Of a DNA stretch of 64,000 nucleotides, positions 1 to 64,000 are shown in pieces. The stretch covers positions 39,618,001 to 39,682,000 of the forward strand of contig CM060732.1 of assembly GCA_030704615.1 (NCBI GenBank), in the 5' to 3' direction. The notes beneath the pieces are model-generated. The model had not been told where the DNA came from, made no database searches, and saw only the letters and a list, made by a program, of their open reading frames with translations. The stretch's first letter is position 1, and each line of letters begins with the position of its first letter. Position numbers and translations under genes: made by a program. This DNA comes from Takakia lepidozioides. Lineage: Eukaryota > Plantae > Bryophyta.

Positions 1-627
1 AAAGGGAGGGGGATGGGAAGAGAAGGAAAATCACAAGTGAGATCAACTTGTTATTGAATCACCAAAGACATCCTAAAATGGATGCTCATGGCTTCTTGCA
101 TCATTGGCTAATCAACTCAGTGAATGCAACACCACCTTCATTTTTATGGTGGAAGAAGATAGCTGTCACAAATATGACCAATAACTATACTAGATCATCA
201 CATTTTCCCCTCTCCAGACTTTCCATTCTGACACTGACACATAATGCCCTGCTGCTCAGCTTGTGGAAAATTCCAGCTCAATGCACTCACCTTGTCATCC
301 AAAACTTCTCCATCGGGATATCATTCAAAGCCTCGCCTACCCTAACCCCACTTCAGTGAGAGAGGGTACGTGCCTGCCGTAAATGAATGACCATGGTGGA
401 ATGACACATCACTCCATCCATGGACCTTGCTCAAGCACACCAGCATACAGATTGGGCTCACCAAGCTAGAACCGAGCACTTAGTCTGAGGTAGCACTGGC
501 ACTCCTCTAATTCACTCGAGCCTAGTCTGGTCACCAACACGACTATTTCATAGTACAAGCGGTGCACCCAATCAGGAACAGCCGTGAAACCCAGTGACGG
601 CTTACGGGGCCTGCTGAAAGACCTCTC

Positions 628-3600
628 TCAGAACCGAAAATCAGGTTCCACATCCATAGCCCACGCAAACTTTGCAAGTAGAGACTTGTTAAATATCTGC
701 ACAAATGAATGGAGACACCTGTTATTTCAACCGTCTAGCAGAAACTCCACTTTTCAACTGCATGAAACTGGAGACCTCAAGGTCAGAGAAGAGGGCATCA
801 TTTGCAGACGACTCGAGAAGAACTAAAGCCCAAAGGTTCAAAGAGAACACTCGTTGAGAAAAAGCAGACTATTTAGCTTGAATGATCGAGTTCTTTTAAT
901 CTTGTTTCTCTTATTCAGAGAAGCAAAGCAGCAAAGCCCCCATTTTCACTGACCCCATTGCAACACCCAGGAGATATCCAACCATGAGCCCTTTTCAAAC
1001 AGAGGCACACTACAGAGAAAGAAGGACCACACACCTTTTCAATAGGCACCTCATGCTGTTTGCACCAGGCAACAGTGATTCGGGGATCCATGTAATTGAT
1101 TTTCGAAGTGCCCAGTGCCACTGTCTTGAGATCATCCTTGATACTCATGTCCAACCTCATCTTCTCTGCCCTTTGCCTCGCAGAAACTAGCCTCTTCTCC
1201 AGACTGCGAATCCCATCCATGCCCCACTGTTCTCAGCCCTCCATTGCCCCACCTCCCAGCAAATATCCATCTAGAACTCCAAATCTAAAAGGTTAAACAA
1301 AACAAAGAGACCACATTAAGGCAAAATAGAAGCTCTCAAGAAGACTCTCACAAACACATTAGCCATTTCTTGAACAGCAGTTACTAGCTGTTAAGAATTG
1401 CCATTAAAACATCACAAACAAAAATACAGAAAGAGCACAGGAGATTTATGCACAACAAGCAAAACAATAAAGAACCCAATGAATGAAAAGAAGAGAAGAA
1501 AGAATGAAAGAAGCATTAAAAAGAGACATAAAGAGGGAAAAACCTCCATAACTGCAACACACACTGATCTGATTGCAACATGCACATACTGCACACCACA
1601 TGGCAGACAACTTGACTTGGCACACCTACTTGGGCAAGTAACTGCAAAAAGGCTGGACATAATTCCAACTCCAGTCATCGGTGGAAAAAGGTGAAAGATG
1701 GGTGAGTAACTAATGAAACAAAATGACAACACCCTTGGCACTCGAAGATAGAAGTTCTTACGTTTCAGGGGCAAAAGTCTTCTTCACCTTCCCTTCCGAA
1801 TCCTTCAAAGGAGGTTTGCCTTTCTTTGCTCTCTCCAGATCTGTCTCCAGCTCCTCCACGAGTGCCTGAAGGTAGTTCAAGTTAACCTCGACATCTCAAT
1901 ACCACCAGTAAGGCCCATTCGTAAAGGACAACTCAGAGATCTTCCTGCTTTGCAAGAACTTGAAATGCTCGATAAACCTTGAAGATGCTTGAAGGTGGGA
2001 CATTACAGCTCACCTTAGCAGCAGAGCACTCAACAGTCTCACTGGAAGTTGAACTGCACTCAAGTGCGCCTATCACTAGACATTCCTATTCCCAGGCTTC
2101 TGAATTCAAATATGTGTTTTGACCCTAATCCCCATTGTCGGATGAACCTGTACCACTTTGAGTGCTTGATAACAGCATAATTACCGTACACAGCTACAGG
2201 GCAAATTTGATGCCAGGAATTACATCTGCCTATCTGGCTACCAGCTCTGCTGACAGACTTTCTGCAATCTGTGTTTCACAAACATCTGTGGACAGCTCTA
2301 TGCGATTGAATCTTTGGAACAAAGTTAAACCTGCATTTCTGTCAGCTTGCCTTCCAGCCTTTCCATCTGAGCACTATGTGTCTTTGAGACAGACCGTTGA
2401 TGGTTACACAATATGGCCACCTGCAACAAACAACGTGAGCTAGTCACCACCCTCCCCTCTGTTCCAAGCATTCAGTTGAGACTCCACATGTATCAACCTC
2501 TCTCTACCTGCCAATTGTAGTCATGTAAGACTTGAGTAAAAACTAAAAACTCTTCACCATTTAGAATACTAGCTCGAATTGTTGAACTGATCTCAAAGGC
2601 CTCAACTGTTCCTGTACACAGCTCCCCTTTCTCTCTCTGTCTTTGGTTGAGGGGCACTACTATAATAAGGGGTTTCTCTTTCCATGCCTAGGGGAACTTT
2701 AAAATCCTTCCCCACTTGTTTGAAACCCCAAAAATCAACTGAACTACATTTCTCTTCCACGCGACAGGCATGCACTCAGTATACAAATACTTGTTCAGAT
2801 CATCTCCATTCACAATATGAGAAGATCAAACCTCCTTGTTCGCACGTTGGTAATCTGCTATCTTCTCCGGCGAGATATCCCCAGTAGTGCTTTGCAACTG
2901 TCCATCCTCAACAGCCACCACCCAAATATCCAGTAAGCTGCTTCCAGCTTGATCCACTCATCCCTAAGGTGGCTACCAGCCAGGAGATGTCCCTTCAATC
3001 TATCTAAAATCCTTGACCTTTCCCCCTATTGCTATGCACATTACCACAAAGCATCCAACAGATGCCCAGTGGTTAGAATTCAAGGCCACCTTACGAGCAC
3101 AAGAGGTCATGGGTTTGAAGTCACATAGGTGTATGTTGGATGTCACCCATGCCAACCAAGCTATACAAGGTGTGTCGCTGGGTCAACTGGCCACCTCATG
3201 TGTGGGTACTTGAGGACTTTCGAGTCCTTGGGGGAGGTTTGGGCGACCGTGTTGCCCTGGTTACAGTCATTAGAATGTGTCCACCTTCCAAACAGAAGAC
3301 AGGAGCCCTTCGGGGTGAAGTGCTTCAGCAGGAGTTAACCTATTTTCTTTTCTTTTCTTTTCATTTATATTTTGCTATGCACATCCACCCCAGCAGTAAA
3401 ATCACATCGGCATCATTCTATCTGCAGCCACACTCCTCTACCTGAATCGGTTCACAGAAACCCAAGCAAACGGTCACTGCTGGACATCCACATCAACTTG
3501 CCAAGGAGGGCCTCTGAGGGGCTCTGAAAACAGTGATTTCAGCTTGCTAACAGGCATGCAACTGGAGTGAGCAGAAGAACCAAAAGATACATTTTCAGAA

Positions 3601-6600
3601 CCCAACTGGAGACGATGAGGCAAGCACATATACTCATCAAATCAGGCCCTTCAACTCTGAACAAACTAGGTCAAAAGGCTTTGTAGAAGTAAGCAATAAA
3701 CTTATATGTGAATTGTATAACTGCAGAATAAATTTCCAATCCACATGCCAGATATTTAAGAGGGTTTTACAGGTAAGATGGATTGAAGGTCCTTTGTGAT
3801 TGATGCTTGTGGATTGAAGGTCCTCTGTAACTACTGCTTGTGGATTTTGAATACAGACATCTTGTGTCAACGACCATGCCCTTGGGTAACAAAGTCATAC
3901 CAAAGTGTAGCAAGAAAAGGAAAGAGGTCCTACCAGGTTGTCAAGGGTGATGGAGGCATTGTAAGTACGGAAAACCTTAGCCGTCAGGCCAGGCATAATC
4001 CCCTTGAGGTGCAAATTCAGCTTAGTTGTGTCGAGCATCTCAAAAAGATCGTCAGGACCCTTCTTGCCTGTGCCTCCATACCATGCCATCAGCCACCACC
4101 TACTACTAGACCAAGTGAGCCTTTGAATGGAGATGTGGAGTTGCCACCAAAATTGTTACCCCACTAAAAGCATGAAGGCAAGAAGTTCAAAAATGAAAGA
4201 ACAAGGGATAACCTTTTCGAAATTGGCCTATCGCCTTGTAAACTCGTTCATCAACCTCCACCGTGTTGAAATATCTGATGGAGTCCTTTCCTAGAAAATC
4301 AAACTGCACTTTGCAGTGCCAAGTACCTAAAATTAGTGACAAACTGCAATGCAATCCAAGTCACAACTGGACATCCAAGCTACAACTTAAAAGAAATTAT
4401 CAATAACCAGCAAAACAATAGGACCAGTATGTGACATTTTGGAGCAAATCTTCTTGACTATGGCCCCAATAAACGGCCAAGACCGGAATGAAGCTTTATA
4501 CCGACTCTCATTTGAAATATTTCACACGGATCACCAGCAAAGATGGTAGAGGTACCTGGAGGGAATTGGGAGGGACAAGAGTGACATGTTCCACTTTGAG
4601 TGAGCAACAACCCACTGTTTCTGCTTCATCCTCATCCTATCACAATTACAACAAACCTGTTACCTTAAGATAGATTGTACTCATAAGACGTTGTTTGCCG
4701 TAGCCTTGTGGCCATTGACCCCGCGCCCAGTTTGAGCAGGAACAAAAGGGACAGAACCTACCTCTGTCAGGGGCTGACGTTGGTAGTGTGACTTACCATC
4801 ATATATAGAATTAATCCGGGTTTTCCAGATATCCTCTAGAAATCCCTTCACACAAGCATCAATCTGCTGTGTGTGATTTGCCCAAAAACTAGGCCTCAGG
4901 AGGGCCTGGGCTTTTGGTTCAGCCTCGAGACTTTCAAAGTTGTTAAACAGGGGTACAGGCAATTGCACTCTCCCTTTCCTCTCTGCTTCTGTTTGCTCTT
5001 CAAAGGTAGGCTTCCTGCCCTGAGTTTAAATTTCAGTCTAGTGCCGAGAGTGGGTAGACCCTTGAGGTCATCCAAGATGTCCTCCCCCATGTCACTGACT
5101 GGAAACAAGTTCAGGGAAGTTTTCTGCCTAACTTCATTTTCATCAGACAATCTCATGGCAACAGACATGGCTGAGGACACTACAGCCTCTAAGTCAGATT
5201 TATCCAGCAGGGTCAAGACTTGCGGATCCAGGTCCAGGTCCTTGAGAATCTCTTCTACTCTCTTCTGCCAGGACTTAGCCTGTTTGACAGGGCAGTCCTG
5301 TTTCCAAGATATAGAGTCGATTAACTTAGGATATCTGGTGTTGGGCATATGTTGCAGCTGACCCCACCATCTGACCTTGAATTCATCTCATTAGATAGAG
5401 ACCTTGCACAAGAGCAAGCCTGCAAGGACCCCAAACAGAATGCATGTTTTATTTGCTTCACCACTTGTCAGCATCCACTATTTTGATAGCCAACAACTAA
5501 TGGCCGAGCTTCATAGCCACTTTCCAGGAGGGAGAGAGAAACACAGAACAGGAACTAGAGCTACCTTTTCATTGCCAGCACGAAGCGCAAGGCGATCAAT
5601 GAGATAGGTGGCAACAGCAATTTGCCTCCTGGTGGGATCTGATGCTGCAAAGTCCTTAGTGTACGTTCTGCGAATCTTTTCAATGTGATCCTGCCCATCC
5701 ACCATCCCAATTTTTTCTTGCACAATAAGAGTCGACTCTCCTGCCCCACGTTTCAAGGTGCATGCAATAGTATAGCATGGAAAGCCTTAGCCGAATGATG
5801 TCTCCCTCTGTCACTTCTCTCAGACATATCAAGGCTACTACACCAGATCCCGTCAGAACTCTGAAGTTAAGCGCCTTTGGGCTGGAATAGTGCTGGGATG
5901 GGTCACAAGATAAACCCTGGTGGGTGCGAACCCCACAAAAGGCTCTGGGTGGGTTAGTTTCCCACCGGGTCAATGGCCGTAAGGCTATAGCAAGCCAACA
6001 TTTGCAGGGAACGGGATGAGTACATTCTCCCTCAATCCTGAAATACAATTTTTTTTCTTTCCTTCTTTCTTTTTTCCGCACCATGTACTGGAAAAAACCA
6101 TTACCTTGAGCATGCGTGCCTTTTCATACTTCTGCATGTCACTTTGACCTTTGAGGGTGCTGCTGGCTGCCAGAAATACATACTTAATATCTTTGCTGTT
6201 GATGGGATCGTTCCAGAATGCTAGCCACGTCACAGTGTTGTCATGCTTTACCTGTTTCCATCTGCTCATCCAACCAAAATTCAGTATCCCCCTCTCGTTT
6301 TCTCTCTATCTTTCTCAGCAAGTACAAGCACTGAAGACTACTAAAGGTGCAGTGGTGACTTCATCGGTTGACATTGTCAAAACCTTTGAAACTCACTACA
6401 GTATCCTTGGCAGAACTTCTAGGTCTAACAGTGAGGGGTCTTCTGCTGAATGGAGGGACACAGTTGGAAAAACTGTTCCTATGATTCAAAACAGCCCTGA
6501 TGAACTGGAGTATATTTCAATGGCTTATAATGCTCCCATTAGTTCTTCTGAGATTGTGGAAGCAATTGAACATTTAAATGGATATAAAGCTGGTGGACCT

Positions 6601-9600
6601 GATGGTATTGTCAACGAGCTTATCAAGCACGGTGGCGATCCCATGATAGAGGCCCTAGTTCTCCTCTTTAACCTTATCTGGAAGACTGAAATGATCCCCT
6701 TTCGCTGGCGACAGGGGGTCATTGTCAATCTATACAAGAAGGGTGACAGAGAAGAACCGGGGAACTACCGTGGCATCACGCTCCTCAATGCTGATGGCAA
6801 GACATTCTGCAGAGTTATAAGTACTCGTCTCGAGGTTGATCTGGAGTCTAGAGGTTGTTTCCACGAAGGCCAAGCTGGCTTTCGGCGAAACAGGGGCTGT
6901 GTGGATCATATCTTCACTCTAAGCCAGATTATCCAGGGAAGGAAAAAAGAAGGGAAACCCACTTATGTCTTTTTCCTGGATGTCAAAAAGGCTTATGACA
7001 CAGTGTGGAGAGATGGCCTATGGTTCCGCCTCTGGTCTTGTGGGATCAAGGGAAAGATGTGGAGAGTTGTCCACAACTTGTATGCTTACACCAAAAGCTG
7101 TGTCACTGTTAACGGACAGAAGTCCAACTTCTTTGACGTAGACCAAGGTGTAGCTCAAGGATGTACTCTCTCCCCTCTGCTCTTCAATGTTTTCATCAAT
7201 CAACTCCTCGAGGATGTGGAAAGTGAGGGATTTGGGTTATGGGTGGGTGATACCACCATACCAGCCCTTATGTTTGCGGATGACTTCGCAGGCATAGGGG
7301 AGACTCCAACCAATCTCCAGGAGTTGATTGATTGCACAAAGAGATACTTTGATCTTTGGGGGCTAGAGGCTAATGTCAGCAAATGTGCAGTGGTAGCATT
7401 CAACGACAGAGGAGAGGGAGGAAGTGATCTTAAGTGGCAGTGGGGTAGTCAAGAGATCCCGGTCCTCCCTTCCTACACTTACCTGGGCGTTGAGTTCTCC
7501 TCCAATTGTAATTGGGATGCACATATCCAAAAAGTTGTTCAAACTGGCAAGGGCAAAGCTCTGGGGCTCACTAAATTTTTCCACTGCAGAGGGGTCAACT
7601 CTGAGGTTAAGAAAACCATGCTTTGTCAAGTTATTAGACCTGCCTTGGAGTACGGATCTGCTATATGGGTTGATAACTCCAACCAGGCCAAGTCTCTAGA
7701 ATCTATTCAAGTGGGGGTGCTTAAGGTGTGTATGTCAGCATGCTCCAAAACAGTCAATGTGGCTGTTCGGGGTGAGTTTGGCATTCCGTCCTTAAGCTCC
7801 CGACGAGATGAATTCAAGGTCAGATGGTGGGGTCAGCTGCAACATATGCCCAACACCAGATATCCTAAGTTAATCGACTCTATATCTTGGAAACAGGACC
7901 GCCCTGTCAAACAGGCTAAGTCCTGGCAGAAGAGAGTAGAAGAGATCCTCAAGGACCTGGACCTGGATCCGCAAGTCTTGACCCTGCTGGATAAATCTGA
8001 CTTAGAGGCTGTAGTGTCCAAAGCCATGTCTGTTGCCATGAGATTGTCTGATGAAAATGAAATTAGGCAGAAAACTTCCCTGAACTTGTTTCCAGTCTGT
8101 GACATGGGGGAGGACATCTTGGATGACCTCAAGGGTCTGCCCACTCTCGGCACTAGACTGAAATTTAAACTCAGGGCAGGAAGCCTACCTTTGAACAGCA
8201 AACAGAAGCAGAGAGGAAAGGGAGAGTGCAATTGCCCGTTGTGTGGGCAATCTGAAGACAGTATTCATTTTCTGATACACTGTCCCGGGTTCTCTCACCA
8301 AAGAGACGCTCTCTTCAAATCTATTAAGGGTATTGTGCCTGTACCCCTGTTTACCAACTTTGAAAGTCTCGAGGCTGAGCCAAAAGCCCAGGCCCTCCTG
8401 AGGCCTAGTTTTTGGGCAAATCACACACAGCAGATTGATGCTTGTGTGAAGGGATTTCTAGAGGATATCTGGAAAACCCGGATTAATTCTATATATGGAG
8501 GTAAGTCTTACTACCAACGTCAGCCCCTGACAGAGGTAGGTTCTGTCCCTTTTGTTCCCGCTCAAACTGGGCGCAGGGTCAATGGCCACAAGGCTACGGC
8601 AAACAACGTCTTAGGAGTACAATCTCTTTATCTTTTCTATCTGGAGTTGTCCATAACTTGTATGCTCACACCAAAAGCTGTGTCACTGTTAAAGGACAGA
8701 AGTCCAACTTCTTTGACATAGACCAAGGTGTAGCTCAAGGATGTACTCTCTCCCCTCTGCTCTTCAATGTTTTCATCAATCAACTCCTCAAGGATGTGGA
8801 GGGATTTGGGTTAACGGTGGGTGATACCACCATACCAGCCCTTATGTTTGCAGATGACTTCGCAGGCATAGGGGAGACTCCTTCCAATCTCCAGGAGTTG
8901 ATTGATTGCACAAAGAGATACTTTGATCTTTGGGGGCTAGAGGCTAACGTCAGCAAATGTGCAGTGGTAGCATTCAACGACAGAGGAGAGGGAGGAAGTG
9001 ATCTCAAGTGGCAGTGGGGTAGCCAAGAGATCCCGGTCCTCCCTTCCTACACTTACCTGGGCGTTGAGTTTTCCTCCAATTGTAATTGGGATGCACATAT
9101 CTGGAAAGTTGTTCAAACTGGAAAGGGCAAAGCTCTGGGTCTCCCTAAATTTTTCCACTGCAGAGGGTCAACTCTGAGGTTAAGAAAACCATGCTTTGTC
9201 GCGTTATTAGACCTGCCTTGGAGCAATATGGGTTGATAACTCCAACCAGGCTAAGTATCCATTCAAGTGGGGGTGCTTAAGGAGTGCATGTCAGCATGCT
9301 CCAAAACAGTCAATGTGGCTGTTCGGGGTGAGTTTCGTATCCCGTCCTTAACCTCCCGGCGAGATGAATTCAAGGTCAGATGGTGGGGTCAGCTGCAACA
9401 TATGTCCAACACCCGATATCCTAAGTTAATCGACTCTATATCTTGGAAACAGGACCGCCCTGTCAAACAGGCTAAGTCCTGGCAGAAGAGAGTAGAAGAG
9501 ATTCTCAAGGACCTGGATCTGGATCCTCAAGTCTTGACCCTGCTGGATAAATCTGACTTAGAGGCTGTAGTGTCCAAAGCCATGTCTGTTGCCATGAAAT

Positions 9601-12600
9601 TGTCTGATGAAAATGAAATTAGGCAGAAAACTTCCCTGAACTTGTTTCCAGTCTGTGACATGGGGGAGGACATCTTGGATGACCTCAAGGATCTACCCAC
9701 TCTCGGAACTAGACTGAAATTTAAACTCAGGGCAGGAAGCCTACCTTTGAACAGCAAACAGAAGCAGAGAGGAAAGGGAGACTGCAATTGCCCGTTGTGT
9801 GGGAAACCTGAAGACAATATTCATTTTCTGATTCACCGTCCGGGGTTCTCTCACCAAAGAGACACTCTCCTCAAATCTATCAAGGAAATTGTGCCTGTAC
9901 CTCTGTTTACTAACTTTGAAAGTCTCGAGGCTGAGCCAAAAGCCCAGGCCCTTCTGAGGCCTAGTTTTTGGGCAAATCACACACAGCAGATTGATGCTTG
10001 TGTGAAGGGATTTCTAGAGGATAACTGGAAAACCCGGATCAATTTTTTGTATCAAGGTAAGTCTTACTACCAACGTCAGCCCCTGACAGAGGTAGGTTCT
10101 GTCCCTTTATGTTCCGCTCAAACTGGGCGCGGGGTCAATGGCCACAAGGCTATGGCAAACAACGTCTTATTCTATTATGATTCTTTCACCTACAAAATAC
10201 CAACAGGGATCACTTAACATGCAAATGTATCTTGGTGAAGAAACAGAAAAGCAGAGATACTCAACCATACTTACCACCACTTAGTGACCTTCTGCCTTTG
10301 CAGTTCCTACAGAAGCACTGCAAGGTCAAGAGAATAACAAAACAGATAATGTGGACATGGTGAATGTAAACGAGCCCACTGCTTCTGCAAAACGGGAGTA
10401 ATAACTAACACAACAAACACACTTGTGCGTGTAACTTGATCAATTGATGGCCTTGACAATGGGGAGGACCCGGGGAAAAGGAACACACCTGTGGCCAGGC
10501 ATAGGGCATTCTGGAACAGGTGCCTCTTTGCCAATGTTTATAACAATATCCTCAGGATAAATCCTTGCCTTCAGTTTTCCCATCTACAAAACAACCAAAC
10601 GACAGGCACAGGGCACAAAAAAACACAAGCCGCAGTTAGGCAGCATTTACCCAGAATTTGTCAACAATGATTAGGATGTTACGTGTTATAATGCTTACAG
10701 ACCTAGTGTGTGCAAGAAACTCATAACAAATCTCACCTACCCTCCAAACAATTTCTCCACATGCATGTGAAACTGCAAACCGCATGGTAAACAACATGTT
10801 ACCTTGGAAGCTCTATTGAAGACTTGCATCCACAAGCTTGTTGAGACCCCAATTTATCAACTTTAATTAGACTGCAAGCTACTCAGAAGCATTCTTCAAT
10901 CACACTAGAGAATACACTAGCAACTGACAAAATCATCTCAATTTCCAATTAGCACATGCAGCCACTAATATGTGCACCATCAGGACACAACCACACACCT
11001 CTCAACGCTTGCAGACATGGAGGCATTCAAGCCACTGATAAAACTCATAGAAAGGGCAGTTTCTTGGCACAATTCTATGGCCAGATTTAGGGACTGCCCC
11101 AGAAATATTTAAGTTACAGTTGAGTGAGACAGCAGACCTTTGGATGATCACCACGCCCACGAAACAGACCTGGAGGTTCCACCCTAAAGTTACCAACCTG
11201 TGAAGGCCAAGGAACATTAGAATTACAAAGCCGATTCCTGATGCATCATTACAAAAATAACCACACTTAGCATCCATTTCAACTAAGGAGTAGTACATCC
11301 TCGATGTGAACAGGAATTGGATGCCCAGGTCTTCAAAATGCTTGCACATCCACAACCATCAAATAGTGGAAACCACATCTGTCAAAAGAAGAGCCTCAAA
11401 AATGGAGTTCCTAAATGAAGGGAAAAAATAGAGTTGATGGCAAACAGGTCAAACAGGTTTTTGCATGAGAGTCACAGCCCACACGAAGGCTTCATAGAAG
11501 ATGACAATTAGGAGCGTCAATACTTACTTTTTCCTTCACACCATCAACAAGTGCCCACATGTATCTCTCTTCAACTTTTAGTTTCTCCTCTCTCAACCTT
11601 TTCTTCTCCTGCAATAAGCATACATATATTGCAATTTAGAATTTCCAAGAAACAGAGGTGAGCGCCAAATTATGTCCAAGAGGACCTTTGATTGCAATAT
11701 GCACAACCACCTTAACAACCATCAGACAAAACAGTTCAAAATGATGGTCACCGTTCAACGCCTAACTCCCAGGTTCAGATAGGATATATAGCTCAAATCC
11801 ATCTCAGAGCCTGGCCATTCGTATCTGACGTAAGAATGTACTCATAAGACGTTGTTTGCCGTAGCCTTGTGGCCATTGACGTAAGAATCAGTCTGCAAGA
11901 CCTTCTTCATAGCCCAGTCACTCCTCCAGCTATACCTGACTACGATCTTCTGCAACTGTCTTCATTACCCATCAGCAAGGTGATACAGCATGAACTCAGG
12001 TGCTCACCTCTGCAGTCATGCTCTTCTTCTTCTCCTTCTCTCGTTGGAACCAGTCATAAATGGGAGTAAAATCACAGAGGTCAAGCTTCTTGATCACATG
12101 TTTCGACCCTAGGATTGGCTTCCAATCATTCCAAAAGTTGGAAATAAATGTCTTCTTTGTTGCATATTCTGAATCCTTCATAACCGCAAACATGGTTGCC
12201 ACCTGTATCATCCACTCCCCATTTACTAAAAATTGCTTCTATCGGATATCTTTCGCAAGCTCCCTTCCACTCTCTTGCTCTCCCATTTTACAAACAACAT
12301 ACACATAAACAGGCCTAAGGAAATCAGTAAGCCAGACCACGTTAAATGGTTACCTCCTCTTGTTCAGGGGTAAGGGACACAGGTTTGCCGTCATATAGCA
12401 TCTTGATACCATGGGGCTCGTATGGAGGTGGAAAGATGACGCCACTATGTTCCAAAGTTTGCCACTTTTGTTCCTCACCACTTCCTGGCTCCTTTAGAGT
12501 CTTCGTGGTTCTTGTAACCTTCATCACCTTCTTTTTCTTCACCAGCTTCTTCACTTGCAATGTCTTTGCTTTGCGTTGTTCCAAAAACTTTTTAGCGTTA

Positions 12601-14131
12601 TTCGCTGTGGCCCCTGAGCTGGAGGATGATTTTGCTTTTTGCTGCACTGTGACAGTTTTCTTGACGCCAAGTCCTGTGGAGGGTATCCGCTGGAGAAGAG
12701 GAACGTCATCTTCGGCATCATCATCATCAGAATCCACTTCCTTGGGCTCGGACTTGACGGCTGATGACGTTGTCACCTTCAGCCCAAAGGTGCGTGGTAG
12801 AAAGAGGCTTTAGCATGCGCAACAGATGTAGGGATCTCACGAACGAATCCTTGTTTACACTAGTTTGACTTCTGCAACCTGAAAGCCTTCAACAGGGTAT
12901 GTAGTGGGGGGGACAATCGAAAGTCCTGGTCATGCTGGTTGTACTGCAGTTCCTAGTCTATTGTAGACTTTGCTAGACCAAGTAATCCGGGTGAGCCTCA
13001 ACATAATCATGTAGAACAATTTGACCCCCAAAAAAAGTCGGGCTATACCATATTGACACTTCCTCAAGAGAACTAAGATTCCAGGTCACATGGCAACACT
13101 TACCTTCAGCTTTTTTTCCGGTGGCGCAGTTGAGGTGGAAGCTTTGGCCTCGGCCACTCGCTTTTTACTCCCACTTTCGACCTTCACAACAGTCTTCAGC
13201 ACAACCTCTTTTCGCACATAGGTTTTCATTGGTTTACGCTCTGCCAGCGGCTTATCATCATCTGAGTCATCATCTGCTGGCGCTGGCACTGGAGCTACCT
13301 TCAGTTGGGCTCGATATGCCAGTGGTTTGTCATCATCTGAATCATCACTCGGGTCAATAGGTTTTGCAGTCATCACCTTCAGTGCATTGTTCCCTTGTGC
13401 CAAAGCTGTTGCATCTTCAACAGCTTCTTTGGCAGGTTTGGTTTGGAGAGCTTCTTTTGTGGGTTTTGATTTTGTCGAGTTTGGATAGCGACTAGCCAGA
13501 GGCATGTTGTCGTCTGAATAGTCATCATTGGCCAGCATTTGTGAAGCAGCTGCAGGTTTAGATTTTCCTGCATCTGAAATACTGGCTTTTGCAGCAGAAA
13601 CGCCAGGTTTCTGTGATGATGAGGGAGGAGTTGACCTTGCCATTGTCTTAGACTTGAGAGGCAGATTGGACTTTGATATAGAACCTGAGGGATGGTTAGC
13701 AGCTTGTTTTGATTGTGATGAATTGTTGAGATTCATAGAGGCAGAGGTTGAGGGCCGCGAAACAGTCTTGACTAAAGGCTTAGACTCGGGTTTTGTCCCA
13801 GCGCTTTTGCCTGTGGAAGCTAGCAGCCCTTTGTCATCCTGGACAGACCTGGCACCAACACTGCTTGATCTCTTAACTGTTTCAGGAGTAGAAATTCTGG
13901 CAGGTTTCACGGTGGAGGCCAAGGAGGGCCGCTTGAGGGTGGTGTCAGCATCGTTGACCACCTTCTGTTTGAATGGGGTAGCTTCACGCCGCTTGAAGAC
14001 GATTGGCTTGTTATCCTCATCATCGTCATCCTCATTAACAGATACGGGGTGCACTATAGTGCTCGTTTTGCCATTCTGTGCATCATGCCCATCCTTCAAC
14101 TTCTGCCGCTTGGCTGCGACCACCTCCTCAT
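628..14131 (-). CDS. TOP1: DNA topoisomerase I (type IB), multi-exon; 5'-most exon(s) not resolved
   Basis: GT-AG exons in consistent phase: 14131-13104, 12776-12354, 12202-12008, 11608-11528, 11197-11138, 10583-10489, 6261-6105, 5690-5565, 4636-4556, 4303-4213, 4067-3934, 2897-2832, 2420-2331, 1865-1762, 1203-1035, 696-628 (TGA). Motifs [53 protein letters not shown], catalytic SKINYMDPR and C-terminal KFAWAM. The N-terminus has the DDDKPL-type repeats of plant TOP1. Confidence 0.97.
3275..3322 (+). repeat. Degenerate copy of the structured LINE/SINE 3' motif seen at 16.9, 50.1 and 50.8 kb
   Basis: ttccaaacagaagacaggagcccttcggggtgaag versus 50764 ttccaaacaaaaggcagtaacccttcggggtgaag. Confidence 0.6.
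4671..5389 (-). mobile_element. 5'-truncated LINE (3' part of ORF2), same family as 6.3-10.2 kb, with a 103-bp internal deletion
   Basis: Near-identical to about 7805-8625 in reverse; ends in ...AACAACGTCTTATGAGTACAATCTATCT. Deletion at TGCC microhomology removes the CPLC...H...C finger. Confidence 0.93.
5905..5995 (+). repeat. Hairpin-rich element ending in a diverged copy of the LINE 3' tail (SINE-like or old LINE end)
   Basis: gggtcaatggccgtaaggctatagcaa (5967-5993) versus LINE end gggtcaatggccacaaggctacggcaa; preceded by hairpins gggt-GCGA-accc and ggtggg-N7-cccacc. Confidence 0.45.
6318..8630 (+). mobile_element. 5'-truncated non-LTR retrotransposon (LINE, RTE/RTE-X-like) with intact RT and C-terminal CCHC finger, in a TOP1 intron
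   Basis: [56 protein letters not shown]...HFLIHC. No APE domain, so 5'-truncated. Clade assignment is inference. Confidence 0.93.
8643..10170 (+). mobile_element. Second, tandem, shorter and frameshifted copy of the same LINE
   Basis: Restarts at sequence homologous to about 7064 and runs to the same 3' end (AACAACGTCTTA); ORFs 8658-9236 and 9267-10217. Confidence 0.93.
11838..11876 (-). mobile_element. About 40-nt ultra-truncated insertion of the same LINE 3' end with a 12-bp TSD
   Basis: TGACGTAAGAAT at 11826-11837 and 11877-11888 flank gtactcataagacgttgtttgccgtagccttgtggccat, identical to 4678-4716. Confidence 0.9.
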
Positions 14132-14853
14132 CTACACCAACACATTTAGTTCGTAGTCAGCCTCTGAGCACTCCTGTGCTGACGACATCAGTCAGTTATC
14201 CACAAGACTGAAGCAAAGGCAGCACTAGTCGGGCAATAGACACTACCAGCAGAGACATACCAGTGAGGGGGCAAAGGAGGGATGACGATGGCAGACTAAA
14301 GTCCTCACCAGTGAGAGCACATGCTCGCAGTGAGTCGCATACAAACTTTTGATTCCTAGCAATATATAACAACCCGAAACAGGGGGCACACTGCTTCCAA
14401 TACAGACTCTGCAACTTTACTGCACAAAGTCACCTGAATCGATGCAAAAAGGCTACCATCTTCAGATTGTGGGCTGCAGGCCTGATCCTAGGTACTGAAA
14501 ACTAGCATCCACCCAGCAACCCAGAATACGCCCTCAAGTCTGTCAAGCTTTAAAGGTTTCATCCAAAGTTATGTTATTGTAGAATTTGCATGAAAGCAGG
14601 GCCCTAGAAATCAATAAAAGCATGCCTACCATCTCCAGCTGCTCAGTGGCTTTCTCCACATTCTAGCTACTATTTGCAAGTGGCCCTGGCCTCCCTGCAG
14701 CTGCCCATACTTATGGAGCTCTGACCCTTTCCGCCATTCGGCCAACACGTTCTTATAGAAGGAAGTAATCATAATGGATCCTTAAAAAGATGCTGAGGAA
14801 CAAGAGGTGAAGAGAAGATAAGGAAACACCCAAGATTAGAACAATATCCCTAC

Positions 14854-16611
14854 CTTCATGCATGCCCTGCTCTAATTGTATCCATGATCAATGCAGCATG
14901 ACGACTCCTGGAGACCAATGTCTCTGCCACAAATTACCCACCATGCAGGGGCCATCTGCATGACCAGCCACGCTATACTCACTAGGCTACCACCCCTTTA
15001 CCCACATTCATTTCCAAGACTTCCAAAAACAAAGACCTCAACGGCACACTCCTATGGTCATGACTGTGCTCTCTGGCATCTAGCATCTCCAATATTAGTT
15101 AAATCAATGTAAAGCAAAGACTCGGGGAGATTTACACTGCTCAGTCACCCCTAGTAAACCCCACAGACCTTTTCAAGAAATTCAAGTTGTTTATATGATA
15201 AATATATATATGGCAAGTTGATGACCAGGCTATCAACCCTTGCTGCTCGTGTGCATACAGGAGTTCACTACTACTAAATTCCTCCTGAATTGGTAATTTC
15301 TCAAATCCATCCTTTACCCTGCTCATATTTCATTGCAGACTTGTGTCGATCAGGACCAGTTATCTACAAGCCAAGATGCTCCACCCTTGAATGATAGACT
15401 TACTCCCAACAGCATAATATGTTCACTCTGATGGCTATTGCTCTCAAAGTGAGACTGGCAGAGAAACCTCAATTAGGAAATAACCTTGGGCCAATTTCGT
15501 GGATGCCTTTGACTTTCAAAAAGGTTCACCGAAGATGGGCACCAAAGATAGGCAGCAAGGAAGGGGAAACAAGGTAGGGAAAATATTATCAAATTGCACG
15601 TTTGAGTAGGAGTTAACAAGACTCATAAGGACCCCAGTGAACAGAACCCCGGAGACATGGCCAACAACAGGAGAATTGGTATGTAATCCACTGTAGCATC
15701 AATGCAGAGAAGAAAGAAGGTTGTTAACATTGCCCGAGGGCTCAAGGGGCATAGCGATGCTCGCTGACGCTTCAATCTAGACCATAAGGGAGAGACAAGC
15801 TTCCTCCAAATACTGAGTAAGAGATAAAATTCAGACAGAAGGGCCCACCATAGCAAGAACGAGAAGTTTGAAAAGGGGGATAAAAGCGCATTGACCGGCG
15901 CACTACGAGGGCATCGGCCACCACCCAGCAACGGAGAGAAGGAGTACTCCCACAGGACACACAACAGGATTGAGCAACCAGACATTTATAGACAAGGGGT
16001 AGAGAGAAGACGGCATTCACATACCCCGAGGCGAAGAGACCATCGTGCTGGTCCAAGCCTTGAGAGGGCTCCAGGATCGAGCTCGAGATGCATACAAAAT
16101 CTTGGCCCACGCCACTCCACTCTACAAGAATCCGTCCCCGCACCACTCTCCCCGATACTTCATACCCCACAGCTCACCAGCAGCCGGCTCCCACAATACC
16201 CACCTTGCAAAAGCTTGGAGGCGAGGCACAGCAACAGTGCCACAAGAATGCGAGGGTCCCACAAAGAAGCGAGAGTGTGAGAGTGTCGATTTGAAGCAGC
16301 GATAGGTTCTACGCAGGCTGCAGAGATTTCGAGAGACCTCCGGGTGATTGCCAAAGACCTGGTGAGGAAGACGGAGGCCGTCGCTAAAGACACGCTTCCG
16401 CCGAAAGATTTTCCCTCCGGGCAGCCTGCTCGCTACCCCACCCCTTCAACCCTATTGTTCGCCGGATAATCCCTGGCGGCCATCTCCGGTTAAAGCCTTT
16501 ATCCGTCGGAAGCAGCACCCATCTCTTTCCACTCTCCCCACCTTTCCTTACCTGCAGAGGAAAACGTAAAAGATGGGGCCCTCGAAAAAGAAACTTAGCT
16601 TCGGGCTGCAT
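14854..16611 (-). other. Tentative 5' exons of TOP1 (ATG 16611 to donor at 16551; possible 13-nt exon 14866-14854)
   Basis: ccgccATG...CTGCAG|gtaagg is phase 0 and cag|GGCATGCATGAAG|gtaggg is phase 0 to 1. Together they would join in frame to the phase-1 exon at 14131. Splice-site logic only. Confidence 0.35.
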
Positions 16612-16873
16612 GGCGGGCAGCACTCGCCTTGTTGCCCTCAACCGCGCGCGGTCCCCTCGCACGGTGCTCCAACTGTGCGGTCGACTGCGCGGCTCCTCGG
16701 TTTCGCCACATGCCTTCATAATAACCATGCCATCATCCCCATCCATATTTCGCCCCGTTCTACGCTTCGTTGCAGGCGTGGATGGATGGCTTCCCTTTCC
16801 GCCTCTATCCTACATTCACCTCATCCATCCATTATGTGGAGTGACAACCAAGTTGTAGGGCCCAGTGGTGGTG

Positions 16874-17014
16874 GGAAGTGGTTGTGGGGTCAATCCACTG
16901 ATTGGTGTCACAAATGTCCACCCTCCTGCTGGAAGGCAGTAGCCCTTCAGGGTCAAGAGTCACCACACCATAATGTAGCCTTTCTTCTGGAGGCGTCATA
17001 TATATATGTATATA
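16874..17014 (+). repeat. Short interspersed element sharing the Dualen-like 3' RNA structure and (TA)n tail
   Basis: Aligns with 50732-50849; ends GGCGTCA(TA)n like the LINE ending at 50184. Confidence 0.7.
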
Positions 17015-18290
17015 GGATTCACCATCCTCCCAATCCGCTTAGTTGGGTAATACTAGGACGCAATCCCATTTACGCTCTCATTGTTAGAATTAGGGTGGGA
17101 AAACCTCATTCCGCCGGTTCCACGTTTTTGCCCCAGGAATTCAATCCAATCGTTTTCCGGTTTTTGCCTAGAATTGGGTAAAGTTCCGGAGGTAAAGTTC
17201 CGGAGCTCCTGGGGATAAACCGGGGAAAACACTTGGGCAGGAACTCTTAGGGCTTTTGTTTTTTCTTGTTTTGATTTTGGAAAATATTTCACTGATGAGG
17301 GGGGAAAATAAAACCGCCATAAGGCCATAATGAAGGCAATTACACACCAGAGTGGGTGAGTGGTGAGTACGTAGTTATTTATTGATGAATTCTCAGAAGT
17401 TGAAGTTCTAGAAGAGAGTTTGACACTAGAATAGATACTGAAGTCCAAAAATATTATTATGCATAGTAAATCGGGTGAGCATGGAGGCTTTATCTTTTTT
17501 AATCCTAGTCATAGGAATTACATGTTTTCAAAAAGGAGAAAAAAAACCATATATAAAATCTAATTCAAAGAGCATTTTCTCAAGGCAAAACCGTGGGTGT
17601 ATGGTTGAAAACCCTAAAACTATAGCGACGGCAGAGGAGGTCACAAGTCACAAACCTAAGCAGCGGAGCGTTTCATTTTAAGAAACCCCTACTGATATAG
17701 CTTGAATCAAAACTTTTTATACCAAAATCCAACTATCCCACATCCAATTTTTTACTGTCATATAGGCTTAGGTGTATATTTTGCTCAAGATGCCTATATA
17801 TGTTGATAAATTTTATGGATTTCTCGGTCTCGCCCTGAGAAATTACATTTGAATAATTGAAAGTAGTTTCAGGGGGTCAGAGTTTCGACATGCAGTACTA
17901 TCCATCTTAAAGGTGATCTGAAGTCTCACCGCGTATCTCTCGCCCGAAAGGGCCCAATATCTGGTGAGCACAACGTGAGCAAAAACCTGAGTTTCACAAT
18001 TTATCATTTCACAGTGGAATTCTCCAAGTATCTGGGGAATATGCAAAATATATCATCGTGCTTGCATAAGCATGCTCCAACAACTTTCCGGGCTCGGTCC
18101 AAACTGGTTAATAGATTTGTTTAGATCTCAAAGCCCTTCGAGACCCGATAAATTATAATGAAAATATATATAACATATCATCAAAATAATCATAATATGA
18201 TAGAAGTAATCGAGGGAATTTGATAAAGGCTTTACCAACTGAGGTGCATTCGGTACACATTTTATGTGGGAAAGTTGTAAAAACTATATT

Positions 18291-18433
18291 GGTGCGAGGC
18301 TTTGGAGACGTATGAACAAATGATGGGGGAGGGGGTGAAGCCCAACCACATCATGTTTGTGTGCGTGTGTAAGCCGCAGCCTTGGAAAAGGGCAAAGAGG
18401 TCCATGGCGACATCACCAAAGCTAGAATTGTAC
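18291..18433 (+). pseudogene. Isolated PLS-PPR gene fragment (partial P and L motifs)
   Basis: Reads EALETYEQMMGEGVKPNHIMFVCV...ALEKGKEVHGDITKARIV, closely matching repeats of the PPR gene at 56-58 kb; frameshifted. Confidence 0.8.
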
Positions 18434-19034
18434 ATCTCCGCCGCGGGTCCCTAAATGCCCCGGCAACGGCAAAGGAGCCCCCGGCCCTGGTATCCGCACC
18501 CTAGGGCCCGTACTTTCGTGCAGGATACAGGCCCTCTAGGCCCGGCCGGTACCTGCTGGAGCGACTAAAAAACACGACTGCCTGCATTTATGGCGTGAGG
18601 GTAAGGCGGCGTCTGTCCGGGCGGTCCCTCCAGAACAAGGCACGTCAGCCAAAAAGACATGTGCAAGGTAGTTTGATGGGGTTGCCGCTAGGGGAGGGGA
18701 GTGTTGGAGGCCGTAGGAGGTTACCGTTGTAGTGTTGTTTGGCGTACCCCCGGTGGAGATGCTCTAAGCAAATCCACTTCAACTATTTCCTTAGCATCGT
18801 GAAGTCTGCATAAAGAATAAATGATACTAGAACTACACTTATGCGTGACAAATCTACATATGGGTGTCAAATCCCATACAAGATGGACAGAGAAACGAAG
18901 TGTGGTGTTTCTTACGCATGGACGACGTATTAAGCTGTTCAAGCACTCAATTCAGTCCATCTTACAGTGGAGCTCAATATGGGGTTGAATATCCATATAA
19001 GTATCAAGATATCTCAGCACTTACAATATAAGAT

Positions 19035-19600
19035 AAAGCAAAATGGCCTTTCCTGGGACAATGATTGGCCCGAGACTTATAGAAATATGAACAATTTTGG
19101 TCGCTGAAAGTTCACCTAAATACAAAATTAAGTGTTGGAATGACATTGGAGGTCGTACTTGGGCCTCTACATGGGATACATAGGAGATTGCACTTTGTAC
19201 TTAGATGGGCCTTAGGAGTCACACTTGGATACACATGAAATTGCACTTGGTCTTAGATTTCAATTCTTCACACATGGGCCAACGGCACAGGCTACCCTAG
19301 TCAATATATAAAAGCAAGGTGTTTTGTTTGTTTTGTTTTGTTTTGTAGCCTCATTCATATGTCCCAAACCACGGGCCAGCCTTGGTGCTTAGTGCCGTTG
19401 GAAAGCCCTCACTGAAGAGGGGTGGACCGACTTGGTCTCATACTTTTTGGACTTGTAGTGTGGGCGATATGGAATTTCAAGTACTTCTGGTTGCTGGAAA
19501 TTCGTGAAAAATAGCAAAGTGGGCTTTCCTGGAGCAATGATTGGCCTTTCATTTGTCTTTTGTGCACGTGGACAATAAATATAAATTGGGCTTTTTTAAA
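19035..19600 (+). mobile_element. Two non-autonomous Helitron-like units joined head-to-tail at 19300/19301
   Basis: 3' end gccaacggcacaggctaccCTAG is followed directly by 5' end TCAATATATAAAAGC; both match the termini of 47175-50313. Outer limits approximate. Confidence 0.65.
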
Positions 19601-20680
19601 TACAAAAGAAGAGAAGACATCAAAACAATGACCATGAAGCCACTGTATAAGACCAGACATACACTGGTGTAAAGTTCTACGGTAGTTGAACACTTGTCCA
19701 GCGACCCTAGACCCCAACATGCATGGGAATGAAAAGCTACCGAGTCCATCCCACTGAACTCATCAGTTTCCAACCACAGGTATTAAGAGCACAAACCTCT
19801 CTGTTAATACTGTATCTCAAATCCAGAAACGTCCAATGATACCACATATGTACATAAACAGAACCTCATGTAGAGAATAAGTGTTAACATGTAGATCTGC
19901 TTCATACAAGCAGTGCACGTACAAATGAATGAGCTCCAAAAAGACAGCAGACTAACAAGCACGTTTGAGACCTAACCCACAAGTCAAAGGAGAGCAGGTT
20001 CACATAATTCAAGCAGCAATTGTTTTGCGACCTGTTAGAGTTGGTAACCACCAGTTGTCTTGCACTTTCAGATCTTACTCACATTTGTACGCTACAATTG
20101 AAGCACATAAATATCCAAAAAGCGAGCAATACTGAAGTACACTCGCTAATTAAGCATGTAAAAGTAGCACAATCGCATATTTGCATTAAACAAGGCAACA
20201 CTCCAATTCATGTGAAATAATAATATCAAGTGTTTTGGAATTTAAATCTACATCAAATATCAACACTAGAGAACCTACATCCAGATAACAACATACCTTT
20301 CAATCTGTAATTCGGAGCATCTTGTTTGAAGACCTGCAATCTGACAACTCCTCATCCTTGTCCTCTGGTGGTTATGGTAGTTCTCCAAGCAACTTGTCAT
20401 CCTCCCGTTTTGGGAATTCATAATTGAGAACATGACGAAGAAAAAAAAAATCTGTATGTCAAACGTCTCGACCGAAAGTCCGTAAGCTACTCGACTACCC
20501 TGTCGAAGCATTGGAATCTACTCCACGTCTAAAATCTGACCTCTTGAAGATTTTGGAGTATCTCAACCTCTCCCTCCTCCAGCTACACTTTGCGAAATGA
20601 AGCTACAGAATACGTGTGCAGTAGTGTTGCGAGACTCCTAATTTAGAGAAGGGCTGGTGAGATAATGGATGAGATCAGCC

Positions 20681-20977
20681 TGTCATGCGCATACATATCG
20701 CTACACAACTACATCGTTGTCCAAAACCACACAACACATGTGCACACCAAACACTAGTCTATCACTAGTCTATCACTAGTCCACCACTAGTGCATCGCTA
20801 GTCCTGCCACTAGTGCAACCACTAGTCCACCACTAGGCTGCCACTAGCCACCCACTAGTGAGCCACTAGTCCAACCACTAGGCTGCCACTAGCCACCACT
20901 AGTACAGCCACTAGTCCAACCACTAGGCTGCTACTAGCCACCACTAGTGCAGCCACTAGTCCATCACAATCGCCCCC
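20681..20977 (-). repeat. Terminal B segment with tandem 10-11-bp CCACTAG(T) repeats
   Basis: Homologous to 34866-35062 (reverse) and 44321-44445; repeat number differs between copies. Confidence 0.9.
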
Positions 20978-21749
20978 GATAAAGAAAGAATGATACAAGC
21001 ACACAAGCTCTCTCGAAGAAAGCAGCTAGCGCGTGAGCGTGCTCATGTGAGCGCGCTCACGCTTAGCGCACTAAGCGTGAATAGATTCCCTTAAGCGTGA
21101 GCAGAAAATGGAAGTGGAGCATATAACCGTGGAAGAAGCAGGGCCTATTGTTGTGGATGCAAACTTGTGCAAATTGGAGGGTAACATACCATGTCGGGAC
21201 CGAAGACGCCAACCTCCATGCAAGAAAATCTGAGATGAATGTGCACGAAAAACTTTTCGATGAAGGTAAGCAAGGATGAATGGCAAAGATGAATGGATGA
21301 ATGTAGGATGAATGTGGAATGAAAAATGATTGGATGAATGTACCATAAATGACTGAAATAAGATTGCTTGTAAAAGAACATTCATGACATTCATGGGATT
21401 CATCTCATTCATCTCATTCATTCATCTCATAGAAAGTGTAGCCATAACCCATAAAACAAGATTGATCGAGCAAAAAAAATTGTGGCGGACGTAGATCAAT
21501 GTGACATTGGAAAAAATGCAGATTTTGATGGCCTTCGTTGCCAATAACCAGCACGAAGGCATTTGCAAGTCCACCTGGTTGGAACACAAACATGTATTGC
21601 AAAACAAGATTGAAGATTGATCTCAGTCTAAGAAAATGTTGTCATTAACCAGCATGAAGCCATCTCCAAAGTCGGATACACTTTAGATTTTCATAACAAT
21701 GACATGACATAATAACCGGCAGAGTTGCAATGCAAATCCCGACTACATC

Positions 21750-23053
21750 TCAAATTGAACCCGAACTATCTCGCTGCAGTTGTGTATGAACGTCACCGAG
21801 TCCTAATGTACATTGGTGAATGTACGTGTCCCGTTTAGGATCGCAAAACATCCTCTGAATGTAGATGTAGTAAAGATGCTTGCACGGGACAAATTTGCCT
21901 CTCTTACCAAGAGAGCTTGAGAGCGTGTTCTGAAAGTCCGGACAAGTGCAACTAGGAAAATCTCCAATGGTAATCTCATAGGTCCTGTCATGAACATCCG
22001 ATCTAGAGGTGGCCATGGTGTGCACCCGCCCATAGCCTGACAAGGGGATATTCACAATTTGGGTGACGCGACACTGCAGGGTTCTAGCAGACTTTATCTT
22101 GCACTCATTATCTACACCAGCCTCAACCCAAAATACCGCATTTCCATTCTTTTTTGTGGACCAATTGTTGTCTTGTCGAGGACATGCAGGAAAGTTGGAA
22201 GGGAAAGCCATTGGAGAAACCGGCGTTACGACAGTTGGGCCTCTCAGAAGGCGAAACCCGGCCTCCTCCAGCATGTCAATTTCCAGTTTGGAGAGTGTGG
22301 TTCCTAACTTCAGTGGCCACACGGCTGGAATTTGAGGCTTCATTATCACAGAATCCCGAACAGTCCCCATGACACAGCGCACAGTGTCATCCGGGCAGAA
22401 CCAAAACTTGTGAGGCCTAGACTCCCGCGACATGTAATGCTTGAACAAGCCGGTGAATGTCGAGGCAGGAGTTCCGCATGTCCCCTTCGAAATCTAGGCG
22501 GTGCACTTCTGAAACGAGGGTGCCCTAATAGCGACACACTTGACTTTTGATCCTTGGGAGTCCGTTCTATATGCCACATTGCCTCTGTACAGTCAGACTC
22601 CACTACCGGCAGCATGTTCTCCCCTTCTCCTCGGACTGTAGTGGTTGGAGACTCGAGAGGGAACGATGCTGAAGAAGATTCATCCACGAAAGTGGGGGGG
22701 CACAGGCACACGAGGTACCGAGAAGTTGTCCCTATCGTGGAATTGAGCAGGCCATTAACAAAGCAACGGATTTATGCCGCAAAAACATTGTCACAGCGTT
22801 CACCAAACAGCTTCGTATAGCTGATCCTAGTCTCGGTGCAGGATTCCTGGACCAGGTGCGGCTCCATTGGAACAAGAGTGACAAGCCAGAAATGACATAG
22901 GAGAAGTGGCATAGGCTTGCAATGGCAATGGTGGAGCCAAAGCACAAGATGCGATCGCTTAAGATCTAGAACTCTGACCCTGTCCTCTGTCAGGCAAACA
23001 ACTTTCATTTCGTGGGGCCTTTCAGCGATGTCGACTGGGACAAGTGGCTCCAT
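21750..23053 (-). pseudogene. SWIM zinc-finger protein remnant, probably transposon-associated
   Basis: YEITIGDFPSCTCPDF...CKHLYYIY (CxC...CxH SWIM). Upstream part broken by a frameshift (about 22545) and a stop (about 22495). Flanked by palindromes at 21047-21080 and 23457-23757. Confidence 0.7.
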
Positions 23054-24152
23054 AAAGCGACATTTTGGTGCCAGGTGCAGAAATCATCCTGCCTTTGTCG
23101 TCGCAATAACTTGCATTGAAATTACAATTGTTTGTAAACGCATCGTAACACAAGCTTGTGTCTTGGCAGCTGGAGGAGAGGGGTTTGGAAGTTATGGAGC
23201 AAACTCTTCATGACTTCAAAATCGAGGTAATTTAGCCCGATGAATCTTTCGGCACTTTCATTCGGAGGTGGAAAGAGATTGTTTGGAAGTATGCCTTCTT
23301 TCGTGAATTTGCAATAAAGGGGGGAATTCTGTGCTCTAATCTGTTCAATGCGTAGTACAATGGGGAGCAGGCAATGAAGCGAGTCAATTACAGGTTAGAT
23401 TGGAACTACATTCCCATTTGCATTTGCTTCCTTTTAGACCCGATTGCACTCTATGTTCAGGCTTGCGCTAACGCAAGTCTGATCACAGTATTTGATATGG
23501 CTACGTACCTTGGTATCACAGACGTTTTTGTGCACACCGTTAACGCAAGCCTAAACCTTGCTCTGAAACTCTTCCCCTTCTTACACTCTGTGCACTTGTG
23601 CAAATCCAAGAAAACCACAACAAGACTGACCAAGAGTGTTTTTTTATTTTATTTTATTAATATTTTTTAATATTTTTTAATTTTTTTATTTATAAAACAT
23701 TTACGAAAGGGGACTGTTTTCAGACCAGGGTTCAGGCTTGCGTTAACGCAAGCCTGACCAAGAGTGTGTTTATTTTTATTTATTTATTTTTTAATCTTTA
23801 ATTTTTTATAGGAAAGGGAACTGGTTTCAAACCAGGTGTCAAGTTATTTTACCACTAGTGTGAAACTAGCTAGGAAATAGCTAGCTTTTACATATTGACA
23901 TTTGGGATTGGCCCAAGTGTCAATCCAGGGGTCAAGGCAGATTTAGGCCCTGGAGTGGTTATCTTCACGGCAAGCGCGGGAGGCTCATCTTTCTCGAGTT
24001 GAGCCTCACCGCGCCTAGCTATGGCGCCGTAGTGTGGATTCCCCATGGCGTGGGGTGCACTTGGCTTGACTTGTATTTGAGTGATGAGGTTATATATGCA
24101 TGAGTTTATGCTTCAGATTTGTGAGCTCGTGCTTGTATCCTTCTTCTTTATC

Positions 24153-24169
24153 ACTCGAGAAAGATGAGC
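24153..24169 (+). promoter_or_regulatory. Self-priming primer-binding site (Tf1-like)
   Basis: ACTCGAGAAAGATGAGC is the perfect reverse complement of 23983-23999 in the A segment and directly follows ...TTTATC(A). The pairing is nearly conserved in the other two copies. Confidence 0.7.
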
Positions 24170-25596
24170 TCGTATCTGTGAGTGCCAAATACGAGTTAGT
24201 TGTAGCACTTGTGGTTTTTGCTTGAGAATGAGAGAAACCAAGTGGTTATGCAAGGAGCACCGTGGAGCTCTTGGTTGTTAGAAGCGGAGGTGATGTGGGT
24301 TACGAGGTGGTAGACCTTGGCATTCGATCTTCAGCTTCAGAGATGAAAGCACCATGCTGCAGGTAATTCCAGAGCACCTTGATGGTTTCAGATTGTGTAC
24401 ATGCATGAGCAAGCACGATTGGGAAGAGGACCAGTCAAGAGCAGGTTATAGTGGCTTTGGTGGCAAAGCTGAGAACTGGACTTGGGAATGCGAGCTTTCA
24501 TTGTGTGAAGGATTGCAAGACCAAGCGAAAGGGTTGATTTGGCTTGGGGCAAATTAGTGCACCTTGTGGAGTATGGTGAGATTGGGTTTCCATCTCGAGC
24601 TTCAGCATTGAGAGGGCTCTTGTCATGGCAAGAGCAGGGCTGGAACAGGAGCTAAGAGGTGCGGCAAGGCCATGGAATGTGCACCTAGGGTTTCAGAGCT
24701 TGGAAGAAGAGCTCTTGCACCACAAGAGAAGTGTCTTGTGGCTGGAAATGTAAGCCTTAGGGTTTCAGGAGCTTGGCAAAGGCTGTGGAGTGCTTAGTCT
24801 TGTCTTAGAGAGCATCAAGGAGCCAAGGAGCCAAGATAGGGGGCTGATATCTCTTGTGTGAAGAGGTTGCATGTGTGGAGCATGTATTCAGCTCATTGAA
24901 GCTTCCATCTTCAAGCTTGGAGGGCAAGCAAGGAAGTGGGAAGGGCTGACTTCCCTTATGCGAGGGCAATGCATGTGTGGAGCATGCTATCAGCCTGATG
25001 AAGGCTTGCACTTTCAGGTTTGTGGGTGCAAGAAATGAAGCAAAGGAGCTGATTCTCTTATGGTGAGAGTGGGGCATGTGTGGAGCATGCCTTCAGCCCA
25101 TTGAGGCTCTTGTTTTCAAGCTTTAGAGAGCTAGAACGGAAGGTCTAGGGCTGGTTTCCACTTGGAGTGAAAGAAAAGCACTTGTAGGGCCTATGTGAGT
25201 TGGGGTTTCAACTTCAAGCTTGAAGGGAGCGCAACTCTTGAAGCAGCAGGTGTAGGGGGCTGGAATAGGCTCTAAGACAGATGTTATGGCCAAGGAGAGT
25301 GCTTGAATGAGTGCTCACAAGGGCTGGGAACCAGCAGGGCTTGGTTGTTTGCCATTGAGTTTAGTGGCGTGTTTGGGGAGGCTAAGTGAGAAAGAAGGCT
25401 TGGTTTGTGGCAACCACCTCATGGCTTAGGGCTACTATGGTGGTGTGTGGGAGCCGAAAGAGCAAGAATACCTTGTTGATTTCCTCACAGCCGCCATAGC
25501 TCAGTGGAAAGAAGCCTAGAGTCCAAGAGAGACAAACCCTAGCTTGGCGTGGCTAAACCCCTTCGAGAAATGGCTAAACTGCTAGAGCGGCCATGG

Positions 25597-26660
25597 ATGG
25601 GGCTGTGACGGGCTGTGCCTGAGGCCTTTGGGGCTGTGACGGGCTGTGTCAGGCCGTGCCTGAGGCCTGTGGGGCTGTGACAGGCTGTGCCCAGTGGCCT
25701 GTGGGGCTGTGACGGGCTGTGCCCTGTGCCCTGTGGGGCTGTGACGAGCTGTGACGGGCTGTGCGGGGCTGTGACAAGCTGTGCCCAGTGGCCTGTGGGG
25801 CTGTGACAGGCTGTGCCCAGTGGCCTGTGGGGCTGTGACGGGCTGTGAGGGGCTGTGATAGGCCATGCTTGAGGCCTTTGGGGCTGTGATGGGCTGTGAG
25901 GGGCTGTGACAGGCCGTGCCTGAGGCCTTTGAGGCTGTGACGGGCTGTGAGGGGCTGTGACAGGCCGTGCCCATGGCCTTTGGGGCTGTGACGGGCTGCG
26001 CCAGTGGCCTTCGGGGCTGTGACGGGCTATGAGGGCCTGTGCCGGTGGCCTTCGGGGTCGTGACGTGCTGTGAGGGCCTGTGACGGGCTACGCCGGTGGC
26101 CTTGGGGGCTGTGAGGGGCTGTGTCAGGCCGTGCCTGAGGCATGTGGGGCTGTGACGGGCTGTGAGGGGCTGTGACAGGCTGTGCCCGTGGCCTTTGGGG
26201 CTGTGAGGGGCTGTGACAGGTTGTGCCCAGTGGCCTGTGGGGCTGTGACGGGCTGTGCGGGGCTGTGATAGGCTGTGCCCAGTGGCCTGTGGGGCTGTGA
26301 CGGGCTGTGAGGGGCTGTGACAGGCTGATCCCGTGGCCTTTGGGGCTGTGAGGGGCTGTGACAGGCTATGCCCATGGCCTTTGGGGCTGTGACGGGCTGT
26401 GAGGGGCTGTGTCAGGCCGTGCCTGAGGCCTTTGGGGCTGTGAGGGGCTGTGGCGAGCTGTGACGGGCTGTGAGGGGCTCTGACAGGCTGTGCCCAGTGG
26501 CCTATGGGGCTGTGACGGGCTGTGCGGGGCTGTGACAGGCTGTGTGGGGCTGTGATGGGCTGTGACAGGCTCTGGCGAGCTGTGACGGGCTTTGAGGGGC
26601 TGTGACAGGCTGTGCCCAGTGGCCTATGGGACTGTGACGGCTGTGACCAGTGAGCTGTGT
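25597..26660 (+). repeat. About 1.05-kb GC-rich minisatellite, 10-bp core GGGCTGTGA(C/G) with higher-order units
   Basis: Directly visible; lies in the 5' untranslated region of the inner element. Confidence 0.95.
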
Positions 26661-27396
26661 GGGCCTGTGCTGGTCTGTGGTGGCCCATGTTGACCTGTGG
26701 ACGGCCTGTGCTGACTTGTGGAGGCACTGGTGGACTGCCTAAGGACTGGCATGTGGTCTGGAAGGCCGAATTTTGAAGCTCGTGGAGGGCGGTTTGAGGA
26801 GTATCTTCATGATATTCCCATGGTCATGCAAGTGAGGGAAGAGAGGAGAGGAAGAGTGTTGGGATAAGGGCATGTTGGGGTTAGGCATTGCTTTAGCTTC
26901 TCTTCCTTGTAGTTTCCACCCTCTCATTAGGCCAAGACCTTTCCGTAGGTGGAGGCAAGAGTCAGTCCGGGTTTGGGCTGGGGTGTCCTTGCAGGAGCAA
27001 CACCGTAGAGTTGTTTTTGGTGTGGGGGAGTTATCGTTCTGATTTCTTGTGTTTGGATCCCCTCCATACCTGCATGCTTGACTGTGCGCCATGCTAGTTT
27101 TGTGTGGGCGCTTGTTTTTATAGGTGATTGGTCCGGATTTGATCACCGGCCAGTCCTAGAGCATGATGTCGATGGTGAGGCTGGGGTGATGACCAGCCAG
27201 ACCATCATTGTTTCTCCTGTGGTGAGGTTGGAGGTGATGACCAGCCAACCATAGGAGTGCTTGCGGTGGATGCAGGTACAGGTGTAGGCTATGTTAGGAA
27301 CTTAGTATTCCAAACCATAAGCCGCAACAGGTTCTCTACCCGGTTACCTTGTAGAGAGGGGGTTAGGGACATGTTCATGACCGGTTGAGTGTCAAC

Positions 27397-29030
27397 ACGG
27401 AGGTGCCACTAGTTGCTGGGGACAGTGCCGGTTTGAGCACTAGCGATACTAGTGGGTACACGAGACTAGGTGTGCGGTTTAGGCCACCTTCACCTCCTGT
27501 GTCTTCCACGGAAGGTTCTGATTCGGATTGTGAATCAGGAGGACTCATACCGGCGGTGCAAGTTGTTTCTTTGCCATTGTTGTGGGACACAATGGAGGAG
27601 ATATATGGAGCTACCAAGGGGCCACAAAGGTACTCTGGGGCGGTGGGCACCATCGAGTTGGATGATTTTATCCAAGAGTTTGATAGTTGGTGTGATTTGC
27701 AGCAAATGCGCAATCCACAACTATTTACGCCGTTCATGGCATGGAAAGGGCTGTTTCAGCACCTTGAGGGGCCGCCTATGGATGATTACCATGAGTTCAG
27801 ACGGGGGCATGAGGTTGAGATCGAGGAGTGGAGGATGTACTGGTCACCCGACTATGTCTCCATCACTAGGGGCACTAGAGCCACGAGGGCAGTGGCTACA
27901 CCTGCCGCTGCACTGGCAACTTCAGCAAGTAGCAGAGGGACTACTGGGACTGGTGGTACAGTAGCTACGACGTCCACCCAAGCCACTACCGCACCAGCAC
28001 TAGTACCCGTGCCTGCCTTCAACCCTGTTGTGGAGTTCTTCGAAGAGTTGAGAGGGAACTACCAAGGGGTGAGGACAGAGAAGTTGCGGAGCTTGCAAGA
28101 GTTCCAACGGAAGCCGACCGAGAGCTTGAGGGAGGCTTTCACTCGCATGAGGCGCTTGATAAATGTAACCCAAGGGGTTACGGAAGCTCAGGCAGTCCAA
28201 TTCTGGTATGGGATATTGGACAAGGAGCTGAGGAGAAGGGTGCGGGATGCAACTCTCCTACAAGCGGCCCAACCCACCTTAGCAAATGTGTTTTTGCTGG
28301 CAGAGCGGATAGAGCTCAACATGGTGGAGGAACGAGTGGTCATGGTGGGATTTGCTAAGGAGACACCATGGGGTAGTGGTGCTCCTAGCCAACCACTACC
28401 TCAACGTGCTCAAGGCAACAAGGGGGCTCAGGTGAAGCTCAGGGAAGGGCAGAGAGGACCTCAGATGCAAGGGTCTCTCCCTTCATTAGCTGGCCAACAA
28501 CGGGCGGAGGTGGTGTGCTGGACATGTGGAGGACCCCATGTCAAGAAGGATTGCCCAGAGGGAGGCAAAGGGTCGGCACATGCACAGCCTGCACAGTTGC
28601 AGTGTGGGCATTGTGGCAAGCATGGGCATGGAGAGGCCCAGTGTTATGGTTTGCATCCTGAGTTGCGCCCAGGTCAGTTCCAAGGGAACAATGGTGGCCG
28701 GGGGCGAGGTGGAGCAGCCCAGAGAGGACGAGGTGGCCAGCCACAAGGCCAAGGGCAAGCTCAACGTGGCCAAGGACGCGGAGGTCAGGGTGTTGACCAA
28801 GGCATGGCCAACCGGCTTCAGCAGCTAGAGCAGAGGCTCGCTGCCATGGCTACAGCTCAAGTGGTACCGGCTCTAAGGCCGGATGGTCCACCTCCTGCTC
28901 CTGAGGGAGGAGATATGGGAGGCATGGGATTCATGTGTGGAGCAGCACTACCACTAGTGCAGGTGGAGTCTGCTGCAGCCGTGACTCGAGGAGCAGCACG
29001 AGTTCCTGAGCCACGAGGTGCAGAGGTGAG
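27397..29030 (+). CDS. gag: Retrotransposon Gag with two zinc knuckles (start codon is ACG here, ATG in the outer copy)
   Basis: Gag core (FQRKPTESLREAFTRMRRL), CWTCGGPHVKKDC and CGHCGKHGHGEAQC, RGG-rich tail; frameshifted after about 29030. Confidence 0.88.
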
Positions 29031-29224
29031 TTGGATCCACAGCGTGGGGAGGCAAGCCGTCAGGCTAGGCTTCCTCAGTCATTCACATTGGCGGAGACAG
29101 TGTCGACGCCATCCATGGCACCTAGTTCTCGCCCGACGGTTACCGAGGCGGAGGTTACTATGCCATTGGGGAGAGCTACACGGTAGCACCACTACCTAGT
29201 GTTGCCAAGGCTGCGGCAGCTAGT

Positions 29225-29900
29225 GTGCTGCTAGGAGCGGCCACATCTGTGTGCCAGGCTCCATTGTTCTCGGCTACCATGATTGCGACGCCGGGGGTAA
29301 AACCAGCTGAGGTGTTCAAGCTGGCAGCTACACTCTGTGAGAGTGGGGAGGTTACTTCATCTTCTGCGGAGATAGTGGGAGGTGTAGTGCCAGAGGGATC
29401 CTCGGATTTGAGGGTCAAGACTGCCACGGCGGCGCCATGGCAAGCTGCAGCTGTCAGGTTGATGGAGCTGCCAGCTAGGCCAGCCATTGAGCGCGCCATG
29501 GTGACACCTGGAGTTGTCATGTTAGACAACCGGGATGGCATTTTCTGTTTGAGTGGACCGGCAGGCAAGAGGTACCGGCCACTGCGGGTCTTGTTGGACT
29601 CGGGAGCTCAGCCATTGATGCTGGGCAGAGCTGCTATTGCAGGCTTGGGCCTCACGGAGGCGGATATGGAGCCTTGTCCTTTCCAGATACAGACGTCTCT
29701 GGGAGATCGGAGCAGGCTCGGGGCATGACACGGCGTGAGTTGGCTATCAGACTACGGCCGGATCACCCTACAGATGGCTCAGTGATGCGAGCCAAGGCCA
29801 TTGTGACAGACGCGGTCTCATACGATGTCCTGGTTGGTGGGGCAGTGTTGTACCCCATGGGCTTCACCCTGGATTTTTGGGAGGAGTCAGCTTCCTATAG
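29225..29900 (+). pseudogene. Retroviral-type aspartic protease domain (frameshift at about 29700)
   Basis: RVLLDSGAQ active site and downstream YDVLVG motif. Confidence 0.85.
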
Positions 29901-30297
29901 GCCTGCATGGCAGTCAGGGGAGGGCCGGCGTGTGCAGCTTCCTGTGACGTTCATAGGAGGAGTTGCGGTTGCCCAGCGAGGCAAGATGCCGACACTAGCA
30001 GCATTCACAGCGGCAGTGAGTTGGCCTAGAGAGTTGCTTGAGGGCAATGCTCATTTAGAGGATGTACCACCTCCGGGAGAGCAGGATGACATGTATGGTA
30101 TGGCGGAGTTGCCTACCATGGTTGCTCAGACTCCATTGTGGGGCACGAGCAAGGATTTGCAGCGGGATGCTGATCGATGGGTGCAACAAGCCTGGGTGGA
30201 GGCTTTTGTACCGTCAGGAGAGGAGGAGAGTGTGGGGATTGCACCAGGACCACCTCAATTGTCTCCATTGGACACCACACCTATTGTGTGGCAGTAT

Positions 30298-31270
30298 CCG
30301 GATGAAGGCATTTGTCTTCTGGACTTGTTTGGCGGGATCAGCACCGGATTGGCTGCTGTGTTACAAGCAGGTGTACGAGTTCGGCGTTACTTGTATGTGG
30401 AGAGGGATGAGACTGCACGACGCGTTTCACTTTGCCATGTTGCTCAGTTGGTGCAGCGGTACCCTGAGTTGTTGTCGGTGTCTGCAATTCGTGGATATCA
30501 GCAGGCCTTGCCAGCAGACATTTCGTTGCTGGGGGCGCAGGATTTGGAGCGGGTTGGCTCCATGATCTGGTAGTGGCAGGTTGGCCCTGCCAAGGGCATT
30601 CATCAGCCGGGCATGGCAATGGATTGCGAGACTCGAGGTCGGGTCTGTTTTGGGAGATGGTGCGGGTTTTGCGCCACTTGCAGCTTCATCAAGCTGTATC
30701 TCCAGCATACATCTTGGAGAATGTGCCACTGATGGGCGATTCTCGGGCCAGGGTGATGGCCAGTGTGCATCAAGTCCGGTCGTGGCTTGGGTCAGCAGTG
30801 TTGCTAGATGCAGCTACAGTGGGGTCACGGGCTCATCGTCCACGGCTATGGTGGACTAACTTGATGCCACCCGCACTGCTCAAGCGTGCATTTGATGGGG
30901 TGTAGCGGCCAGCACATCTCACAGTGGATAACATTCTGGACACAGGGAGGCACTCTCAGCGTGTGAGACACGATGACCGTTCGCCTTTGGCAGTGGTCAA
31001 CAAGGTGGGTCAACCACGAGCAGCATTACCTACACTGCTCAGCTTCCCAGGATCGCATGCTTTCCGGGATAGTGGACCTGGCCTCCTGTGGGATGCTCAG
31101 TTGCAGCAGTTAGTGGAGCCTAATGCTGACGAGCGTGAGCGGGCAATGGGTTTTACCACTGGTACTACGGCGGTGTCGTGTCTTTCTGAGGCATCACGTC
31201 GTCAAGTGTTGGGGCAAGCAATGGATCTCAATTGCTTGACCTGGATTATCAGCTTGGCTCTGGCTGAGCA
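30298..31270 (+). pseudogene. DNMT3-like C5-cytosine DNA methyltransferase domain inside the retrotransposon polyprotein
   Basis: Motif I LLDLFGGISTG, II YVERD, III ADI, IV DLVVAGWPCQGHS (catalytic PC), VI YILENV, VIII AHRPRLWWTN, IX ERERAMGF, X RRQVLGQAMD, in canonical order. 1-nt frameshift at about 30563 and TAG at 30903. Confidence 0.93.
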
Positions 31271-31556
31271 ACGCAGAGTGCGGAGTACACTTCCCTCAAT
31301 GGTCTCTCTGCCTACCGAGACGATACAGGCAGTGAGTGGGGGCGAGCATGTGAGGACCACGGGGTGCATGCATCCATGGCACACGTGGGAGGTGCTCGAG
31401 GTTCAGAGGGAGTTGGCAGCCAAGGCGGCTGTGATGGATGAGGTTGGGGATTCTTCTCGGATTGAGGAGGTCCTCAAGGATGAGATGATGGGGCAGGATG
31501 AGGCCTTGTCATTGACTGAGCAGGCAGGGAGTACTGCTCAAGAGGTTGCAACATAG

Positions 31557-32960
31557 CAACCACTGGACGTGTCCTCTACCTCTAAGCCCACTGGACTTAA
31601 GGTTGCAGTTACGGAGGACAATTGGGAGCCTGACATTGGACCCATTGTCACCGAAGGAGAGAGACGACGTATACGGCGGTTCCTGAGGGCTTACAGGAAT
31701 TGCTTTGCCTTCAGTTTGAAGGACTTGGGAGCACTGAAGGGTCAAGAGATCCGTATTGAGTTGGCCACTGACACGCCAATCTTTCGGAGACCCTATAGAT
31801 ACAGTGACATGGAGAGGTCTTTGATTCAGATGAGGACTCAAGATCTCTGGGAGGCAGGTTTTGTGGAGCTCTCTGGTGGAGAGTATGCTTCAGCCACAGT
31901 GATGCCAGCCAAGAAGGATGTCTATGGCAATTGGACGGAGAGACGTATGTGCGGTGATTACCGGCCTGTAAATCAGCACTTTGGATTTACGATCCGGATA
32001 TCACCAGTTGTCAATCAAGGAGGCGGACAAGCAGAAGACGGCATTCTGGGGGATCAATGAGCACGGCAAGGATTGCCTATATCAGTGGCGGTTCTTACCA
32101 TTTGGGCTTAAGAATGCTCCTACAGAGTTTCAGAGAGTCATGGATAGGATTCTAGCAGGGGTGGACTTTGCTCGGTGCTACATAGATGACATCATCATCT
32201 TTAGTGTTACGATGGAGGAGCATGAGAGACACCTTCAGGTGGTATTGGAGCGCTTGAGAGCGCACGGATTGAAGTTGCATCCGGGGAAGTGCAAGTTTTT
32301 CCACAACCAGATTGAGTATCTGGGTCACATGATATATCCTGGAGGATTGGGGGTACAGCAGACTAAGGTAGAGGCCATTGCACAAATTCCACGCCCCACG
32401 GATGTGAGCCGAGTTCGAGCTTTCATGGGGTTGGCAAACTATTATAGACGGTTTGTCAAGGGATTTAGTACCATTGCAAAGGCTCTAACCAAGCTGACCA
32501 AGGTGGACCAGGAGTGGCAGTGGGAAGATGAGCAGGAACAAGCTTTTCAAGAGCTCAAGGCGAGGTTGACCTCGGCGCCTATCCTGAGACGACCTATCAG
32601 GGGGCGTCCCTTTCAGCTGCATACGGATTGGAGCATGCTGGGGCTTGGAGCGGTGCTCACATAGGTGGATGATGAGGGAAGAGAGTTTGTAGTGGCTTAT
32701 GCTAGCCGCTCAAACAACGCTGCAGAGGCTAAGTACAGCTCATATGAGGGAGAGTGCTTAGCTGCAGTGTGGGCCGTGGCACACTTCAGGTGCTATCTAT
32801 ACGGCAATCTTTTCACCCTTGTCACGGATCACCAGCCACTCAAGTGGTTGATGGAGTCAGACAAGCTTACGGGGAAGCTTGCACGGTGGGCACTTATACT
32901 CCAGGAGTATGACTTTCAGGTTGTGCATCGACCGGGTTTGGTCAATCGGGATGCGGATGG
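31557..32960 (+). pseudogene. pol: Gypsy reverse transcriptase and RNase H
   Basis: RRPYR, RMCGDYRPVN, DLRSGYHQ, LPFGLKNAP, CYIDD, YLGH; RNase H LHTDWS...ECLA...TDHQPL...DGLS. Deletion/frameshift at about 31975, TAG at 32662. Confidence 0.93.
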
Positions 32961-33063
32961 ATTGAGTCGCAATCCATGCATGAGCCAGCAGGATGACACT
33001 GGAGCTCGGTGGCATGGTGAGACGGACGAGGAGATGGTGCCGGGATGACACGCATCTGCATTT

Positions 33064-34614
33064 TTGTGTATCTTGGCATCGGGAGGTCAGATTGGACCTA
33101 CAACAGGGATGACTGTAGACGGAGTGTCTGAGGACCCTAAGCCTAGTGATGAGCTAGGTGGTGCCAAAGATATACATAAGGATTCGGCTGTGTTGGACTA
33201 CCTCCGCACAGGAGACACGGCAGCCATTGTGACTGCCAGGGAGAGGGATCGGATCCTGCAACGAGCCAAGAGGTTCAAGTGGGAGGGGATACACCTACTT
33301 CGAGTGTGGGAGGATGGTCGGGTGCGGATTGTGCCTCAACCCACACAGCGTGCACGGTTAGTGCGGCATGCCCATGAGGAATTGGGGCATTTTGGAGTGC
33401 GATGCACTCACAGTTTACTGCAGGGGCAGTATTGGTGGCGTGGTATGCATACAGAGGTGCAACAGTTCGTGGCTAGGTGCATGGTGTGTGACAGGGTGTG
33501 TGCTTCATTCAACGCCCCTATACCACAGTTGCATCCTTTACCAATCATGGGATTGGGCTACAGGTGGAGTCTTGACTTCGCAGGACCGTTGCCACTGACT
33601 ATGCGCCACCACAGATATGTGTTGGTGATGGTGGAGCACTTCTCCAAGTGGATTGAGTTGGTTCCATTGTCTGACAAGGCTAGTGAGGGGGCTGCGTATG
33701 CATTCTTGGATCGTGTGCTTAGCCGATTTGGTGCTCCAGCTGAGGTACTCACGGACCAAGGGAGAGAGTTCTTGGGGGAGTTTCAGGCTTTGTGTGATAA
33801 AGCCTTGATAGACCACCGCACCACTTCTCGGGATCATCCTGAGGCCGATGGCTTGGCAGAGAGAGTTGTTCAGACGGTGAAGAGGGGTTTGCGCAAGTAT
33901 GGCTTGCAGAAGGGACACCTAGGAGATTGGGATCTTCAGGTTCCTTGGTTAGCCATGGGCTACAGGTTCAGCAAACAAGCATCACTTGCCTCCTTCTCAC
34001 CATATTTCCTTCTCTTTGGCCGAGAGCCGGATTTGCCTGCAGCCATTCGTAGGGACACTGCTCAAGTCCTTAACCTTGACAATCCGGACGTGTGGGTATG
34101 TGCATGTGATCAGCGTGCAGAGTTGTTCAAGAAAGTCATGCCCATGGCTTTTGAGAACCTTGCCATTGCACAGCACCGTGATACGTTGAGGTATGCCACT
34201 ATACGTGGTGGAGGATATCGTCCTGGGGTTCGGAGGTTTAGCCCTGGTGACTATGTTTATTTGCAGCAGACTGCTCCTACGACTCTGGATGTTACTGCAG
34301 GGCGTGTTATTCTGAGGGTTCGAGAGGTGTTGCCCTCAGGGGTCCTGATCTTGGAGGGTCGGGATGGCATGACTTGGAAGGACCATGTGTGTAATTGTGC
34401 GCCATGTCACCTTCCCAATGTCGATGGCAGAGTTGACCCAAACTTGGCAATGGTACTTGCAAGTTTGAGGTGCATGCTCTGTGGGTTTGCCAAAGGGGCA
34501 GCCACTATGCTGGTGTGTGATCGATGCTCAAGGGGTTGGCATATGGGATGCTTGACACCACCTCTTGAGAAGGTTCCTGACGGAGATTGGTTGTGTCCAC
34601 ACTGCTTGGGATAG
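33064..34614 (+). CDS. DDE integrase with C-terminal PHD finger
   Basis: HHCC (HEELGH...CMVC), D-D-E (WSLDF, LTDQG, AERV); C4HC3 PHD CMLC...VCDRC...HMGC...WLCPHC at about 34471-34605. Confidence 0.93.
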   Translation: MCILASGGQIGPTTGMTVDGVSEDPKPSDELGGAKDIHKDSAVLDYLRTGDTAAIVTARERDRILQRAKRFKWEGIHLLRVWEDGRVRIVPQPTQRARLVRHAHEELGHFGVRCTHSLLQGQYWWRGMHTEVQQFVARCMVCDRVCASFNAPIPQLHPLPIMGLGYRWSLDFAGPLPLTMRHHRYVLVMVEHFSKWIELVPLSDKASEGAAYAFLDRVLSRFGAPAEVLTDQGREFLGEFQALCDKALIDHRTTSRDHPEADGLAERVVQTVKRGLRKYGLQKGHLGDWDLQVPWLAMGYRFSKQASLASFSPYFLLFGREPDLPAAIRRDTAQVLNLDNPDVWVCACDQRAELFKKVMPMAFENLAIAQHRDTLRYATIRGGGYRPGVRRFSPGDYVYLQQTAPTTLDVTAGRVILRVREVLPSGVLILEGRDGMTWKDHVCNCAPCHLPNVDGRVDPNLAMVLASLRCMLCGFAKGAATMLVCDRCSRGWHMGCLTPPLEKVPDGDWLCPHCLG

Positions 34615-34863
34615 TGGCAGTGGACATGACTGGAGGCAGCTAACAAGACATGGGAGGCCAAGCTCATAGGAGTCAATACATGAGATCCCATGCTCAAGTT
34701 CACAGGTTGCAAGACAGCGACTAATGATGGGGCAACTCTTGCACCCGGCCTCTTGATCTATCGAGTTTGAGTGTAGTAGGGATAATGGTGGAGGACTTAG
34801 TGAGGCTATGGTCACTATCACATCTTGTGGCTACCTGGACTTAGAGGGACCTAAGCACCAGCT

Positions 34864-34874
34864 AGGGGGGCGAT
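34864..34874 (+). promoter_or_regulatory. Polypurine tract-like plus-strand priming site
   Basis: AGGGGGGCGAT immediately before TGTG at 34875; GGGGGCGAT-TGTG also occurs at 20977-20965 on the minus strand. Confidence 0.65.
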
Positions 34875-35411
34875 TGTGTGGACTAGTGACTGCCATAGTG
34901 GGCAGCATAGTGGCAGCCTAGTGACTGACTAGTTGTAGCCTAGTGGTTGGACTAGTGGCTGGACTAGTGGTGGACTAGTGATATACTAGTGTGTGGTGTG
35001 CACATGTGTTGTGTGGTTTTGGACAGCGATGTAGTTGTGTAGCGATATGTATGCGCACGACAGCTGTCAAGTTATTTTACCACTAGTGTGAAACTAGCTA
35101 GGAAATAGCTAGCTTTTACATATTGACATTTGGGATTGGCCCAAGTGTCAATCCAGGGGTCAAGGCAGATTTAGGCCCTGGAGTGGTTATCTTCACGGCA
35201 AGCGCGGGAGGCTCATCTTTCTCGAGTTGAGCCTCACCGCGCCTAGCTATGGCGCCGTAGTGTGGATTCCCCATGGCGTGGGGTGCACTTGGCTTGACTT
35301 GTATTTGAGTGACTTGCAACCTGTGAACTTGAACCTGAGATCTCGGGTATTGACTCCTATGAGCTTGGCCTCCCATGTCTTGTTAGCTGCCACTAGTCAT
35401 ATCCACTCCCA

Positions 35412-38400
35412 CTATCCCAAGCAGTATGGACATAACCAATCTCCATCATGAACCCTCTCAAGAGGTGGTGTCAAGCATCCCATGTGCCAACCTCTTGAGC
35501 ATCGATCACACACTAGCATAGTGGCAGCACCACGAGCATGCCCCAACTCTTCATTGGCATGCCGCACTAACCGTGCACGCTGTGTTGGGTGAAGCACAAT
35601 CCTCACCCGACCATCCTCCCACACTCGAAGCAGGTGTATCCCCCTCCTTGGCAGTCACACTAGCTGTCGTGTGTCCAGTGCGGAGATAATCCATCACAAC
35701 TGAATCCTCATGTATATCTCTGGCACCACCTGACTCATCTTTAGCCTCAGGGTCCTCAGACACTCTGTCTACAGTCATCCCTGTTATAGATCCAACCTGA
35801 CCTCCCGATGCCAAGATACACAAAAAGACAGATGCATGCCATCCCGGCATTATCTCCTCGTCCGTCTCACCATGCCACCGAGCTCCAGTGTCATCCTGCT
35901 GGCTCGTGCATGGATTGCGACTCAATCCATCCGCATCCCGATTGACCAAACCCGGTTGATGCACCACCTGAATATGTCTCTCATGCTCCTCCACCGTAGC
36001 ACGAGAGGCAAAGCAATTCCTGTAAGCCCTCAAGAACCGCCGTATACGTCGTCTCTCTCCTCCAGTGACAATGGGTCCAATGTCAGGCTCCCAATTGTCC
36101 TCTATAACTGCAACCTTAAGTCCAGCAGACTTAGAGGTAGAGGACGCGTCCAGTGGTTGCTATGTTGCAACCTCTTGAGAGTACTCACTGCCTGCTCAGT
36201 CAATGACAAGGCCTCATCCTGCCCCATCATCTCATCCTTGAGGACCTCCTCAACCTGAGATGAATCCCCAACCTCATCCATCACAACCACCTTGGCTGCC
36301 AACTCCCTCTGAACCTCGAGCACCTCCAATGTGTGCCATGGATGTCTGCACCTTGTGGTCCTCACCGGCTCACCCCCACTCACTGCAAGTACCGTCTCGG
36401 TAGGCAGAGAGACCGTCAAAGGAAGTGCACTCCGCACTCTACGTTGCTCAGTCATAGCCAAACTGATAATCCAGGTCAAGCAATTGAGATCCATCGCTTG
36501 TCCCAACACCTGACGACGTGATGCCTCAGAAAGAGAAGGCACCGCCGTGCTCCTAGTGGAAAAACCCATAGCCCGCTCTCGCTCGTCGGCATTAGGCTGC
36601 ACTAACTTCTGCAACTGAGCATCCCACATGAGGCCGGGTCCACTATCCAAGAAAGCATGTGATCCTGGGAAGCTGAGCAGTGTAGGTAGTGTTGCTCGTG
36701 GTTGACCCACCTTGTTGACCACTGCCAAAGGTGAACGGTCATCGTGTCTCACACGCTGAGACTGCCTCCCCGTGTCCAAAATGTTATCCACTGTGAGGTA
36801 TGTTGGCCGCTACACCCCATCAAATGCACGCTTGAGCAGTGCGGGTGGCATCAAGTTAGTCCACTATAGCCGTGGACGTGAGCCCGTGACCCCACTGTAG
36901 CTGTATCCAGCAACACTGCTGACCCAAGCCACGACCGGACTTGATGCACACTGGCCATCACCCTGGCCCGAGAATCGCCCGTCAGTGGCACATTCTCCAA
37001 GATGTATGCTGGAGATACAGCTTGATGAAGCTGTAAGTGGCGCAAAACCCGCACCATCTCCCAAAACAGACCCGACCTCAAGTCTCGCAATCCATTGCTA
37101 TGTCCGGCTGATGAATGCCCTTGGCAGGGCCAACCTGCCCCTACCAGATCAATGGAGCCAACCCGCTCTAAATCCTGCGCCCCCAGCAAAGAGATGTCTG
37201 CTGGCGAGGCCTGCTGATATCCACGAACCGCAGACACCGACAACAACTCAGGGTACTGCAGCACCAACTGAGCAACATAATGGAGTGAGATGCGTCGTGC
37301 ACTCTCATTCATCTCCACATACAAGCAATGCCGTACCCGTACATCTGCCTGTAGCACAGCAGCCAATGGTGCTGATCCCGCCAAACAAGTCCAGAAGGCA
37401 AATGCCTTCATCCGGACACTGCCACACGATCGCACCCCGTGGCTGAGGAACTCGTGCTGCTCTTCGAATCACTGCCGCAGCTAATTCCAGTTGCACTAGT
37501 GGTAGTCCTGCCCTGCACATAGTGGTAGTGGTAGTGTTGCCCGACACTAGTAGTAGTGGTGCCCCACCCACAGTGGTAGTGGTAGTGGCACCCCTCACCA
37601 GTGGTAGTGGTGCCCCACCCATAGTGGTAGTGGTAGTGGTAGTGGCACCTCTCACTAGTGGTAGTGCTACCCCGCACATGAATCCCATGCCTCCCATGTC
37701 TCCTCCCTCAGGAGCAGGAGGTGGACCATCCGGCCTTGGAGCCGGTACCACCTGAACTATGGCCATGGCAGCGAGCCCCTGCTCTAGCTGCTGAAGCCGG
37801 TTGGCCATGCCGTGGTCAACACCCTGACCTCCGCGTCTTTGGCCATGTTGAGCTTGCCCTTGGCCTGCACGTCGTGCCTGGCCACCTCGTCCTCTCTGGG
37901 CTGCTCTACCTCGCCCCCGGCCACCATTGTTCCCTTGGAACTGGCCTGGGCGCAACTCAAGATGCAAACCATAGCACTAGGCCTCTCCATGCCCGTACTT
38001 GCCACAATGCCCACACTGCAACTGTGCCGGTGCCAAACCATTTCCTCCCTCTGGGCAATCCTTCTTGACATGGGGTCACCACATGTCCAACACACCACAT
38101 CCACCCGTTGTTGGCTTGCAAATGAAGGGAGAGACCCCTGCATCTGAGGTCCTCTCTGCCCTTCCCTGGGCTTCACCTGAGCCCCCTTGTTGCCTTGAGC
38201 ACGTTGAGGTAATGGCTGGCTAAGAGCACCACTACCCCTTGGGTTACAATAATCAAGCGCCTCATACAAAGCCTTTCTCAAGCTCTTAGTAGGCTTCCGT
38301 TGGAACTCTTGCAAGCTCCTCAACTTCTCTGTCCTCACCCCTTTGTAGTTCCTTCTCAACTCTTCAAAGAACTTCACAATAGGGTTGAAGGCAGGCACAA

Positions 38401-38983
38401 CCACTGGTGCTGGTGCAACAGTAGTTTGGGTGGACGTCGTAGCCTTTGTACCACTAGTCCCACTGCTACTCACTGGTGCAGCTGCCGGTGTGGCTGCTGC
38501 CCTTGTCCCTCTAGTGATGGAGACATAGTCGGGTGACTAGTACATCCTCCACTTCTCGATCTCAACATCGTGCCCCCGCCTAAACTCATGGTAATCATCC
38601 ATGGGCGGCCCCTCAAGGTGCTGAAACAGCCCCTTCCATGCCATGAAAGGCGTAAATAGTTGTGGATTGCGCATTTACTGCAAGTCACACCAACTATCAA
38701 ACTCTTGAATGAAATCATCCAACTCAATGGTGCCTACCGCCCCAGAGTACCTTCGTGGCCCCTTGGTGGCTCCATACATCTCCTCCATTGTGTCCCACAA
38801 CAATGGCAAGGAAACAACTTGCACCGCCGGTGTGAGTCCTTCTGATTCACAATCCGAATCAGAACCTTCCGTAGAAGATACAAGAGGTGAAGGTGGCCTA
38901 AACCGCACACCTCGTCTCGTATACCCGCTAGTATCGCTAGTGCTCGTACCGGCACTTTCCCCAGCAAGTAGTGGCACCTCCAT
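35412..38983 (-). pseudogene. Deleted gag-DNMT-PHD coding remnant of the outer element (PR, RT, RNase H and integrase core removed)
   Basis: Homologous to 27397-34614. Junctions PRGA|IVWQCPDEGICLLDLF, CFA|SRATVEEHERHIQV|VHQPG and EELGH|ARGAATMLVCDRC. DNMT motifs I-X at about 36440-37430. Confidence 0.9.
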
Positions 38984-41545
38984 GTTGACAAACTGACACT
39001 CAACCGGTCATGAACCTGTCTCTAACCCCCTCTCCACAAGGTAACCGGGTAGAGGACCTGATGCAGCTTATGGTTTGGAATACTAGGTTCATAACATAGC
39101 CTGCACCTGCACCTGCATCCACCACAGGCACTCCTATGGTTGGCTGGTCATCACCTCTAACCTCACCACAAGAGAAACAAAGATGGTCTGACTGGTCATC
39201 AACCCAGCCTTACCATCGACAGCATGCTCTAGGGTTGGATCGGTGATCAAGCCCGAGTCAATCACCTATAAAATCAAGCGCCCACACAAAACTAGCATGG
39301 CGCACAATCAAGCATGCAGGTGTGGAGGGGATCTAAACACAAGAATGAGAACAACAACTCCCTCACACCAAAAACAACTCCACAATGTCGCTTCTGCAAC
39401 CCAACCCAAACCCGAACTGACTCTTGTCTCTACCTACGGAAAGGTCTCGGCCTACAGAGAAGGTGGAAAGCTACGAGGAAGGGAAGCTAAAGCAATGCCT
39501 ATCCCCAGCACGCTCTCATCCCAACACCCTCTTTTTTTCTCTCTTCTCTCACTTGCATGACCATGAGAGCATCTTGTGGATACTCCTCAAACCGCCCTCC
39601 ACAAACTCATGAAACTTGGCCTCCAAGGCCCCATGCAAGCCTCCACAGATCCGCCAGTGTCTCCTTACGTCCACCAGTCATTCCTCAAAACGGAACCACC
39701 TCAAGAAACCACGCCATCCACTGAAGGTTCAAAAATGGAGCAGATAGAGGTACATATAGGCCCCAACAACATTCTGTCCAAAAGAATTACCTGCAGGCTG
39801 GTCTCCCCCATAGTTAAGAATTGGGTTGAAAACCCCAAAAGATTATCTGCAGGGAAGTAAACCTTTTTGTTAAAACGCAACAAGGAGGCAATTCCGACTT
39901 TTCTGCCGGATTAGCTAGCTCAAAACCATTGTTCTTCAGAGCCCAGCCTCCCCATCAAGGTCCCACGAAACGAGTGAAAAAATGTTTGTTTTTTGTTTTT
40001 GTTTTTTTTTTCACTCTGGCTGTTCGCGGCCATACGTGGCTCCAACCGCCACGACCCCTCACGGCCCACCCTAGGCGCTCGTTGGCCACGGGCTGCCCCG
40101 TGATACCCCGTGGTACCACGCCCACGAGCCTTCACGGCCCGCCATCCCCACGATCTGGTCACTTTGCCCACCCGTGGTGTCCGTATCACGGCTTCCCACG
40201 GTCATGGTCAATGGTCACGGTCAACAGTCATGGCCTGGGCTCGTGGTATCTTGTGATACCGCCCCCACGGCCCATCACGGCCACTGTTTCTTGCGTTCCC
40301 AGTAGCTCTCCACGAGTTTCCATGCATTCCCAGACGTTCCCGAGCTCTCCCCGAGTTGGGGTTTGCTCCTACACCTGCTACCGACGAGCTATGGCTTTCT
40401 GCGGAGCCATCAGCCCCGTCGCCCTGCACTCCTGAGCTCTCATGGCCCACTAGAAGCGCCCCCAACTCAACAAGCAAGCTATATGCTGCCCAACAAGCTC
40501 TCTTTTCTTCATGAAGTTCACAAAAACAAATCTGAAAATACACGCCTTTACAACCTTGGTGTACCTGCAGTTCTACTGTACATTCGTTGGCTCTAGGACG
40601 CCTTGTTGCTGCCTTTCCAGCCCCCGCTCTTGCCACTCCAAGAGCCCTTACACTGCTGAGTTTCAAATTGAAACTCCAACTTAGCACATGTTTCACAAGT
40701 GCACTGATTTGCACACAAGATGGACCAACCCCATCTCTTCACTCATACCTCTTCATGAACTTGGAGCTGAAGCTCCCAATGGGCTGCAATGCATCCCCTC
40801 GTAGCTCCACCATTTGGCTACTCCTCATCTACCCGCAACAACTAGTTTCGGGCAGAAATACCTGGAGCTGATCATATCATCTCCAACCTACAACACGCTA
40901 GCTTCCTATGCGCAGCCCACATTTCTGCAGCTCCTCAACTCGGCCTGCAGCTCAAGAAGACGACCACAGTTCGTCCACTCGTGGCGAGCATCTCCTCCGC
41001 TTCACACTGAACCGCATACTCAGTGCCATAGCATTGAGCTATGCAACACTGACCACCTCTCTATCCATTGCAAACCTGCAACTTGTTCGCCTTTGCACTC
41101 TATCCGCTTTGGATAGGCTCATGCACGGATCCCTGCACTCTAGGCTGAACCGCTTTTCATGATCTGAAAACACAAGTGCTACAACTAACTCGAACCTGGC
41201 ACTCATAGACTCAAGCTGATCTTTCTCGAGTGATAAAGAAAGAATGATACAAGCACACAAGCTCTCTCAAACTCACATACTTGCACATGAAAACATCACT
41301 CATATATTAAGTCGAGCCAAATGCACCCAGGCCATGGGGAATCCACACTACGGCAACATAGCTAGACGCGGTGAGTCTCAACTCAAGAAAGATGAGCCCA
41401 CCGCGATCTGTCGTGAAGATAACAACGTCAGGTGCCCAAACATGTATTGGCCCTTGGATTGACATTTGGGTCAATCCCAAATGTCACTATATAAAAGCTA
41501 GCTATTTCCTAGCAAACTTCACACTAGTGGTAAAATAACTTGACA

Positions 41546-43340
41546 AGCCCGAATAGCTAAGCCTAACTGCCTCTTGTTCGAATCAAGAGGGGGAAAGTCG
41601 CGAGTGTACAAGTCACAGATGTAGGCAATTTTCGCACAACTCAAGCTATGGTCAAACATAGTCATTTTCTCTTGGCTTTTTGAGTCTTCACAGTCTTTCA
41701 AACGAATACACTCCCAGAGAATATAGTGACATATGGAATGCGCTCAAGAGGACATTGGAAAGGATAAAATCCAATTGTCTTGTCTTTCACCTTTCCCGGG
41801 AGGTTCATGTCATCATGCAAATGCCACGTTAGACGCATCAAGAGGCTCTCAAGAATATCTCCAGCGGCAATGACCTTCGGCTGACAAATTTGAAAATTAT
41901 TCCAATTCTCATAGAAATCCTGCAAAAACACTATAAACTGAGCCTCGCTGGTCTCCTCTTCAAGCTCCAATTTCGTATCCACTTCTTGAATGGCTTGCAA
42001 CCGTTGCCTTCCCTTTTCATCATCAAAAGGGTACTTGTGCCAGTAGGATCAGCCAGAATATCACTAACTTCCTAATTGGTCAAAGGTAATGTGGCCAACC
42101 TGTAACATATATCCTTAGAGGTTCTAATCTCCTTTACTGTATGGAGCTCAAACTTCACTGGTGAATCATTAACCGACACCCCAAGGTTGCCATTTCACCA
42201 AAGTACTACAACCTGTTGAGCAAAACGAAAAAAATACGCAATATCAATTATCAGCATCTTCAGGATTGACCCTTGTCGAGAATACACGAATTGCAAAAGA
42301 ATATACCAAATGTTGACAGCAAGTCGGTGCAAACCATAGCCGAATAACCTAACCACAATGTTTCAAAATAAACATAAAACTAAAAACTCCTCCGGATAGC
42401 GAGCTCGCCCCGCACAGAGGCACACGCATTCTCCCTCACTAACACACTATCTCACTCATCAACAAAAGCTCATCTTCACCTACGCACCAGATCTTAAAAG
42501 CTACTCTCGATGCAAACTCGCCTTATAACGTCAGCTAGGATTCACCAACGGCTTGTGCAGGGTTCATTTCGAATCCACCTGGATACCTGTAAATGGAAAA
42601 TCAACATTATATACTCAAGAATAAAAGTTTAAAAAAAAAAAAAAAAACATCAAGGTACATAAAGTAAAAACAAGGTGCATAAATTTACATCTTCTTGATC
42701 TCAGACCCACACGCAATAGTGGCCTCCAGTTGTTGCACAAGTATGTGAGGTGCTACAAATCCTGCATCAAAATGAATCACCAAACTCTATTTTGTCAAAT
42801 GTAGAGCAGTATAGACTTAGGATCCCCAAAGTACTCCAGCAGTTCCAAACAGCCAGAGCCCATGGATGAAACCTAGAACCACGTCTCGAACACAATAATC
42901 TCAGCGCCTACAAACTACAACAACGTTGCAAAAGGTTACGATATAATCATAACCAGACCCGCTCTGTTGGTGGAACAACCTACATGAGACGAAAATTCCC
43001 TTTGCAGATTATCAAGACTACAATAGTGGCATTCATACTCAAAGCCAAAAGCACATTTTCATGAAACTTACGCCGCCACGTTTAACGCTACAGAAACCCT
43101 ATCCCTGACGTATATAACAAACTATCAATGAAATATGGCCCTGATAGATGTATCGCAGTTTTCACTTCCCATGAAAATTCGACAACCACACCTTCTCCTT
43201 CTGGCCATATCCCGATGAACTCATGATGAAACCTCAGTGGCCAGAACACCACAACTTGATCCGCTTCTCTAAGCAATTCTCCCACCTTATCTCCGAAATA
43301 AAGCGTCAAAATTAAGAATCCACTGCTGCTAGCTGGCAAA
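41546..43340 (-). pseudogene. Degenerate unidentified coding remnant interrupted by the outer retroelement (continues at 20680 downward)
   Basis: Broken ORF pieces 43088-43339, 41698-42000 and 41546-41701; frame continues across the AGCC TSD. No recognisable motif. Confidence 0.3.
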
Positions 43341-44320
43341 AAGCATTCCCCATAGGCATAAGCATTGACTAGCGCTCAATTGGCAAAGATGCCCACAATG
43401 ACGCAACCATATTTCAAAACATCATCAAAATGGCCTCAAACGATTAGCACGATCCACGGTTATAGAGATGATATGTATGCCAGAGGAAAAACATATAATA
43501 GATGAACATAGGATCTTTCCGCGTTAATAGGGTCTACATAGTGTCTAAATACAATCTTATAAATGTAGAAGGAGCTTGAAAGGGAGAAACCTTAAAAAAA
43601 AACAAAAAACCAAACCCCAATTTCGCTTACGAAATCCAAGTTTCGCTGGCAAAAATACAAATTTCGTTGGCAAAAACCCAAAATGTGTTTGCGTTTTGCT
43701 GGCGAAACCCATTTTCTGGGGTTGTTCTTGGGGGTGTTCTACACACAATGTTTTACCAAATGCCACATTGTTTACGTTCGCTGACCTTTCAATTCTAGCA
43801 TATGTGCTTGTGGGTCTTTGTGCTCATGTGAGTTAAGCTTTAGACAATTAATTTCATAAGTTTTGTCGTGTGAAAACGGTTTTCAGATAGTTTCGTAATT
43901 TTTTTTTCACGTGAGCACATTTCGGTTTCGCTACGCATATTCTCCGGATTCTTGGGGAATATGCATAATATGCCTCTGTACTCGTGTGAGCTTGCTCACA
44001 CGCTACCCAACCTCGGGAAGAACCAATAAAGATGTACCCTAACATAGGGGTATACATCTTGGTCCCAAAATCTGCCACACATTATATATCTGGTATATAT
44101 ACCCAAATATGCCCAATGGTATATCTGGGTAAAAAATGTACCCACCCATTACTCCAACCCATTGTTCCCAGTGAGAAGATTAGTATGATTAGATGCCACC
44201 AGGGAGAGTGAAGATGAGACAAATAGTATAAGGATATTAAGTAATTCTAATTTTGTGAGTTTATCCCCTTACTTTTCACTCTTGGATCCCCCTTCACTGT
44301 GATGTCAAGGGCATTACCCC

Positions 44321-47061
44321 TGTCGTGCGCATACATATCGCTACACAACTACATCGTTGTCCAAAACCACACAACACATGTGCACACCAAACACTAGTCT
44401 ATTACTAGTCCACCACTAGTGCACCACTAGTCCTGCCACTAGTGCAGGTTGCGGCATAGCAACCACGGGACGCGTCCTCTACCTCTAAGTCTGCTGGACT
44501 TAAGGTTGCAGTTACGAAGGGCAATTGGGAGCCTGACATTGGACCTATTGTCACTAGAGGAGAGACGACGTATACGGCGGTTCCTGAGGCTTACATGAAT
44601 TGCTTTGCCTCTCGTGCTACGATGGAGGAGCATGAGAGACATGTTCAGGTAGTGCATCGACCGGGTTTGGTCAATAGGAATGCGGATGGATTGAGTCGCA
44701 ATCCGTGCACGAGCCAGCAGGATGATACTAGAGCTCGGTGGCATGGTGAGACGGACGAGGAGATGGTGTCGGGATGACATGCATCTGCCTTTTTGTGTAT
44801 CTTGGCATCGGGAGGTCAGGTTGGACCTACAACAGGGATGACTGTAGACGGAGTGTCTGAGGACCCTGAGGCTAGTGATGAGTCAGGTGGTGCCAGAGAT
44901 ATACATGAGGATTCGGGTGTGTTGGACTACCTCCGCACTGGAGACACGACAGCTAGTGTGACTGCCAAGGAGAGGGATCGGACCCTACAATGAGCCAAGA
45001 GGTTCAAGTGGGAGGGGATACACCTACTTCGAGTGTGGGAGGATGGTCGGGTGAGGATCGTGCCTCACCCAACACAGCGTGCACGGTTAGTGCGGCATGC
45101 CCATGAGGAGTTGGGGCATTTTGGAGTGCGACGCACTCATAGTTTCCTGCAGGGGCAGTATTGGTGGCGTGGTATGCACACAGAGGTGCAACAGTTCGTG
45201 GCTAGATGCATGGTGTGTGACAGGGTGCGTGCTTCATTCAACGCCCCTACACCACAGTTGCATCCATTACCCATCATGGGATTGGGCTACAGATGGAGTC
45301 TTGACTTCGCAGGGCCGTTGCCATTGACGATGCGCCACCACAGATATGTGTTGGTGATGGTGAAGCACTTCTCCAAGTGGATTGAGTTGGTTCCATTGAC
45401 ACCATTGTTTGAACACCGTAATGCCACTCTTCCTCCTTTGAGTGCAGCCTCCCAATGACAGCCATCCATGCAAGCTTGTATTGGCCCCTGGTTTTTTTTT
45501 TTTTCCACTCTAACTGTACGCGGCCTTCCGTGGCTCCAACCGCCACGACTCCTCACGGCCCGCCCTAGACACTCGTTGGCCACGGGCTGCCCAGTGATAC
45601 CCCGTGGTACCACTCCCACAAGCCTTCACGGCCCACCATCCCCACGATCTGGTCACCGTGCCAACCCGTTATGTCCGCACAGCGGCTTCCAACGGTCACA
45701 ATCAACGGTCACGGTCAACCATCACGATCTGGGCTCGTGGTATCTCGTGATACCGCCCCAACGGTCCATCACGGCCACTATTCCTTGCGTTCCCTGGAAC
45801 TCCCAACGAGTTCCCATGCGTTCCCACGCGTTCCCGAGCTCTCCCCGAGCTGGAGTTTGCTCCTGCATCTGCTGCCGCTGAGCTATGGCTTCTGTGGAGC
45901 CATCAGCCCCGTCGCCCTGCACTCCTGAGCTCTCACGGCCCACTAGAAGTGCCCCCAACTCAACAAGCAAACTATATGCTGCCCAACAAGCTTCATTTCT
46001 CCACGAAACTCACAAAAGTGAATATGAAAATACACACCTTGATAAACTTGGTGTACCTGCAGTTCTACTGCACATTCCCTGGCTCTAGGACGCCTCACTG
46101 TTGCCCTTCCAGCCCCGCTCTTGCCACTCCAAGAGCCCTCGTCGTGCTAGAGTTTCAGATTGAAACTTCCAACTCAAGCACATACTTCACAATTGCACTT
46201 ATTTGCACACAAGAGGGACCAGCCCCCTCTCTTCACTCATACCTCTTCATGAGCTTGGAGCTGCAGCTCCCAATAGGCTGCGATGCATCCCCTCGCAGCT
46301 CCGCCATTCGGCTGCTCCTCATCTACCCGCAACAACTCGTTTCGGGCAGATACCTGGAGCTGATCATATCATCTCCAACCTGCAACATGCTAACTTCCTA
46401 TGCGCAGCCCACATTTCTGCAGCTACTTAACTCGGCCTGCAGCTGAAGAAGACGACCACCAGTTCGTCCACTCGTGGCCAACATCTCCTCCGCTTCACAC
46501 TAGAAGCCCAAACTTGGTTGTCATAGCGTTGAGCTATGCAACGCCGCTCTTCAACATAGGCTACTCGCCTCTCTATCCATTGCAAACCTGCAACCTGTTC
46601 GCCTTTGCACTCTATCCACTTTGGATAGGCTCATGCACGGATCCCTGCACTCTAGGCTGAACCGCTTTTCATGATCTGAAAACACAAGTGCTACACAACT
46701 AACTCGAACCTAGCACTCACAGACGCGAGCTCATCTTTCTCGAGTGATAAGGAAAGGAATGATACAAGCACACAAGCTCTCTCAAACTCACATACTTGCA
46801 CATGAAAATATCACTCATATATTAAGTCGAGCCAAGTGCACCCCACGCCATGGGGAATCCACACTACGGCGCCATAGCTAGACGCGGTGAGGCTCAACTT
46901 GAGAAAGATGAGCCCACCGCGATCTGCCGTGAAGATAACAACGCCAGGTGCCCAAACATGTATTGGCCCCTGGATTGACACTTGGGTCAATCCCAAATGT
47001 CAATATATAAAAGCTAGCTATTTCCTAGCTAACTTCACACTAGTGGTAAAATAACTTGACA
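44321..47061 (-). mobile_element. Small non-autonomous member of the same family; A...B form, 4-bp TSD CCCC, with an internally inverted pol fragment
   Basis: CCCC|TGTCGTGCGC at 44317-44330 and TTGACA|CCCC at 47056-47065. A segment 46746-47061, B remnant 44321-44445, plus-strand pol piece 44446-45398. Confidence 0.88.
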
Positions 47062-47174
47062 CCCCTGTTGTCAAAAAATAAAAATAAAACCCCAATACCC
47101 ATAAAAATGGCCCACACGTACAGTAAGGGCATGTTAGGATTATTATTATTGCTAGTTTATTGGTTTCTAGGATA

Positions 47175-50100
47175 TCAATATATGAAGCGAGACATTTGTT
47201 TTGATTTGTTTTGTTTGTTTTGTTTTATAGCGTCGTTGAGATCTCCCAAACTGCGGGGCCCAACGTGGGTGGTTCCGTTGGAAAGCCCTCGGTGAGGAGG
47301 GGTGCACCGGCTTGGTCTCATGATTTTGGGACCGGCGGTGTGGGAGATACGGAATTTCAAGTGCTTTGGGTCGCTGGAAATTCAAAAAAAATAGCAAAGT
47401 GGGTTTTTTTGGAGCTATGATTGGCCCATCATGTGGCAGATTTGGAATTTCAAGTGCTTTTGGTCGCTGGAAATTCCCAAAAATAGCTTGAAAGTGGGAT
47501 TTCCTGGAACAACGATTGGAACCTCGACGGGAGATACATTGATATATTAGTACTCAATAAGTTCATGGAAAAGAATAAATGGGGCCTTGGCATGGGAGAC
47601 GTACTTTGATACGTAGGAGATTTTAATTGACATTGGACACTTGGGCCTCTACATGGGAAATGCACTTGGATACATGAATAGAATATTACATTTGGGCTTA
47701 GATGGGCCTCGACATAGGAGACACACTTGTATACATAGGAAATTGCACTTGGTCTTAGGTTTCAATTCTTCACAATGGGCCAACGACATAGGCTACACTG
47801 GAGGTCGCACTTGGGCCTCGACATAGGAGACGCACTTGGATACATAGGAAATTGCACTTGGTCTTAGGTTTCAATTCTTCACACATGGGCCAACGGCATA
47901 TGCTATACTAGAGGTCGCACTTGGGCCTCGACATAGGAGACGCACTGGGATACACAAGGGATTGCACTTGGACTTAGATGACACCAACAAGCTCTCTCTC
48001 GCACATTCCCATTCAACCTTACCCATGGCCCTCCTAGACTTTCTTACAACAGAACTTAAACTCACTCACTCAAACATGCTCCGAGCTTATATCCCAATTA
48101 AAAACCCAAAACATAAGATGCTATAGACTACAACAAATCAACCTATTTTTACTCTAACCCTCTCACATGCTACACCCCCCGGACTATGGTACAACTACCG
48201 AAGCAATCCATTGGGCAAGAATAGCCGCCCATATATCCGCAAAAGCCTTTACCGTATTGTACATCCCGCACAATAATCACAATAACACTGATCACCCTAT
48301 GCTGGCTAGCCCCCCGGAATGTTCACATTTGCTATATTTGACCCATGTACGATCATCTATGAATCAACCCCACCATTACCAAAGTATATGAAATATCCAG
48401 AGCCATCCCTAACTAAACTAGTCTATGTACACCACTCATACAGCCCACAAATACCATGTTCTTTCTTTTCACAATTAAAGCAAATACTAAACCACCCTAC
48501 TGCCATAGTCTATGAACCGCAACAAGTGCCCCACATCTACGCTCGCATCAACCAAGACAAACCATGGAATATGGCCACCCCACGACCACCTTGGTCAACC
48601 CAACAACAACACCCATTCGGACAAATGCCGGACTTTACAAACTTAGCCCCTTTAAAATTCCCTCCCCACCAATGTGTATATACAGATGGCAGCTCCCTAA
48701 AAGATGCACATGCAGGGTATGGTACATACTCTCCCGATAACAATTCAAGAACATACAACCGTCTTCCAGGTCGTCAAAATATTTTATGTGCAGAACTCAT
48801 GGCTATACATGATGCGTTGAAAGCACTACCATATCATCTTGGTTCGACCAGCTACTACCTCTTTACGGATAGTTTAGTCTCTTTGTATCTCCTCTCTAAC
48901 CAAAACCTTAAACCCTCCTCCCAAATTCATCACCCTGACGTTTACCTCATTAAGGCCATCATAGATATTGTACACTCATCCCCAATACAAATTCATCTCC
49001 ACAAAGTCAGATCCCATATAGGTATCACGGGTAATGAGATAGCAAACGAACTTGCCCAACTTGGAACCATCCAACCTACTACTTACGCCATGACTGACCC
49101 TATTCACCTGGCACACACATATCCATTCTGGGTGACATCCACTAAAGCTAGATTCCCGGACATAGCGCCCATTCGAGACCTGCATGCATATATGACAGAA
49201 GAAACTATGGATCAAATCCGTGCATCGCCCACCTATCTAAAACCCTAAATGGGTTACGCCACCTCAGCTGCTCCACCATATGTCTAATCACTTCTGGAAA
49301 TCTCCAATAATCACTGATGCCCAAATTAAACAAACGCTCCGATTTCGATATGGACAATACATGGGCAATCAACAGCGTAATTTATTTTGGCCTCTATTAT
49401 ATCCTAACAAGCATTGCATGTTATGTTATTCCCAACCCCCTCGAGTGGACACATGGCCGCATCTTCTTCTCCACTGTAAACATCCCATTATCCATGGATT
49501 TCACATTATTCGACATAATCAAGGAGTTTGGCAACTCCATAAATTTCTTCTCACACACCCTAAAACTAGATGGTACAACCTCATTAATGCAGGCACATTT
49601 CAAGGTAGGCCACCGGACCACACAATACCTTCATGGCTGCTACCATGTACATGCGCTAATCACCCATGCCTATGTCTAGCAAGATTATGTCCAGATATTC
49701 TTCTTGTCCAAGGACTCCCCATCTCGTCGGCAGCACCAACATGTCCACCTCCCTCACTATCCACATCATTGAATTTACCTTTTGTCATGACAGAGATCCC
49801 GACCAATCCATTATGTTCAAACGTGAAAAATACGAACCCCTAGTTCTAGCCCTCCGTCAATATGGATGGAACACTGCCCCTTTGACAATTATCACCGCTG
49901 GTGTCAGAGGGGGAGCTCACTGTCACAACAGTCTAATCCTAAAAGAAAACCTTAAACTACCTCATAAATATACCACCCCCCTATTACAAACATTACACTT
50001 CACGGCCATCACTTCACTAACAGCCATTATCCTCAACAAAAGAAAGATTGAAAGTGGCCAGCTTGCCGCTTAGTAACTGGTTCTTGTTACCATAGAGCCC

Positions 50101-50313
50101 ACCCCCGAAAGGGGGCAGTACCCACATGGGGAAGAGGCTCTTATTTACGCTAGCTTCGGCTGGCGTCATATATATATATATATATGGACTTACATGACAC
50201 TCGACACTTGGGCCAACGGCATAGGCTACCCTAGAGGTCACACTTGGGCCTAGACATAGGAGATGCACATGCATAGGAAATTACAGTTGGGCCAACGGCA
50301 CAGGCTACCCTAG
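47175..50313 (+). mobile_element. Non-autonomous Helitron-like element with internal repeats, interrupted by a LINE
   Basis: A|TCAATATAT start, gccaacggcacaggctaccCTAG|T end, inserted in AT with no TSD; about 120-bp internal tandem repeats at 47640-47980. Confidence 0.7.
47985..50184 (+). mobile_element. 5'-truncated Dualen/RandI-like LINE: RNase H, CCHC finger and restriction-like endonuclease, (TA)n tail
   Basis: RNase H VYTDGS...AELMAI...FTDS...KVRSHIGITGNE; CMLC...HLLLHC...RHN; PDILL...IIEF...KREKY. TSD TGGACTTA(G/C)ATGACAC at 47969-47984 and 50185-50200. Frameshifted. Confidence 0.85.
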
Positions 50314-50731
50314 TTATTGAAGCTCCACCATTCACTGCCATGTCTGCCAGTTTTTTTAAGAAAAAATCTGCCTACAACTGTAGCTGCTTTTCTTTAAACC
50401 CCAAAACGATTTGGTACTGTTTTCTTTTTTCCTTTCTTTCTTTTTGGAAGCTAGTGTTGCAATGTCATCAATATTTTGTTGGCTGCTCTAGGCATCACTT
50501 TCAAAAATCGTTAAGTCCTTGTTGTGCATTCCCCATGTGTCACCCCCTCTCATTTGTTAAAAGCTCGTTCCTAATGTGCCTTCTCCAGATAACACCTCTC
50601 TCAGGTTACATCTCTACTAGTATTCAACAACTTTTGAGAAATAAATGGATAATATTCAAGTTTATTATGGATGAAAGTAGATTTCGTTATTCACAAAGAG
50701 GAGCCATACGCAACTAGCCGCATACCACCTC

Positions 50732-50849
50732 GGAAGTGGTTGTGGGTTCAATCCACCGATTGGTTCCAAACAAAAGGCAGTAACCCTTCGGGGTGAAGAG
50801 ACCCCATAATTTACGCTTCCTTTGGGAGGCGTCAAATATTATTATTATT
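50732..50849 (+). repeat. Short interspersed element sharing the structured 3' motif
   Basis: Aligns to 16874-17014 and structurally to 50094-50168; ends GGCGTCAAATATTATTATT. Confidence 0.7.
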
Positions 50850-53641
50850 GACATGTTGCCAAATCTAAGACAAACCTCTCTTGGTTGCTCTGAAGAAGAA
50901 ATGGACGACAGTAGGCCTAGATGTCAAAGGAGTCGGATGTACTCGGCCACATCAATAAGAATGGACCAATAAAATATTGACAACTTTGAATTATATTACT
51001 CTTATTGAGATATTTCTAAATGTCATCTCATGGATGTTATGTGGATGGTTGGACGGTCAGAAGTGAATACAAGTCCAGAGGGTGGAGTTGATAAGATGTG
51101 TGGACACATCACTTGTTCCACACATCTTATGAGTTCATGAGTCTGAACTTATGTGTTCTTATGAGTTCTCATTCACTTGACATTTAAAACATATAAGTCA
51201 TTACCGTGGGGGCCACCAAAAGCATGTGAGAATTCACCACCGACAACAAGTGATCGTTCATGATTGTAGCAAACATAAAAGATCCAGGTCTGAAAACCTT
51301 GGAGAATATAACCTCATTGCCCAACCTCAATCAGCCTCAGCGAACATGGACAACCACTTGAATTTTTTGAGCAACGTTTGTGGCTCTTGAAGCAATCTCT
51401 CAAACAATCTCTTGGCACCAAAACCAGGGGCTACTTGGACTGTGTTAATCTTCCCCCCACATCTATGCTCTTGTTGTGAACCAGTAATCCCATCGTCTTT
51501 CCTGAAGTTCTCATTTACTTGAGTCTTACGTGTGTGACTATGTAGCGAGACTCGGTGACATTGGATACCATTCTTCTCAAGTCCTCAGTCTGAAATTGTG
51601 AGAGTGGAATAAGGGATGGACGTCAGCTATTGACACATGAAACCCATCTTTCTACAACTTTCCGAAGCTCTGCTAAGTGTAGGTGTGCTTGTACAGAAAA
51701 CCAGTTGAGGTTGTCTATGCTAATTGCATAACCCATATTTTGAACTGAGAGTCTGGTATGATTAGTGATAAGTTTTGTTAATTTCCCACCAAAGTGCTGC
51801 ATTCTCCCTCCAAGCCTGTACGATCGTGACAGTTCCACTTTTGCAGCCATTACTATCTCCAGATAGCCTTTGCTCAGATGCAGTCTCCACAGGAAGCTTC
51901 ATCACCAACGGTATCCCCATCCCCATCGTCACCTGAAAAAAAAATCCCATCTATCTCTGACTTCATCATCGCCACTCTTACATCCACTTGGGGTTGGGTG
52001 GTAGTTAATGTCTCCCGCTAAAAATGCAGCTGCTTGTCAAGCACGCGAATAGACGGAAATGTGGAAGGACTGTGTACCTTACTGTAGTCAGGCTGCTAGT
52101 TTCGCATTTGCACGACAGAACTTAAGCGTCAGTTTTCTGACTTTTTTTGGCGCTTTTTGAGGTTGATTCTGTGGTTGAGTAGACGTTCTCACCCATCGGA
52201 GTGATTCCGTGTGGGAATTTTGGGAAGGCTGGGGTGGAACGAGAAGGAACCTGTGGACTAACCGGTCATGGTCTACAGCAACTTGAATTAGTACACATGG
52301 TCTCTGCCGCAACACCTGTTAGTCCGGTAACTGACATTCCATAGGGATCTAAGATGAGAATGCATCACCCTTCGTCCTTCCAATCATGTAACGTAATTCA
52401 GCTTTTTGGCGTGCGTCAAAACTTGTGGGCTTCTGTCGTCACAGGTAATTAGTTCAACTGTTGGTGGTATTTTTCAGACTGCAATTCGACCATACCTGTG
52501 ACTCAGTGATAAGCAATCAGTGGGGTTCGATGTAAGAGAATTTGGCAATATTAGGGGTTCAATTGAGGTTTTGCACATGAGTTACTTTTTTATTGGGAAG
52601 GCTTGTCCTGTATTTATCAATTGGATAGATACATGCCCGTAGATATCTGGTATAGTATATACATCTCTCATTCCGTTTAGTAGCCTTCATTGAGAGAGAA
52701 GGAATGAAGAGGGCAATGAAAATTTGCGATGCTTCTTCTCGGAACTGTTTCAGTTGGCTTCTTCTATTATTTCTCCGAGTGCGGCCATGGCGGCAAGGTT
52801 TATGAGGACCAGCCCCGCAACAGGTATTTTCTCTTGCGTCATGTTCACTTTCCTGTCACCGGACTTGTGTGCTATGTCCAATCTGGGTATGTCTGTCCAT
52901 TGGTCCATCTCATTCTGTCTCTGTATGAGCCTCAATTTCTGAGCCAAATTTGACTGAGCACTCTTGAATGTGAAGGTTGGGTTGCTGGTGGGAGATGCAA
53001 GGGGCAGGGCTCTTTATTACGGCAGCAAAGGGTTGATCCCGACATCTTTGCAGCATACATTGATTACAGGTGTGCCCATTTCCTCTGTTAAGTGGTGCTC
53101 CTTCTGTTTGAACTAAAAAGATTGGGGGTCGAAGAAACACAGAGATGTTAACTGTTCTCCATGAAGGTTGGCTATAACTTATCCTTGAGGGCATAATCCT
53201 CACCAGATACTGCCCTCATGGAGCCAATGTGGGATTTTTTAAAATAAACTGTATCGGGATTCAATTGGATGGCACGGCCAATTACAGGGAAGTGAGTAGA
53301 CGGTTATGGACATGTTGCCTACCAAACATAATATTGAGCCTGACAACACCATCCTATCCCCAATCCTCACAACACATAATTTTTCTCTGCTGGAATTGCA
53401 TGTTTGTAAGAAGGTTGATGGAGTGCATTCTTAATCTGGACTAAGCAACTACAGGAGACTATATTCTCCATAAAGTCTACAGGAGACTGTCCTTTAATTC
53501 ATTGAGAACTTGCTCTATAGCTGGATAGAGTACAGCTCCTTGTGCTGGATTTGTCAGCAAATGTATTAACACATCTCTGTGCTACCATGTCTGGATCCGC
53601 CATCTTAGCCACTTTCTCTTCACTCTCTCACAGGCACAGGG

Positions 53642-55630
53642 ATGGCAGCAGGCTCTGCCCCACTCCTGACCGTGCAAGGAGACGCCATACCCAAGGCCCT
53701 TTTTTCACTTACATCATGCAACAAATCAATAGATCAGGCTGTGGCCGGGAAATGCGTATCCACCTTGGCAAATTCTGGTGGACCTTTCCAAGTGATGATG
53801 TTGATGCCTCCTCACCCTGCAGAGAAAGGTAGATTTTATCATCTTTCTATATGAGGAGAGAGAATGTACTCATTAACACTGTTTGGCATAGCCTTATGGC
53901 CAGAGAACCCGTGCCCAGTGACTATTCTGGCTCAAAGGCTCTTAACTTCAGAGTTCTGACAGGTATGGTAGCCTTGGTATGACTGAGAGAGAAAGAGAAA
54001 GAGGCACTTAGCTGAACTGTTACCATAGACCTTGTGGGCTACCCTGATAGTCAGTTTCCTTGGTGGCCTGGTGCTATCCACCAGGATCTGGAAACTAAGC
54101 CATACAACATAGTCACAGGGAATTGTGCATTGCTGCAAGGGCGAGTGTAGACATCATGCTAGACACCACTGTGCTGCAATAGCCCCAATTCAACTCACAT
54201 GTGACACATGATTGTGATTCCGTTCCTCCGTCACAATGTACTTGTGAAAGGGGAGGGTCAAAGGTAGATACGGGTTGGGCAAACAGATAAATTTTTGTGC
54301 GTGAGAGAAGAACACTGTGTGTCCACATGAGGTCAGGTCATAGACATGATAAGTCTACAAGAGAAAGCCAAAAGAAGTGTCCAACCACCCAAACATTTCT
54401 CTGAGATGCAGTGATTTTTCATACAAGGTCCCAAGTCCTCATATCGAAATGTTGAGGAATGATATTCTGTGTGCACTTCCTGGGTGTTACATACTCAACA
54501 AATCCCAGTACTCTATATTGCATCATGCAACATGTGCCCTACTTAGCATCATGGACTTCGTAAGTTGGCTTGTTTACTGATCGCTCTGAGTCTTTTTACA
54601 TGTTACTCATGCTGGGGTTGCTGCAAATATCCCAAAAAATAACAATACAGATGTGGAGAAGCTTTGGAACGACGATTGTTCAGATCCCAGTCAATGGTGG
54701 GACAATCAAGGCAAAAAGGTGAATTGCAGACAACAAGATGCTTTGAAAACTCTCGCAAATTATGGATAGAGCCCGTATTCTCTCTCCCCCTGTCCCTTTC
54801 TATCTGTCTCCCTTTGCGAGACACATTCCCCTTCTCCTGAAAATGTCACCTGTTTAGCCTGCAGAGCTAGTTGAGCAGTGCTCGATTAAACTCATGATTT
54901 CTAGTATGAGGACAGTGCCAGCACAACACTGAATTCCCTGTAACCATATCGCAAGGGTCAATGACTCTGTTTTCCCTTTTGCACTGCAGTATGAAGTGAT
55001 ACTCCACCCACATGTAAGGCGGAGGGATTAAGTAGCAGTGCTGATGTCGGCATCGTGGTTTCCAGCATGATGTAAATGCAGCACTGTAAATCACCACTCT
55101 ATCCCCTCTAGGCAGATTTGTTTTGTGAACTTTGCTTGACCAGTATGGTAATTTTTGCCCCACTTTCCCCATTCCTGGTAGTTTGAAACCCCGGGACAGA
55201 CCCTTGGGGGTTTTAGCATCGAGTGCTAGAGTATGCCATAGCTGATGCTTGCAAGGACATCCTCTCTCTCCATCTCTCTTCTCACACTTTGTTTTCACCT
55301 TGCCACCGATTCAGCATAGAAACCACCGTCTGGTAGGTAGGGGTGGGCTGTAACCTCTTCTTACTAGGGATTGATTTTGTCAACTACTTGCGGCACCATA
55401 GACTGAACAGGCAGGGATGGATGGGGGTGCAGATCAATTCCAGCAGACCGGATTTCAAGCACAACAATACCAATGAGGCACTGTGGATTTGTGGCTACAA
55501 AACTCCTGTGTGGGTAGATGGTCAACTGCAAAAGCTGGAAGCAGCTAGACGAATGTCTGCGGCGAGCCCTGGTGGAGTGGAATCGATGATGCCCTTCCAG
55601 TATGACGGCCCCTCCACTTTACAGATGTAG
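53642..55630 (+). CDS. Gene or remnant with one OSB-type PDF motif (organellar ssDNA-binding motif); exon structure partly uncertain
   Basis: An exon ending at 54718 (KLWNDDCSDPSQWWDNQGKK|gt) splices in phase 0 to 55433 (INSSRPDFKHNNTNEALW...PVWV). Candidate upstream exon 53642-53828. Confidence 0.65.
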
Positions 55631-56102
55631 AACCTCATGGACTTCTGATCTTCTCTGTTACTTGCATTGGCTGTTCTGCAAAGTACTCCCTAAGCAAAAC
55701 AACCCATTGTATATGGCTGAGGAGGGAGCTGAGCTCTTAGATTCCTCAACAAAGGGATAGATACCTCACTCCTCTAAGGCAAAAATGGGACAACAGAGTT
55801 ATGTGTTTGTGGGGTGGACAGGATGTTGCACAGCAGGGAAGGTCTACACAGAATGTTTTACACTGTGAAATGTCATCAGTGCAGTGTAGATGCATGTGAG
55901 TGTTGGTTTTTTTGTATTTTATGGATAGGAGAATAATGGTAATGCAGCTTGTGTCAGAGTTGTATATTTGTTGCGAGAATGCACCTTCCATGGGGTGGGT
56001 AACAAAGCATGGCGAAGACATCTTTCTTTGAAATATGTCGGAACTTTGTGATATATTCTGTGAGTTCGAGCATCAGAAACTAAGAGTTTGAACTCATGCA
56101 GG

Positions 56103-58532
56103 ATGGCAGGGTTGAATAAAGAGAAGTTGTTTGAATCGACAATGACCAATTCTTTTGAAAGAGGACTCGGAGAGGGAAGCGACGCTAAGTCTTCTCGCAC
56201 TTGTGGGGATGTTAGGACACTATGTAAAGCAGGACAATTGAAAGAGGCGCTACACATTTTGAACGGAGGAGAAATTACGGCAGACTCCAATACGTATATT
56301 TGTCTCTTGCAGGAGTGCATCAAGATTAAAGGGCTAGCAGAGGGAAAGCAGGTGCACGGCCACATGCTCCGAAGTGGACGCAGACCAAGCATCTTTCTAC
56401 TCAACACCCTTGTCAATATGTACGTCAAGTGTGGAAGTGTGATGAATGCACGCAGATTATTTGACAAAATGCCTGAACGTGATTTACTTACGTGGAATAT
56501 AATGATGGCAGGATATGCCAGGCATGGTTGTGGTAGGGAGACCTTTGAGATCTATGATCAAATGATAAGTGAAGGGGTGACTCCAGACAGAGCCACATTT
56601 GTTTCCATTCTCAATGCATGTGCCAGGCTACAAGCCCTGGAAAAGGGCAAAGCAGTTCATGCTGACATCATCAAAGCTGGGATTGTACCAGATATCATTC
56701 TTCAGAATATCCTCATTGATATGTATGGCAAATGCGGGAGCATAAAGGGTGCACGTCATGTGTTTGACAGTATCTCTAATCGAGATGTGGTCTCTTGGAG
56801 TGGGATGATTGCAGGATATACACAGCATGGGTGTGGTATGCAGGCTTTGGAAACCTATGAACAAATGCTAGTGGAAGGGGTGACACCAGATAAGGTCACA
56901 TTCACTAGTGTTCTCAAGGCATGTGCCAGCTTGGCAGCTTTCAAGAAGGGCAAAGAGGTCCACGCCGACATCATCAAAGCTGGGATTGTGTGGGATGTCA
57001 TTCTGGAGACTGCACTTATTGACATGTATGCCAAATGTGGGCACATGAAATGTGCCTGTCAAGTGTTTGACAACATGACTCAGCGAAATGTAGTCTCATG
57101 GAGTGCGATGATTGCAGGATATGCTCAGCATGGGTGTGGTATGGAGGCTTTCAAGAGATATAAGCAAATGCTACAGGCAGGGGTGATGCCCAACAATGTG
57201 ACATTCAGTTGCGTTCTCAATGCGTGTGCAAGCCTGGCAGCCATTGAAATGGGGAGAGAGGTCCATGCTGACATCATCAATGGTGGTATCGCACCAAATA
57301 TCATTCTGGAGAATGCTCTTGTTGACATGTATGCCAAATGTGGGAGCATAAAGTATGCACGCCAAGTGTTTGACAAAATGGCTCAACGAAATGTGGTCTC
57401 ATGGAGTGCAATGATCACAGGGTATGCTCAACATGGGAATGGTATGGGAGCTTTGGAGCTGTATGAGCAAATGTTACACGAAGGGATGACCCCCGACAAG
57501 GTCACGTTCAGTTGCATTCTCAATGCTTGTGCCAGCCTGACTGCCCTGGAAAAGGGCAAAGCTGTACATGCTGACATCATCAAAGCTGGAATTGTTGCAG
57601 ATCTCACTCTGGAGACAGCCCTTGTTAATATGTATGCCAAATGTGGTAGTATGAAGGATGCAAGTCAAGTGTTCGACAATATGGCTGAACGAGATTTGTT
57701 CTCATGGACTGCGATAATTGCAGGATATTCTCAGAATGAGTGTGGAAGGGAGGCTTTCAGGACCTATGAAGAAATGATACGTGAAGGAGTGATGCCTGAT
57801 GAGGTCACATTCATTTGCCTTATCAGTGGCTGTGCCAGCCTGGCAGCTCTGGAAAAGGGTAAAGACATTCATGCTGACATCATCAATGCGGGATTTGCAT
57901 CTTACGTAAATTTGGAGAATGCCCTTATCAACATGTATGCCAAATGTGGGAGCATGAAGGATGCGCGGGAAGTGTTTGACAATATGGTTGAACGAAATGT
58001 GGTTTCATGGAGTGCAACAATCGCAGGATATGGTCAACATGGGTGTGGCATTGAAGCCCTCCAACTATTTGAGCAAATGCAAGAGGAAGGCGTGAAGCCG
58101 GATGGTATCACCTTTATATCTCTTCTCACTGCATGTAGTCATGTGGGCCTCATGACCGAAGGCCATCACTACTTTGATTCTATGAATCGAGATCATGGTC
58201 TCACTCCTACTGTGGAGCATTTCTGCTGCATGGTGGACCTTCTTGGCCGTGCAGGCCACTTGGATGAAGCAGAGGACTTCATTTGCAGAATGCCAATTGC
58301 AGCAGATACTTCAGTGTGGCGGGCCTTGCTTGGTGCCTGCAGCATTCATGACAATTTGGAAGTAGCAGAACGTGCAGCAAAATGCATCCTCAAGTTGGAT
58401 CCACAGGACGCCCCAACTTATGTGCTGCTATCCAACATCTATGCTGCGGCAGGCAGGTGGGATGATACAGCAAAAGTGAGCCAAATGATGCAGGACAGGT
58501 GTCAGAGAGGAGCTGGGGTGCAGCTGCATTGA
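56103..58532 (+). CDS. PLS-class pentatricopeptide repeat protein with E domain (organellar RNA-editing factor type); E+ region out of frame
   Basis: Tandem about 101-aa P-L-S triplets (VVSWSAMIAGY, VTFxxxLxAC, ALIDMYAKCG), then P2-L2-S2 (CMVDLLGRAG) and E (WRALLGAC, YVLLSNIYA). No DYW motifs seen. Confidence 0.93.
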   Translation: MAGLNKEKLFESTMTNSFERGLGEGSDAKSSRTCGDVRTLCKAGQLKEALHILNGGEITADSNTYICLLQECIKIKGLAEGKQVHGHMLRSGRRPSIFLLNTLVNMYVKCGSVMNARRLFDKMPERDLLTWNIMMAGYARHGCGRETFEIYDQMISEGVTPDRATFVSILNACARLQALEKGKAVHADIIKAGIVPDIILQNILIDMYGKCGSIKGARHVFDSISNRDVVSWSGMIAGYTQHGCGMQALETYEQMLVEGVTPDKVTFTSVLKACASLAAFKKGKEVHADIIKAGIVWDVILETALIDMYAKCGHMKCACQVFDNMTQRNVVSWSAMIAGYAQHGCGMEAFKRYKQMLQAGVMPNNVTFSCVLNACASLAAIEMGREVHADIINGGIAPNIILENALVDMYAKCGSIKYARQVFDKMAQRNVVSWSAMITGYAQHGNGMGALELYEQMLHEGMTPDKVTFSCILNACASLTALEKGKAVHADIIKAGIVADLTLETALVNMYAKCGSMKDASQVFDNMAERDLFSWTAIIAGYSQNECGREAFRTYEEMIREGVMPDEVTFICLISGCASLAALEKGKDIHADIINAGFASYVNLENALINMYAKCGSMKDAREVFDNMVERNVVSWSATIAGYGQHGCGIEALQLFEQMQEEGVKPDGITFISLLTACSHVGLMTEGHHYFDSMNRDHGLTPTVEHFCCMVDLLGRAGHLDEAEDFICRMPIAADTSVWRALLGACSIHDNLEVAERAAKCILKLDPQDAPTYVLLSNIYAAAGRWDDTAKVSQMMQDRCQRGAGVQLH

Positions 58533-60146
58533 GGTTGACAACCATGTGCATACATTTGTTGTCAGAGACAAGTTGCATCCACAAATTGACCTAATCCATG
58601 TCGAGCTCAAGAAATTGTGTGAGCAGACGAAGGTGCGACACGGCCACCAAGTTCATCTCACAGATTGTAGGGTGAGCAATTGTTGTTGGGGATGCAAATC
58701 GCTCTCATCATTTCCTCAATGGGGTTTGCTCTTGTGGGGATTATTGGTGAAGCGATCTACAGGCATGAAAGAAATCGTCCCTTCAAACGCAAGGATGGAA
58801 ACGGTCATATTGTCCATTTTTAAGCTAAGAGAAAAACAATCTGTCCTAATGCAACAGCCTCCATGAGCTGCCATGAAGACAGTTCAAGTAAAGATTTGAA
58901 CAGTGACAAACAACAGTGATGAACCAGTGAATCTCAGACACGCACTGGCGCTGGAGTATCCAAAGCTCAAAACACGTGCCCCGAGTCGAATGCACTCGCA
59001 CCTCCACAAAGAGTGTTCACTTCTGAGAATTACTGCGCACTCATCTAGTCACTGGTTTGTGGAGATGAAGTTGTAGTAGATGGACTTGCGAGCCAACCTT
59101 GGTGAGCATCACACCGCACCACCACCTAGAGCCTGCTACATCATTGCACACTTCAATAGTACATTTGCAAATACAGTCTATGCTTCCTTCCAAACAAGTG
59201 GAGAGTTGGAGTGATAAACTTACTACCTTCATCTGGGTAGTACATTTCTCTATAGATTTTGAAGGCTTTTCTGCCAGAAATACCTTCATGAGGGAAATCC
59301 GGAGATTGAGTTGGAGTGCCATATGTGCTGCCTAAATTACCTCCACGAGTATAATTGAGAAGCAAGATCAGCTCTCAACTTTTGGGGCGGGACCCGCATC
59401 CCCACCAGCACGACGTGGCCTCCTGCGGGCCATACACTATCCAACAGTGTATGGCTGAAAGAGATTGTGCCATACGTTTAGAGGCATATGCGTATGCTGC
59501 AGGGGCTGGAGCGTTAGGGTGGATTTCATACACATTCTTCATTGTGTCCTCTTGCTGCAAGGCTTTGGATTGAGCTTCAGGTATGATTCCTCCTCTTCTT
59601 CTTTGTTAATAGAGCTGGTTTCTTACGTGTTTAGGTTGTATCTCAGTATCATTTCTAGTTGATGAGTGCTTGTTGTTTCATTTGTGAGTAGATTGATTGG
59701 AGATTGTCACGAGGGCATCCACTTGTTTTGAAGTTGTGTAATACGATTTAGGAGATGTAATTAATCATTTGAGTTTCACTATTGTAGTAATCTGTCAAGC
59801 ACTCTTCTACTATGAGTGGATTGAATTTGTGTTGATGTTGAGTTTAGGGTTTTTATGTTATTTCTAACATTGGTTGAATGAAAAGTGCATACTTTATTCC
59901 CTTTCTTGTTGTATTTCTATATAGCTTCAGCTCTCTTTGATTTACAAGTGAGTTGAAGTGTGATGAGGTTGAATTAGGGTTTTTATGAAGAGGATTTGTA
60001 TGAGGTTTTCATTAGGTATAAATGTCTACTTTCACCCTAAGTTTCTAGGTGTTTAGGTTGTTTTCCTACTTTGTTCTGGAATTTTTCTACATGAGGTTTA
60101 TGCTTAAACTGTTATTTACTTCCATTGGTGTTTGTTGTTAAGGTCC

Positions 60147-61077
60147 ATGGCTCCGAGTGTAACGACAAGTGCAAAGAAGAAATGGACTAGAAATGAAAGC
60201 AGTAAGGCTATAAGAAGAATGAACAGGGTTGAGGAGAATGAGGCAAATGCAAGGCGAAACGCTTTGAAACGCATTGAGATGAAACTCGAGGTGAAGTTTG
60301 AGCATGAGAGAAAGACTGTTGAGAAGCCGGGTGACATAAGGACGGATGTGGACAAATGTGGATTGGTGCGGGCTATGCTTGCGGGTTTTCTTGATTGTTT
60401 GAAGGGAGTGCGCACTAAACATCACCACGCCTTGGTGCCTCCTCTCACCATCTACGAGCATTGGTTCACCAAGCTCATCCGTACAGGTTTAGAGGAGTAC
60501 CAACGGTCTCTTCTAAACTTGGAGGAACAAAAAACTATGGAATCCATCATCGACATCTTCAGTGGTAAGTAGGATTTGAATTGATGTTGAAGGTTTTAGT
60601 TGTTCATTCATGTTTATGATTTGATGCATTGTGCATTGTGTATTGCAAGTGTGTTGATCCTTCTACATTGCATGTGTAGAGAACAATTGGAAGGACAAGT
60701 TGGATGATCGTGCCAAGACTCTTGGACTTGTTCTCGAAGCCAATGATTTCCTTTATGCAAAACTTTTATGGGAGGATGAAGAAGAGTGGAAGAAGGAGAT
60801 GAAAGCTAGGAAGGTCGGGAAGTGGGAATTGATGCATCCCCGCAAAGTCCGTGAGGCAAAAGAGCGGGCTAAAAAAAGAGCGGAGGAAAAAAATGTGGGA
60901 GAGGCAATAGAAGACGAATCGGTTAAACAACTCATGGTTGCCCCCGTGCATAGTGTTGACATTGGAATTTCTAGTCACACACCACCAAGACTGGGGCTGA
61001 AAAAGATACCAAATTTAATCTTAAGAGGCAGTGGAGGGGGAGAGAAGATAGGAAGAAGACAAATGAGAGAACGATAG
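60147..61077 (+). CDS. Two-exon ORF of unknown function (60147-60564, 60680-61077), charged/coiled-coil, probably transposon-borne
   Basis: G|gtaagt donor and tgtag| acceptor join ORFs 60132-60572 and 60700-61077 in frame. Confidence 0.5.
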
Positions 61078-61235
61078 AGGAACTATGAGCTCAATGGTAC
61101 AATTTTCTTACTTGTATAAAGTGAATGTTGCAGTTAAGCAATTGCTAGTGTTATATGTGTTACATGGGGAGTGTCACATTATACAAGTGAATGGTGCAAT
61201 CCCTAACAAATTGTACGAAGCCGGAATGTATGGCG

Positions 61236-61257
61236 CCCTAAACCCTAAACCCTAAAC
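61236..61257 (+). repeat. Three interstitial plant telomere-type repeats (CCCTAAA)3
   Basis: ccctaaaccctaaaccctaaac. Confidence 0.85.
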
Positions 61258-64000
61258 TGGCACAACACCAACATACAACCAAAGAAAAGAGAGACACCAA
61301 AGAAGACACTCACATACACTCCTCTGATTGTTAGTGTATGATATTTCCATGCACTCCTGTAATCTCCCACACACTGTTATAACAGTGTATGGCACAATCT
61401 GTCTTAGCCCTACACTTTTGAAATAGTGTATGGCAGAGATGACGGTCTCATCTGTAGTATGGAGGATTGTTGTTACAAGCAAGCGGAAGGAGAGACGATG
61501 GCAGATGCACCCACAGGAGCAGGAGCAGTTCCACTGGGGGGAGAATGGCAAGCAGACACACAGCGATGGGTGGAGAGCTCTGGCAAGCCCCCTTTCAGGA
61601 TTGTGCCCGATGACACCAAGCCTATTCTTCGCGACCCTGTATCCTTTCTCTATTTTGTGTGGCACCCTCTCATCCTCGGGCAATAGGTCCTGTAGCATGG
61701 ATTGGTACAAATCTGCGCCTAAAATGTGCAAGGGGGCTTGAAGTCAGCCAACTGATGTTGCAGATGCCTGTGGCAACCGATGTTTCCAATTTTTCTGCGA
61801 TTGAACGCCCTGGGCCGGATCCTGTGGTTCTGTAGACCGTCCTGTGTGTGGAGTTTTTGTAGGCAGGGAGTAGGAAAGGCATGGGGAAGGCAATGGTGAG
61901 AACTTGGAACCCGCAAATGATCTTTATGAAAGACTGCACCGCTAAAGGTTACATGATCAGTCTAGTCTTCAGGTTTACAGAGATATTGTGAACCTCAGGA
62001 AGGTTAAGTTGAAGAATTGTGTTGTCTTGACTTTTGGACTCCCAGCTGTCTACCGCAGATCCTATTGACACAGAGCAGATTCTGCTCCGGCCCCCGCCGT
62101 TCCGTCGATGACAGCGTATCATCACGTATGAAGTGCTGAATTCTTTGGAGTCAAGCTCTGAGATGCTTACGTTTACATGCTTTAGCCCAGCATCCAGAGT
62201 GGACTGCTTCAAAACTGACCTATGCTGCACTCTATTTCCTTACTTTGCTCAGAATTTTTCTGTATGGTAAAAAGTTGCTCTGTTCGCCTGTTTGTTTGGG
62301 TTGGGATGCTTGCGATCATGTTGAGATCATGGGGATGAAGACTAGCCTGACAAGATGCTTATTTGAACCTTGCAGAATGGTGGAATTACTGAGTGCTTTT
62401 CACAAGCAATGCAAGGAAATTCAACTTTTTCGAAAGGGTACTTTGTTATCAAATTAGTGTTCGTTTGCAGCTCAGAAGTTTACTTGTTCATGTGCCAAGA
62501 GTACTGAGTTTCCAGTGTCTATCCCACAGCAATGACAGAAGGGTCAGAAGTCTCAAATTTTAGCTTCAACAGATTCCCTTGTCTTCTCAGAGTATCAAAC
62601 TGTATTGTAGTCAGGTGTTTTGAATGGACCACAGAACGTGGAGGAGACGGCACATGACACCACGTGCAAGGCTTGTTTTTCTATTCCCTGTTTTCTGTGG
62701 GGAGTAATTGAGCGTGTAAACTTGGGGTGCCTTATCTCACTCTCATGTCACAATTATGAAGTTGCGTTCTTCTCAAGTCCGTGTGTGTTTGCGAGGGAGA
62801 GAGAGAGCTCGGATCGATGTCTTCTGGAGGTTATGCTGATGAGAATCAGTTAGTGAAGTTGCCGAAGGGGATATGGAAACTTGTAACCGATCACAACACA
62901 GTAGTGACATCCACTGCTATGTAAACTTCACTTGATATTTTCTGAAGAAATAGCCACACTTGGACTGTTGTTATGTGCTCATCATGGTAGAGCCTCCACA
63001 GCTTAGAAACGTCAAAAGCCACCTGTGAGAGTTGTTATCTGGTCAGGTTTCTCTTTGGGTGAAGTTTTAATTGTACTTAACTAATAATCGTCTTGTCACA
63101 AACGGATCATACAGACCCCTGCGGTGGACTAGAGATCAGAGTTCCATATCAATGTGGTGGCATGGTAGTTACGTTGTAGTCAATTGGCCCATTAGTTTCG
63201 GTCTAGGTAAGGTACGCAGTGACACAGGTCTGTATCAAACTAGCAACCAGGACGATGACTAATGTTGCAGAACGAAGTATCAACCATGCTGCCGTTGGAG
63301 GTCTACCTTGTTGAATAGATTTAGAACATAGAGGGTACCGTGTGGCCTCATACTGGTATTGAGAAGGAGAACATAGGAAGGAGGGTTTTGCATTGAAATG
63401 TGCCATTTGCATTGTGAGCCTTATTTCCCGTTCGTACATGTGCATCAGTACAGTGATGGTCTCTTTGGCCAAAATTCTTCCCTCGGTCAGTGCAGGATCA
63501 TGAAAGCAGCAGGTCGTAGCAATGTGTCTGAGTTTGCTTTGCAATACTTAGATCCAATAGTGATCAGGTTTCTGCAGTTCCAGAACATAGCAACCAAGGC
63601 AGTGAACAACGGTCTCTTGTGCTTGGATGGGCCTTCTCCAACCTTCATACACTTGTAAAGTGGCTCTGAAAAGGGAAAATGGCCTGCGCATTGCTGCAAT
63701 GTCATAAGTGTTTCCAGAACCCACATCTTATTAAGGTGCTGATTTTGTTCCACTTGACGCACTCGGTGTAGGCAATGGTGATTTTTGTAGCTACAGGTTT
63801 CTATGCATCTGAGCGGATCCTTGATTTCCTTCCTGACATTTGTTATGCCCCTGTAGTGCAACACGCCAACAGGGTGATGACCTCTTGCATCCCTATGGAA
63901 TTCCTCTCGACCTCTGTTGAGGATTTGGATGTATCAATATGCTGTACATATCTCGACTACTGAAAGCTGTGGCTTGGATTTGAAGTTCTCCATGTGTGAG

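Follow-up and report, generated by a model that had tools for sequence, protein, structure and literature searches.

Gypsy-type retrotransposons of the green lineage with inserted ends at a palindrome inside the LTR

Retroviruses and LTR retrotransposons are taken to insert a linear cDNA by its ends, with circles arising as by-products. The window (the whole 64-kb stretch of DNA analyzed here) holds Gypsy-like elements whose junctions with flanking DNA fall inside the LTR, raising the questions of whether such ends extend beyond this locus and how they come about.

Junctions and copies in the window

The original prediction that all five element/flank junctions (20681, 23837, 41545, 44321, and 47061) lie at one palindrome, GACA-GC-TGTC, was borne out by a pattern search of the window. 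The segment termed A starts with TGTCAAG at 23837 (+), 41545 (-), and 47061 (-) and internally at 35065, and the segment termed B ends in GACA at 20681 (-) and 44321 (-) and internally at 35062. In copy X the internal B end and A start are joined by GC, so that the palindrome is intact (35059 to 35068). Both long patterns, for the A start and the B end, had 0 matches in 100 shuffles; the bare 10-mer palindrome, with one mismatch allowed, occurs in the window at chance level.

Copy X, on the plus strand, shows the order A-ORFs-B-A. Its A1 (317 bp; 23837 to 24153) begins at TGTC and finishes with TATCA, the U5 end, a tandem repeat array lies in its 5' leader (25598 to 26711), and its 189-bp B1 (34874 to 35062) is followed by A2 (35065 to 35312), which is identical to A1 at 248/248 positions, with 216 identities to Y and 228 to Z. 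A2 is shortened at 35312/35313 by a deletion that had been assumed at the outset and proved specific to this copy: in contigs of sets X1 (21) and X6 (1), the sequence runs on past this point like that of A1. The insertion site of X is unrelated DNA (21015 to 23836) within the A2 of copy Y; this stretch has a weak SWIM match, and no further copy of it was found among the sequences compared.

Copy Y, on the minus strand, lies between target site duplications (TSDs) AGCC, seen by flank comparison at 20677 to 20680 and 41546 to 41549, and shows the order A...A-B. It comprises A1 (41231 to 41545), an internal part with leader, decayed ORFs, and part of the 3' UTR (35313 to 41230), and an outer 3' end composed of the last 37 bp of A2 (21014 to 20978; the U5 end minus its final A), 8 polypurine tract (PPT)-like bases (20977 to 20970), and B2, which pattern and alignment identify as the U3 part of an LTR ending at GACA (20969 to 20681). 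Since the outer-end A piece matches the end of Y's own A1 at 37/37 positions, against 36 for Z and 31 for X, it is most likely part of copy Y. Copy Z, also on the minus strand, lies between CCCC duplications (44317 to 44320 and 47062 to 47065), with A1 at 46745 to 47061, then the primer binding site (PBS) and leader down to 45492, an inverted, plus-strand block of internal fragments (RT start and integrase start; 44446 to 45398), and the tail of B ending at GACA (44321 to 44442). Both TSDs are thus as first described, but the two insertions taken as complete are internally rearranged, Y by nesting and a deletion and Z by a deletion and an inversion; because the start of its B is missing, Z provides no evidence for the A...B form for which it had been cited.

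Replication signals and coding regions

In copy X the PPT, AGGGGGGCGA, at 34864 to 34873 directly precedes B, and A ends at 24153, immediately before the PBS (24154 to 24169). Judged by these signals, the normal LTR is B-GC-A, in agreement with the original reading. By complementarity and fold (z = -7.5), the PBS is of the self-priming type and not of the tRNA type: 17 nt at 23983 to 23999, complementary to 24153 to 24169, are the predicted transcript 5' end and self-primer. Such an arm, 13 to 17 nt long and above all 30 shuffles in each case, was found in 5/11 families, including that of the window; in the other 6/11, no arm within 450 nt rose above shuffles.

Every B start found is preceded by a PPT or an A end, and every A end found is followed by PBS-type sequence or a B start. 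Among 12 distinct A/B joints of families F1 and F3, 8 are blunt, and the other 4 show additional bases from the PPT or PBS side, filler, or a deletion. The joint of Y, whose 8 retained bases equal the end of the PPT, is blunt in 3 contigs of its family. By these letters the A/B joint is a U5/U3 joint, at times with primer remnants, as had been proposed for the outer end of Y. The first letters of U3 vary from family to family (TTGTG, GTTGT, GTTTG, ATACA, and CTTGA), so that conservation holds for the palindrome and not for the true cDNA ends.

The domain order in the window and in two relatives (L007 and L082) is gag-PR-RT-RNase H-integrase, the Pfam matches for gag and protease in the window being weak or absent. 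In copy X, an ORF1 region with gag-like, protease-like, and C5 DNA-methylase (Dnmt3-like) domains, bearing frameshifts and a stop (27367 to 31556), precedes RT and RNase H, with one frameshift and stops (31557 to 33048), and an H2C2-DDE integrase with a C-terminal PHD finger (33049 to 34614). The Pfam DNA_methylase match lies at 30468 to 30902; the L007 domain is 54% identical to it and has DNMT3A/B as its closest solved chains. An in-frame TAG-CAA-CCA (31554 to 31562), conserved in relatives, separates the DNMT from RT and is likely a read-through stop. Neither the Dnmt3-like domain nor the self-priming PBS nor this stop had been noted earlier. The integrase is Ty3-related, with Ty3 Gag-Pol and foamy virus integrase as closest solved chains, and the ORFs scanned in the window and relatives had no Pfam match to a tyrosine recombinase, both of which agree with the prediction of a DDE integrase as the enzyme.

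Domain order, H2C2-DDE integrase, PPT, TG...CA at the inserted ends, and 4-bp TSD (within the 4 to 6 bp of the superfamily) are shared with canonical Ty3/Gypsy elements, in particular the Tf1/Sushi-Tcn1 group, with which the self-priming PBS is also shared, as far as described in the portions of PMC6317226 used here. Unlike in canonical Ty3/Gypsy elements, the two ends of an inserted copy fall within the LTR and do not repeat each other directly; unlike in Tf1/Sushi-Tcn1, the integrase has a PHD finger in place of a chromodomain, for which it gave no match, and a DNMT domain is added. Hence, its proteins make the element Gypsy, whereas its ends set it apart from canonical LTR elements. According to the same portions, the survey was restricted to elements bearing two near-identical LTRs at their termini, a filter that the split-repeat layout would fail; LTR finders with such a requirement will miss an abundant class.

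Recurrence of the break points

Public sequencing contigs of the window family pass from the element into differing flanks exactly at 35062 (41 in set X1 and 33 in set X3; agreement, 0.36 to 0.38; median, 93 to 109 letters) and exactly at 35065 (22 in X3; agreement, 0.40; median, 103 letters), as counted among the best 20 of 408 rows, X1 and X3 being one sample. In one run, 13,022 contigs match 1.1 kb of the window element.

Related loci, many from a few related metagenomes, were chosen by integrase match, so that solo units and canonical solo LTRs are hardly sampled. An end was scored where the 94 nt on the att side of a family example matched, and ends elsewhere appear as missing hits only. 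Five relatives (L002, L056, L057, L058, and L065) contain the entire A-ORFs-B-A-B in single copies, the arrangement originally pieced together from different copies. Ten two-ended copies have TSDs of exactly 4 bp in 8/10 cases and one transition off in 2/10, with no match at lengths of 5 to 7 bp (0/10), and none carries two whole direct LTRs at its ends (0/10). All 35 distinct 3' ends lie at GACA or its decay forms; the letters over 36 groups are 28 GACA, 7 AACA, and 1 TACA, L027 (contig end inside A) having been dropped to give the 35. By form, 17/35 end in B-A-B and 18/35 in PPT-B only. Several relatives (L004, L005, L028, L029, L053, L064, and L081) end early or are disrupted ahead of or within B, L080 contains a B-like stretch matched by no family example, and L022/L023 are without the first 79 bp of A.

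Across 14 families, down to 42% integrase identity, the palindrome lies 49 to 189 nt past the G-tract and is exact in 10, has 1 or 2 changes in 3, and is cut by a contig end in 1; apart from F4/F10, the 14 families show no likeness in A or B. At 17 internal att sites, all 24 changes are G>A or C>T. The break points are thereby confirmed to be family-wide and clade-wide, and a 10-bp site inside the LTR has persisted from green algae to land plants despite drift of the actual cDNA ends.

The clade includes proteins from liverwort, moss, and green algae, and three Klebsormidium nitens integrases, which may include those of the published KnitGypsy-Dnmt3 copies, nest among the att-bearing families in a tree built without the reference lineages Tcn1, Chlamyvir, Phygy, and Selgy. 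KnitGypsy-Dnmt3 of K. nitens resembles our elements in its Gypsy domains, Dnmt3-like methyltransferase in the pol region, and DIRS-like repeats; the Fig. 4c legend of PMC5890265 gives it DIRS-type repeats with Gypsy domains, and A-coding-B-A-B is spelled out there for SymbioDIRS. The initial view that the layout was unreported for a Gypsy element was hence too strong. The parts of PMC5890265 consulted concern one alga and hold no att palindrome, TSD, PBS/PPT, or mechanism; our elements further differ in the conserved stop between DNMT and RT and in the broader clade. In a DNMT search, 0/62 were named K. nitens proteins.

How the inserted ends may be made

By these findings, this is a Ty3/Gypsy-type element with TGTC/GACA ends and 4-bp TSDs, and we consider it rather probable that its cDNA ends are joined into a two-LTR circle, to be reopened by the integrase at the palindrome of the upstream LTR. 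Transcription would begin about 145 to 165 nt into A1 and end in A2; with the start inside A1, the core promoter would be retained in the inserted copy. The RNA 5' end would anneal to the PBS and prime the minus strand as in Tf1, and the PPT would prime the plus strand, giving an ordinary linear cDNA with B-GC-A at each end. The U5 end would then be ligated to the U3 start, mostly blunt, with primer bases sometimes left, lost, or added, yielding a circular intermediate with A and B ends joined; the joint is seen directly, and we infer its timing, as it could equally form after strand transfer. The integrase likely cuts the internal att palindrome: nicking of both strands after CA in GACA^GC-TGTC would leave CA-3'OH and 2-nt 5' overhangs, and the ends would be inserted 4 bp apart with GC lost. 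That precisely GC is missing from either end is consistent with such a staggered cut.

There are said to be reports on integrase cleavage of the 2-LTR circle junction in HIV-1. In the bacterial DNA transposons of the IS3, IS30, and IS21 families, a DDE enzyme opens two abutted ends with a 2- to 3-bp spacer; there the junction is a product of the transposase, whereas in our elements the LTR encodes it and RT copies it. A precedent for the proposed chemistry is foamy virus integrase, which cleaves both strands of a palindrome after CA, leaving 2-nt 5' overhangs; in that virus, the consulted parts of PMC1180852 indicate, the palindrome lies where the two cDNA ends meet and circles form a side route, whereas here it is fixed within U3 and is apparently the sole site used.

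As a two-LTR circle carries two identical att sites, the plain model would yield A-B-A-ORFs-B and A-ORFs-B-A-B equally often. The former was found at 0/12 5' ends, against B-A-B at 17/35 3' ends (P = 0.002); the model consequently needs an added polarity step. The pattern is one of opening at the upstream att alone, giving A-ORFs-B-A-B, the only arrangement retaining promoter, PBS, PPT, and a second R. Conceivably, reverse transcription completes the second strand of the upstream LTR before that of the other, and the integrase would bind there first. A-ORFs-B copies, which would be dead ends, might stem from one-LTR circles, cutting at both att sites, or subsequent recombination of B1 x B2.

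A less likely but sizable alternative dispenses with the circle: the integrase would cut the upstream att of the linear cDNA, keep hold of the two halves, and insert them, with host repair joining U5 to U3 afterwards. The same ends, TSD, loss of GC, and end-joining marks at A/B would result, and cutting at both att sites would give A-ORFs-B directly, accounting for the many such copies (18/35) without one-LTR circles. Each insertion would, however, entail a double-strand break, with wrong joints expected to be common, yet 8/12 joints are blunt and exact; the polarity problem is the same as in the circle model.

Tyrosine-recombinase retroelements are not known to have TSDs. PAT, TOC, Ngaro, and VIPER have the split direct repeats A1-ORFs-B1-A2-B2 in common with our elements, which differ in their DDE integrase, 4-bp TSD, and want of a tyrosine recombinase match (PMC4157794, in the parts used). 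This likeness underlies an improbable scheme, as in PAT/Ngaro, of a transcript through A2 and B2, an inherited A/B joint, and ends rebuilt by template switching on B1-A2 before the integrase acts. It would produce the observed polarity with no added step, but in every readable family the A1/A2 likeness ends at the PBS and the B1/B2 likeness begins at the PPT, and joints within a family vary by primer-side bases, which fits a joint made anew.

It is still more doubtful that the integrase excises copies as DNA at their TGTC/GACA ends, with reverse transcription secondary. Ginger DNA transposons have a Gypsy-like integrase, TGTNR termini, and a 4-bp TSD, which our termini and TSD match, the TSD length being also that of Gypsy (PMC2836005, in the portions consulted). 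Yet, by the same portions, Ginger has long inverted repeats and no RT; here the 40- to 270-bp inverted repeats are absent, with only 4 to 8 bp of inverted symmetry, and RT, PBS, and PPT are retained. Further, A1 and A2 of X are identical but only 87 to 91% identical to other copies, as expected of repeats renewed at each reverse transcription. That ordinary LTR elements were locally rearranged or misassembled, as the nested, deleted, and inverted window copies might suggest, is refuted by identical break points recurring, as the original prediction held, in independent contigs and in other families and assemblies with TSDs, and is left with a vanishing probability.

Returning to the two-LTR circle, we favor, on balance, the view that an old green-lineage clade moved its att to a palindrome in U3 and normally proceeds through such a circle opened at one chosen att. 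Integration from a circular precursor is a model once proposed for retroviruses, and the chosen-att circle would be that model in nature, convergent with the tyrosine-recombinase layout; split direct repeats can thus arise without a tyrosine recombinase. The clade offers a natural test case, with a defined substrate, of whether a retroviral-type integrase can integrate from a circle or an internal site, and DNMT-bearing relatives are annotated in a tractable plant, Marchantia polymorpha.

Copies bounded at a palindrome inside the LTR

Three insertions of one Gypsy-type element are present in the window: copy X, on the forward strand from 23837, is nested in copy Y, which runs on the reverse strand from 41545 to 20681, and copy Z occupies 47061 to 44321, also on the reverse strand. 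Their LTR is split into two halves, A, which starts with TGTC on the U5 side, and B, which ends with GACA on the U3 side. The 26-letter A start occurs four times in the window and the 23-letter B end three times, with 0 matches to either in 100 shuffles. Host DNA adjoins three of the A starts and two of the B ends; the fourth A and third B join as GACA-GC-TGTC at 35059-35068, a palindrome here termed att. Y is flanked by AGCC on both sides and Z by CCCC. With one mismatch allowed, the bare 10-mer palindrome occurs in the window about as often as expected by chance, and the weight given to it comes from position and conservation rather than from its bare occurrence. The original prediction had pieced together an A-ORFs-B-A-B element from the inner and outer copies. 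That reconstruction holds, since a 37-bp piece of A near the far end of Y is identical at 37/37 positions to the first A of Y (36 to Z and 31 to X), and the two A copies of X are identical at 248/248 positions. Both Y and Z are internally rearranged, and Z was rejected as evidence of a one-LTR circle.

Recurrence of the junctions was assessed in public contigs and relatives instead of a genome-wide table. Contigs from four public runs, among them X1 and X3 from one sample, were aligned to window positions 34300-35400. Among the matches listed (20 of 408), at least 41 records from X1 and at least 33 from X3 depart from the element behind 35062, at least 22 records from X3 depart before 35065, and run X6, from a different study, contributes one more departing contig. 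The overhanging parts at these departures are long, and in the same matches their mutual agreement is only 0.36-0.40, which is what different flanks would give. Hence, the break points recur in several runs beyond the window locus. At 35312, where a deletion had been assumed, the public contigs among the matches listed carry on like A1 (the first A); therefore, this break is private to the window copy. At least three contigs among the matches listed (two from X3 and one from run X5) have the A end fused directly to the B start, and no flanks were found at the B start among those matches (20 of 408; 34300-35400). Behind the U5 end at 24153, neither overhangs nor this joint were found among the matches listed (18 of 80); the absence of overhangs agrees with a lack of canonical right ends but carries little weight. 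Overhangs behind 34878 (35 contigs from X1 and 26 from X3 among the matches listed; 13-18 letters, agreement 0.56-0.58) retain the PPT side and were interpreted as B variants rather than flanks. The RNA run X13 has 0 reads over 24040-24260, which has no bearing on expression.

Relatives were retrieved by integrase likeness: from 477 confirmed metagenome loci, 80 were taken, together with 13 genome-bin loci; a search of viral contigs gave one weak locus. The whole A-ORFs-B-A-B arrangement is found within a single copy at loci L002, L056, L057, L058, and L065, and A-ORFs-B with both ends at L008, L024, and L032. A 4-bp TSD is exact in 8/10 two-ended copies (eight relatives plus Y and Z) and one transition off in the other two, extending the duplication beyond the window; lengths of 5, 6, and 7 match in 0/10. 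Once insertions shared between assemblies had been merged, the 3' ends formed 36 groups, or 35 on exclusion of L027, whose contig ends inside A. As predicted, all 35 terminate at GACA or at a decay form of it; the further expectation of a B-A-B ending is borne out in 17/35, the remaining 18 having only PPT-B.

The palindrome lies 49-189 nt past the G-tract in 14 families, with integrase identity down to 42%; it is exact in 10, cut by a contig end in one, and altered by one or two changes in three. It is constant among families while the U3 starts vary, and other A or B sequence is shared between families F4 and F10 only. Changes in internal att sites comprise 19 G>A and 5 C>T, with no others. 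No att was found at L068, L036, L086, and L087, loci that stop within or soon after the ORF. Some other loci are truncated, interrupted, or without a match ahead of the site. Contigs end at or just past the palindrome in L049 (14205-14223), L088 (last 14 bases), and L027 (end), as is expected where an assembly graph splits into many flanks. The overlapping contig ends of L076, L079, and L082 were discounted as circles because any repeated LTR element assembles that way. L082-L088, from bins labelled bacteria or archaea, carry a eukaryote-type retroelement and are probably bin contamination.

The hidden LTR and the U5/U3 joint

In the relatives and the window, each B start found is preceded by a PPT or by an A end, and each A end is followed by a PBS-type sequence or by a B start. 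In 5/11 families the PBS has a complementary stretch of 13-17 nt located 147-183 nt into A, beyond all 30 shuffles. Self-priming is described as known among Tf1/Sushi elements and as a prediction in the case of Tcn1 (PMC6317226). A TATA-like box lies ~25-30 nt upstream of the self-priming arm in F1, F3, and F4 but was not found there in the window copy; the predicted leader of the window element folds with z = -7.5. Taking the PPT, PBS, and self-priming data together, B-GC-A corresponds to U3-R-U5, with the promoter core within A, and reverse transcription should yield an ordinary two-LTR cDNA.

Where A directly precedes B, the U5 end is united with the U3 start. In F1 and F3, 8/12 distinct joints are blunt. 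PPT-side bases are present in the joints of L003 and L014, with additional filler in L003; the L043/L065 joint has two PBS-side bases, that of L055/L056 a short deletion, and that of Y retains 8 PPT bases. Such variety would be the pattern expected of newly joined cDNA ends.

Proposed cleavage at att and its precedents

The break points, the loss of GC, the 4-bp TSD, the conserved site, and the U5/U3 joint are established. We propose that the joint is formed ahead of insertion, within a circle, and that the integrase would then nick both strands after the CA in the palindrome. Foamy virus integrase is reported to nick likewise at its circle-junction palindrome (PMC1180852). A two-LTR circle has two identical att sites, and hence A-B-A-ORFs-B would be expected to be as common as A-ORFs-B-A-B. 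However, A-B-A is present at 0/12 5' ends (nine in relatives and three in the window) versus B-A-B at 17/35 3' ends (Fisher p = 0.002), an asymmetry that strains the plain circle model. The upstream att is the one chosen, and opening it would be the only choice giving a replication-competent copy. Alternatively, a linear cDNA could be cut at att and repaired after insertion; the sequence agrees just as well with this route, save for the joints, most of which are exact and fit it less well than joining within a circle.

Split direct repeats are otherwise reported in tyrosine-recombinase elements (PMC4157794); the window element shares these repeats, but no tyrosine recombinase match was found among the element proteins. 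TGTNR ends and 4-bp TSDs are given as common to Gypsy and Ginger (PMC2836005). A closer parallel in layout is KnitGypsy-Dnmt3 from Klebsormidium nitens, which, like the window element, combines repeats arranged as in DIRS with Gypsy domains (PMC5890265, Fig. 4c legend); the text consulted gives no att, TSD, or mechanism for it, and in the literature search the name KnitGypsy was found in one paper only. The same search, with Repbase Reports and most subscription journals outside its scope, found no account of the att palindrome or mechanism. The claim of novelty for a Gypsy element thus stands in part: one paper already mentions the layout, whereas no published account was found of the internal att, TSD, primer-defined LTR, polarity, or mechanism. 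The phenomenon is real, clade-wide, and mechanistically unusual.

Encoded proteins and neighboring features

Copy X encodes gag-like, DNA-methylase, RT, RNase H, H2C2-rve integrase, and PHD domains, interrupted by frameshifts and stops. Among solved chains, the integrase is most similar to Ty3 Gag-Pol and foamy virus integrase, and the methylase domain of an uninterrupted relative to DNMT3A/B. Liverworts, Sphagnum, Klebsormidium, and Haematococcus are the sources of the named relatives. In a midpoint-rooted integrase tree with long branches, used only for placing named proteins, the window sequence is nearest Riccia and Calypogeia proteins, which points to a bryophyte as the probable host, and three K. 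nitens integrases fall among att-bearing families. In nearly all full-length rows of the integrase alignment, a CAPCH motif (columns 872-878) is conserved after the core and ahead of the PHD finger; it is a candidate metal-binding or att-recognition element.

The DNMT-like domain stands before the RT in the window's type (L007 3763-4755) and directly before the integrase in GC-rich relatives (L068 7762-8757, L049 7617-8624, L088 5830-6846, and L076 3-725), with no match in L078; one captured domain appears to occupy two positions in the clade. Several Marchantia polymorpha gene models (including P0137, P0138, P0141, P0142, P0144, and P0145) and P0182 of Sphagnum fallax are among the DNMT-bearing ORF1 relatives, and thus retrotransposon-borne Dnmt3-like domains extend to land plants. 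Several families have an in-frame TAG between ORF1 (gag-protease-DNMT) and RT (window 31554-31562, L007 5083-5091, L082 3489-3497, and many F1 loci), followed by CAA-CCA, CAG-TTA, CAA-TCA, or CAA-CCC. CAR-YYA is a leaky-stop context, and these triplets seem to fit it; if the TAG is leaky, the DNMT would be in the abundant product and the RT-integrase in the rare one.

Elsewhere in the window, an unrelated 2.8-kb piece within the second A of Y (21015-23836) is perhaps a Mutator-like or Helitron remnant. It matches a SWIM zinc finger weakly, its left end (21020-21095) is rich in hairpins, and it has short repeats at 23621-23807. The region 4672-10217 has non-LTR-type RT ORFs at 6148-8721 and 8505-9236, along with a 1.55-kb direct duplication (7064-8613 and 8644-10169) and inverted copies at 4672-5389. 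On the forward strand, an RNase H ORF lies at 48310-49248 and a PLS-class PPR gene with an E motif and a 300-bp internal periodicity at 56064-58532.

Follow-up and report, generated by a model that had tools for sequence, protein, structure and literature searches.

Ty3/Gypsy retrotransposons bearing a DNA methyltransferase (DNMT) have been described from a single alga, as an independent acquisition in the lineage of Klebsormidium nitens (de Mendoza et al. 2018, PMC5890265). This element, KnitGypsy-Dnmt3, contains the Gypsy domain set and an intronless, unpermuted Dnmt3-like domain under purifying selection. The DNMT is encoded in the Pol open reading frame (ORF) together with the reverse transcriptase (RT) and RNase H, and the repeats have a DIRS-like arrangement, A-coding-B-A-B, according to the legend of Fig. 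4c (PMC5890265). SymbioDIRS-Dnmt3, a tyrosine recombinase element of dinoflagellates, combines a Dnmt3-type domain with split repeats, and its domains methylate CG in yeast (PMC5890265). Transposon-encoded DNA methylases are described in a review as absent from land plants such as tracheophytes, green algae being listed as hosts (PMC6338049). Streptophyte Gypsy-DNMT3 elements are cited as previously reported, with no land-plant detail in the relevant passages, in PMC12344493 and bioRxiv 2026.05.21.726589. The DNMT3 of plant hosts, on the other hand, is a stand-alone gene with a C-terminal DUF3444 domain (PMC6453930).

The window, that is the whole stretch of 64,000 nucleotides that was analysed, contains a Ty3/Gypsy element whose family is a variant of the KnitGypsy-Dnmt3 type that lacks the single-ORF feature. 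The domain set, the intronless unpermuted Dnmt3-like domain, the purifying selection and the repeat layout are all shared with KnitGypsy-Dnmt3, and the K. nitens protein GAQ93235.1 (P0181), which is 38% identical to the window domain, has a zinc knuckle-protease-DNMT order. The window family differs in its land-plant hosts, its high copy number, a conserved stop between the DNMT and the RT, and a PHD finger; the text of PMC5890265 mentions neither a PHD finger nor Marchantia. SymbioDIRS-Dnmt3 is similar in its Dnmt3-type domain and split repeats, whereas the element described here has a DDE integrase and 4-bp target duplications. Gypsy-7a_cRei of Chlamydomonas, compared by description only, has a PHD finger in its polyprotein and LTRs described with subparts, but no methyltransferase among its listed domains (bioRxiv 2022.06.16.496473).

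The family is not described in the accessible text of PMC6317226, PMC10508981, PMC10952607, PMC6673714, PMC6453930 and two bioRxiv papers. A literature search, mostly of papers open without subscription, returned no land-plant report of these elements or of the stop; the main supplement of PMC5890265 and the trees of PMC12344493 may include Marchantia sequences. The occurrence of the family in liverworts, Sphagnum and a probable vascular plant runs against the statement of absence in the review (PMC6338049). The original prediction for this DNA, a DNMT3-like cytosine methyltransferase within a land-plant retrotransposon, stands, and to it are added three features that it had missed: the split repeats, the PHD finger and the conserved stop.

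Element 1, on the plus strand, has the order Gag-protease-C5 methyltransferase-RT-RNase H-integrase-PHD, as established from Pfam matches and six-frame translation. The Gag-PR-RT-RH-IN order with a DDE integrase, and the TG...CA ends (TGTC/GACA) with a short target duplication, are those of a Ty3/Gypsy element. The coding region is not enclosed by two identical LTRs, the repeats being split in the order A-coding-B-A-B. Repeat A1 (23837-24152, ends set by motif) begins with TGTC at the 5' end of the element and matches 35061-35312 at 99.6%. The long 5' leader contains a GC-rich tandem repeat array of families D1, D2 and D5 (about 25540-26700, limits approximate). Gag (27592-29020) is recognized by a weak Retrotrans_gag match (E 0.003) and by homology to the N-terminus of the Marchantia protein P0007; it has zinc-knuckle-like Cys/His motifs at 28516 and 28603, and indels relative to other copies shift its frame near 29.03 and 29.18 kb. 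The aspartic protease (29491-29940), with its catalytic DSG at 29597 and a frameshift near 29.70 kb, is homologous to a region of P0047 and P0181 that matches Asp_protease_2.

The methyltransferase (30298-31274) is followed by the in-frame stop, in the readthrough-type context TAG CAA CCA (31554-31562), 23 codons before the start of the RT homology. The RT, with YIDD at 32179, and the RNase H together occupy 31623-33045 (RVT_1 E 4e-30, RT_RNaseH E 3e-28) and are interrupted by a deletion at 31974/31975 and by stops at 32662 and 33046. The DDE integrase with its H2C2 zinc finger (33049 to approximately 34300; Integrase_H2C2 E 2e-14, rve E 7e-14) carries a PHD finger at its C-terminus (34471-34605; Pfam PHD E 7e-10). 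Repeat B1 (34866-35062), delimited by repeat alignment and end motif, starts with a G-rich tract and ends with GACA. Repeat A2 (35065-35312, from the repeat alignment) is cut short where the rearranged copy 2 resumes. At the B1/A2 junction (35059-35068) only 2 bp separate one end of the element from the other, which gives the palindrome GACA-GC-TGTC. The observed/expected ratio of CpG is 0.51 in the element and 0.32-0.39 in other genes of the window, an uninformative difference.

The C5 methyltransferase motifs follow each other in unpermuted order: FGG at 30325, GWPCQ at 30579, LENV at 30714, HRPRL at 30834, ERAMGF at 31137 and LGQAM at 31209. The domain is situated between protease and RT, as had been predicted, and the strings LLDAATVGSRAHRPRLWWTNL, ERAMGF and RRQVLG quoted at that time are found in the translation. 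The HMM check then proposed, with Pfam DNA_methylase, gives E 5e-13 for the middle piece of copy 1 and E 2e-11 for copy 2. This second copy had likewise been anticipated; it occupies about 36440-37418 of the minus strand, and 30283-31710 aligns with 37430-36006 at 92.4%. Both copies are disrupted, as stated earlier. In the first, the frame shifts near 30562 and a stop follows at 30903-30905; in the second, the frame shifts near 36880 and the internal stop recurs at 36810-36812.

The best solved-structure matches of the sequence profile are DNMT3A/B, then DRM, then HhaI/HaeIII, with no DNMT1, MET1 or CMT chain among the matches listed. The circular permutation that defines DRM is absent, motifs I to X being linear. 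Structure matches and motif order thus bear out the assignment as DNMT3-like rather than MET1/CMT or DRM. For the uninterrupted domain of locus L001, a predicted model (pLDDT 79, pTM 0.84) has only DNMT3 chains among its listed PDB matches (TM 0.65, E 5e-16); its best viral fold match has a TM of 0.60. The nearest Atlas clusters to the domain, in turn, are phage enzymes. DNMT3-like is a fair name, and the donor of the domain is not settled since phage C5 methyltransferases, at 63-75 bits, score almost as well as DNMT3A (86 bits) and DNMT3B (74 bits). The element enzyme is matched best by animal DNMT3A/B; compared with these and with the host DNMT3 (Physcomitrium DNMT3b, PMC6453930), it lacks DUF3444, PWWP and ADD and is embedded in a polyprotein. 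DUF3444 was not found in Pfam scans of the window ORFs or of seven relatives. The element domain has an insertion after motif II that DNMT3A does not have.

Across 205 domains the catalytic Cys is kept in 202, the Glu of ENV in 204 and both Arg residues of motif VIII in 200, and the SAM-binding motif is almost invariant. Loss of the catalytic residues had been named as a finding that would speak against a working enzyme, and the residues are kept. Such near-invariance suggests chemistry rather than mere binding, and it is quite likely that the enzyme acts on DNA. In 101 of the 205 domains motif IV reads Glu-Cys rather than Pro-Cys.

A domain search returned 36 longer proteins, among which the named matches are from Marchantia polymorpha, Calypogeia fissa and Sphagnum troendelagicum. 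The close relatives in Marchantia, Calypogeia and Sphagnum are 59-76% identical, and over the whole domain the window copy shares 75% identity with the Calypogeia and Marchantia proteins. These relatives support the predicted land-plant lineage, as does the PPR gene of the window, which is of the PLS class and has E/E+ motifs. The distant relatives are in Closterium, Monoraphidium, Klebsormidium nitens (GAQ93235.1) and Scenedesmus. A profile that extended into the adjoining part of the protease yielded at least 572 protein clusters (50% identity, E up to 1e-30). The position of the methyltransferase was compared in 240 proteins: it follows RNase H and precedes the integrase in 112 (the chlorophyte type, P0056-P0240), and it comes before the RT within one predicted protein in 21, two of which are Marchantia models spliced over the stop. 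Another 28 proteins, including a few truncated or spliced models, end 40-200 residues after the methyltransferase, and 79 were not classed by its position. In a sister group (P0026, P0029, P0046-P0062) the Gag-protease-DNMT proteins likewise end 100-160 residues after motif X. One protein, P0085, has a Tudor-like match after the PHD finger.

In a quick IQ-TREE analysis of 48 rows, which held no host DNMT3, the 44 element domains group against 4 phage enzymes with an SH-aLRT of 100. The window and the named land plants form a 10-row clade with a support of 100; the chlorophyte-type clade has 99 and a Klebsormidium trio 100, while the backbone is open. Tree distances of the methyltransferase and of RT-RNase H in 77 elements correlate with r = 0.64 (best of 500 permutations 0.25), and with 0.42 within the chlorophyte type, both values being inflated by shared descent. 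The correlation fits one old capture followed by moves within pol, and a single capture of the methyltransferase in early green plants is likely. The lineage extends over green plants, which makes inheritance from algal elements more probable than an origin from a host DNMT3 of the moss type. Viral contigs contained no relatives of the element and one phage-type methyltransferase at 26%; bacterial relatives were represented by phage enzymes only.

The domain belongs to the family as a whole. Contigs from the host runs were placed on 29000-35400 in 78,807 records that cover all 30 bins, a summed depth that does not equal copy number, and methyltransferase and RT are joined in a contig of 2754 nt from a different organism. 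The internal stop at 30903 is present in only about 2% of the family depth and thus represents decay. In metagenome contigs, relatives are encoded in 235 stretches, of which the best 80 were kept. These 80 loci and the window copy show the same order, with the C-terminus found in 73, the protease in 62, the RT start in 58, the integrase in 38 and the PHD finger in 26. The DNMT domains of the metagenome loci group with the named bryophyte proteins. A one-off capture of a host gene, which the original prediction had named as the outcome that would speak against it, is rejected by this common domain order across loci and host-run contigs.

The median pN between the window and the 80 loci is 0.21 for the DNMT, 0.16 for the RT (52 loci), 0.16 for the integrase (32) and 0.26 for the protease (57), at saturated synonymous sites (median pS about 0.72-0.75). 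Between families dN is about 0.2 and dS is saturated, for a ratio below about 0.1; decayed copies paired within a family have dN/dS of 0.4-1.0. The family comparison and dN/dS check proposed earlier have found long-term purifying selection rather than its absence. The methyltransferase is a fixed part of a high-copy family under long-term purifying selection.

The split repeats were surveyed in 42 loci with repeat matches. The full A-coding-B-A-B layout is present in 6 loci representing 5 distinct insertions, and the parts in the window fit it; 13 loci end with a single B and 2 show A then B. Perfect 4-bp target duplications flank L021, L027, L028/L035, L043, L044 and L056, as well as the window insertions with GGCT and GGGG; L071 has one mismatch and L051 has no duplication. 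The GACA-GC-TGTC junction is also found in L005 and L044 and, decayed, in L028, L035, L056, L073 and L074. To judge from its bases, the B/A palindrome resembles a pair of ends ready for the integrase, with two bases linking them, and a circular intermediate opened at this junction would be plausible. L027, L043 and 11 other loci are insertions of A-coding-B only, some with intact 4-bp target duplications. These could have formed by recombination between the B repeats or, alternatively, if the internal junction itself served as an end.

The element holds an internal copy of its own joined ends. The domain might be kept to bind and shield nucleic acid, for example by guarding the GACA-GC-TGTC junction or the cDNA against host nucleases and the integrase of the element, and would then methylate little or nothing in bulk. 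SymbioDIRS and KnitGypsy share the repeat layout, and no methylation by the K. nitens domain was seen in yeast (PMC5890265), as this explanation would have it. The near-invariance of the catalytic and SAM-binding residues nevertheless speaks for chemistry, and permuted A-B-A-coding-B insertions, expected if the integrase cut either junction, are absent among the 42 loci. A purely protective role is improbable.

The methyltransferase does lie between protease and RT, but it is not simply inside Pol as first described: it is on the Gag-protease side of a conserved stop. In the window, TAG CAA CCA is in frame with both the methyltransferase and the RT. Among the 80 loci and the window copy, 58 have matches to the DNMT end and to the RT start. 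Four of these were dropped for having no RT within 600 nt, and L039 and L069 for an RT that aligns from residue 27-28 only, which left 52 rows, or 44 after removal of near-identical copies. One frame is kept across the gap in 40 of the 54 sequences with both domains within 600 nt, and nearly all of these 40 have a single stop, which precedes the RT homology by 17 codons, or by 23 in the window. The junction codon is a stop in 43 of the 44 distinct copies (32 TAG and 11 TAA, with 1 TAC), followed by CAACCC in 39, CAACCA in 3 and a decayed form in 2. By comparison, the most widely shared ordinary internal stop occurs in 9 of 41 copies. The sole copy without a junction stop, L071, has TAC (Tyr), and Tyr is the residue inserted at TMV-type readthrough sites; this is a single case.

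Within the host family, no variant at or above 2% is listed at 31552-31563 among 3207 contigs, and the flanking bases 31551 and 31564 vary in 64-70% of the depth. The motif is common to three families with saturated synonymous sites and a linker that barely aligns, the only independent families that were readable as DNA, a small number that counts against the model. At the protein level, the C-terminus of Marchantia, Calypogeia and several JGI proteins, about 1250-1330 residues in length, corresponds in position to the stop. Copies with TAA are dispersed in the tree, their G-to-A share of 24% being at the upper end of background decay. Decay as the origin of the stop was rejected on the 43 of 44 copies, the invariance in the host family and the scatter of TAA.

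The simplest reading of this stop is readthrough. The env of SIRE1 is expressed by readthrough. The TMV replicase is known for the signal UAG-CARYYA with the downstream ORF in frame, a context that gives about 10% readthrough in plants (PMC2754532, PMC4132726). The window and L001 families have this signal in full, with the exact hexamer CAACCA after UAG, while the location differs from that in TMV, the stop being between the protease-DNMT part and the RT of a retrotransposon. The CAACCC of the largest family, in 39 of the 44 distinct copies, misses the last base of CARYYA, which counts against readthrough there. Minimum-energy folds after the stop contain similar long stems, with z values of only -0.3 to -1.9 against shuffled sequences, and a stimulating RNA structure was not accepted. 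Altogether, readthrough at a few to about 10% is reasonably likely on the strength of the conserved context.

The TAG ends in AG, as does a splice acceptor, which is a further point against readthrough. Ogre elements are spliced at the protease/RT boundary. The TAG might similarly be the 3' splice site of an intron, so that unspliced RNA would give Gag-protease-methyltransferase and spliced RNA would join the upstream part to RT-RNase H-integrase; the enzyme would still be in excess over the RT and might be skipped in Pol. The T and A of the junction codon are invariant in 41 of 41 copies, with changes of the G mostly of the decay type G>A, and the Marchantia gene models P0008, P0015, P0020 and P0028 place introns across the stop. 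These models, however, use different splice points. The window has no U-rich or pyrimidine tract before the TAG, and, on what would be the exon side, five bases are the same from family to family. No join at 31557 is listed, and the one contig (2173 nt) that covers the site is unspliced, weak evidence as its run is only guessed to be RNA. These points make splicing unlikely as the source of the RT.

The in-frame ATG that the largest family has 6 nt after the stop is another point against readthrough. Situated two codons past the stop in about 39-40 of 41 copies, this ATG could allow the RT to be made by termination and re-initiation. The window family, however, has CTG or CGG in its place and L001 has GTG, and the first Met of the window RT frame is well inside the RT, so that re-initiation is very improbable as the general mechanism. 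Whether the RT is reached by readthrough, by splicing or by re-initiation, the methyltransferase shares its reading frame with Gag, and the enzyme would consequently outnumber RT and integrase. The conserved stop is thus a mechanistic clue that points to Gag-like amounts of the enzyme in the particle.

By combining these observations, it is possible to outline a role for the enzyme, taking readthrough as the preferred reading. The first reading frame would consist of Gag, protease and methyltransferase and would end at TAG-CAACCA. Occasional readthrough would add RT-RNase H-integrase-PHD to form Pol. The methyltransferase linked to Gag would be packaged in excess, in many copies per particle, at the place where the cDNA is made. 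The packaged enzyme would then methylate the element's own cDNA, or its circle, before integration. If the enzyme is active, there is a little better than an even chance that cDNA or circle in the particle is its main target. The model as a whole, from first frame to methylation before integration, is tentative and stands slightly short of an even chance. The silence of the K. nitens relative in yeast, a result that its authors call inconclusive (PMC5890265), speaks against it. So does the arrangement in algal relatives, which keep the enzyme in one ORF with the RT or between RNase H and integrase, so that Gag-level amounts are not needed everywhere.

The PHD finger would act at the last step, steering integration to chromatin with unmodified H3K4 and thus away from active promoters. 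PHD fingers that read H3K4me3 have a Trp in the aromatic cage. At the corresponding position, 67 of the 75 family PHDs counted have Gly. The nearest solved PHD fingers are those of CHD4, KDM5B/5A PHD1, ATXR5 and PHF21A, which we take to be readers of unmodified H3 tails. On these comparisons, steering to unmodified H3K4 is likely.

A finger of this kind could also guide the enzyme itself, much as the ADD domain guides animal DNMT3. The enzyme would then act on host chromatin, through the integration complex or free in the nucleus, and methylate the insertion site or host DNA. The resemblance of the PHD to readers of unmodified H3, with mostly Gly at the cage position, would suit this, as would the chlorophyte-type elements, in which the enzyme directly precedes the integrase (112 of 240 proteins). 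In land plants, however, the enzyme is tied to Gag-protease and split from the integrase-PHD by the stop, and the methylome of K. nitens is ordinary and plant-like despite its elements (PMC5890265). Such an action on host chromatin is quite unlikely.

Methylation of the cDNA in the particle, as preferred here, can be placed in a wider history, which is possible but on balance doubtful as a whole. An ancient clade of split-repeat Gypsy elements of green plants might have carried the DNMT3-like enzyme since before the split of chlorophytes and streptophytes, and survive at high copy number in land plants, as far as the vascular and perhaps the seed plants. A programmed leaky stop would have been added in the land-plant branch, and with it enzyme at capsid level. 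Copies would be methylated in the particle and integrate, already silenced, into chromatin with unmethylated H3K4. The element would then be a mobile writer plus reader that seeds methylation without the RdDM or DNMT3 of the host.

Marchantia polymorpha, a genetic model with methylation mutants, has uninterrupted first ORFs of the family (e.g. Mp_4g09160), which make the role of the enzyme for the element, a question since 2018, directly testable. The land-plant range, the conserved and putatively leaky stop and these Marchantia ORFs should give a good handle on that question. Gene models of this kind can also be miscounted in annotation as host methyltransferases.

The second copy of the methyltransferase belongs to element 2 (20681-41545, minus strand), which is internally deleted and flanked by the target duplication GGCT. 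Its A1 starts at 41545, and the A2 end and B2 are at 20978-20681; element 1 and other DNA are nested inside its span. Around the methyltransferase of copy 2 the protease and most of the RT/RNase H/integrase are deleted, and the TAG CAA CCA junction (36154-36162, minus strand) is the same as in element 1. A 2.7-kb non-autonomous derivative (44321-47061, minus strand), recognized by its ends and repeat alignment, has the same ends and the target duplication GGGG. The RT-to-integrase segment is deleted both in copy 2 (35310-39664, minus strand) and in the small derivative (44446-45398), where the segment with the deletion is inverted relative to the element ends. Two host-run contigs skip from 31710 to 32918, similar to the deletion in copy 2. 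The shared deletion suggests a mobilised non-autonomous subfamily. An ORF with a weak SWIM zinc finger match (21750-23083, minus strand, E 0.004) inside element 2 is probably a piece of a MuDR-type transposon. Another ORF, at 48310-49843 on the plus strand, matches RNase_H (Pfam, E 8e-13) beside 109-110 bp repeats at 47666-47977 and is possibly another retroelement with an extra RNase H.

The PLS-class PPR gene (56064-58866, plus strand) has five 303-bp repeat units with E and E+ motifs, the E+ lying in a shifted frame, and no DYW match was found in it. Among the best 120 of 7957 matches, the one nearest to its C-terminal part is a Ginkgo protein (67%). The tree gives an SH-aLRT of 88 with the Ginkgo protein and 92 for the gymnosperm group, in a sample that held two ferns only and no named cycad, gnetophyte, horsetail or hornwort. 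By this placement the host would likely be a vascular plant. A topoisomerase I gene of more than 13 kb (915-14156, minus strand) has Topoisom_I_N at 12345-12809 and the C-terminal domain at 918-1232. Pieces of LINE RT lie between its exons at 6148-10217, as in large plant genomes.
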